Part shown: piece after piece, positions 1 to 64,000 of the stretch | Position numbering within the stretch: the stretch's first letter is position 1 | How the letters are laid out: every line of letters starts with the position of its first letter | Source of the DNA: Hormiphora californensis | Taxonomy: Eukaryota > Animalia > Ctenophora | NCBI GenBank assembly: GCA_020137815.1 | Contig: CM035360.1 | Span: 558,001-622,000, forward strand | Direction of reading: 5' to 3' | DNA length: 64,000 bases | Made by a program: the position numbers and the translations under genes | Notes under the pieces: generated by a model | The model's input: only the letters and a program-made list of their open reading frames with translations | The model's database searches: none | Told to the model about the DNA's origin: nothing

Positions 1-745
1 ACGGAGAATAGGCGTTGTACCATATTTTCATGAAACTCTGTTCCTAGGGCGAAAAAGACCCAAAAAATCGATGTGTGATATTTTTGGGACTCTATCTCAT
101 CATCTACTACCAGTTTGAACGCTTTTTTCACCAAAAAACACCTAAAAACGTGATTTTCTCCATTTTTCCAACATTTTAGAGATTTGACTTCAACGGCATT
201 CGATTTTACGTCAAAAAATAGGTGGGGGACAACCACATCTTGTAGAACAAGGTGGTATATGTGAAAATTTCTCATTTTCAAAGTGAAAAAAAAAGATAGC
301 TATCTTTTTCTCAATTTTCTGAAGCCGCAGCGGGTCTACATGATTTTTCCCGCACCACCACGACCTTCAGGGAGGTCTTCCCGACCAGTTACAACCGGAA
401 TTGGAGGTGTGCACTCAAACAAATGTTAAACTACCTTCGGGCACGCCGTGAGTGGTGGACTAAAGACTTTAGTCAGAGCATCATGAAACTACCAGGGAGA
501 ACTAGAGATCTATCGCGCGTCGAACTAAATTTTAGTAGGGTAGAAAGGGAACCCGGGACTATCGCAGGTAACTAAAGACTTAGTTTTGTCGTTGACTGCA
601 TCAGGTGTTACTCAAAGGGAGTCCTTTACTTTAAATTCTTTACTTTATTCTTTACTAAAGAATAGCTGCTGGCGAACTAAAGACTTTAGTCCGAGCATCA
701 TGAAACTACTAGAGAACTAGAGATCTGTAGAACATTCTATCAGCT

Positions 746-838
746 GCGAGCCAATCACAGGCCAGCATTTCTAATTCCTGGCCTCTGATTGGCTCGTTGA
801 GAACTATGAGTTGTAGGTGCGGTGCGGCCTATATAATA
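746..838 (+). promoter_or_regulatory. Core promoter: inverted pair of CCAAT boxes followed by a TATA box
   Basis: gagccaatcacaggcc...ggcctctgattggctc forms an inverted repeat (~746-797). ctatataataag at ~829-840 lies about 40 nt upstream of the ATG at 871. Confidence 0.55.
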
Positions 839-870
839 AGTGCCCACTGCACCTCAACTGTACCACAACC

Positions 871-3103
871 ATGATCTTTCTAGTTCTACTCATTGCTCTA
901 AGTGCAGGGGATGAGGCCTCATCCTGGCCGTGTCCCGCGGGGTCATATTGCCCCACTTCAGACACAGTGAGAGAGTGCAATCCTAGATACTATTGCCCCG
1001 CTAACTCCACCCGTCAAGTCTTCTGTCCTGCTGGTAGCTTCTGCCCCGATCCTTCTGAGAAATATATATGTCCAACAGGTAACCATGGTAACCATGGTAA
1101 CCATGGTAACAATGTCTTCTTTTCAATCGGGGATCCGTAATTCTCCGTATAACAGTGCCGCGCTTGTTATTATAGTGGCGATGCCGTATTTGAAATACGG
1201 TAAGAAGACGCATACTTTACGTATCAGTGCTGCTTGCAGTCAAAATACGGTAACGCAAAATACAGTAAGGAGACGCGCACGGTGCATAACGCGCGGCAAA
1301 AAGTTCATGTGTCAGCACGTACTAGCGCCCTGATTGGTCACGGTTGCGCGTCGTCTTACTGTATCTTCGTTTTCCATTACCGTTTTCCCACTACAAGCGA
1401 CCGTGTAACGCGCAAGTGCTCATGTCAAAAAGTGCATTTTTTCAGCACTTCATAGCGCGTTGATTGGCCACGCTTGCGCGTCTTCTTACCGTAATTAAGA
1501 CCAAACATTTTTTCATTACCGTTTTCCCACTATCTACAAGCACAGTAGTAAGGTACGTGTTTTGCAGGCCACCTATAATAGCTCGAACTAGCTCCTCATA
1601 AAATCCCCCTCGCTTCGCTCGCGGAACTTCCATGTATATCTGCAGCCTGTGCGCGGCGCGTGAGCTAATGAAAGGATTTCTAATTAATATTCCCACTGCA
1701 GGTACATACTGTTATTCAGGCTCTACTGCACCAAGGAACTGCACCAATTCAAATGGTCGTGGATATTATTGCCCAGAAGGGTCAACAAGGCAGGACCGCT
1801 GTACTTCAGGATTTTATTGTCCTACTTCCTCTGAACAAATCGTGTGTCCCGCAGGTAATATATAAGGGATGATAATTTTGTGTCTTGCAGTGCACCCATA
1901 GCTTCTCATAAAATCCCCCTCGCTTCGCTCGCGGAACTTCCATGTATATCTGCAGCCTGTGCGCGGCGCGTGAGCTAATGAAAGGATTTCTAATTAGTAA
2001 CTAATATTCCCACTGCAGGTACATACTGTTATTCAGGCTTTACTGCACCAAGTAACTGCACCAATTCAAATGGTCGTGGATATTATTGCCCAGAAGGGTC
2101 AACAAGGCAGGGCTACTGTTCTTCAGGATTTTATTGTCCTACTTCTACTGAACAAATCGTGTGTCCCGCAGGTGAGGGATGAAACTTTTGTGTTTTTCAG
2201 GTCACCTATTATCTAGGTAGCTATTATAGAACAGCTCCTCATCCTCCTCGCTTCGCTCGGGATCAGCTAGAGCTGAAATACAAGATAAATAGAGGTTGAA
2301 AATTACATAGTATATTCTTTATCATTAGATAATTAGGAGCTATGAGCCAAAACGTGAAAAGTCGATCTTGAAAACCTTTTTCTTGCGTGTTTTTTGAAAA
2401 ACGAAATTGGTGTGGCACGCATTTTTTTGCGCGTACCACGCTAGTGTCTCCCACTATCCATGTCACCAAAGCTAATGAAAGGAAGCTGGATTTCTAACTA
2501 ATATTCCCGCTGCAGGTACATATTGTTATACTGCCCGTACAGAACCAAGAAACTGCACCGCTGGCCACTACTGCCCAGAGGGGTCAACAAGGCAAAACCG
2601 CTGTACTTCAGGATTTTACTGTCCTACCCCCTCTGAACAAATCGTGTGTCCTGCAGGTAATATATAAGGGATGATACTTATAATTGTGTCTTGCAGTGCA
2701 GGGCACCCATAGCTCCTCATAATATCCCCCTCGCTTCGCTCGGGAACTCACTATTTCTCACTACTAGAATTATATTTCCCTTTACATATGATATCAACCT
2801 GTATTTTCAGGTTTCTACTGCCAACACAGCTCCACAGAGCCCCGGGAATGTCCCTCCTCCAGCTCAGGGCTGTACTACTGCCCAGAAGGCTCCGAAAGGT
2901 ACACCTATTGCCCAAATGGGATGGTGTGTAACACAACATCCGAGGCTGTACCCTGCCCAGCCGGGTACTTTTGTACAAATGGCAGAGCGACCCTGTGCTA
3001 TGTGGGGTATTATTGCAAGGAAGGGTCAGCGAGACCTACCCGCTGTCCCCGTGGAACGACTACCACTGAGAAGGGGTCCGTGGAGTGTGTTAAGCAGGAC
3101 TAA
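871..3103 (+). CDS. Secreted cysteine-rich CPAG(x)YC repeat protein (GCC2/GCC3, ephrin-receptor-like Cys-rich type), 315 aa, 5 exons
   Basis: Exons 871-1078, 1702-1854, 2019-2171, 2516-2656 and 2811-3103. All introns are GT-AG phase 1, and the exons total 948 nt in frame to TAA. Signal peptide MIFLVLLIALSAG, then repeated CPAGSYCP/CPEGS/CTSGFYCP motifs. No TM segment. Confidence 0.85.
1190..1540. repeat. Intronic inverted/tandem subrepeat element (MITE-like)
   Basis: tacggtaagaagacgc and tacagtaaggagacgcgc (1196-1280) are inverted relative to two tandem units tgattggt/ccacg...gcgcgtc..cttac.gta...cattaccgttttcccacta (1325-1540). Confidence 0.45.
1590..2745 (+). repeat. Tandem duplication of an intron+exon unit (3 copies)
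   Basis: Near-identical intron segments ctcataaaatccccctcgcttcgctcgcggaacttcc...gctaatgaaaggatttctaa..taatattcccactgcag precede exons 2 and 3, and partly exon 4. Confidence 0.8.
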
Positions 3104-4135
3104 ACTGGAAGATTTGGAGGATTTGGAATGAAGATTTGGAATGAATTGAAGAATAGCTTAGATTGCAAAAAAAATGTGATTTTGTAGTGAGATTTACAGT
3201 TTTTCAGATTTAATTGATTCAAAATAAAAAGAATGTTTTGAACTTCTCGGCTCCCTGCTCTGAGTGCTCCTTCATAAAAGTCATCATCAACAGCTGATTC
3301 TTCTTCAGATGAACATTTAAAAGAAAGCCAATGGCCATTTGCCATGCAATAGCTAGTATTTTCATGGCTCAGTTCATTGTGTTTATTGGACAAATAGAAT
3401 CATCATGGTAACCTGTAGAAATCATGACGTATTCTGCTGCTGCACGGTTACAAAATACCCAGCACATATAAAATGTAGATGAATATAATACCCCATATGT
3501 CTGTGTACCAGGGTATTGACCTGCACACCGCTTACACAGATGTCATTTCCTGGTACGAATAAGCTGCCAAAAACCTCAGTTTCATCACCTACAAGCACTG
3601 AGAATCTTGAACCCTTTTATTAATTAAGTAGCCATGGTAGTGCAGCAGTGGTAGTAGTCAAGTGGATCTTTGTTGGCACCAAACTGAAGATGACCTGATA
3701 TGATGTTATACCGTGAAGATCTCTCTCTCTCTGCTGTTCTCGTCAATGTCGTCGGCGAGATGCGAGCGGTAGCGAGCTTCGAGGAGCGATAGCCGAGCTA
3801 TAGCAGGGAGCAGAGCAAGAAGAGCAGAGCTAGGACATGAGAGGCGCGGAATCCTGGCCGACGCGGACGGTCACTTAGAGACGTAGCTACTAGCGAGTCT
3901 CTCTCTCTCCTCTCCTCATTCGCTCTCTCTTCTCTCTCGTCTCATCTCTACTACTTCTCTTGTCACTTCCTCCCCCTCCCTCTCTCTGTCCCTCTCTCCC
4001 ATGCTGTACTGACACAATAGTGGGGGCGGCGGTGGACTGCCTCTATTTTGGGTAACATAGCTCAGTCATAATCTGTTATTCCCCATCCAGTGAGCTGTCT
4101 GTCTCTGTTGCTGTCTCTGAGTTGAAATTGAAGAC

Positions 4136-7100
4136 ATGGCGGATCAACCGGCTGTAGTTGAGGCGGAGCCTTACTACCCACCCCACGAGACATATGAAAA
4201 GAAGACCAAGAGGGTAAGGAGAGAGATATAGAGGGAGAGAGACTGAGAGATATTAGATGAGGAAATGCACTATGCAGCAATTCAATTGAGATACTATAGC
4301 GAGATCAAGAAGAATTTTGGAACATCGCCAGACGCCATATCTCTGTAGTCTGTTCCACTAATATCAATTAGTACTTAATAATTAATTAGTAGCTAATTAA
4401 TAATTAACACCCTCTCTCCAGTCTACGAAAAAGAAGCCCAAGGCATCTCGTCATATCGAGTTAATGGAATGGCTCCCCACTCTCCCCCAACTGTTTGCCT
4501 ATATTGGGGTGACTCAGCTGTTCCTAATGTTCTGGGTGTTTGTGGGGGAGTGTGCTGATGATGTAGCTGGAACCTGGAACATCGTCATGATGTGGTTAGT
4601 AATTGAAATTGAAATGATGTGGTTAGTACAATACTAATCAACTAACTAATCATAAATTATCCGCCTCTAGATGATGTGGTTAGTACAATTAACTAGTTAG
4701 TATCATAATATAGAATTAATTACCTGTCTCTAGTTGATGTGGTTATTGTATTTGAAACTAAAAGAGCGTCAATCCAATCACCTAACACGGTGTCCTGGAA
4801 GGAGGTTTTACCTCGCCTAGAGTAACCCGAGAAGTTACGGACCCTACCCCACGTATTTTTTGACGTAGAATCCGAAAAACATAAAATTAAAATCCGGTCA
4901 TGTGCCGTTTTTGCGTAAAACGGCAAAAACTGTTATTTTTCAGCGATTTTCGACTTTTTACGCTTTCTAGAGATTTAAAAAATATTTCCTTACAAGATAT
5001 GATCTTGTGCTTCTAGACTAATAAAATACAATCGATTTGGTACAAATTGGTTCCAGGTTTGTGTGATATGGTCAAAAGGTCTTTTTACTGTGGCCCATCA
5101 AAGATGGCCACTCTGCAAATACGTATTTGGCTCCTTTGGCCGCAGATGTAAACCAAAATAAGATTTATTATACACTAAAATTTGCGTCTTCTCAAGGCGA
5201 ACAACCTGGTTTTTACGACATTCCATTTCATGCAGGCGTTGAGGAGTTACAGCTGAAAAACTGCTACAGTGGATTTTGGAAATACCCCTACTTCATCAAA
5301 CTCTTACCCGGGAAAGATTTCGAAAAATATAAATTTTTATACATGAAAATGAAGCTCAAACAAATGCCAACAAGATGCAAAAAACGGGAAGTGTCTAACT
5401 TATTTCGTTCAGAAGTTATAGTCAAAATAAAAGTGCTTATTATTTGCCTTTAAAATACACTCTAAAACCATACTTTTAGACAATTTCTGACAACTTCAAA
5501 CAAATTTTGTCCACAGGGGGCTAAGTTGGTGCACTGGAGGTGAAATTTTATTCGTATTGCATTTTTAGACAGATTTGCTGTTTTTCAGGGCTTTAAAAGG
5601 GTGTTTTTAAAGGCAAATATAAGCACTTTTATTTTGACTATAACTTCTGAACGAAATAAGCTAGACACTTCCCGTTTTTTGCATCTTGTTGGCATTTGTC
5701 TGAGCTTCATTTTCATGTATAAAAATTTATATTTTTCGAAATCTTCTCCGGGTTAGAGTTTGATGAAGTAGGGGTATTTCCAAAATCCACTGTAGCAGTT
5801 TTTCAGCTGTAACTCCTCAACGCCTGCATGAAATGGAATGTCGTAAAAACCAGGTTGTTCGCCTTGAGAAGACGCAAATTTTGGTGTATAATAAATCTTA
5901 TTTTGGTCCACAACTGAGGCCACAGGAGCCAAAAACGTATTTGCAGATAAGACATCTTTAAGGGGCCACTGCAACGAGAGTTTTTGACCAAATCACACAA
6001 ACCCAAAACCAATCTGTAGCAAATTGATTATATTTTATTGGTGAAAATTCTCGAGACCGTATCTTTTAAGGGTGATTTACTAGAACCTCTGAAATACGAA
6101 AAAAGTTGAAAATTGCTAAAAATAACAGTTTTTGCCGTTTTACGCAAAAACGGCACATGACCGGATTTTAATTTTATGTTTTTCGGATTCTACGTCAAAA
6201 AATACGTGGGGTAGGGTCCGTAACTTCTCGGGTTACTCTAGGCGAGGTAAAACCTCCTTCCAGGACACCGTGCTAAATGTCACATCAGACCCGCAAGCTA
6301 TATTTTATAAAATCCCCCCTCTTCAGGCTGATGGTAGCTGCTTCTACCACCCTATTCGGGCTCTACCAGTACCTTTTCAAATTTAACATTCTAAAATCCA
6401 TCTCCCGCACCGTTGCCGCCTTGATCATCTTCATCTTTATGATGTACCTTCCCTCCATGCTTCACGCTGGCTCCGTTGCTGCCAAGGGTATCTTTGCTCT
6501 TGTCAAATTCCTCATGATCGGGGGGATCACTCTGTTCTATGTGGCCGTGTATTTTGATGATATCGCACCACCCGCAAAGAACGTGCCCAGGAGAGTCAGG
6601 AGGCTGCTGTATAAGTAGGGGCACCCTCCGTGCAGTGTGGCTGGCTCACCATTAGGTAAATGATCCCATTTTGGGGGGAAACAGTCGGATCTGAGTTTCA
6701 AGTTCAGCTGTTACGACTATCTACCATTGAGACCTCTTAACTCATTAGGGCTCAGTGATCACGAGACTGTTTCCCCCTATTTCTTGCTGATATAATTTGC
6801 TGCTATAGCTGAACGGGGCATCCTCCTTCACCTCTCCAGCTCCAAAATAAAGTGTATTTAACCAAAAAACTGCCCAATTTCGCTGAGCCAGCCCAACACA
6901 AAGAGGGTGCCCCGTGCAGCAGACAGATAGCAGATACACAGAGATTATGAACACATTTATTATGTTTGAATTCCGTCTGACGGTGCCGACCCTGTATTGA
7001 ATACATAAGATCGGGTCGGTGCCGGCACAAAGCATCCCATCTCCCCTAACTTATTCCCTCCTAACTTTCCATCTAACCCCCCTCTCTTCCCTCCTAACTC

Positions 7101-7457
7101 CCCTTCTCTCCTTGCAGGCTCACAGTGATAATTCTCACGGTCCTATTCCTGGTCTACATGGTCCTCATCGCAAAACATGGCGCCCTCCTCAAGTCTGTAA
7201 CAGCCACCCTCTTCTCATTCCTGATGATGCTCTTCTTCCTCAGTCAGCCCATAGATCTGACACAGGCAGAGAATGAGGCCGACCAGGATAACAGGATCAC
7301 CAAGGCATTCTTCAGACTCCCCTTCATCCTGGTTCTGATCATCATCTACTGTATCGCCTACCTGGAGGACCTGATGGGAAGGAATGTGGTCGTAGTGGAG
7401 GAACAGGTGGAGGTAACTGAGAACAAGGTGGCTGTGGAGGCGGAACAAAACGCGTGA
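4136..7457 (+). CDS. Orphan multi-pass membrane protein, ~292 aa, about 7 hydrophobic segments, 4 exons
   Basis: Exons 4136-4213 (MADQPAVV...KTKR|gtaagg), 4422-4594, 6327-6614 and 7118-7457. Intron phases 0,2,2 join in frame (879 nt). Long hydrophobic stretches in exons 2-4, and an AATAAA at ~7707. Confidence 0.75.
4786..6272. mobile_element. Non-autonomous foldback DNA transposon, Chapaev/CMC-like
   Basis: Termini CACGGTGTCC...GGACACCGTG, flanked by a 4-bp direct repeat CTAA (4782-4785 and 6273-6276). The arms are inverted copies over ~680 bp, which explains the duplicated ORFs at 4720/6132 and 5127/5753. No transposase. Lies in intron 2 of the membrane-protein gene. Confidence 0.85.
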
Positions 7458-8125
7458 GGGATGCGTGGTTTGTAACGCGTGATTTAAGATAACGCGCGCA
7501 TGCACGTGCAATGTGCATGCCTGTTATATCTACTCACGCGTGAGAATTGTCACGCGAGGGGAAGCCGTTTAGAAGGACTATGAAAGTATCAGTTAGGATT
7601 TGTATCAGATATATTCACCAGAACTAAATTATTGTGAGCCTATATTTTATGAAATCACGCCCTTTAAAATCCTAACATCTGTACGTTTTCGTGGCAAATA
7701 TTGTTTAATAAAAACCGTCTTTTAGTTTGAGTGAATAACAAACATCCATCCATTCCACTCCATTCATCACCCGGGCCGCGCTATATCAAAGCTGCTGACT
7801 AAGAGATCGTTTGATCACCTGAGATTCAGGAACGATTATTTTCCCTCCCCCTCCCGTAATGTCACGTACTTATGCATCTTCCTATTTGATCTTTGACGTG
7901 GACAAAGTCAAAGACTGTGTTGATATTGTTTAATTTAAACGGATGAGATAATGCCTGCATGAAGAGAGAGGGGGGCGTCATATGATAGACGCGAAGTATC
8001 TCTGACCGTCCGAAAATATTAAATAGAGCCTGGAGAGAGAAAGAGAGACTGAGAGACGGCCCAAGAGAGAAGACTCGGATCATAGTGTCGTCCGTCAAAG
8101 TGCACAGTCGTGTCAACATGCAAGT

Positions 8126-8126
<1 letters not shown>

Positions 8127-8203
<77 letters not shown>

Positions 8204-8220
8204 CCACTCTCTCTCTCTCT
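8127..8220. repeat. (CT)n microsatellite
   Basis: Directly visible. Confidence 0.95.
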
Positions 8221-8443
8221 AGTACACGCTACTGTGCAGATGTCATATTGAGAGCACTAGGATTAGAAGAGGAGGATTTGTTTTGACTATCTTTGTTCGC
8301 AGGTGCTTTTTAATCTTTGAATTACGCTTCGTAGCCGGCCCAGAGACTGCTCTGGGGCCAGAGGAGCTGGTAAATCTGATTTTGAGAAGCCAATCCCCCT
8401 TGTCACACGTTTGGTAGCATGTTGCTATACGGGGACAGTTTCT

Positions 8444-8457
8444 GTTGCCATGGTAAC
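8444..8457 (+). promoter_or_regulatory. RFX X-box-like palindrome upstream of a small gene
   Basis: GTTGCCATGGTAAC matches the X-box consensus and lies ~110 nt upstream of the ATG at 8567. The motif is very common in this window, so specificity is low. Confidence 0.4.
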
Positions 8458-8566
8458 CATGACCCCTTACACTCTATGCTTTCATGCCTCTCTCCCCACA
8501 TATCATATTTCTTTGCCTTTTCTCTGGCCTGAGCTGATCTTGTAAGTTTTGCTACTTGTTTCAATC

Positions 8567-9278
8567 ATGAGTGGAACCCGCCGTAGGCCCCGTTCAGCCA
8601 TGGACAAAACGTACACGAGGGAGGAAATTAAGGAGATATCGGGTAGGAATTGTTGTGAAATATGTACTCCTTCATAAAACATTTCATTAGAAATTGTAGC
8701 TGTGAAACTAATCTTGCGCGATGAGATGATGTGATAGCTTGATACGCTTGATTCCCCCCCCCCCTTAACATTATATGTAGTTTATTGGAGTGCATGATAT
8801 ACATATAATGGGCCCCACAACATTGCATGTAATGCATGAATAGTAATTCACTTAGCAAAGACACATGTTCTAACTAAACACACGTCATTCCAAAACTGCT
8901 ACTTTCGCTGCTCCTTCATCAAACATTTTATACTCCTTCATAAAATAAATTACCTCCCCTCCAGAGAGATTATACAGCAAGCACACTACGGCCAGTAGAC
9001 TGCACCTGCGGCCTTCCTCAGCCAATATGAGACCACCACCACGACAACCAAGTCGACCCCATACCGCAACATCTACCCTGACAACCCAATCAGACATTGA
9101 AAATATCGTAAAAAGGCTCAGTCAGGTAAAGAAGGAGGTGCCTGACTCAAAACGAGTGGGATCAGCTCAGAAATACGGAGTCGTGAATTCATATGCGTGG
9201 AGGGGATGGAACACAGATGTTCCTCACATTTTCTGGAGGTACAATTATCCCAGGAACTGGTTTAGATCAGCCTTGTGA
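8567..9278 (+). CDS. Small basic protein, 129 aa, 2 exons; possibly cilia/microtubule-associated
   Basis: Exons 8567-8642 and 8965-9278 with a phase-1 GT-AG intron. Translation MSGTRRRPRSAMDKTYTREEIKEISERLYSKHTTASRLHLRPSSANM...RPHTA...IENIVKRLS...GVVNSYAWRGWN... Confidence 0.7.
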
Positions 9279-9469
9279 AATGAAATGATCTGCCAACTAG
9301 TACTTTTCATGTTTTCAGAGAACTATTCAGAGAATTGTTGGACAACTTATAATGAATTTCAAGAGTTAGGCAAAATATGAAGCATATAATTTTGTTAATT
9401 CTTTGAATTTGAAAATATTTTACACAAAAATCTCCCCGTATAAAATCATGAATTGTCAAATCTTGTGTG

Positions 9470-9979
9470 TCAAATCTTCGTTACTTTATCAGCAACTATC
9501 CGGGGGTTTTTCTCCGCTAACTCCGCTCTCTGTAGAGTCTTATAGTCAAACTGACAATTGTGATCTTTATCTCCCCGGTGTAACGGACAAAACAAACCCC
9601 CACATCTACAATCAAACCCTAGGAGACCCACTTTCTTCCTACAAATCCCGCACCTGTTCACCTTCCTCTTCTTAGAAGGGCCCTCTGTTGTTGTCTCTTT
9701 AATGCACTCTGAGGAGGGCCGCTTTTTAGCCTCATTCAACAGTCGGGAGGATCTCCTTTTCCCAAGACTGGTTCTGGAGCTAGTAGTTGCAATAGTCGGG
9801 TGGCTGGTCGGGCGGCTGGTTGGGCGGCTGGTTGGGCGGCTGGTCCGGTGGCTGGTTTGATCAGCAACATCAGCTGCAGCTGGTTTAGATCCTTGTTGTT
9901 GGCACTGCGAGCAGTAGCCATCAAACTGTGGGGAACCGTAAAAGGTGCAGGAGCTGTTTCGGCACGGCTCCGAGGACAT
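9470..9979 (-). CDS. ZFAND5/6: A20/AN1-type zinc finger protein (ZFAND5/6-like), 169 aa, intronless CDS
   Basis: N-terminal A20 finger PCRNSSCTFYGSPQFDGYCSQC. C-terminal AN1 finger RCGICRKKVGLLGFDCRCGGLFCPLHRGDKDHNCQFDYK, followed by the typical NPRIVADKVTKI end. The likely start is the ATG at 9979. Confidence 0.93.
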   Translation of the reverse strand: MSSEPCRNSSCTFYGSPQFDGYCSQCQQQGSKPAAADVADQTSHRTSRPTSRPTSRPTSHPTIATTSSRTSLGKRRSSRLLNEAKKRPSSECIKETTTEGPSKKRKVNRCGICRKKVGLLGFDCRCGGLFCPLHRGDKDHNCQFDYKTLQRAELAEKNPRIVADKVTKI

Positions 9980-10513
9980 CTTGGAGAGGGGGTTGCTGGG
10001 GGATTGCAGGAGTAGTTGCACGTGCAAAAACAACATGAAATGAAGGACAAATGTAAATGAGAAGTACCGAGGGACGGAAGTGAGATATGGAGGAATTAGA
10101 GTAACGCATGTGCTGAAGAAGTAACACACTAGGTTATTTTCACTGCCAATATTGTTATGATATGATGTTACATACAGCACGTCACTATAATAACTGTCAC
10201 ACATTCTACAGTGTCACATTCTATAGTGTCACTTTACTTAGTACTTCTGGAGTTTTGTACCACTCAATGGTTGCTGAGGGCTAGTGGGATTTGTTGAGTA
10301 AGGGGGAAGTTAACAAAGTGGGATGGTTTATCTGGAAGTGGGTCAGTTTACTGCGCAGTACAAAACTCTTGAAACTCTTGACAGCTAATATGATATGATT
10401 TATTTGTTGTAGGTAGTTGTAGAAACAATTTCTGAGGTTCAATTAAACTTAAAGTTAGAAAAAGACAGCACAGCTTTACACAATTACAGCCATGTGCAGC
10501 AGTGCAGCTCATT

Positions 10514-11727
10514 CTACCAGTTAATCTTGTGTAAACTAATAACTTCATTTGGTTGACTGGTGCAGCATGGATTTGAAATAATAACTCCAAACTTGTTCTC
10601 GATATAGTCATCTCGACGAAATGTACTATTTCTAAATGTACTATTCCTAAATGTACTATTCCTAAATGTACTACTATTCCTAAATGTACTATTTCCAAAG
10701 AACACTGACACATTAGTATTTCTCGACAGACTGTGATCATGTTGTAAAACAGAGCCCTGTCTCATTGCAATATAAATAATAGGATTTAATAAAGAAGTCA
10801 CCGGTGCCTGGACGACATAGCTAAAAAACAGCAGTACAATCAGACTAAAAGATCTACTTTGCATCTCAGTCTCAATTGAGTTTCCAATTAGCCGCTCCTT
10901 ATTTCTAATTATCAGTTGGTCCCCTACAAACACACATACCATACTGAACAAACTAAGACCGTTTATAAAGAGAACCCTGAGTGTACTACCAAGGGAGCGT
11001 GATGCAGTGCTGTTACTGACAGGGTTTAGGAATCTGTGAAAAAGATGAACCACGGTCAGAAAGCCAAACACAACACCGGCTCCCTGGAAAGCCCACCGTG
11101 GAACTATTGATATCTTTTGTATAGTAGAAGCAGAAACGTAAAATCCTGAAATATTGAGCCCTCCCTGTGGAAAACAAAATTGGCAATAGTTCAAAAACAC
11201 CAAGTCTTTGGAGATGTAACCCGCGTACAGGGAATAAAAGGCCTGACCAAGAAAGGTAAAACCTAGACATGCTATAAGAGAACCGAAAAAGGGTTTCCGA
11301 GGTATCTTTCTCAGAGGGAACTTTATCTTGACTAGTCGGGCTACAGTTAGGTAGGTGGTAATGATGAACGGGCTGTAAAACAGGAACAAATATGCTATGG
11401 TGTAAAATATACACCCTGTCGTCCCTTCTCTGTCCATATAATAATAATACTCATTTTCACAGATTTCAGACTGGTGAGAGTCATTAAAACAGGCCGGTTC
11501 TTTTTCTTTCCAAAAACCAACTGCCATTTGAATACCAATGATAGGACATGTGAAGAGATCCACCGTGCCGAGTAGGATGAATAGAGTCCGAGCAATGGAA
11601 GACCTTTTCCAGTAGTTGTGCCGTAGTACTAGAGGTTTAGAGGAATTGCAGTCAACGCTAGCAGAATGAAGAAGATCATGAGTGGAAAATCTGGAACTGA
11701 TGTCCCTCCTTCACTAAAAATTGCCAT
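10514..11727 (-). CDS. Rhodopsin-like (class A) GPCR, intronless, with a 1-nt frameshift near 11630
   Basis: TM1 ...LLALTAIPLNL (ORF 11629-11817) continues in another frame as VLRHNYWKRSSIARTLFILLGTVDLFTC. TM3 ends ARLVKIKFPL, TM7 has NPIIY, and the tail contains FRNST repeats. Confidence 0.8.
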
Positions 11728-12172
11728 AGCTGAAAACCTAATTTTGAAACAGTGGTCAAAACGAGATGGAAATTCCACCGTGGATTTCAACTCAGACAAA
11801 CTAAGTAAAAGAAGCAAAACAAAATTATGGCTGGTTCGAGTTTTGTTTCTGGCTTCTCATAACCACAAAACTCGAAACCAGGGGAATAGCTAGAAGAAGC
11901 TGTCAGCCCCGCACTAAAATTAAATGCGGGTTGGAATAGAAGATGTCAAACGTGACGTCGTGAACAGAGAGGTAGCAAACTAGCAAAGTAAAATGAATAG
12001 GATGAGCCAACTAACATTTCTCTGTTATATGGGTTTCAAGTTTTGTGGTTTAGAAGTTAGAGAGTTATAGTGGTTAGAAGGTTAGAAAAGGAGGAAAAAA
12101 AATGAGAGATTCAGAACAGAGCGTAAGAGACAAGTTTTAGTGGGAGAAGAGGGTTATGAGCTCAGCAGCTCA

Positions 12173-12175
12173 CTC

Positions 12176-12235
<60 letters not shown>

Positions 12236-12253
12236 GCCTCTCTCTCTCTTCTC

Positions 12254-12331
<78 letters not shown>

Positions 12332-12382
12332 CTCTCTCTCTCTCTCTATCGCTCTCTCCTCTCAGCTCTCTCTCTCTCTCTA

Positions 12383-12423
<41 letters not shown>

Positions 12424-12502
12424 TATTCTCTCTGTCTCTCTCCCTCTCTCTATCTACGGTCTCCCTTTCTTGCTGTCTCGAGATCTCGATCTCTCTCTCT
12501 CT
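12173..12502. repeat. Degenerate (CT)n microsatellite
   Basis: Directly visible. Confidence 0.95.
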
Positions 12503-13590
12503 TGATCAAAGTTATTGAAAATGGGAGCGAAACTGATAGATAGTTGAGTCGTAGCTGAGACTCAAAAAAGAAAGTATGAACAACTCAAATTTAGAATTTA
12601 TAACGTTTAAAATCTCTGGCATTTAAAACTGGCGGACTATATTTTACAGCTTGAGTATTCTCCAGCTTGAGCAGGGGGTTTAGTCTGATATCTTTATCTC
12701 TCCATTTGCGGCTCTAAAGACTTTAGTAAAGTAGAAACTAGAAATGAACCCACAATCTGAGGAGAAATGAAACTATGTGAAACTATTTAGTTTTCTTTGT
12801 ACATCAGCCGCCTTGCTCGACCCTGTTTACAAATGTAAAGGAGGATTAGAACATACAACAATCAGCCACTCATGTAAACCGAGATCCAAACATTATTCTA
12901 CATTATTAAGTGCTTGCCACTTAGACCCAAATAAAGACCTGAGACCTGAGATCTCTTTCTATCCTTAACTCCATTTTCAATAGCATTGATTTCGTGTGAA
13001 CAATGTGAATTTCTAAAAGCTAATGTTTTCATACTACTGACCTTCCGGGCCATACGACAACAAAGACAAAGTAGACAATAAGGTACTACAAAGGTAGTAT
13101 ACAAAGAGTTAAACAGACAAAGAGAGTTGCTGTGTTTTAGGGAGTGCGTGTGTGGTTTTATGAGACCTGTTCTTAGACGCGTCCTCTATAGAGATAATTA
13201 CAGAGGCCTGCTGTTGTTATTAAACTATACTAAAGGCATGCTACATTGTTGTTAGATCATGATTGGGGCCCAACCCTCACGGCTAATGTACTTAATTAAT
13301 CAAAATTAAAAAGGCACGACTGTTTTCCCCCTTTATTGTCGGTAGCGGTTCCATGAAGGGGCTGAATTCAGGGGCGCAGATGGGATGGGTTGAAAGTGGT
13401 CGGGGGCCTATACTTGACGGGAGAGCAATGAGTGGCCCCGGCCGTACCACTCACGGGTATATTAAATTAGTAGAATAAAACAAAGACATGATATGGTTTT
13501 AATTGAAAGAAAGAATCACTCAAATACTACACATCACTTGTAATTGAGTACTCTACAACAAATCACATTAATCTAGACCAGCTAAACACA

Positions 13591-13686
13591 AGTAAACAAC
13601 CAATCAGAACTCGTTATTTAGGTCACGTGACTGGATATCATGTCAGCCAATCAGGGACCAGTATTTCCTGATTCGGTCGGTTCCTG
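13591..13686 (+). mobile_element. 5'-truncated copy of the ~109-bp hAT-type MITE
   Basis: agtaaacaaccaatcagaactcgttatttaggtcacgtgac...cctgattcggtcggttcctg, same family as 48358 and 50802. The left TIR is missing; ctaaaca occurs on both sides. Confidence 0.75.
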
Positions 13687-13940
13687 CTAAACAATCGTGT
13701 GTCTTTTAGTTGGACCAGCCAACTAACAAGATATTATCATTGCATAACAAGATATTATCACCGCATAAATTAATAGCCATCAGCTCGAAATATTTATTAC
13801 GAAAATCCAAAAAATTAAAAAACTATTTTTTTCAACCCAAAAACTTGAGATTATACATAGCTACAATCTCTTTAAATTACAGACGATAATTTTTCTTTAA
13901 AGAAAAAATCATTATTTTTATAAAAAAATCCCAAACAAGT

Positions 13941-16900
13941 TTACGATTTTCGTCGGCCGACAATATGAACCATACTTCTCGATTTGTACTCCACTGAGTC
14001 CAAACTGAGTCCATCAGGAGGTTGTCTAACCAGCCCACTCTCACTTCTAATAGGATCCTGGTCAACAATGGCCCCAGATCCCAACTTGAACACATCACTA
14101 TCATGCGCCACAGCGGTGGGAATGTTTGATAGAGTCCTGGTTGTCATGGTAACTGGAGGCCCCGCAATGGACAGAGTTGAGAGGTCCAGAGATGCGGGGT
14201 GGTAGGTTGAGTGGTAGTTATATAGGTTGCCATGGTGATGTGATCCCTTACACCAACCGTGGAAGATAACTTTACTGGTTGACTCTGTTCTGGAGGACGC
14301 CACAACGGACAAATGGGTGGGAACAAGGAGGTACTTGGAAGATTCTCCAAACCCTGCAGATGAGCCCTTTCCACTTCCACTTCCACTACCACTACCACTA
14401 CCACTACCACTACCACTTCCACTTCCACCTCCACCTTCACTACCACCACCACTACCTCCGCCACTTCCACTTCCCTTTGGGCATTTTACGTTGCCTTGGA
14501 GACCGAGTCCTTGGTACCCTAACTTCTTGTTACCCGACCCTTTATACAACCTGCACTGTAGCACCCTCCAGTCCACATACCCGGACACCTTGGCCTTTAT
14601 GGTCCTGCCCCGGTTAGGAATAAGCAGCATTACCTGATCAAACTTCCTGCCTTCAGGAGGGGACTCTGCCCTCTGTTTCTCTACCCTCAGTGAGCTGAAT
14701 TTGATATACTGCATGGAGAGTTGCTGAACACCATGTACATCTCTGTGCAGCATTACGTAACCAATGTTAGGGGTGGAACGCTGTTCTCCTATAATGGTCC
14801 TCATAGTGAAACTGTTGAAAACATCAACATTCATTTTCAGTTTCCGTTGCTCTGGTGACTTGACTTCAGGGGGCACCGTGCTGAGCAGGGTGGCTGTTGA
14901 TTTTAGGACGGGTGAGAGAGAGAAGGATGAGAGGGATGGAGATGGAGGAGAACCAGCACGAGATCCTGATATCTCTGGAACAAGTTTAGGTGAAGGTTTT
15001 GCTCGTTGGAAGTAGTGGGTTCCGTGGATGAACCGTGTGGTAACCCACCCCACCATCTGAACCGGCTGACTACCTGTCCCATGGTAGAGTTTGAAGGTGG
15101 GTGACTTGTTGGTGTGTTCTGTAACAACTCTGTATCTACCACCACTACCTCCCCTTCCCTTGACCACGCTCCGAGTTGATAGGACCACCTTAACCAGCTG
15201 CTTTACAACTGCCTTCTCTTCTTGGAGACGGGGTGTAAATGCAACTAGGTTGGTTTGACTATAAGGTTTTATAGGAACGATCTTGATCCTTGTATTTGGA
15301 ACAGGGAATTTGGTTGCCCGGGAGTGAATCTTGGTAACCATGGTAACACGAGGACGTCTGAAGTGTGCCGCTCGGAACACAACACCAGTTAACCTATTGA
15401 TACTAGCCATTCCTGTTGTCTTGGCAGGATTTTTCCTGGAAGTTATCCAAGTTTTCCTGCCAGGTATCTTGACAGCCTTGCCCCAGGAATGTTTCATGGA
15501 TCTAATTGTCACCTGCTTCAACTCCACCACCCCACCTTGGAACTCTGAATGCGTTGCTATGGTGTACAAATACTTCCTGACCTTGGTGATCTTAAGAAGT
15601 GTGGTTGCCACGGTTACTAACCGTTTCGCAGGGGCGCCCTTTTTGTGTGAGACAGATACCATGGCAACCCTGATACCCTTGGCAAACTGGAGTCTTCCTT
15701 GGACCTCCCAGGATCGATGTGTGATCCACTTAGTATCAGGTCTGTATGTGATGTGGGGCCATTTCCAGAACCGTCTCTTTGGTGATGTTTCTGAACTGAG
15801 AGTCAGCATTATAGGGACTACTTGTTTCACCTTCATTATCGTCTTTCTGTTCCATCTAGTCCATGCCCTGGCTGATTTGTATTTGTGGGTCACTAAAGAG
15901 TCCGTTCCTGAGGATTGTTTGAAAGAGAACAAGTTGAGGTCTCTCTTGAATCCCAAAAGCCTAGCTAGCCTCTTTCTATCCAGTTTGAACACCCTCCCAG
16001 CCTGTAGAACCCTACTTTCCCCAGCCAGTTGAACTGTAAGATGGTGCGATGTGTGGGTGTACCGGACCCACATTATAGGACCATCATTAATTTCAACTCC
16101 TCCTGTTGTCATAGGGAACTTCCTCTCTACTGGATCAATCAAACACTCCTCAATCCACCCCTCAGTGCGTGTTACTGAGAAGATGTAACGGTCAAGATGC
16201 CGTGTCGCACTCTCACGATCTGTTACCACGACAACCCAGGGGGTGTGTTTAGTTTTCCGAGGTATAACCGCCACTTTGACTGGTTTACCGGCTGTAACCA
16301 GCAGGATAGCAACACGGTGCCGAGATCGGGCCTTGGCGGTAAAGGTTGTCTGGGTTACTGTGACAGAAAAGGAGAGGGTTGTCATGTGGCCCATCTCATG
16401 CTCCTCTCTGGTTCTGATACTCATCTGAACAGCCTGCTTGTGGGAGTAGGTGCCCACCCCGGTGTAAGATTCATCCAGGGTGACAGAAAATGCCAGACGG
16501 ATTCCGGTGTCGGATGCTAAGCGACCCCACTGGTACAGGAAATCTGTTGATTGGACGCCCTTGAAGGTTTTACTAATGATGGTGTAACGCAATCTGGAGA
16601 GTTTGGAATGAAGGGCGTTAGCAACGGTTGCTAGGAATCGAGAATGTTGTGTTGTCATGACATTCACTCTTGTATCCGCACTGTACTCAATAGCCTTTTT
16701 AGGTTCTGTTTCGTAGAACGATTGTAACCGTTTTCCCAACACCTCCTCCTCTTCATCTAACGCGGTGAAATATAGTTTGTGTGTTGCCGTTGAGAACACT
16801 AGAACTTTAATCACTCTCTTCTCACTCCCTGTCTCTCTGACTACCCTTCGACTCTCTATCGTCCCTGTTTTTAGTGCAGTAACGGTGGTATGAGAGTGCA

Positions 16901-19900
16901 TGGTAGTTGTATAACCAAGACGACCAGCTCCCTCCCACCATCCCACACTAAACCTCTGGTGTGTGGTGGAGCCTACTTTCACTCTATAGAAGATCTCCAG
17001 CATCTTTCCCGCCTCTAACTCCGACAGTAACTCCAGGGTGAGAGTTTTGGCTTTTCCAACTTTGTGAGTGTTCACAGCCCGGATATAAGTGATATCGTTG
17101 GTGATACCGAATGTTAGTCTCACGGCCTCGTTACCGCGTGACAGATCACGCGTGAGAACACCAAACCGCTCGTAATTTTGTACATCGGTCGCAAAGTTAC
17201 GCGTTAGTCCCCGATACTCCTGGGAATGTTTCGTTGCTATGGAAACAGTGTTGCTAAGACGGACAGGCCAGAATTGATTCTTATTGTTCGTCATGTAATG
17301 AGATTGCTCCACGTGATGAGGTGCCGTTATCTCGAATCTTGTTCTCATGACAACCATCTGTTTATCAACGGTCAAATGATCACTCGCCACGTAGTTAGCG
17401 GTAACCAAGGCAACGAATTCTTGTACTATGGTAACCAGTTTGTCTGTCCCTTTGTCCCGTGTCACCCTGTATCTTCTCTGAGATGCTACCTTGAGAGAGG
17501 TGATCTGCATTTGGGATGTCAGCCCTGATCTCCAGGATACGAGACTACCAGACACGACACGATATCGATTATACGAACTCTCAGTCGATAGAGTCACACT
17601 ATGGCTATGGAAGATGGTTAGTAGGATGGTGATAGTTTCGAATGAAGTTTGAAATCTTTTCTCAACGTACTGAATCTTCTTGTCTCCTAACGTCTCAACA
17701 CTGTCTTTAGCGACACGAGAGCCCAGGTACCGTTGAGCGGACCATCTCTTACCACCCTCAAATGAAACAACTTCAAATCTCAGTCCCAGGTGTTGGCGAG
17801 TCTTGAAACCTGCTCCAAACCTTTGTTTTTGGAACACCATCTCAACTCGTTGTGTGATTTGCCTCGCTCTCCTATCTCCATGGAGAATAGCTGCGTTGCT
17901 ATGGTGACTGTAGGTATAGGTCAGATGCTTCTTAGCACCTATACGGTGAGTAACTGTTATGTCCATGGTTGTTCCAGCAGTAAATTCACTCTTCCCTACC
18001 ACATACCCAACTAGTACCACTGCACCCTCTACCTCCACCAGAGTTTGAAGCAGCTCGGAATCTTCGTGACGAACTACCAACAACTTCCCAGTTTTCCCAA
18101 CTTTCCTTCTGGCCAGGGTGAACAGAGTTCCGGTTGCTAGGAAACCAATAGTAGCACCTGTACCAGTTGTAACCCTTCCATACCCGTAATGTACAGCGAG
18201 GATCCTCTGAGATACACCAATAATTGTCATCTCGTGTTTACCTTCAACCTCATACTCGCTATCAGCAGCATGATGCCACACCTTCTGTAATGTCTTCATT
18301 GCTGTATCTACATGCCCCGTCTCCATGGTTACTGCTCGGAGATGTCTGGAGATGCCCCATCGTTTCCTGGACAACTGGTCTATCACTAGGAACCGGTGAG
18401 TCATGAAATAACGATATTGGAAGGAGACTGTAGTTTTACCCCGTATAGCTTGTGTGCTAAGGTATAATCCCTGTCTTTTGTAAGTAGTGAAAGTTGTAGT
18501 TTTATGGTTAACGGTCATGTAATGAGACTTCTGTTTAGTGTGTTTATCCTCCGTCTTGTGTCCTGTCCTCAAGATTATCTCTCTGTACTCAATAAGAAGA
18601 GAATCCCTTGTCTGGTATTGTTCAACTAGCACAACACCATAAGCGAATGCCTGGAGGACCCTCACTCCAACCCTCTCCTCCTCTCCAGCCAAGACCTTCC
18701 TGATGATCTGGGTAGTATGGGCAGTGATCCCAAAGTCCCATACTCTCGTCCTGTACCGGGTCTGGACACCCCTCTCCCACCATCTAGCTCTACTGTAACT
18801 TGTATCGGAGGTGGTGACCCCGGTAGTAGAGTGGGAGAGGGTCTGGACATGGGCTGCTTCCAGCGAGTACTGGTATGTTACCATCCAGAACAACACTGCA
18901 GTGTGAAGTTCAGATGTTGTCAGACCATTTTCTGTTATAGTTTGAACCTTTTCCAACCGATACGCAACGTGTCGATCCCGTGCTCCACCAGCCACTGCAA
19001 GGAATATATCAATCTTGATCTGCCTGAACTTGAAAGCGATATTGAGCCTCTGAAGGATCACCTTGGTAGTTGTATCAAGTTTGGAGTGACGTGTGAGATC
19101 TCGGAAATGATCCCTTACTATAACCCTGTGGGATGAATCAAACTTGGTCTTGGTGTGGCGTCTCTCCGTTGCTATGGCAATCACAACTTGACTCCATGAT
19201 ATCTGTTCTAACTCCACACCTCTCACTCCTTCCCAGTGTTTCACAAAGGTAGATTTCCTAAAATCTCGGACCACTCCCAGGAAATCATCCTTCCTGTACA
19301 CCACATGAATCTTGTTTTGATGCTTCACAGTTCGATGAAAAGACAGCATTAACCTCTCCACTACAAGCTGGTACATCTCACCCTGCCTCCGGGTTATATG
19401 CCGTGAGAGACGTTCAAACTCACGGACAGATCGGGTCACATATCTGACATGTGATCTCTTGAGAGTATGACCAGGTTCAGTTGTAAATGTGTATTGAAGG
19501 ATAATCTCTTTGTACCCAGTAAACCGCTCAATGACACCACTCTCATCCTTCCTAACTGCCACCCCTGTTCTGTGCCTATCATACACTATGATACGGGTCC
19601 ACCTGAACGTGTCAACTGTAAAGGGTGTCACATGGAATTGACGTGGTTGGGTTCGTGTGTATTTGTACCGTTGAAGGTCGACAATAACTTTGCGGACCGT
19701 ATCGTCCCGGTAACGAGATTTCACCACTTTTGACTCTGTGATGGGGACCTGGCGGGTGAAGAATCGAAGGGTGTGCCGAGGCTCAATGGTGTATCTGGAT
19801 ACCTTGACTTGGGGCTTCTCGAGTTTATTGCTGATTACTACAGTCTCTGTGTTCCTCTGTCTATCACTTTTAACCGTCATTTTACCGGTCACATACTGAA

Positions 19901-22900
19901 GATGGAGGGTCTCCCTACTGAATGTAACTATCCTGCGAACCACTCTGAAGTGCTGATGAAGTTTGATCCCCCTGTAGGGGTCCTCTCTACTTTTCTCCCT
20001 AGTGGTAGTAGACAGGAGGTCCTCTTCAGGGGATATGTTGGTGCGAGGAGGAGGGGTTGAGATAGAGGCCGTTAGATGCAGATACGGGGGAATGTCGGTG
20101 TGATGTGTGGTAATTGGGTGGAAGTATCTCTTCCCCACCATGTGTATAACGGAACTCTGCACGTGTGATGTCACGAAGAATGCCAACATCACAGGTATAA
20201 CCGGCTCCATCTCCCCAGACATTCTCCAAGTTAGCGTCATGGCTGGGGTCCGGCTGCTATCCAACCTTGTTCTCCCCAAGACAACCTCTCTCACATCACC
20301 AACCAGTTTGATCTTGTTGGGTCGGAGGATGCTGGATCCAGGTACTGCTGGTAAGATATATCTCCTGCTGTAGAATGAGAGGGAGAGGATGTGGGGTGGT
20401 GTCCGTCTGTACCCCGTCCTGATATTAGGTATGGTGAGTTGTCTTGTTATTACCAACACGTCCCTCTGGTAGGGGTTATGGACTAAGTGGTGGACTCGGA
20501 AATTAAAGGTTGGATCCCAAGAGATATGTCCCTGGGTGACCACTAGGAGCCGCTGTGTGTAAAGGGTGAATTTGATGGGTGAGGCTATGAACCGACCAAC
20601 TAGAACTAAGTGGCGACGTTTAGGAGTAGCACCTAGCACTGAAAGCCGGTAAGTTAGAGTCCCTGGCCGGTAAGTTCCTGGTCGGTAATATTGAGATCCT
20701 GGTCGGTATTTTTGAGATCCTGGCCGGTAGAACATTGAACCAGGCTGATAATTTTGTGTTCCATGCTGGTAAGTTCCTGGTCGGTAATTCTGTGAACCTG
20801 GCCGGTAATTCTGTGAACCTGGCCGGTAAGTCTGTGAACCTGGCCGGTAAGTCTGTGAACCAGGCCGGAAAGTTTGTGAACCTGGCCGGTAAGTCTGTGA
20901 ACCTGGCCGGTAAGTCTGTGAACCTGGCCGGTAAGTCTGTGAACCTGGCCGGAAAGTCTGTGAACCAGGTCGGAAAGTCTGAGATCCAGGCTGGAAAGTC
21001 TGTGAACCAGGTTTTGCACGGTCTGGTGGTGACCCAACTGACTCGCTTCTCAGATCGGGTCCCCAAAATGGCTGAACAACTATCTCACTATACGCCACGT
21101 AGGAGAGAGTGTGGGAGTCAATAGTAGTTGAATAACTAGTTGGTATTGGGGGGAGTTGATCCATAATAATCCTAACCCATATCCTCTCCCAATATATAGT
21201 CATGGTGACGGGGTGGGAATCATAGTACCCAATCAGAGAGGGATACTGGGGCAGGATAGTCCATCTCATTCTCCAGGTGAACCTTTTCAACCTAATGACG
21301 TCACGTGGCCAATACGTCACACCCGTCCTATAGTTCATGTTATAGTACGTCATGAAGATGACAGGGTCGAAGATGTAGAAGGGGTAGTTCCAGATGGTAA
21401 AGGTGTTTAGTGTTGGCATGGACCAGGAGTATGGACCCCAGAACCCGTGTATACAAAACCATCCAGACCGCTTGAAGATATTCAACTCTCCACTATCACT
21501 ACTAGGTAGACCAGGGCACTGGAATGTTGGGGATCGGAGTGTCCGGGGATGGAACTTGGTGGTCCGACATGGGCCATAAGACCCCCGAACCGAAGATCTC
21601 ATTTTGGTTTTGTACTGCCTGTGAAGGAAGTGAAGCGTGGAAGACAGCTCCATTCTTGGTGTGAATCTTTGTCGCTTAGTAACCGATAGTAACCGCCTAA
21701 CAACGGCTGTTGCTGCGGCATCCAGCCTGGCCACCTTTTCCTCATCTTCTGTTGCTTGGGCAGCCTGTCTGATCCTGGTTATCAGGGACCTACTATGGAA
21801 CTTCCTAAATGTATGCCTCCTCTCGATCCCAGGATCTCGTGTCCGAATCATGGGAAAGGTGACCAGTCTGACTATCCCAATAGTAACCTCCCACCTGACC
21901 ATCTTCTGGGCACCTGTTTTGAGGCTGCCAACTTGGTGGAGATGGGTCAGCTCCCCATCTACCACGTACCACGGTCCAGGGATGGAGAATGAGGTTAGAT
22001 GGACACGTGGCAATAAGGGCATGTTCCGTGTCCACCATGTCCTAACCCCATACCTCCGACCCAGTTCCACCTCAGGGTTCCAGGTTGGTAGAGTGTGGAG
22101 GGTGAGGTCTAACAATACGACCATACTGTGAGAGTTTTCTGAGACTGAGGCAAGGATGGGGATCCATTGGTAGACAATGTGTACCACTGCAAAACTCCAT
22201 TGACCCGTGTATCGCTGCTTTAGACTCATTGCTTTCACACTGTACACAGACAGTTCTTTGTCCATATCGTTGGATAGCTCAAACCGGCGAGTTGTCTCTC
22301 CACCAGCGATAACTTTGCAGTTTTTAGAATCCTGGACCCCAAAGGGAATGCCATTTATGTTGCTCTGACCACAATTTTTATACAAATGGGAAATGGCCAT
22401 TGCTTGCATTTTAATCTTAGCACTTATTTTCCGTCTTGCGTGAAAGTCCGCCGATATGACTTGTGACGTTAGTGCGGTGAGTTTACGGAATTTGTGCTCC
22501 TTCATAAATCTCATCATCACCTTGGTAACAACAGGGCGCTTCCTGTGAGCTGCCAGTACTGTCGCTGCCAGGCCCCGCTGTTCAGTGTAGAATGCAGCTG
22601 ATGAGAAGGTCACGTGATGGTACATCTTCACATCAGAGTGCATTATAAACACTATTCTGTGAAGATTGAGGGTGATAGCAATGGTCTGGGAGACTGGGTA
22701 ATCAGGTGCTGCGGTGATCTGGGTGATCCTCACCATCCTAATCCTCCTAGTTCTCTCTGAACTGACTCCATACCACATATTATCCCTTCTACTATCCCAC
22801 TGGGTGAGCTGGTGACGCTCCCAGAACGAAGATTGGGTGTTCCTGATGCGGTATTTGTGTTTGATATCCATGAAGACTGTTGCCATGGTAACGTATTGAC

Positions 22901-25900
22901 GGACATTGACCGTTACTAGCCGGGGAAATGTCTCCAGCATGGTCGTGTAGCCATGGTAGGTGAAGGAAAGGACTTCATCCTGAGTGGATGGGTAGGGTGT
23001 GGCAAGATAGCTCCTCTTACAGCGAGACAGCCCTGTTTTTGTAGAAAGGTATTTTGATGAAGAAGTAGGGAACTTGTGTCTTGGGTCTCTGAGATAGGAT
23101 GGTGGGTAGCCGTACACGTGAGACACCACACAGATAGTGTGAACTTGTTCTTTCTCCACAACATTTGATGAATCTTTTTGATCACTACTTCCAGACGTGT
23201 CGTCTTGATCAATTACTTGGTAACGATTTTTTTCATTTTCATCATGATCATCTTCTTCCTTAGACGTCATCATCATCATCACCCAGGTCGTTATCACCAC
23301 TGTTGAGATTCTTCATTTTGGTTAACATCATGGCTCTCATCTACTCCAACTTTACCATCTTTCTTAGTTAGTCTCATCTCTGGTATCCTCAGTGTCGGAG
23401 CTGGAACCAGTCTCACCATCCTTAGTGCGAGTTGAGGATTCAGTCTGATATCCATCCTTAGAGCTGGAACTAGCACTCTCATTGTCTCCAGAAGAACTAG
23501 AGGCAATCTCACTATCCCCTGTACCCCCTAGTAAGGAACTCTCACTATCGTCACTATCCCCTAAGGAACCTCTACTCTCACTATTTCCCGAAGAACGTCT
23601 ACTCTTACTATCCCCTACTTCCACGAGCACAATCCCCACAGTGGTAGCCACCACTTCAGCCCCTCTAAACCTCCTCTTCCTCTCCCATCCTGTACCCCAG
23701 ACCAGTTCCACCCCAGGTAACTCACCCCTCTCCACCACACTACCCGTCACAATCACATGACTCTCCTGCGACATCACAGTAGTTTGTGTGACCTCTGCCA
23801 CCACTCTAGGTGAACCTAAAGCCACAGTTCTGAGACTCACTCTCCATAACTGGGTACTGACCACCCAGCGGCGGTGGAAGGAGAGTCTGTTAGCTGTCCT
23901 GGGTACCAGGTGGATGTTATGGGAGGTGAGACCTAGTTTGGACATTTTAACCCGGACATCGTTTAGTAGAACCATTGCGGTGATTCTGACTCGGGGTCTC
24001 CTGATCTCAGAATCAGGCCACAACATCTTATCAGGGAAGTGTATTTTAGTAAACAGGAATGATTCTAAAGTGTGTTCCATCATCACCATGTTCCCTGGAC
24101 TGTTCTGACCCAACTTCACCCGTTCTACCACTCCTAATGTGTGGAGATGGGTAGAGTGGATCGATACAGCTAACTGCTGATGTCTCAACAGGATCCGTTT
24201 GGAGTTCCCCGACCACACAAGATGGACAGATTCCTCTGTTAGGTAGCTGTGTCGAAGTAGCGGCCTACAACCCCATTTATCCGCATCTGTCATTGGTTTA
24301 TTACTAGAGCTCTGGTCAGGCTCCCTCCCTATAACCGATGTGGCGCTATCCCGTGGATCTCCCAGCCCCACATTCCCGGGCTTCATTGGATCGTAATCCC
24401 TGACACACACAATCCCGTGAGCCCAGATCTGGACCCCGACCTTCCTCTCCATTATCTTCATCTCCCTCTGCCACTGGGTCACCGCCTGCCGCTCTGATAC
24501 CACAAATACAATCCTGTGTACTGGGTAAATAGCGGGTACTTCACCATAAACTAGATCTTGGATGGTTGGAAAAGAGCGGTGTTCGACAGTGACCGCTGTG
24601 GGAAGGACTCGGGCAAGAGGGTGCCAGCTGTAGGAAAGAAGGGTTGCTAGTGAGAGGATATTCTCCCACACTCCAATAGATGTGTAGAGATAAGGTTGAG
24701 TTGTTGGGAGGAGGGTGGTGTGTGAAATACCAGATTTTGGGTGGGATATTACTCTCGGATGCTGGACATGTTTTAACCCACTTGGTTGGATGATGGTTCT
24801 AGGTCCATCCCAAAGGTCCATCATGGTCATCTCCCTCTCAACAATGGACCTCATCTGGACACCCAGCCCCACAAAGCTATCCCAGTTCGAAGTGGTTGGA
24901 ATTACTTGTTCCCAGGGGGTGGCGAGGGTGAAAAGAGAGGATAATTGTCGGGTCTCCACCACAAATGTAATAAAGTTAATATGGTGGTGTATGGAGTTGT
25001 GGATACCAGATATCATGATAGGTCGACCCACCTGGGCCAGCCCAATAGACCTGACCTTATCACCCTCACCTTGAATCAGCATTGGTATTGCCATGGTAAC
25101 ACGGGGAATTGTGTCTGTTGCTATGGGATACAGTGCATCTGGGCCCCAGTGGAATCTTTGGGAGAAGGTGTGATGTAGCGGTGGACTAGTTACACCTACC
25201 CAACTACTCCTGGTTTCCAGGGTGGTTGCTAGCACCAGATACCCCACTGTCCTTGTTCTCCTGTTTACCACGCTCTTGTGACCACTAACAGTTAACAGGT
25301 GGTGGTCAGTGTATCTGTGGGTTGAAGTTATGGGCCGGGTCTGACGTTCCAGCCCGTATAATGTGATTAGAGCTGTCCCTGGGAACTCCCATCTCCAAGT
25401 TTTGGGTGGACTGACTCTTACATAGATGTCTTTAGAAACCTCATTCTCGGAGTATCCAGCCCTCTGAATGGGAGGGAAGAACTCTCCAGTAACATCAACC
25501 ACTCTAACTCTCTTCTTATGTTCCTCCCCTGCAAACACAAACTTAGTATCACCATGGTGATTATACGCCAGGGATGTGTCACCATGGTGACTGTATCTGT
25601 GGAGGCGGTACTCGTATCCTGCAGTATCCATGACAACCGCGTGATCCGAGAATTGGAGAACGGTGTCACCAGAGCGGGGTGATAAGGGGTGTTTATTAAA
25701 CGAGCCTGGGTGTCGAGACCATGGCTGTTGTTGGTAACCATGGTGATAAGGTCCTTGGTAACCATGATGATGATATCCTTGGTTACCATGGTAACCAGGT
25801 GGTGATCTTAATGTCCAGTTTCTAGGATCTCGATAGAAAGTCGTCCTTCTGCTGTGGCTGAAATGTGTAGTTGTAGAGGAATGGTGTTGGCCATATCTCC

Positions 25901-26771
25901 AGTCGGTACTACCAGGATGATGGTTACCATGGTTACTGAATTGACGGTTACCATGGTTACTAAATTGATGGTTACCATGGGTACCATGAAAGCCAGAAAA
26001 TGGTGTCTCACGATCAGAAGACCCTTCTCCTCCAAACACTAACTCTGTATCTGATGCTGCTCTGCTACCACCCTGTAATGATGATGCTCTGCTACCACCC
26101 TGTAATGGTGATGATGATGATGATGCTCTACTGCTACTATCTCTAAATTCTGACTGAGTTACTGATGCTGCATCTTGACCTCCTGTCTGTCTGAGCAACC
26201 TGGCATCTTCCCTAAAATCTACACTTTTAGTCCTTGTAGTTCCTCTAACTGCAGCTGATCTTGATATGTGAGGTGTATCGGAGGATAATTCCGGTTCAGA
26301 ATCCGGGGTCTCCCGTAGCAACTTGGAACTCTCCCCAAACACTAATTCTGTTTCTCCAGATCCAGGCTGGCCTCCATTGTTGTCGTGGTTTTCAAACACA
26401 AGCTCCGTCTCTTTGGCATGATCCTGAAAAAGAAGGGTTTTAGCTTGCATTGATACCATGGGCAATGCCATTGGGCATTGCCGGCTGTCATGGTGGAAAA
26501 CACTGCTATTTAATTGCTATTTAATTACCTGTTCTCTGTTGTGATGGCGGCTGTGAAAGTTATACTGGGCATTCACAACACTCGCTACCACTAGCAACCT
26601 GAGAGGGAGGGTTGTTATGTTCAAACCCTTCTTTACAGAAACACAGTATAGCTAGGCAAGGGGAGGGAGGGATTATAACAACAGAGGTTGAGAGGAATAA
26701 ACAAGAAAACAGATGGGATAAGAGGTGGCGTCACATGACATTTCAACTTACACTAAAAACCAATTTTTCAT
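13941..26771 (-). CDS. Giant secreted basic beta-rich protein, paralog A (~4,190 aa)
   Basis: Exons 26771-26752 (MKNWFLV), 26598-26529 (LLVVASVVNAQ...REQ) and 26423-13941. The last exon covers ORFs 23364-26471 and 13941-23300, bridged by frameshifts at ~23280-23370 in an acidic linker. Contains a signal peptide, His/Gly/Tyr tract, CIHGFWGPYSW core, RPGSQTY repeats and a GS linker. Confidence 0.8.
20645..21014 (-). repeat. Coding 21-bp minisatellite encoding (R/Q)PGSQ(T/N/K/Y)(Y/F) heptads
   Basis: Tandem gtctgtgaacctggccggtaa units, about 17 heptads including degenerate ends. Confidence 0.9.
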
Positions 26772-27080
26772 TCATCCGACCGTCAGTATCTTGAAACTGA
26801 AATCACATCGCCTAAAACATATAGAGATGGGGGAATGAAACAGAAATATGGGGGAGTAGGGGGAGGGGAGGTGGTTCGAAGATTAGGGGTGGAATCAGTA
26901 AAGGGAAATAAAACAAGCAGATGCGAAACAAAATAAAAATTTAGTATAAATTCCAACATAACTTATCAAATTCAATTGTGAATTGCATCCACTAATTAAT
27001 TCACTGTGAATTATTATCGCCGAACATATTTTACACAAATAATAACACACTGAAACAACTAAAAACTAATTAGATCCTCA

Positions 27081-30000
27081 TCAACTCGACTTCCTTTTAG
27101 AGAGTGTAATGAGCATCATGGTCCTGGTCTGATATCCAAACACCCTCACCTCACCCCACCATCCCCTCTCAACCTTCACAACACGCCATCTGATCCTGCC
27201 ACCTGAATCAGTGTCCCTGCCATCTGACCTCCCCCTCGTAACAACTCCTCCATTCAACCACTGTTCTGTACTATACATTTTAAACACATCGTTGTTGCTG
27301 TCCTTTAGTGGGGTGTTATCCTCTGTTCTCACTTTGATACGAAACCCATCATCACGAGTTGAGAATGATACAGCTGGATTGTGGTTGCTATAGTAACTAG
27401 AATGATGTTTGTTTCCATGGTAATGGCGTTGGTTGTTATGGTAACTAGATTGGCTTACTTCCAGAAGTACCGATGGGGGAGAGAAAAGCACTAGAGGAGA
27501 GCAGGTTAGGATGAAGAATGCGGTGTGACGGGTTGTTATGGTAACACGACGGTAATAAATTGCTGGTTTTGGGGCGGCTGTCAGGGATGAACTAGCACCA
27601 AGTTTGGAGCCACTGATAAAAGATGAAGCTGAACCCGCAGTTCCAACGACTGAACTGCCACCCTTGGCTTTTCCTGAACCCTTTCCTTTGCCGGACCCCT
27701 TGTCCTTTCTCGAACCTTTGCCTTTGCCTGACCCTTTTCCTTTTCCGGCCCCTTTTCCTTTTCCAGTCCCCTGTCCTGCAGATTTGACCGTAGCACCTTT
27801 ACCAGATCCCTTTACCAGTCCACACAATTTCCTCTCTCTGTTACCCATAACCCCATCCATCCCCTTCCATCCCTGATCCCTGTTCACTCTGCACCTCATC
27901 CTCCACACCACTGGACCACTACTGACCTGCCAATACACCACACTTATCATCCCTCCAGGTCTCTCTGTCCCTCCTGATTGGGTGTAGGTGAAACTGGGCT
28001 TCCTTCCTGACCCACCTGCACGTGCAACTTGTTGTGAAATGGTCCTGAACTGGAACCTGCCTAGAACCACCCTGACTTTAGCACTCTGGAACCTGGTTTT
28101 AGATCTTGTTACCAGGATATTAGCAGTGGATCTCAACAACACCATGGCTCGTACAGTGTGGGTCTTGGGGACTTGACTCCCACCTGACATGACGGGTAGG
28201 ACCCATTCCTTGTGATCCACAGAGGTAGGGACTGTTTCTGGTGCCATGCCAATGACAAAAGTCAGGGATTTGGAATGGAAATCAGAGGTATGGGAGAGAA
28301 TGGTAGTCATTCGTGGTGCTCTAGATTTCCCCACTATTGGAGTTGCCTGGGTCGCCTTGGCAACAGATACAGATGCCTTGATTGGCCTTGTTTTGTGCTC
28401 AACTGGAACTCTGATTGGATGGAACCTCACACTGGCACTGGTCACATCATGCACCACAATCACCCCCACCTTCTTACCCTGTTCAGTCTCTATTTTACTC
28501 TCCATTGCACCCTTCACCAACTTCACCACCCCAACTTTACCACCCATGTACTGGACATGGTAGACCCTCACGGTGGGGTGTTTCCTGTGGAACCTGCCCG
28601 AACCTGCCACCCTACCCCAAACCAGGGTCATCTTCAACCTCCTGCCGTGAAGGGCTCGTAGTTGATCAATGGGGGTGGCTTTGAGTATTCTCTTTCTGGT
28701 AGAGGTTGAAGGGGTCAGGAGGAGGGATGGTGTGAGCAACCAGTTATTAGCAACTCTACTTGATCTTCTTTTCACCTTGTGACCCTTACTGGTCTCGTGT
28801 TTTAGCGTTAACCGGTATAAAAACCAGGGTTTGTTGAGGGAGTTGGCAGGTTGGATGACAATCAACCGAGATACCGAGATAACGAATTTAGGGTAGTGTT
28901 GGTAGGTGTTGGTTGTTTCCAAAACCATGACAGCCCGAGAGAGTGGTCCAACTTTGGAGGTCGTCGGGGTTGGACGTCCGAGGGCCGTTCCTGTTTTAGC
29001 CTGAATAACTTTGCGGACTGGGCCAATACGGTGAAAGTATTCAGTGATTGTTTCCTGAATACTCTTATGAGCTGTTATTAGTTCAATTTCCTTTCCTGGT
29101 TCCGTCTCTGATTCTGACTCTATAGTTCGTGTCCTAACCACCAGTATCTTGTGTCCCACCTTATCCACGTGTGTAGAATATTGTCTTGAGAAGAGATGTC
29201 TCCTAATCATAATCCCCTCTCCCATAATCTCACTCCTCAACACCATGGATTTCTGAAGAAATCTCTCTGTTTTAGTGATTCTATCCCGGTGAACAGGTCT
29301 CACCACCCTCCCCTCCACTGACGTGCTGTGTCTCTGTCTAGCTAGGATTCCAATACTCCAATGACTCTGTTCCATACTTCTAAACACCCTGTATTTGTGT
29401 CCCGCGGTGCGTTTGTCTTTAAACTTGAACTGGACCTCTGTAAGGGAGTGTTCCTCGGTTGTTGCCAGGTAACTATGGTAACGCGCCACTGCAAAATGGT
29501 ACTTTTTGTGGTGAAAAACATTGTTAACACCACCCTCAACAACCCTGATAGGTCCAATAAGGTTCCCAGTTGATGGTGCCACCACTGCGGTGACAACTCT
29601 CTTGAGCTTGACAGAAAGGAGGAGAACCTGTCTCTTGTAACGCCTCCAGAATTCCGCACTGGATGATGACGTCACTGATCGTTTGTGAGACAATGTTACC
29701 AGGTGTTTCGGTTCTTTTTCTGAGGATAACTCAAATGTTGCCTATGGTAACTTTGACTTTCTTCTCTCGAGTCTGGGTTAGTTTTGAGACCTGTTTCCTT
29801 GTGGTTCAGATAACACGAACAACTGAGTACCTAGACCCGATATGAGACCCGGTTAGTAGTCTTGGTTTGGAGTGGGTTATCCATGGTAACAGGTCGCTCC
29901 TTTCTCCTCCACATCTCCATCCCCTGCTTCATCTTCACTCCGACAGACACTGTCCTGTGGGCCTAGTACAGCTGGTTGACCAGTAACAACCACACTCTGA

Positions 30001-33000
30001 TTTACTGTATGTTTGTGTTCAGGTATTCACCCTTGTGAGCTTTACCTGGTCCCATACCACAAGAGTCCTCTCCCCAACTCCATTCACTTCACCCCGTTGC
30101 CTGGCAACTGTGAATACAAAACTCTTGTACCGCCGGTAGAGATTACTGGAAAAGAGAGTAGTACTCACCGCCACCCTGCTACCAACCTTCAGCCACACTG
30201 GAGTAGCCTTGCCGTGGTGTTTTGAAGTGGTTGCTAGGATACGGGAATCCGTTGTCCTGGTGACACTGTCAACATTAGAGGATAGAGTCATCTCCCGGAT
30301 ATGATCCAGGGTCACCATGTGATGGACCTCTATCTCATGAGATGAGTCCACTCTTTTTGTGAGTACTTTAGACACCATCCCCGACTTGGCAACATCCCCA
30401 ACCTTTGCAGTTGAGGTTTGGAATCTCAGTTGGTTACCATGGTGCTCAAATGCATTAAATGCTAGGTAAAATGCAGCTGTTCTGTATCTTTTCATTACAG
30501 TGATCTGGTGGTGTACTCGGGCAGTCAGCCTCCCTGTCTTGTGCAGTGCTAGATATGTTACCCTCTTTCTAGTGTTACCCCACCAAACATTGGAATTTAG
30601 TGCCAGGAACACTTTGAGAACATGTTCATTCTGTATCCTGTACCCAGTAGTAACGTGACCCAGTGTACCCTCCCCTAACTCACTGTTAGAGTGCTGGAAG
30701 GAGTTTAGCAAGCAGGCATGTCCTGTTTTGTGTCTAACCACATACAGTTCAGATATTTGGTGGTTTACCACCTTCAACCCTCCAATATAACCACTCTTCA
30801 GCCCTGACACAGAGGACAGGGACCTGGAAATAACGCCACTGGAAACAGTTCTTGTTGAGCTAATGATACCAGTTCGTTGGACCGTGTTTTGTAGACTCTG
30901 GATAGATCGGGTAACATCAAATGTGACAAGATGCTCTCTCTCAGTCTCATGTTTGGTTTTAAGAAGTGACACAGACAGTTCAGTTACCCTCCAACTATTT
31001 CTCTGCACCCTTCTCCTCACTTCTTCAGTGACCATGACCCTGTGTTGTATCCCTGCAGTATCTGATGTATAGGGGATGACGTGGATTCGGAGGATCACAA
31101 CACGGAGAACTCTGAGTTGTGTTGCCCTGTGAGCGGTTACTGTTGCCATGGTACCCTTATCTAAATACATATCTTCTGATGAGGTGTGGTCAACTAACAC
31201 GATACCTCTCCTGGTGCCTGTATAGGACAATACATGACGACCTACCAATCTTGATCTAGTCTGGAACTCAATACTGACACTTTCTATCAACTCGTAGGAA
31301 GTGACTTGGAAGTAGTTCCGGAGATCAAACCCGAATGTCAGGCCGTAAGCTCTCATGAGAAACCCATCTATGTGTAGGGAGATAAGGAGCATTGATGAGG
31401 AGTTGGCTGGCGTGCTTTGAATAACAAACATTGATCTCCTGTATCGGGAAGTAGAGAGAGAGTTCTGTAGAGTTTTAGTGATCTTGATCCCCCTCCCAGA
31501 TTCCTTGTATACTGCTTTGTAGGTGTATCTAGTGGTGTAGTAACTAAAAACATGAGCTCGAACCACCTCAGTCTTACTGCCCAGGAGGACATTACTCAGT
31601 TGAGATATCTCCACCACTCCTCTCCTACTCACTGTTCCGGGTCTCAGGAATATGATCTTGAGACCACCCTGAAACCCGTCCTGGACAGTAGGGTCTGTTG
31701 CCATGGTTACCATAGCCCCACTCACACTCCCATGTGGATCAAGTACCCACTGCTTCCGTACCGTGCTGATTTCCATTTTGAGACGTTCATGTTCCCGGTA
31801 TATCCTCCCCACTCCCACCACCCTAACACCCCTCCCACTCCCACCCTGGGTGTGGATGATCCTGTGGGCGGGGAGGGTGGAAGTGGACAGTCGGAGGATA
31901 GTTGGGATATGGGTGGTGGACTCCATGGACCCTAACTGTTTCTTGTGGCTCAACACCACACCCCACCTAAACACTCCAATCACAATAATGGCACTGTCTG
32001 AGAGGGTTGAGACTGAGAATGAGCTGGTTTCTATTAGCAGGACTTCTGAGATATCATACTGGGAGTGAGGTCTCAATACACCCCGTGGACCCCATTTGAT
32101 GATGGATTGGAGGAGAGTGATATAGCCTTGTCTGACAGTTCTCCTACTCCCCACCCCTCCCCAGAGAATGATAGAGTGGGTTGAGATGACACTGCCTGTT
32201 CTTGTTATGGAGTGTCCAGGATTAAAATGAGCCCTAACATTACTGTAAGGTGAACAAATACAGAACTGAACAGGTGACCCCGCTCTAAGGAGACGGTACG
32301 CAGGATCCATTCTCTCTGGATAGGAGAATGTGCTGCTGAGGAGGGTGTGACGGTATATGAACCGATTGTAAAAGTTGTAAAATGAGAACAGGTTCATCGT
32401 TGAGAACGAGCTGAAGTTCCATATCACAAAATAATTGAAGGGTTGAAGGGACCAGAAATAGGGACCAGTAAACCCGTGAATACATAGTCTCCTATAGGAT
32501 GATGTAGTATCTCGCTTCCTCAACCTCTCATTACCACCCTCCTCCCCTGGGCAGAAGTAGGTTGGAGTGTTAACCTGACCTCTCCAGCAGTCCCTGCAGA
32601 TCTGACAGGGTTGCTGTCTAATAACCTGGTTGTTGGTGTTGGTAGAGAGGGGTTTGGAGGACCAAGGTGATGTGGAAGTTGGTGATTCTCCTCCTCCAGC
32701 CACCTCCCCGCACCGCTCACCCCTCAAGCCCCGGGAGTAGGGAGATGTGATCTGTAGGGAGCTGAGGGAAGAGTGGACTTGGTAGATTAGTGTCCCACTG
32801 GACATGCTAACCTCCCACCTTCCCTTAACCAGAGATACCATGTTTGGTAATGGTGGAGGGGGTTCTTTGAACATCATCACTGTAGCAGCAAGATCTCTTA
32901 TCGGCCTCTTCTGTCGAGATGAGAGGTGCTGGAGACGGTTGTATTTGGAACTGGTTGTCATGACAACTAGAATTGTGATGACGTGATGATTCATCTCCAC

Positions 33001-34784
33001 CATTGGAGTTGTGTCGCTGAGCTGGACAGGGGACTCGACTGGGGTCAACTGAGTTCCTGTCCAGTGTACCCGATGTTGGGATAGGGAGAACCCTGTTAAC
33101 CACTTCACGTAGAAGGGGTGGACAGATGTGGTGTAATAGGGGTAGTGCGGGTCTGCAGTTGCCTTGGTAACCAAGAACGGGGTCCTGGGAACAGGGAGGT
33201 AAATGAATAGAATCATGTAACAGCTTCATGAAAGATGCTTATAGGAAAGATGCTTGTTTAATAGTAACTAGAAAAGATGATAAATTTCAAAATATGCTTT
33301 TTTTAGAACAGCTGATATCACCCAGCCCTACTCCCCTTCTACCCCAGTAGTATTATACCGTGTTTCTTGTAGAGTGGTGTAGGTAAACTGAACTGTAGGA
33401 GGTGGGTATCCTCCCCTGCCCCACTCCTCCCAGGGGTGATGCACAGAGGTCCTAACATCTTTTACCACCCGGTCCCTGGTATACCCATGGACCCGCTGAA
33501 CCCGAGGCTGAAACTCTCCCATATCCGATACATCAACCACCCTTACTCCTTCATAAACCAACCTAGTATCCGCACCATAGACCACAGCTGGTCTCCTTTG
33601 AGAAGGGGGATCAGGGTATTGGTAATCCTTCTCAACAGTGTAGTCGTATCTTCCAGCACCAACGTGAATCTCATGATCTTGAGTAACCTTAATAACAGTG
33701 TCCCTTCTGTCCGAGAGGGGTGTCCTTGAGTGTGATCCATCACGTGACCAGGGTGTGTCATGGTAACCATGGTAACCGCGGCGAGGGTAATGGTAACCAT
33801 GGTAACCGCGTGGAGGATACTGGTTGGGAGGGTAACGGGAATTATAACCAAAGTGTCTTGTGTTAACAGTTCGATGGTGTTGGTGATGATGGTAACCAGG
33901 TGGTCCATGATGGTAACCACGGTAACCAGGTGGTCCATGATGGTAACCATGGTAACCAGGTGGTCCTTGATGGTAACCGGTTATGTGTACTACACTTCTC
34001 GGTCTCCCACGATACCCCCTCCGATAACCAGGATGAGGCCGATGAAAAAATGGATAATCCCTTCTCCAGTCTTGATGGTAACCATGGTAACTAGGATGGT
34101 AACCATGGTAACTAGGAGGGCTGTTACCACGATAACCAGGGTAGCGTGGTGGTTGATTTTGATAAGGCGCTGATTGTTCACCCGGAAACTCTCCATCATA
34201 CTGATTTGGACCAAATACATTCTCCCCTGGTGGTGGCCCCCTCCCCTGATCGTCCCATTCTGGATGTAGATTGGATGGTTGGTTACCATCGTTACCTCCA
34301 GTGTTGATGTGATGACCAGTGTTAAAGATCTCCCCTAGCAACGTGGGACTCCCTGCAAACCTGATCTTGACCTCATCATTATCACCCTGCCCACGTCGCT
34401 CCTGGAGGAAGGACAGAATTCAGAATAGGAATTATTAGGTCTGGGATATCAGAATACTACGTATATTGAAATATTGTGGGGAAGAGCTAAATAAAGAGCA
34501 GAATCTGTATAACTATAATTTGATTAATCGATCAACTAATTAATTAATGTACCTTTTCATTGTCTTCTGATGACTCAGATGGAACAAAGCTACCTGCTAC
34601 TACGACACATCTGAAATGTAAAGTCTTGTTATGAAATACAGGTTTCAGAACCTCTGAACCTCTTTCTCCCCTACCCTGCCCCTCTCATAGTTCTCTAGTC
34701 CCCTCCCCCGCAAGAGCATCTTTCTCCCTCCCTCCCCTTCCCTCTCTCCATTATTGTAACTTACACTAAAAACCAGTTGAACAT
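27081..34784 (-). CDS. Giant secreted basic beta-rich protein, paralog B (~2,400 aa)
   Basis: Exons 34784-34765 (MFNWFLV), 34610-34553, 34401-33359 and 33184-27081. The last exon covers ORFs 30019-33216 and 27081-29693, with frameshifts at ~29700-30020. The gap still encodes segments alignable to paralog C (ATFELSSEKEPKHLVTLSHKRSVT vs TQLELASEREARHHIELSHSKGVT). Has a GYHGYH-rich N-terminus, Cys core and GK/GS linker. Confidence 0.8.
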
Positions 34785-35414
34785 TCATTCGTTGTCTTGC
34801 CGCCGCTTGTTGAGTAACAAGCCGCTGCGTTACCAACATGTAACCATGGGAACAATTCGTGATTTACATAACTAGAGATAGATAGAGAGGGTGGGAATTA
34901 GGGGGGATTCATCTGGGGGTAGCGGGTTCAGGATTTGGGGCTTCCTGGAAAAAGGGCGTAACCTAGTTATTATACCGCGGAAATGAAAACACACACATTG
35001 CTGTAGCTAAAATAAAAGTGAAATAATAACTCTCACATAACTTACAGATTACTATTTACAATAATAAGGATTGTTTTTTAAACGACCTGGGTACTAAATC
35101 CAGCTCGCGGGAATGACCAGAAGACCAAGAAAACATGAGTTTTAGTTGCTTTTAGGAAATCTATCAAATACTCTGGCCATCCCAAAAATTCTAAATGTAA
35201 AGTTTGTCAACTGTAACTTGCTTCACACCGATTTAAGAAAATAGACAAAGTGCGTCTGGTCAACAGTAACAGTGCTAAGTGCTAACAATATGTTTACGTC
35301 ATAATTGAAATACCAAACCTTGATCCCATCCAATATAATATAACTCAGTTCATTTCTAATTCATGATCCCAGCGGATATTACCGAAAATAAGCTGCCAGC
35401 AGCCCTGAATAGTA

Positions 35415-38400
35415 TCACTCTGTCCTTGACCTTGTAACTCTCTGAATCATGACCATAGTTCTAGTATTAACTGCAAACACTCTCTCCCCTCCTAACCCCA
35501 CTGTCCTCCCCTCTTTCTCCACCTCCCACTTCACTCCCCTCTCACTCCGGTTATAATACCGCTCAGTGGAGAGGGAGTTGAGAGGACCTGTGTGTCCTTC
35601 TGAGGATGGCGTATTGTCCATGGTGTACACGATCAGTTTGAAGCCCAGGTCTACCATTGTGAATGAGGTAGGGATGTGAGACACCCTGGTTGCCATGGTT
35701 ACTGAATGCTGGTATGGGGAGCTAAAGTGGTTGAGTCGCGAGCAGGTTGCTATGTAGAAAGCTGTGTGAATCGTTGTAACGGAAACGTGTCGTTTTGTTA
35801 TCGCTGGTTTGATAGACAGTGAAACTGATGAACCAGACAAGCTACCACCACCACTTCCACCACCACTTCCACCTCCACCGCCAGTCCCACTACCACTACC
35901 ACTTCCACCATTCTCAGAGTATTTCTTCAGTAACTTCTCGCACCGTTTCTTTTCTCCCTCTCCCATCTTCAGTCCCTTCCAAATACCCTCCTTCTCCATT
36001 CTACACCTTGTCAACGCTAGGTGGAAGTAGGAAGACACTGAAGCGAAGGGCAGCCCTGCCATACCTCGTGGTGGTATTGAGTTGCTGGAGAGTGCAAATG
36101 AGAAGTTGGGAGTTCCTCCCTTACCGCCTTGGACCCTAACCACTTGTTTAGCCACTGCACTGAACTGCAATCTACCCAATCTGACCATAAGTAGACCTCG
36201 TCTGAACCTTGTGCTATCTCGAGTTACCAGGATATTCGGTGTGGATCTTAGCACGCCTAGAGGTTGGAGTTTATGGGCTGGGTGAACCTTGGAAGCGTCG
36301 GATAACTTTACAGGTGCCATGGCAACGAGTTTAGAGTCTCCAGGTGCTGTTTCCGGGTAGCGGATGGCATGATTCTGGGATTTTGGATGGTCAAACATTA
36401 GTTTCCATTTTATTGTTTTCATCTCAGGAGCGGGTGATTTAGACACTTCAGATGTGATGGGCGTCAGTTTAACCGTTGAAGCAGAGACACTGGTTCTGAT
36501 TTTATTATGGTCCACCGGATATGTTGATCCATAATGTGTTAGTACTGATTCACCAACACTGTGCTCCTTTATAAAACTAACCGTCTTCCTCGGTGATACA
36601 GCCACAGAAGAGTCCAGAACGTGTTGTCTGGTGCTAATAGACTTCCCTTCCACAGTCCTTAAGATTGGAGGTTTAACACTGTGAGCTAAAAACTTCCTAT
36701 GAATAGAACTAGAACCTTTAACTACCCCTTTTGCGTACCCACTGCTTAGTCTTTTAGCGGCCACTCCCTGCGGGGTATCCACCGTTGTCATGACAACAAT
36801 GATTCTCCTTGATGGGGTGATGATGTGTCGTGTAGATCTGTTAGGAATGTAATACCAACTATTCTCTTCCCTCCTGATTGATGATTTAGTGGTGTGTCCT
36901 GGGCTTGTCGAGTGACTCAATAATAGTCGGTAGAGGAACCACGGTTTATTTTCTGAGTCTCCTTGCTGGATCGCTGTTAGTCGAGATACCGAGATAACAA
37001 ATTTAGGGTAGTGCTGGTAGGTGTCGGTTGTTTCCAAAACCATGACAGCCCGAGAGAGTGGTCCAACTTTGGAGGTCGTCGGGGTTGGACGTCCGAGAGC
37101 CGTTCCCGTTTTAGCCTGAATAACTTTGCGGACTGGGCCAATACGGTGAAAGTATTCAGTGGTCGATTCCTGGATACTCCTATACTCAGATATGATTCTA
37201 ATAGTTTTCCCAGGCTCACTCTCAGACTCCGATTTAATAGTTCTTGGTTTCACTGTAACGGGTTTGTGGTAGACCCTGTCTAGACGAGTTGAGTAACTCC
37301 AACTAGTTAGGTCCTTTCTGAACTCAACACTTTGACCCTTCACCCCAGTCCCCACACTCATAGACTTCTGCCTATATCCCTTGCTCTCCGACACACTCCT
37401 TTTGAAGACTGGTTTAACAGCCCTACCCCGCACACTCGAGAGGTAACTCTGTTGTGATTGGAGGGTCACACTCCAGTGACTTTGTGACATGGCATGAGCC
37501 TGTCTAACAGTATGTCCTGGGGAGGTGGTATGATGGAATTTGAATTGAACCTCAGTTAACCCCTGGTCCACCTCTGAATCGAGATAATTGTGTAACCTCG
37601 CAACCGCAAAATGGTACTTTACATGTCGCTCAGTGGATACTCCCTCTCTCAACCCCATCACAGGTCGCCCTTTAGATGAGGTAGAAGGGGCTGGAACAGC
37701 AGTTACCTTGGAGTGGTGTGTAGAGGATAACAGACGAGAGCGGGTGAAGTGGTATCTCCGGTAGTGTATCGTGGTTACCATGGTAACACCCTTAGAATGA
37801 CTCAGTTCAATATGATGCCTTGCCTCCCGCTCCGAGGCTAACTCCAGTTGAGTTGTTGTGATCTTCACCACCTTCCCCTTGGTCCCCAAACCCACATTGT
37901 ACAATGTGGCATGCCCATAATGGGCTGTTATGGACGTGAACTGTTTTGAGACCTTGGTATCCACGTGGAAGGGTGCACTTGTTAGGTGGGTTTTAACGAA
38001 ATGATACGATTTGTGGGCCACGTGTTTCTGAGATGTTGTGGGACTCTGCCTACCCGATACTTCAGTTACCCCCAACTTAGAGGGTTTACCAGTGACAAAA
38101 TGAATCTTAGTGAAGGAGTGTTTGAGCTGCTGTTTAGATTTAGTATGAACTTGTATCCACACTTTTTCCTCCACCTCTCCCTTCTCACTCCCCACCCTTC
38201 CTCTCCTTCCTATGGCGCTCAGAACGGCTGTTTTGTATCGTCTGTACAGGTTACCAGAACTCAACACAGGCATTATAAAGAGGGTGGATTTGGTAGCTGG
38301 AAAGGTTGGTGTTGCTCTACCAGAGTGGACTGACATTGAGGTTTGGGGGACCCTATCAAACCATGTCACCCTCCTCTGGTGATCACGTGTAGTTTGTATA

Positions 38401-41400
38401 CCCCTGGTTTGAATGAAAGTGATCAGGTGTTCCCCCTCTATCTCTTGAAAGGTCTCAAACTGAACCGTTACCAGCTGTTTGTATATCACCGCTGTAGCAA
38501 CCCCTGTTAGGAGAATGTCAGACCTCAGGAATCTGGTGATGTGACTCTGGATACCTGTGGAGGTGGGGGTAGCAATGAAGTGGGCCTGGTTGTAGGTGGA
38601 TAAAATGGAGATCTTGGCGTGGATTCTCACCATAGCAACCGCCCCATCTTGTTCTTTCACCACCTCCGTCTTCCGTAGAATTCCCTGTCGGGTCATAGAG
38701 AGGGCAAGGGTGGAGGTCTGTTTGAAGCTGTGTCGAGGTTCCAACTTGAAAGTAGTTTGGATTGTATACCAAATCACTTTGGTCAGTTCACCCTTACCCC
38801 CGCGTCTATAGGATATCACGCGGCTAGCAAACTTGGTGTGGGTCTTGGTAACCAGGATAGTTGTATCGTGTGACTCTACTGTGGTAACCATGGCAACACG
38901 TCTAACAGATAACTCTGAGATAACATGATGTTGCTTAGCAACCGTACCACTATCCCTTGTTGGTAGCTGTTTCACCAGATCGCCTCCCCTGAGTATAGAA
39001 TACTGTGTCTCCATCTGATCACGTGACACACTAAACATGATCACGTGACATCTCTCCACCTCTACCCCACTCTTCAAAACCACCATCCTCCTCTGTTCTG
39101 GTTCAGAGGTGCTGACTAGAGTCTTCTTTCTTGCTGTCCCAGATTTAGCGACCCTAACATGGTGGTCCACGTGTTTTGAGCTGTGTTGTGTTACCATAGC
39201 TTGGAATAACACCACTTTTGCTACTCTTAGTTTGACCTGTTTTCGAGCTTTTACTGTTGCCATGGTACCCTTCTCTAGATACATGTCCTCTGATGATGTG
39301 TGGTCAACTAACATGATACCTCTCCTGGTACCTGTATAGGACAATACATGGCGTTCCACCCACCGGTACTCAGAGGACAGGGTGATCTGACTAGCACTGG
39401 TAAGTTGGTGAGTGGTAGCTTGGAACTGTTGAACTAGATAGAAACCCTTAGTGAGCCCAAATGACCTCATCAGCATCACCTTGTGTGATGTCACAAACTG
39501 GTATCTTTGTGCCTCACTGGACCGTGATGTGATAGATAGTACAGGTCCAACATGTCTCTCAAATGATACGTAGTCATATTGAGCAAGGTACCGTTGATGT
39601 AGTGCCATCCTTCCCTTGTGTCTCTCTAGTGATCTCCAACTAAACCAAACATTGAACAGGATACTATGCCCCTCTGAGATCATCTGGGCAGTGTTCAGTA
39701 TCACGTGTGTTACCTGGGTGATCTCACTCTTGCTCCTGCATAAAACTATCTGTGTAGCTGTGTGTTGGCTGAATGCCTCCCTTTTGGAAACTAGTAGGCC
39801 TGTGTAGTGGGGGATTGTTACCAAGCGGACAACACGGTCAGCAGATGTTGCCACTATCATTTCATTTCGATGAGAGAGGGAGTGGGTCCGGGGAGTTTTC
39901 ACCCTGTAAACAATGCTAGTTGCCATGGTATCACTGTACCCTCCCCTTCCTCCTTCTGTCAGTAGCACGTGTGCTGCCTCCGTGGTGACACCGTGACGGA
40001 ATGTGGGTAGTACCCAGAGTTTAGTGGTTGCCATGGTAACCTGGTTACCTAACAACACCACCACTCCCCAGCGGTAGTAGCTTATCAAGAAGATAAGGTG
40101 GGTCGAACGAGTGGTGATGGATAACCCTGGGGAGAAAGAAAAAGAAGGATGGACTGTTGGAGGCTGGTATAGACTTTGTATTGTCTGCTTCAGTTTTCTA
40201 ATATTGGAACCTCCTGAAATGAACCCAACATGACTCATGGAACTCCCCACCCCTCCCCAGAGAATAATAGAGTGGGTTGAGATGACACTATCTGTTCTTG
40301 TTATGGCGTGTCCAGGGTTAAACTGCGCTCTAACATTACTATAAGGTGAACAAATACAAAACTGGACAGGTGACCCTGGTCTTAGGAGACGGTACGCAGG
40401 GTGTGATGCAGACGGGTTTAGTTTGCTGAAGGAGTAGGAGAATGATTCACTAAGGAAGGTTTGCTGATAGATGTACCGGTTATAGAAGTTGTAGAAAGTG
40501 AAGGAAGTTGATTGGGGAGAAGGTGGTTAGATTCCAAATCACAAACTCGTTCTGCCGGGCCATGGTCCAGTAATACGGCCCTGGAACACCGTGTATACAG
40601 AGTTTAGTGTGTGACCCCTTTCCTTCAGAACTCCCACTTTGCTCCTCTCCTTCTTTTGAGGATGAGGAGGAGGAAGTTGTCCCTTTCTCTTCAGAACTTT
40701 GAGATGTTGTCCCTTTCTCTCCAGAACTTTGCGATGTTGTCCCTTTCTCTCCAGAACCTGCCTTATTTTGTGAGGTGGAAGAGGATGGGCAGAAGTAAGT
40801 GGTGGTATGAACCTTGCCTCTCCAGCAGTATGGACATATTTTACACGGTTTAGTAGCAGTAGTAACCTGACCCTGATCATGTTTAGTAGTAGTCCTCTGA
40901 TCTGATCTGGTGATCCTGCTGCTCCACACATTGGGGGAGTGATCATCTACCTGATCACAAAATGGTAGTTCACCCTCTCCACCTGGTGTTTTTAATTCTT
41001 CCCCAGGTGATGTTGTTGATGATGAATCATCCAGATGGATAGTTCTCTGTCGTGCCACACTTTTCCTGACACACCTCCCCTTCAGATAACCCGTACCCCA
41101 TCTCCCTACAATCCCCTCTCAGTCCTTCCTCTCCACACATTCCCTTCTCTCATCCCTAGCTGTTGTCATGGTACCATATTGTGGGTTAGAAAGTGACCCG
41201 TAGGGGGAGTGAACCTCAATGGCCGTTAGAGCTCTACCAATATCTTTAACTTTGAACTCATGAGTGAGGATGCGCTGTGGTCGGTACTATCCCGTGTTTT
41301 GATTGGCTCGCCTACGAACAGGGTGTGAGACTCTGAAAAACATGACAAACTCATCAGGTTGGATCTGACGGGCAGCACCATTAAATCTAAAAAGTGTTCC

Positions 41401-44400
41401 AGCTGGCAGTGAAGGTTCTTGTAGCATGATGTTTGAAGTTGTGACCAGCCTCTGATTCATGCCATGGGTTTAGTTAGGACAGGTGGGGTGAGAGCTCTGA
41501 TGACGTCACTCTGGGTATCAAGGTGCTAGTTTAACCTGACATGAACTTGGCCCATTTCCGGAGGGGTCTATCTAAATTGAGAGTTTCAGCCCGAGGCACC
41601 TCCGGGTTCTGAGACACAGCAGCGATTAGAGATAGGGAGACCTTCCGTATCATGAGGAAGATGTAGAGTGATTTTCTGCCGTAGTGGTACCGCTGTTTCG
41701 CCTGGTGAGGTAGGAATGTAGATCTAACTGTGTACAGAGTCCTGAATTGTTTGATACTGGGTTCACTTGATATTATGGAGCCAGGTGTTAGTACTGGGTA
41801 TTTTAGGGGGTGAACTGCAGGTATCTTGGTGGGAGAGTCAGCATGGTACTGCATTAGAACTAGGGCTTTGTGTCGTCTCTGGGTGGATATAACATGGTCC
41901 ACCGTTGTGGAGTGGTAGGTGAATATGGATGTTGTGGTGGAGGTCAGGGTGAGGGAACACCGCGGCGTGTTTGGTGAAGGAGCAGATCCCTTAGCAACAC
42001 TGGAGTCCTTAGCAACAGTAGAGTCCTTAGCAACAGATTCTCTATCCTCGCTACTTGCACCACTCGTATCCCCAGTGACCATGGTAACAGATCCAACACT
42101 ACACCACCCCATCAACTCCCTTCCTCTCACCACACCACTCTGAACCTCTCTAACCCACCCTGCAAGACTCATTATCCCCACATCCCGGATACCAGACCAC
42201 GATATCCTTTCCGGGGAGATATCCCTGTCAGTCACCCGGCTCAAGGGTACGGGGCTGGTTCTTGGGTGGTGTTGGATAATCACGGTGGCCCTCATCAGAC
42301 GGGACCTGGTCTGGACAGAGTGGGAATATTTCTCTAGGTGTCGTAGGGTGTACCATATGTAGCGGAGGGTGACAAGAGTTGATAGAGGGTGCTGGGTGGG
42401 TGTCAGGATGATCTTTCTAGGTGGGGTACGGAATACAGATCTGTGAAGAACGGCACCTCTATCCTCCATTATTTGGGGATACCAATCATTCTGCCTGATC
42501 ACTGTAGTCACCCCAATGTACTTCATCCCTACTTCACCCACTATTATAGACACCGTCCTGTCTATCTTCAGCACCACGACTATCACCTGTCCAGTTGACC
42601 TCTCCACCGCGGTACCCCACACCTGGACCACACGACCATACTTGGGCAGAGACCTTTTCTGGGAATCTTTGGTGTCCATGGCAACCCACCTCTCCAACTG
42701 AAACACAGTTCTATCCACTAATGCAGGCTGGTTGATGTGGACCACTTGTTTGGATACATGAACCCTTGGTCTCCAGGTTTCACCTCTCCTCCCGGTTGTC
42801 ATGACAACATGACGAGTGTGGGTGAACATTGTATCGATTAGATAGGCTGGGGTAGCTACAGAGTGAGTGACAGGGTGGGATGGTGGGGTCTGGGGGTGGA
42901 CTAATATCACAGCAGCCAACACCCGATGTTCCGCCTGTATACTCGTTTTAAAGTGAACTATCTCTATCACTAGGTGCTGGTACCACCTACTAGGAGAGAT
43001 CCTGCGGGGTACCCCATGTGGCATGCCCGCCATTACACCCTGTTTAGTAGAGGGGACTACCAAACCCATCCTGTTGGTCTGGTGACAAGATATTCGGGAG
43101 AGTCCCAACAAACCAGCCACACCAGGGACTAGCTGCTTAGCTTGGAGAGTTTTGAAAAAGTCCTGGAGGTGTTTTTCGTGTTTGTTTTCAGGTTTTGAAG
43201 TCGGTGGAGCGGGGTCCTCTCTCTCACAATCGCCCATTATAATCTCTCCATGTTCACCCGATATGTGGTAATTGATAACCGGACTTTCTGTCACACTCCC
43301 AAAGGGCACGGCAATGATCGGAGTCCAGTACTCGGCATTGGTTATCTTTATGAAGGAGCGAGTTCTTCTGATGAACATGCCGTAAATCTGGCAGTGGTTG
43401 CGATGTGTTTGTAGTATGATAACACGGTGTCTCCAGTAGGCAAAGAAGGAGTTGGTTGTAGTAGGAACAACTAGTCGAGAGGAGATGGGATAGGTGGTGA
43501 CAAGGGTTGAACAAGTCAACTGTTGTTTGGGTCCTAGACATGTTTTAGAGATCCCAGTTGGGCCCATGGTAGTACCATGTTTTGTCTCTCCGTGATCATC
43601 ACATCCTCCAACCCTAAACACCTCCCCTCCAACCTCCCTCACCTCCTTCTGTGAACAGTGCTCCTGACTTATCACATACTTGTGAGCTCCACTGTTCTGT
43701 ATTCCTATCCCAATAGCATTGGATGGAAGTGATTTGAGGACGGTTGTCCTGCCTGCAGGATGGAACCTATGTTCAGTGGTTACCATGGCAATGGTGTCAG
43801 GGTTTGGCAAGAATTCAGGTGCAACCGTCAACTTCAGGTACAGATACTGCCTGTGAATGTGGATACGTGTATCTCTGTGTTTGATAACACGCCGCTTGTT
43901 CACGTGGCGAGTTACTGTTGCCATGCCAGGAATCTCATCCTTCCACCTAGCAACCGTTGCTACGCGGTAAACAATCATTTGGACCCCTGTCCTGATGAAC
44001 TCTCCGTTTAGCTCGTATGATACAAGGTGGGTTTGGATCTGGGCCAACTCGTGGTTACCATGGGTTACCATAGCAACCTGGGGTGTAACCAAGTGACTCA
44101 ACTTAGTGATACCCTCCATAACAACAGGATTCGCTAGGGCACCACCCCGAACTCTCCTATTCTGCACCATGGCAACGAAATGAGTGGTAACAAGGCGAGG
44201 TGGGGTGAATGAATCTGATTGAGGTGCCACCAGGTGATCATTCTCCATGACTTCACTCGTGTATATGACGTCACAAGTTAAACTGTGATCCAGGAATTGG
44301 GTGGAATGTCGTGTCTCGGTGAAATATCTAACAGGAACGGGTTTCATTCTAACCCCACACTCTCTAACCACCATCCCGTACCTTTGTCTACCCTTCAGCC

Positions 44401-47400
44401 TTATCTCCCTGCCCCAGTGTGAGGTCTGGATGTGCTGCACGTGCCCTGCTAGTAGAACCACCACATGTTCCCGCTCAATAAGGGACGTTGTGGCTGGATT
44501 AGGGAGGTATTTTGGGATGTAAAGTCCAAATCGAGGCGGGGAGAACATGTCCCAGATAGACACTAGATAACTGGTTCGGGGGATGCCTCTGATTCTATTC
44601 CTGATGCCTGACAGATAGGACATGGGAGGTGTGAGACCGATAGTGAGACCCACATTCCCTGATAACAAGGACACAAACAGCTGCCCTGAAGATCTTAACT
44701 TCCAATCCCATCTCTGCCAAGATTCCTTGAAATATGTTTCTTGTTGGACACTCTGCTCAATGGAAAACAACACTACTCCAACCTCCCTCTCCCATGTTAG
44801 GTCCATCTCAGGCAGGTCCGGACGTGCCACTGTCTCCATGACCCCAGAAGTCCTCACATAACCCACCTGACTGGCTGCACCAATCCTCTCATAGGATATT
44901 ACTGCCACTTTCTTTGAGGTCCTGGTGTAAAACTTGAAGGGAACGAGAAGAACCATCATGCTGTTAACATGGGCGTGTTGATGGACAAACTTTAAAAAGA
45001 ATGTTCGAGGTTTGTGCTCCTCCCAACCCCTCTCAACCAGCTTCCTGACAGCCACAACTGGGGGATGGGTGACTCTGATTGGGGTAGCTCGGGGTGGGTT
45101 GTGAATCACCACACCCGTCCAATATATCCTATCCTGACATCCTATCTTTAGATACGCATACTCCCTGATATTCTTGAACCATGCCGAGTTATGAGTCTTC
45201 CTCCGAACATTCCTCCCCTTGTATAGTTTGGTAAAGGTAGTGGGAGGCTCTGAGTACATGTCAACAGGGTATAGGAAGGGGTAAGGTGGAGGAGAGTGGG
45301 ATCCCTTGAGAAGGAGATAGGAGTACCGGATCTGTCGAACCTCCCAGTCAAACACATTGAAGGATGAGGAGACGAGGCGTTCCTGGTCTGAACTGTAGTG
45401 GTTCACACTGGAACTGTGGTGAGTCTCCTGGAGGAGGGGAATTAGTTGGGGTAAAGATAATTATTATAGTGGGCAGGTGAGTAGAACTTCGCTCCTAATA
45501 AAAGGCTGCAATAAAAGGCTGCAGAAAAAGGCTGCAATAAAAGGCTGCAATAAAAGGCTGCAATAAAAGGCTGCAATAAAAGGCTGCAATAAAAGGCTGC
45601 AATAAAAGGCTGCAATAAAAGGCTGCAAGGGATCACGTATCTAACCAGACTAAAGCGGGGGATAGACCGAATCGTCCTCCCCTAATAGTGTTTCGTATCA
45701 CGTATCGGCTGTAGAGAGACCGAATCACCTTCCCCTAATTATAGTGACTCGTGTTACGTATCCAACTAGACCATAGGCGATAGAGAGACCGCGATAGAGA
45801 GCGAGTACGAGTGAGAACTGAGAGAGTGAAAAATCAGAATCATGGTACGGTATCACGTACCATGGTATCCTCTAATGAAAAGCGGTTACCAATTGACAAT
45901 GAGACCTCATCGGTCCCGATACGTGATTCTCTACCGCTATGTATTCTCCATTAGTCTTTCCGTATCGATCCACGATTCAGTAGAGGTAGTCAGTAACTAC
46001 TGAGAGTGTTGGTCTAATGAGGTAGGGTAGATCTTGTTTTGTTTGTCGAACAAGGCAAGGTAGATCTATTGATTGAGCGTGTAGCACAATCACAGGTGAA
46101 CCACCCAACCACTTGGTTCACCTATCATAGTACTATGTGTGATTCCGCTCTACTGAATTGTGTACATTGGCGAATAACGGTAGAAAATCAGTAATCACGT
46201 ATTGGCACCGATTAAGTCAAATTATAGGTAACCGTCTTTCATTTAATTAATTAGAGGATATCATGAAACGTGATACAATACTTGATTAGTCGTCCATGAT
46301 TCGGATCTCTCACTCTCACCTCTCTAACTCTCTATCTCCGTCTATCTACCGCCTATGGTTTAGTTGAATACATGGCACGAATCACTATAATTAGGGGCGG
46401 GTGATTCGGTCTCTCTACCGCTTATGGTATAGACCGATACGTGAAACGAAACACTGTTAGGGGAGGACGATTCGGTCTCTCCTGCTTCGGTCTCTCCTGC
46501 TTTAGTCCAGTTGGATACGTGATCCATTGCAGCCTTTTATTGCAGCCTTTTATTGCAGCCTTTTAATGCAGCCTTTTATTGCAGCCTTTTAATGCAGCCT
46601 TTTATTGCAGCCTTTTATTGCAGCCTTTTATTAGGAGCGAAGTTCTACTCACCTGCCAAAGCATGCGGAAGATGAGGGCGAGATGAGTGGCGAGATGGGG
46701 GCTGAGGATATTTGTTGAGTAAGGGGTCAACAAGGGGAGATGGGGGTTGTGGATATGAGGAGTTTAGGGGTGAAACTACTCGAAAAAAAAAGAAGTGGGG
46801 AGTAAAAAAAAACAAACCAAATCAGTATCAAAATAAAACTCACAGTTTTCTGAGTACCCACTAATACCGTTCCTGAAGTGTGAAAAAGTTTAGTTAGCTC
46901 CTTCAAACAACCACATGCTCAATAAATATCTGTCTGGCGGCGCCGACAATAGATCCGAGTGCACTGAGAATCAAAACGGGGTCTGCCGGACAGCTTTAGC
47001 TTCGGGGGGAAACATTCGTGACTGAACCTCAGGTACAGATCTCGGCTAATTTACCCCGGAGACCTATTTACCCCTGAAATCTTAGCCCTCAGGGATTCAG
47101 GGATAGCCGTGACCTGAACCTGAGGTTCAGTCATGACTCTTCCCTCCCCCAATGGATTAAACCACCCAAACAAGTCAGATTAGGGCATATTAATAAAAAG
47201 GGACACCTGACCTAACAATGTAAATGATTCTATATCTCTTACGTGTTTGACAGCGTAGTCCGGACCACCCTGGGTAGCACAGGCACACAAAGTTCCTCCT
47301 GGTATACCGGAGTTCCCCATGACGACAGATCCTCCCTGACCCACCTGTGTTACCATGGTAACGGGTAGTAACAGGATGCAGCAGAGACAACAAACACCAC

Positions 47401-48633
47401 AGGAAACTGAAGGGGATCAGGGAATTAAGGGCAAACATAGGAAACTGGAAAGTAAAACTAAAAAATTCTGGTCTGAAACAGAAAGGACGAAGAGGAAAAA
47501 CCATTTGCTGCAGACGGCATCTAGACATGGCTGAGCCGTAGTCTAGACTTCATCTAGACGTTATAGTACGTCTGGATGGAATTTTTAGAGACGTACTACA
47601 GACGTAGAAACAGCCCACGGATTGTCTGGCGGCCCGACACGTCACCATACAGCCCATGGAAGCTTAACGGATGGATTGAGACGTTGAATCAACACTCAAC
47701 ACTTCAACAGTGACTGCAGTTACAGAGGTACCTTTTTCTTTATTTTGAACGTTCCGTCTCAGCGAATTTCCACTTAACTTCTAGAATCGATTGGTGCGGA
47801 TCAGACGTATTGAGACACCCACTCTCAGACCAGTGAAACCACGTCTGTTATAGTACGCTCGCCGTAATTCAAGCTGCCTGACGTACGTATCTATTGAACT
47901 TTTATTAACGTCAGTAAGTCAGTTTGATTCAGACGCATTACAGACGGAAAATGCTCAACGGAGTCGTACGTTTGGTGACGCAAAACAGCAACTTGAGGTG
48001 ACTGCGCCACCAAGTCGTACGCGTACGTCAGACGTGTTGAATAGCGTACTACAGACGTGAACAACAAACTGTTTCAGTAACTTCTGATCAAGACGGTTTG
48101 AAACCGTCACAAAACGTTTCGAGAAAGGGAAATTCGCTGAGACGTATCGTTCAACATAAAATACGTCTCTAAAAATTCCGTCCGGACGCACTAGGTCTGG
48201 ATGAAGTCTAGACTACGAGTCAACCACGTCTAGATGCCGTCTGAAGCAGATTCTTTTTTGCCGAAACTGGGACAATCACAAAACGGGACTAGTAACGTAA
48301 GGAGATTACACTGGGACAAAACGGGACTAGATTACTGACTACCAAACAACTGCCTACCAGGAACCGACCGAATTAAGTAAACAGCCAATCAGAACTCGTT
48401 ATTTAGGTCACGTGACTGTTTATCGGCCAATCAGGGACCAGTATTTCCTGATTCGGTCGGTTCTTGCTGCCTACATATCGGAGGCCAATTATGATATCAA
48501 TAAGCTATGTATCGGGTACCATCGGTAACCACTTCCCCCGAGGGAGTGGTTACCATGGTTTCATGGAGTGGTTACCATGGTTACATGGAGTGGTTACCAT
48601 GGTTACAACTTACCACAAGTTAAACTTGGGCAT
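35415..48633 (-). CDS. Giant secreted basic beta-rich protein with an N-terminal EGF-like motif, paralog C (~3,400 aa)
   Basis: Exons 48633-48614 (MPKFNLC), 47406-47243 (signal end plus CRHG...CLCYPGWSGLRC), 46872-46844 and 45427-35415, with phases 2,1,0 all consistent. The last exon covers ORFs 41531-45406, 40480-41058 and 35415-40250, with frameshifts at ~41060-41530 and ~40505. It is collinear with paralog B from the Cys core to the C-terminus. Confidence 0.78.
45472..46657. mobile_element. Foldback/MITE element with subterminal 13-bp minisatellites, in intron 3 of paralog C
   Basis: Inverted termini GGCAGGTGAGTAGAACTTCGCTCCTAATAAAAGGCTG. (aataaaaggctgc)n arrays at ~45497-45628 and, inverted, at ~46527-46632. 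Imperfect inverted arms internally. No clear TSD. Confidence 0.8.
47005..47150. mobile_element. Small MITE-like inverted repeat
   Basis: gggggg...gtgactgaacctcagg versus cctgaggttcagtcatga...ccccc. Confidence 0.45.
47505..48250. mobile_element. MITE/foldback element in intron 1 of paralog C
   Basis: cagacggcatctagac..gg.tga..cgtagtctagacttcatc.agac...ggaatttttagagacgta at the left is inverted at the right (acgtctctaaaaattcc...gatgaagtctagactacg...gtctagatgccgtctg). Rich in agacgt subrepeats. Confidence 0.7.
48358..48466 (+). mobile_element. hAT-type MITE (~109 bp) with 8-bp TSD
   Basis: TIRs CAGGAACCGACCGAA and TTCGGTCGGTTCTTG. TSD CTGCCTAC at 48350-48357 and 48467-48474. Confidence 0.85.
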
Positions 48634-49147
48634 AAATCTTCTTTTTGGGCATTTCTAGCTGACCCAACTACGTCACTCACAACTACAATAATACAACACA
48701 GAGAGAGACTGGGATCCAACACCAAATTGCTATTAAACACAGTGTTTTGTAAAGTGTTGTTAAGAATGTTGGGTAAACAGGGTACAAAGAATGTTCGTCA
48801 AAAGCACGGTGTAAAAACATAGAAAAAAAGAGCAACCTCGTGAAAAATATAAATTTCAGCGGTTAGCTTTCAATTTGCAAAACGCAGTGTATGAATCATA
48901 TCTCATGTCTAGATACACACATAATATATCAAGGAGTATACTGTGTCAAAGCTTTGAAACACACTCTACACAAACTGTGTGTACAAGCCATGTCGGTACA
49001 TATGTTTTCTATAAAAGTCTCCCTCTCTCAATACCACTAGATCTACCAGCTCACCATATCACGTGATCTCTATCTCAGTCCCTGATTGGCTAACGCAGCC
49101 CCTTCCTCGATTCTGATTGGTCAATGTATATATCAGTGTTCCAGCTC

Positions 49148-55401
<6,254 letters not shown>

Positions 55402-55941
55402 CTGAAAGGAAGAAGAGGGGGTCAGATACTGGGAAACATGCTCAATCGACTAACTTCCTAGTTTTTCTTGACAGGATACGCTATCCCCCACAGCGACCGA
55501 GCTATGGACTAGACACTAGACAGTGGACACCGTATCCCGTTATGGTCAAAGTTTTTTCTGAACAAACACAATAATGTTTTGCAGTCGTACTGGTCAATTT
55601 AAAACTAGGAATAAGACTGTCCATGGAGAATAAAAAAGGGGTCTGGCACCGCCAGACATGAACAAGAAATAAACCTTGCAATTGGGTATAGGCCCAACAA
55701 GGTTAAAATGAACCCTATGAACTGTAATTAACAAGGCTATAATTAGCTGTTAATTACTTTAAAAATGGGGTTTAACCCTTTGGGGACGATACGCCCCCTT
55801 TCGTCATAATTCTCAAAGTCTTCCTGGACACATTTAATTTGAACCTACTTGATGTAACGGGGCTGGTCAGAACTGCGACAAGGGCGAAAAACAACAACAT
55901 AATGAACTAAGGGGGTGTGATTGTGACAATGTGGATAGAGG

Positions 55942-55943
<2 letters not shown>

Positions 55944-56007
<64 letters not shown>

Positions 56008-56134
56008 CAGCTTGTAGTTGCATTGAGAACTGCAGGAGCCAGGATGAGACGAGAAAGAGACTAAACAGAAAGTTGAAGAGAGCAAGAGAAGGTTAGAGGA
56101 CAAGGAAGCCTGTCAGTGTCTCTCGTCATCATTC

Positions 56135-56213
<79 letters not shown>

Positions 56214-56225
56214 CTCTCTCTCTCT
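55944..56225. repeat. (GA)n and (CT)n microsatellites in inverted arrangement
   Basis: (GA)n at ~55944-56005 and (CT)n at ~56138-56225. Confidence 0.9.
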
Positions 56226-57699
56226 TCCTCCTTGCTCCTCTCAACATGGGAAAGTTAAAAGATAACAGCGCGTTGCAAAGTGGTATGTACCGGGTGGAGA
56301 GGGTCAGAGAACGAACGGGGGTAGAGACCTCTAGTTACTACTAGCAACACACGGATGTTACAATTCGAGAAATGAGAAGAAGCAGACATAGTAACCATGG
56401 TAACATACAAGAAGCAGGCACAGTAACCATGGTGACATAGCCGGCAGACGAAGCGGCAGATAGCAACCTATAGGGAGATTGGGAGGGGCGCTAGCAATTG
56501 CTGGTTGTCTAGAACCTAGATGGTTCGGGTCTTGGGCCTGAGTTCTTGGCAAATGAAAGTTTAAAATTTCTCAAATCTAATTTCGGTTGAAAAGATGGTG
56601 TTTTTCTAATGCTAGGCGATATAATACGGACAGAATTCCAGTGCATACATGGGGCAATAAGTGACAACATTATTCAGTATTATAGTACTTGCAGAAAACA
56701 TGGGACATAAGTGATAATATTATTCGAAGTACTACTTGTAGAATGCCGCTAAAAAAGGACAGGAAAAGCATGAAAGGCATTCATGCACTGTCTTTATTCT
56801 CTTTTTGCAAGCTAATTAGCTGGAGCTGCAGAGGGCGTAATACCTAACATAGCTCATGACAGTCAACGAATAAAGATAGAGAGAGAGGAGAGAGAGAGTG
56901 TGTTAGAGAATAATAAGCATTTATGCGGGGCTGGTTTAAAATGTCTCGTCTAAAAAGGAATCTGCGTGAAGAATGGAGAACCTGTGCAGTAGAGACAGGG
57001 GAATCTGTGGAAGAGAGGGAGTGAAGTCAGATAAAATGGGGCATGAGAATAGAGAGAGTGACAAAGTGAATGGAACATTGACACAATGTGTTCAACATGA
57101 ACTGATGTATGAGATACGGCATGGCTGCAGCTGAGCTTTTCAGAGAACTCCTGTAGAGACAAGAATAGGATAAAACGAGAGGAGGAAGGAGAGAGAGATA
57201 GAGAGAGAGAGAAATGCAGACAACAGTAGTAGTAGTAACACTTCATATATACGACATTGTGCAGCAGTGTCGTCCACTGTGAAAATTGCCCTGCACTGTC
57301 ACACAATTTTCACCAGCTCCTCCTCTGCATCTGTCTGCTGCAGACACACATGAAACTAATATTCAGGAATTAGAACCCCTGTCACATCTTCTTCTTCTTC
57401 TTTACTAACACATGACATTACTAGAACAGCAGCCCCTTCGCAGATATCTGGCTTCTTCTTACTCTAGAATGATCCTAGGTGATCACATGTTGTTCCCCAA
57501 TCAATAATCATGTTTTCTGTCCATGGGATACGGGAACTCTAGAATTTTGGTAGATATCTTTCTGGATCATTGTTGATCTCGGATCCTAGGTCTAGGGTCT
57601 GTAATATACTTAAGTTGAGACCTGCCTTCACATAGATCTCTCCTAGGTATATACACTGAATAGACAGTCAGATACTGTCTAATATATAATTAGTACCAT

Positions 57700-57879
57700 A
57701 TTGACACCTACCTACACATGGATCATGTCTGCTGGTAAGACAGTCAGTACAATGCTGAGCTGAAGGTTGTCGAGTAACAGCGGGCAGGAAGGATGGCTTA
57801 ATACCCGGATAGGTGGCTTGTCGGCATTCAATGTTTAACCGTCCCGACACCTGTCAATAAGATGCAGTTAGAGAGAGGG

Positions 57880-57941
<62 letters not shown>

Positions 57942-59660
57942 GAGCAGAGAGAGAGAAGAGAGAGAGAGCGAGTGAGATTAGATAGAGTCGCTTCGCGGTC
58001 TGCGTCTCTTCTCCTCTCTCTCTCTCTCTCTCCTGCTCCTTCTCTCTTCTCTCTCTATTCTCTCTTCTCTCTCTCTTCTCTCTCTCTTCTCTCTTCTCTT
58101 CTCTCTCTCTCTCCTCTATCTCTCTCGAGAGAGAGAGAGTAGAGAGAGAGCGAGAGAAGAGGGAGCCCTTCATCAACTATTCCTACTCCTTCATCAACTA
58201 TTCCTACTCCAAAGACTCAACTATTCCTACTCCAAAGTCCTCCCGATCTGTAAATTGTAAACAGCTCAAGAGAGAGGTGTTATGAATCACATTGTAAGGC
58301 TTTAATCACTAAAACTCGGTCTATAGAGATCACCAAGAGGACCAACCCCAAAATGTCATCACTTATAGTTGTCTATCGAGCCCAGAGAAACTAATTCGGG
58401 AAGAGAGAGAGATTTAATATTTACTGAGAGAGAACGCTAACATCGTCTTTGTAGGTACATGCTCAATTTGTGTTTTTGTGTCTTGCAAGATGTACAAAAA
58501 CAACCCAGGACACTGTTATCACAAGCCCTCGCTGCATGGATCACCTATCCTAATCATCACAATAACCTCTCAATCAATTAACTAATTAAATAAATAACTA
58601 ATTAATTAATTAACTAATTAATTAGATACTCACCCCATTATTAGAATTGTGCTCAAGATCCACTAGGTTTGGTATTGAGTAGCTAATGACCGCTTTGGAG
58701 ATGATGTAGGTACCATCACCATTGTTAGCGTGCACAGAACAGGAAGTGAACAACTCGATATCATCTTCTCCAGCACGCGGGTATAGATTCCTGAAAATAG
58801 GGGGTACAAATTCCTGAAAATAGGGGGTATAAATTCCTGAAAATAGGGCCGGTGCTGTGATGAAAATAAGGCCGGTGCTGTGATGAAAATACTATTCAAT
58901 GAAAAAAACTGTTTTGAGATGTTTAGGATAAAATCGACATGTTGGACCTTGGATGATTTTATCACCCCATTTTCACCCAGGGGGGGGGGGTAACCTTCAC
59001 CCCAGCTACCAACTCATTCCCTTATCTCTTTTCCTATATGGCCGGTCAATTTTCAGTTTGTTACTCTGAATGACGTGGTACCTAATGAAGTGTGTATGCC
59101 TCCTCCCTTACTACTGACGAAGTTAGGGTATTACACACCGACTGAAGCAGCTGTACTAAATTAGAATTTAGAAGGAGGGGTCAAGACGCAGTCTATTGCA
59201 ATTACGTCATATGCCTGGACCATGGTGTGACAGGGGGGGGGGGTCACTCTTTACACACACACGCAGCTAGTGTGTGTGATGTAATGCCAACTGATAACAC
59301 GGGGGACCCAGTAATGAAACAGTGGAGAGTCCAGCCAGTGTCCAGATGTTCGAGAATCGTATCCAGGATGGTTTGAAGTCGGATTTGGGGAGGAAGAAGC
59401 TAGCAAGTTGGTAATGAACACTGAGGATCAAAAGAATGGGACGTTCCATCATGATTTTAATCAATAAATAATTAATTAACTATATATTAATTAATTACCT
59501 CACATAATTAGTGACAGAGTTCTGGATGGTCTCCTTATTACACGTGTAGACTGCCTCACTTAGAAATGATATGGTTATTCATCAGGTGCACTGCAAAGCA
59601 CAACCTTGACATGGCTTGACGGGTAGATATCACAACTTTATCTGGTTCTGATTTTGCTAA
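57700..59660 (-). CDS. Possible exons of an Ig-like domain gene (incomplete model)
   Basis: Splice-bounded segments read EAVYTCNKETIQNSVTNYV|gt (~59500-59560), PPQIRLQTILDTILEHLDTGWTLHCFITGSPVLSV (~59290-59400) and EDDIELFTSCSVHANNGDGTYIISKAVISYSIP...NNG|gtgag (~58633-58770). The frames could not be fully joined. Confidence 0.3.
57871..58160. repeat. Degenerate GA/CT microsatellite complex
   Basis: Directly visible. Confidence 0.9.
58785..58892. repeat. Short tandem repeats
   Basis: (aaattcctgaaaataggggg..) x3, then (ggccggtgctgtgatgaaaata) x2. Confidence 0.8.
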
Positions 59661-61769
59661 ACGGGAGAGAGAGATGAGGGATTTAGGATTTTGGATTTTG
59701 GAATTCTGGGAACCAGACTGATGACATCAGTTCAAAGTATAGCGCCATGAGAATTACAACTCCGTTTTTTAACAACAGCAACTGCAGTACTTCAACAACT
59801 TTGAGTCGTGTGTGGGGGAGATAAAAAGATATCGGCTGTCAATGACAGATTCAGAGTTGACAGTTGACAAGAAGATCTTGGTGACTCATGTTAGAGAATG
59901 ATGACTACTACAACGTGACAAGTCATGTTAGTTGAATGATGCTGGTTAAAAATTCTGAAAATTCTAGAGTTGGGCTAAGCAGGTGATCTTATTTCAAGCT
60001 TGGTTGGTGCGAATATTTCCATTGAGTCGCGGTGCTCTTTCCATATTAGGGTGATTTACTATTATAGTCCGACTCAGCTAATTACAAGTTAGAACATACT
60101 CAGATTCTCAAGAATGGAATTGGGGACAGTAATTGTGGGATGATTAGATCGAGAAAGGTGGTTAGATTTAGGACACAGGTGAAGTGGTACAAGCCATGGA
60201 AGAGGCACAGCTCTGTTACAGTGACACAAGGCAGGAGAGATACAGCTGCCTGCTGCTGCTGTGAAGGAAGGAAAGGCCGGACACTGCAGGAATATATCTT
60301 GATTGCAAAACAATACGTAATGACCAAGAGAAGAGAGCTATCAAATCTGCACTGCACCAACCGTGTGGGGGCGCACAACTCCATAATAATACAGACTGGG
60401 CAGGTTAAATTGAAAGACAATACAGGCTCATACCCTAAGAAACATTACAAAGCTCGAATTGGCCTTATTGCTAACTGCTAAGGAAGAATTTGTAAGTTAA
60501 ACATACTAGGGCCATATGAAGTGTGGCCGAGGCAAAACACGAATTCCAAAATGAAGCATAACTAGCGACTAGCAAGTCACGTCATGATGAAGCTTTGCAT
60601 TTCGATGAGATTTCAGCGTCAATGTGAATGCAACTGCATCCCTAGTTTACCGGGAGAGAGAGGTGACTGAGAGAGAGTCAGAGGGGGAGGGCGGGAGAGA
60701 GAGAGGGGCGAGAAGAGGGTAGAGGCCGGAGAAGGGGAGAGAGAGAGGGGCGAGAAGAGGGTAGAGGCCGGAGAAAGAGAGGGCAGTGGATAAATCTGGC
60801 ACTAAAAGCATTCTGTAACCTAACCTGCACTTCACCCGACGGTATGCATGAGGCAATGAAAGGCACGCAAATACCAGATCTGAGAGATAAAGTTCCTATC
60901 TAGGTCCTGGGAGAGATAAGTTCCCCATACTTCACGTGGCAGGGGGGTGGTTGAAAGATACCACCGCCCTGTTTCAGCTATCTTCTCCCTCTCTCTCTTC
61001 CCATCTTCTCTCTCACTTGTCCCACTATCCCTCATTCTCCTCTCCTCTCACCAGCCCCCGCTGGCTGCTACTCAATCTCACACTTGCTATCTCGCTTTCC
61101 CCCCGATGTATGCAGTTACAGGGATATGCAGTGAAGTAAGATTGTTACTTTAACTAAGAGAGAGCAGGGTTGTATGTAGGTAGACGAAGCGGTGTAGGGT
61201 CGGTTCCAAGCGGTCATGGCACGGTGTTAAATTGTAGTGAGGTGAATTGTAACTGGTACGGCAGGTTCGAAACGTGATTGAAAGATAGAGCATTGAGAGA
61301 AAGATAGAGCATTGAGAGATAGGGTACCAATAACAAGATAGAGCATTGAGAAGGGGGCGTAGACAGGTCAGTAGAGACGGGTAGACTCACCCTAATGAAC
61401 TGTCAAAATTAAAATAGAAACTCAAGGGAGGGCGAGAGCGGTGTGAAAAGCGTGAAAGTCACGATTCAGGGGCAGAGTTGTTACCAGATTGATCAAAGTA
61501 GAAAACGAGCTAGTTTGAACTTTGATCAAGATCTTCTTGGTTGTCGTTCAAAATGTCAAAAACAGGGTCTGAATTGATTTGTGGGACCCTGAACAAGGTC
61601 TGAGGTAGTTAAAAATAGAGTCTGAGGTAGTAAAAGGATTGTCGTATAGAATCCTGTTAACTAGGTCACCCTTGTGAAAGATGACAAGGCCCGGCGTAGT
61701 GTCGGGACGAGAAAAAGAGGACGTGTCACGCCAAAATTCATTAGTAACACAAGCTTTGCGAGGGAAGGA

Positions 61770-62040
<271 letters not shown>

Positions 62041-64000
62041 AAGATGAGATGGTATAGCTCGAGTTGACACGTGATTCTTATCAGCTAAACGGGGAGAGAG
62101 GTCTGTCACTTGACCCGGTTTAGAACGGGAGAGGACAGTAACACTGTTACACTCTGTGTATGATATTGTGAACAATCCGACACTATTCCATTAGAAACTA
62201 AATCTGTGACATTGTTATCGAGCAGTTCGGTCGATTGATTAGCCGCAAAATTAATGAGGAAGTTTAGTTTGTTCAACCGGAAGGAGAAAACTAAACTACT
62301 GTTATTGATCAAGCAATATATGCATTTACAGGACTGGAATGGAGTTGCATTGATCCAAAACGATACCAAGACATCTGTGACACTGTTATTAACAGAGCTA
62401 GACACGTGATCCAGAGAAGGACTACTAGACACATCAAAAAAAACAAAAGGATCCAAAAAGACACCAAGACAGGGGGAGTTGTTTTGCGACTGTTTTTACA
62501 GTGTTGACAGGATTTTAACAGTGCTGACAGGTGTTTCACATGGTACCCTAGAGAGAGTTCCACTACAATCTACAGACAGGTTTAGGAGACAACGCTTCGA
62601 ATAAACTGGGTATCATTGAGTCTCATGGTACCGATCAGCAGTAACAGTAACCTAAACATGGTACCCTAGAGAGGTATAGTTCCACTACAATCTGCAGACA
62701 GGAGAAACAGCACAAAGCTAAACTGGGGATCCTAGTGGGTGGGGCATGGTGGTACTACGATATTGACAGCTAGATATCCAATATCTGATGATAGTTGTAT
62801 GATAGATGTATGATAGATGTATTGGTTAGCTACTCATCTGTATGATTTATTCTAACCAAATGTGTTGTAGGATGCTTATTGTATTGGGGAAATGAGCCAT
62901 TCAAATTAAATTCAACTGTGGCGGCAATGCCACAGCCCCAAAAGTCACCGTGTTTTCTTGAATAATATGATATATCGAGTCTGATATAGTTCGACAACAA
63001 TATCATACAACAGTTCGCTTCCTGCTTGGACCTGTTAACTGAGGATCAGTGAGCATGAAGATTCACATGGTACTACTCTGCAAAGAAGAATAAGAAGGTA
63101 CTCTGCAGTCACGTGTTGGATTGATCCGATACTACCCAAGGAATAGGAGAAACAGCTAACATAGCTATGTTAGCACTGTTTCTCCTATGCATAGTAACCT
63201 AGAGACGCTTACTGCTTAGGAAGAGCTCCAAAAGCACTGCAGCACATGAGTGTCGCGGTGAATGGTACCGAGGGGACCATGAAAGGCAGTTCAGATGGGA
63301 CCGTGAATTTGGGGGTTTCTAATGTAGTGACAGGTGTTGACAGAGGGTGTGGATAATTTACTACATGCGGGAGCTAGATAGAGGGAGAGATAGCTAGAGG
63401 CCTAGAGGGAGAACTAGATGCCAACAGGAGCACTCTCCTACTACCTAGGGTTGAAGTATGGCACCTACCTCCGATATCTCATCAAGTGGTTTGTTTTTAA
63501 ATCCATTTCCTCGATCAGCATCGTTGTTGTTGAGGATCTACTGGGTTATCATACGGGATCTGAAACATGGATTCATAGTTACCAATGTGCTAATTACTAA
63601 TCAAATTAGTAGTTCTAAATCGAAGTTTGGGGGCACTGATTAACACATTCCAGTTCTGAAGCTTCTATAGATATTGAAAATTCATGATGAAATTGGTAAT
63701 TTGGAGAATAAACAAACTACATGCACACCTGTTAGTCGGCTTTAGCTGGCTCTGGCTCAGTCCCAAATTCCAATTAACATGACACCAGCTGCAGCAGGAC
63801 CGCCCCATTTTCTAGAGACCTGCTGCGCGCGCAGTGGGAGAGTCCCACGGCGCGCAATCCCCACGTGGGATTATTGTAGCCATGTCATCCGCGCCCTACG
63901 TCAATACCTCAATAAAGGGAACAACATCTCTCATCCATCACAGTTTCTCTGAACTCTCTGGCTATTGCCTGGAACTCAATGTTTTGTTATTGATATCGAT

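Follow-up and report, generated by a model that had tools for sequence, protein, structure and literature searches.

A tandem cluster of three giant, basic, predicted secreted proteins in the ctenophore Hormiphora californensis: candidate precursors of an extracellular material

The adhesive of colloblasts is an unknown proteinaceous material according to the accessible text of bioRxiv 10.1101/2020.06.27.175059, and fibrillar collagens are absent from ctenophores according to that of bioRxiv 10.64898/2026.02.02.702917, so that the builders of ctenophore extracellular fibres and glue are an open question. Here, a 64,000-nucleotide stretch of Hormiphora californensis DNA (assembly GCA_020137815.1, contig CM035360.1, positions 558,001 to 622,000; hereafter the window) was analysed, in which an initial annotation had proposed three giant, secreted, orphan, basic proteins as precursors of a fibre, cement or glue. 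Three specific candidates are encoded at this locus, marked by a diagnostic motif and a predicted cleavage site; their repeat unit is defined and could be expressed alone.

Gene models, relatives and frame integrity

Eight long minus-strand open reading frames span positions 13941-45460 of the window and, joined to small 5' exons by GT..AG borders, give three head-to-tail genes in the order C (ATG 48633, stop 35415), B (ATG 34784, stop 27081) and A (ATG 26771, stop 13941), as had been annotated. The stop-to-next-ATG gaps (630 bp between C and B, 309 bp between B and A) match the annotated distances of ~630 and ~310 bp, and the coding lengths taken from exon coordinates and read across breaks (A ~4,190, B ~2,416, C ~3,407 aa) and the single giant last exons (C 10.0 kb, B 6.1 kb, A 12.5 kb) are likewise in agreement.

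The description of the proteins as orphans was too strong, as a profile search of 1.84 billion proteins yielded two relatives, both from ctenophores. P0001 is Pleurobrachia bachei gene model sb/3460486 (EukProt EP00116 P000224), which is 86-89% identical to B and, by sequence, its orthologue, a similarity that supports the cydippid-type ctenophore host considered in the annotation; P0002 is Mnemiopsis leidyi KAL5249086.1. Both are unnamed predicted proteins and true homologues. With members of the family, P0002 shares an EGF motif, a His/Tyr tract, the Cys motif and a segment that aligns with residues 96-306 of C (z 15.8); unlike A, B and C, its model has only 734 aa and does not match the repeats. 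So far, the family appears confined to ctenophores. The exon structures below were predicted from sequence, without RNA.

48614..48633, minus strand: gene C exon 1, predicted (ATG, 20 coding nt, phase 2)
47243..47406, minus strand: gene C exon 2, remainder of the predicted signal peptide and EGF-like motif, matching P0002 residues 31-67
46844..46872, minus strand: gene C exon 3, predicted (29 nt)
35415..45427, minus strand: gene C large exon (10.0 kb), open frames
34765..34784, minus strand: gene B exon 1, predicted, with two overlapping ATGs (34788, 34784)
34553..34610, minus strand: gene B exon 2, predicted, completing the predicted signal peptide; missing from P0001
33332..34401, minus strand: gene B exon 3, His/Tyr/Gly/Pro-rich tract, 86% identical to P0001
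27081..33184, minus strand: gene B large exon (6.1 kb), open frames
26752..26771, minus strand: gene A exon 1, predicted, with two overlapping ATGs (26775, 26771)
26529..26598, minus strand: gene A exon 2, predicted, completing the predicted signal peptide
13941..26423, minus strand: gene A large exon (12.5 kb), open frames

In the X1 RNA run, only short pieces of positions 9000-48999 were covered; the neighbouring zf-A20/AN1 frame was uncovered too, and the run thus carries no information on expression of A, B or C. In the assembly, none of the three frames is continuous; there are four broken places in total.

~41108-41534, minus strand: gene C break inside the large exon, stops and a frame change
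near 40500, minus strand: gene C second break inside the large exon, one frameshift
29742-30021, minus strand: gene B break, six single-base indels where the P. bachei orthologue is intact
within ~23270-23380, minus strand: gene A frame changes, inside an acidic Ser/Asp/Glu linker

A break in every gene, and two in C, would suit decaying paralogues, i.e., young pseudogenes in this species. We regard this as very improbable, since the break in B, the one gene with an orthologue against which its break could be compared, consists of single-base indels (five insertions and one deletion within 280 bp) accompanied by ~11 substitutions in ~113 residues relative to P. bachei, no more than elsewhere, and since frames of 3-9 kb are open although the other sense frames hold 45-183 stops. 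As the orthologue has an unbroken frame where the six indels fall, the break in B is likely an assembly error. The idea that a 304-bp GT..AG stretch of B is an intron derived from coding DNA was rejected, P0001 being coding there. The C stretch at 41108-41534 may be either such an intron or a break.

Nucleotide identity between B and C at codon positions 1/2/3 was 59/60/37% and 48/56/35%, and 54-72% of fourfold sites differed; judged by such sequence comparisons, the three genes are under purifying selection. B and C proteins are 32-43% identical over ~1,500 aa and A has the Cys motif and C-terminal module in common with both, and by sequence all three are paralogues; the beta regions at the N-termini of A and C showed no link to each other (z 0.8-1.7).

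Shared motif, repeat and composition

Each of the three proteins combines a Cys motif and a repeat region with a module that follows the repeats, a linker rich in Gly and a small domain at the end. The shared Cys motif had been annotated and proved real, being present in A, B and C.

40495..40851, minus strand: gene C Cys motif (alignment), loop expanded to a Ser/Glu/Gly linker and lacking Lys-Arg
32356..32613, minus strand: gene B Cys motif (alignment), Lys-Arg in the loop
21327..21572, minus strand: gene A Cys motif (alignment), Lys-Arg in the loop

Lys-Arg is aligned in the loop in three of the four rows (A, B and Mnemiopsis, not C), and the conserved Cys motif enclosing this putative site is new here. 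In a word-index search against proteins of 217-2,000 aa, P0002 was the sole relative among 2,784 candidates, and a scan for the motif gave no match in 21 metagenome stretches or in five virus stretches. Matches in prokaryote genomes (both of two stretches) were rejected as chance, lying in stop-riddled frames.

The bodies of the proteins contain a hidden degenerate repeat of ~205 residues (2 x ~103) of near-constant length, common to A, B and C.

36336..39419, minus strand: gene C, five repeat units of ~205 aa, spacings 206, 204, 206 and 207 (self-similarity, profile)
28224..31305, minus strand: gene B repeat region, four units assigned and a fifth by spacing across the indel cluster (self-similarity)
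15531..19832, minus strand: gene A, seven repeat units of ~205 aa, spacings 202-207 (self-similarity, profile)

Self-similar windows at an offset of 200-219 numbered 108 in A (3 in shuffles), 105 in C (6 in shuffles), and 47 and 41 in the two pieces of B (7 and 1 in shuffles). Built solely on units of B and C, a profile recovered four of the seven units of A in register (z 3.1-3.6; reversed control at most 2.3), and one built solely on A recovered three of the nine B/C units. Successive units are just 11-19% identical without gaps, and an iterative HMM was not extended past its seed units. This length-conserved degenerate repeat is, as read from the sequence, new here; it is compatible with the annotated structural polymer, of which the use as fibre, cement or glue stays a proposal. 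Downstream of the repeats lie the following elements.

35845..35910, minus strand: gene C Gly/Ser linker before the small C-terminal domain (sequence)
27660..27777, minus strand: gene B Gly/Lys/Ser linker before the C-terminal domain (sequence)
14369..14780, minus strand: gene A conserved post-repeat module and Gly/Ser linker, common with B and C (alignment)

No family in Pfam, NCBIfam, PHROG or PDB matched the bodies of A, B and C. A PDB profile search with the repeat gave no match at E up to 10, and other PDB sequence searches returned noise from Gly/Ser linkers and heptad repeats, with one row at E 1.5; no feature was matched in the ESM Atlas. Word-index searches with the C repeats against proteins of 30-935 aa (0 of 7,994 candidates) and with A against proteins of 1,717-5,466 aa (0 of 4,681) gave no relative; like the search with the Cys motif, they say nothing on Bolinopsis or Beroe. 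The family was described in no title or abstract found, most subscription journals lying outside the scope of that search. The repeat, unmatched in the libraries searched, may be a new fold.

The annotated composition was confirmed, with T+V+R+H+S at 41-42% and D+E at 6.8-8.1%, a pI of 10.2-10.3 and a net charge of +161 to +239, in models lacking ~100 codons (B) and ~140 codons (C) at the breaks. His amounts to ~5%, Cys to 0.3-1.0% and Tyr to an ordinary 3.4-4.2%. Because of the broken frames and the Arg/Lys richness, the proteins could escape annotation-based proteomics. Two further tracts lie in gene A.

25497..25994, minus strand: gene A His/Tyr/Gly tract (composition)
20666..21012, minus strand: gene A 21-bp tandem array encoding a heptapeptide repeat (sequence repeat)

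The His/Tyr tracts, which the annotation had set beside catechol chemistry reported in ctenophore colloblasts, contain 7% and 16% Tyr and 2% and 0% Lys, and C has none. In large part, they translate a palindromic DNA sequence that is frequent throughout the window, also outside the genes, which together with the ordinary Tyr content makes the catechol argument weak. DOPA adhesives of the mussel foot protein type combine high Tyr with adjacent Lys, a combination found neither in A, B and C nor in their tracts.

Predicted secretion

Of the annotated signal peptides, signal-like N-termini were recognised by eye, but in A and B they depend on the predicted exon 2 of 58-70 bp. When this exon is skipped, both genes leave an open, signal-less protein from the first of the two overlapping ATGs, and P0001 begins 4 nt upstream without a signal peptide. 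Made from the upstream ATG, the products could accordingly stay inside the cell and serve a structural role, in a granule matrix or a ciliary or refractile body, a reading that gains from the retention of both ATGs in A and B and from the start of the P. bachei model. We nevertheless consider it improbable, as a signal-like N-terminus and an EGF motif occur in C and in the Mnemiopsis relative, whose N-terminus is hydrophobic, and as the depletion of N-glycosylation sequons in all five sequences is hard to explain outside the ER. The EGF-like motif itself scores below the Pfam cut-off in the window (E 0.008-0.01) and is kept in P0002 (E 1.7e-6).

Across A, B and C, 11 sequons were observed against 39.9 expected, with none of 2000 shuffles as low; P0001 has 0 against 11 expected and P0002 0 against 3.3, while the control patterns S/T-x-N and Q-x-S/T were not depleted. 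This strong avoidance of N-glycosylation sites in the family is new here and lends independent support to secretion. The annotated secretion is thus upheld as a prediction by signal-like N-termini, the EGF motif, the conserved Cys motif and a depletion of sequons but not of the control patterns, and the products of all three genes are predicted to be secreted through the ER.

Proposed function and comparison with known systems

We think it somewhat probable that A, B and C are precursors from which an extracellular material (fibre, coat or glue) self-assembles, positively charged and built of beta-sheets. The signal peptide would bring the chain into the secretory path, and the disulfide-closed loop of the Cys motif would likely be cut at Lys-Arg by a convertase, head and body staying tethered. 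For the repeats, the expected fold would be one long, uninterrupted sheet or rod with strands of roughly 15-30 residues and mixed polarity on both faces, and freedom from glycans would let these sheets pack. With ~5% His and high Arg/Lys, the material could be stored densely in acidic granules and cure at seawater pH; alternatively to curing, the high Arg/Lys content might bind sulfated polysaccharide or prey cuticle. Against this reading stand the missing Lys-Arg in C, the lack of a repeat match in P0002, the low identity of successive units, the broken frames, the dependence of the A and B signal peptides on exon 2, and the fold evidence. AlphaFold models were unusable (pLDDT 35 and 31), the ESM Atlas model of P0002 had a pLDDT of 0.27, and beta propensity gave no significant strand-scale period; the beta-sheet fold is predicted from composition and a few low-confidence strands. 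In line with faces of mixed polarity, alternating hydrophobicity was absent from the four repeat regions (z -1.8 to +0.4 at 160-180 degrees), and the hydrophobic moment at these angles was not above shuffles in any of six regions.

A non-amphipathic sheet would also suit a hydrated shell. RHS-type architecture comprises a head, long beta repeats, a conserved module, a linker and a small variable end domain, which the domain order of A, B and C resembles, and long-hairpin pores topped both fold searches. The proteins could therefore be secreted membrane-attacking or container proteins, in which the repeats of one chain form either a giant beta-barrel or a hollow shell of RHS/teneurin type, with the small post-linker domain as cargo. 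We hold this to be unlikely: the fold rows come from the unusable pLDDT-31 model and are generic for any long sheet (E at least 0.2, Z at most 7.0; best rows E 0.2 and Z 7.0, rmsd 6.0, 88 aligned), membrane-facing alternation was not found, no RHS/YD, MACPF or aerolysin match was obtained in Pfam at E up to 1, and no Pfam domain of the beta pore-forming families (MACPF, aerolysin, gasdermin) was present. Teneurin/RHS YD-shell proteins have an N-terminal EGF, a long beta region and a small C-terminal domain, an outline with parallels in A, B and C (the EGF-like motif being that of C), in which the teneurin-type EGF score is sub-threshold only, YD/RHS and NHL matches (Pfam, NCBIfam) and a transmembrane segment are lacking, and the period is 205 aa as against short YD hairpin repeats.

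Giant lipid-transport-type proteins can diverge past recognition, and tandem paralogues of this giant size, predicted to be secreted and beta-rich and having few introns, might be yolk or lipid-transport proteins with a vitellogenin/apolipophorin-like beta-belt. This is highly improbable given the absence of a lipoprotein N-terminal or VWD domain (Pfam, E up to 1) and of amphipathic alternation, the pI above 10 and the avoidance of N-glycan sites. The families named in advance as refuting (vitellogenin, apolipophorin, teneurin/YD) gave no Pfam match at E up to 1 in the eight frames, P0001 and P0002.

For the favoured extracellular material, a tentacle or colloblast location is a tentative candidate, and egg coat and mesogleal fibre are each an improbable one. 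Colloblast candidates are enriched for ctenophore-specific genes and signal peptides in the accessible part of PMC6278862; the MD5 of P0002 does not occur in the candidate tables there, which is uninformative as gene models differ. Taken jointly, it is doubtful, if conceivable, that A, B and C form the chief structural component of the tentacle glue or colloblast filament, that they are polycations free of glycans and activated by a convertase, with a 205-residue repeat that adopts a so far undescribed beta-rod fold and cures on seawater contact, and that giant repeat proteins arose in long-tentacled pleurobrachiids from an ancestral gene that was short, like the Mnemiopsis model.

By analogy only, the flatworm proteins Mlig-ap1 (a cohesion protein of 5,407 aa that is secreted and cationic) and Mlig-ap2 (glycosylated, with 255- and 221-aa tandem repeats) are likewise giant, secreted and lineage-specific, ap1 being strongly cationic and ap2 bearing long repeats; unlike A, B and C, Mlig-ap1 has low-complexity K/R regions and C-lectin, vWD/C8/TIL and 17 EGF modules (accessible text of PMC6410801). 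In the ctenophore proteins, the repeats are degenerate and of high complexity, EGF motifs number at most one and Cys reaches at most 1%, and homologue searches matched them to neither flatworm protein. Barnacle cement proteins, which make up a beta-sheet-rich, low-Cys marine adhesive with repeated blocks, resemble the proposed material, but those in the accessible text of PMC5099703 have low masses (19-68 kDa) and are rich in Gly/Ala/Ser/Thr or in Leu; sequence similarity between them and A, B and C was not found. Ctenophore mesogleal mucins are also large, secreted and encoded in tandem gene arrays (accessible text of bioRxiv 10.64898/2026.02.02.702917), whereas A, B and C, unlike mesogleal or gel-forming mucins, have no VWD-C8-TIL or PTS domains (Pfam) and little Cys. 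The sulfated polysaccharides described with these mucins in the same accessible text would be natural polycation partners.

Gene models and relatives

The minus strand between 45460 and 13941 is filled by stop-to-stop frames of 212–3,123 codons each, which exon junctions assign to three genes that follow one another as C, B, and A (lengths with breaks read through):

48633-35415, minus strand: gene C, ~3,407 aa, final exon 10.0 kb
34784-27081, minus strand: gene B, ~2,416 aa, final exon 6.1 kb
26771-13941, minus strand: gene A, ~4,190 aa, final exon 12.5 kb

Each gene begins with a phase-2 exon 1 of 20 nt, which together with a short exon 2 encodes a signal-peptide-like N-terminus. The distances from stop to next ATG are 630 bp (C to B) and 309 bp (B to A), a tight spacing that could stem from trans-splicing, given as common in background text of PMC11184263 and PMC8527503. 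The models have a pI of 10.2–10.3, a net charge of +161 to +239, 41–42% T+V+R+H+S, 0.3–1.0% Cys, and no internal 19-residue hydropathy window above 1.84. Frames, junctions, and composition bear out the initial annotation, which had described three adjoining genes for giant, basic, Thr/Val/Arg/His/Ser-rich proteins with signal peptides. A His/Asn/Pro-rich frame with Tyr-His-Gly motifs (49148-49675, minus strand) closely precedes gene C; neither a Pfam match nor similarity to A, B, or C at E 1e-3 was found for it.

A homologue profile of the N-terminal half of B and C plus the Cys motif of A was scored against 1.84 billion representatives and matched two proteins, Pleurobrachia bachei sb/3460486 (2,399 aa; orthologue of B) and Mnemiopsis leidyi KAL5249086.1 (734 aa). 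By these matches, the source of the window is probably a pleurobrachiid related closely to P. bachei. The Mnemiopsis protein starts with hydrophobic residues and has the same EGF motif as C, the Cys motif, a His/Tyr tract resembling those of A and B, and a segment matching C residues 96-306 (z 15.8); compared with the repeats of A, B, and C, it gave no match. The family is hence found in two ctenophore lineages (relatives in P. bachei and Mnemiopsis), and searches of protein, metagenome, virus, and prokaryote libraries, which may lack other ctenophores, returned no relatives outside this group. A 2,128-nt contig of the presumed RNA run X1 matches 42 bases precisely at the conserved motif (32338-32379, 5 differences) and nothing else, a weak hint that it may stem from another family member. 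A, B, and C represent a genuine protein family restricted to ctenophores, whose giant members are probably secreted and contain a repeat matching nothing recognised; no description of the family was found in the literature searched.

Secretion and repeat architecture

N-glycosylation sequons were counted against expectation, with two control patterns tested alongside. Observed versus expected counts were 4 vs 16.7, 3 vs 11.4, and 4 vs 11.8 in the three genes, 0 vs 11.0 in P. bachei, and 0 vs 3.3 in Mnemiopsis, and neither control pattern was depleted. As selection against sequons is sensible only for chains entering the ER, this supports the earlier claim of secretion independently of the predicted signal peptides. 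A and B are identical over 18 nt where exon 1 ends, and both have two overlapping ATGs (26752-26775; 34765-34788). The second ATG with exon 2 yields a predicted signal peptide; the first opens a 14–20-codon upstream frame when exon 2 is retained, whereas skipping of exon 2 leads to a protein lacking the signal peptide, the latter being the version of the P. bachei gene model. The paired ATGs could therefore give secreted and signal-less forms, or upstream-frame control. An intracellular structural form, to which the signal-less product and the P. bachei model would correspond, is considered improbable, because sequon avoidance fits only ER-entering chains.

A degenerate repeat of 202–207 residues is common to A, B, and C. 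Self-similar windows at offset 200–219 outnumbered those in local shuffles in A (108 vs 3), C (105 vs 6), two pieces of B (47 vs 7 and 41 vs 1), and the N-terminal region of C (30 vs 2); the N-terminal piece of A had none. The units are alignable almost gap-free, with a half-period of ~103 marked by a Glu-x-Glu-Pro-Gly-His-like turn, and neighbouring units share only 11–19% ungapped identity. In held-out tests, a profile built from B and C alone detected 4/7 units of A at the correct register, and one built from A alone detected 3/9 B/C units, both above the reversed controls, which links the repeats of the paralogues. N-terminal to the repeats, the Cys motif has 16 residues invariant in 4/4 rows, including three Cys. 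The last two of these Cys flank a loop that contains an aligned Lys-Arg in A, B, and the Mnemiopsis protein, a predicted disulfide-tethered convertase site; in C, this loop is a Ser/Glu/Gly linker. C-terminal to the repeats follow a common module with Cys, a Gly/Ser linker (Gly/Lys in B), and a small end domain.

AlphaFold models of one repeat unit (16-row alignment, pLDDT 35) and two units (8-row alignment, pLDDT 31) were of low confidence, and beta strands were their only secondary-structure elements. The repeat model had no match in Foldseek at E ≤0.001 or in a wide structural aligner at Z ≥8; the top rows of both searches with this low-pLDDT model were long-hairpin pores, a match that is generic for a long sheet. 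Alternating hydrophobicity was not found in the repeats, unlike in lipid-binding belts or membrane barrels. A pore or shell is considered rather unlikely, and lipid or yolk transport very unlikely.

Selection, assembly breaks, and gene conversion

Between B and C, nucleotide identity is 48–61% at codon positions 1 and 2 and only 33–37% at position 3, and 54–72% of fourfold sites differ; this codon-level contrast reflects long-term purifying selection. Every gene is broken in the assembly (A ~23270-23380, in an acidic linker; B 29742-30021; C 41108-41534 and near 40500), as would be seen in pseudogenes. Across the break in B, however, the P. bachei orthologue is coding, and the comparison shows six single-base indels and ~11 substitutions over ~113 residues, a substitution level no higher than elsewhere (86–89% identity). 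Clustered indels lacking surplus substitutions point to a local consensus error in B, and we infer the same for A and C; pseudogenes are considered a very improbable reading. Three tracts are 91–95% identical in DNA between B and C (28867-29068 vs 36982-37183; 32146-32304 vs 40242-40400; 31131-31236 vs 39245-39350), which, amid saturated third positions, identifies recent gene conversion between these old paralogues.

His/Tyr tracts, candidate function, and neighbouring features

The palindrome GTTRCCATGGYAAC, which we take to resemble the RFX X-box, occurs 45 times in the window at ≤2 mismatches (0–1 in five resampled windows), with 32 copies in the eight long minus-strand frames making up most of A, B, and C and 13 outside. 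Copies lie in coding and non-coding DNA (e.g., 1079-1110, 8444, 48549-48606, 56391); the palindrome is also present in many unrelated X1 contigs. Its translation is Tyr-His-Gly in the tract exon of B (8/8), the first frame of A (5/6), and the C-terminal frame of B (2/2), and Val-Thr/Ala-Met-Val in the remaining frames (16/16) and the one leftover A copy. This frame sorting suggests selection on the encoded peptide, the raw material of the His/Tyr tracts being, as judged from these copies, a genomic DNA motif. The argument for catechol or His/Tyr adhesive chemistry is weak, as the three proteins have an unremarkable Tyr content, a tract is missing from C, and the tracts of A and B are poor in Lys and largely built on this palindrome. 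The report of catechols in colloblasts cited in the initial annotation does exist, by its title in the reference list of PMC10730927; no result of the analysis links it to A, B, or C.

We lean towards A, B, and C being precursor proteins for an extracellular material of cationic beta sheets that assembles by itself. Observed are the gene structure, the repeat, the charge, and the avoidance of sequons; the proposed functional steps would run as follows: the chain would be secreted, its Cys loop likely cut, and the product stored condensed until curing is triggered by pH, metal, or polyanion. The proteins would act in the manner of cationic proteins known from marine structures or adhesives, and fall in none of the tested families; the flatworm adhesives Mlig-ap1/ap2 (PMC6410801) and barnacle cement (PMC5099703) are functional analogues and not homologous. 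In the portions available, Babonis et al. (PMC6278862) report that ctenophore-specific genes and genes with signal peptides are enriched among colloblast candidates, and that low-complexity sequence is not; A, B, and C fit this pattern but are not singled out by it. Tentacle genes are lost in Beroe (background text of PMC11184263, PMC8527503). The available text of a mesoglea preprint (bioRxiv 10.64898/2026.02.02.702917) describes mucins as well as sulfated polysaccharides, and no protein of this type is named there.

The surrounding sequence contains:

817-3131, plus strand: multi-exon gene with signal-like N-terminus and tandem Cys-rich repeats
4786-6272: foldback-like inverted repeat, 680 bp, 91% identical
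9473-9976, minus strand: single-exon A20/AN1 zinc-finger gene (Pfam)
10514-11710, minus strand: intronless frame, multi-pass-receptor-like by eye

The exact sequence of the zinc-finger frame was absent from the protein collection, and the receptor-like frame had no 7TM Pfam match. The gene at 817-3131 contains duplicated exon-intron units of ~317 bp. Intron 3 of gene C (45472-46657) is occupied by an element resembling a foldback or MITE transposon, with tandem arrays of 13 bp and ends that form long inverted repeats, and the inverted repeat at 4786-6272 is probably another foldback element. A dispersed repeat of ~100 bp is present at 13590-13688, 48358-48468, and 50802-50910, one copy lying just downstream of gene A and another in intron 1 of gene C.
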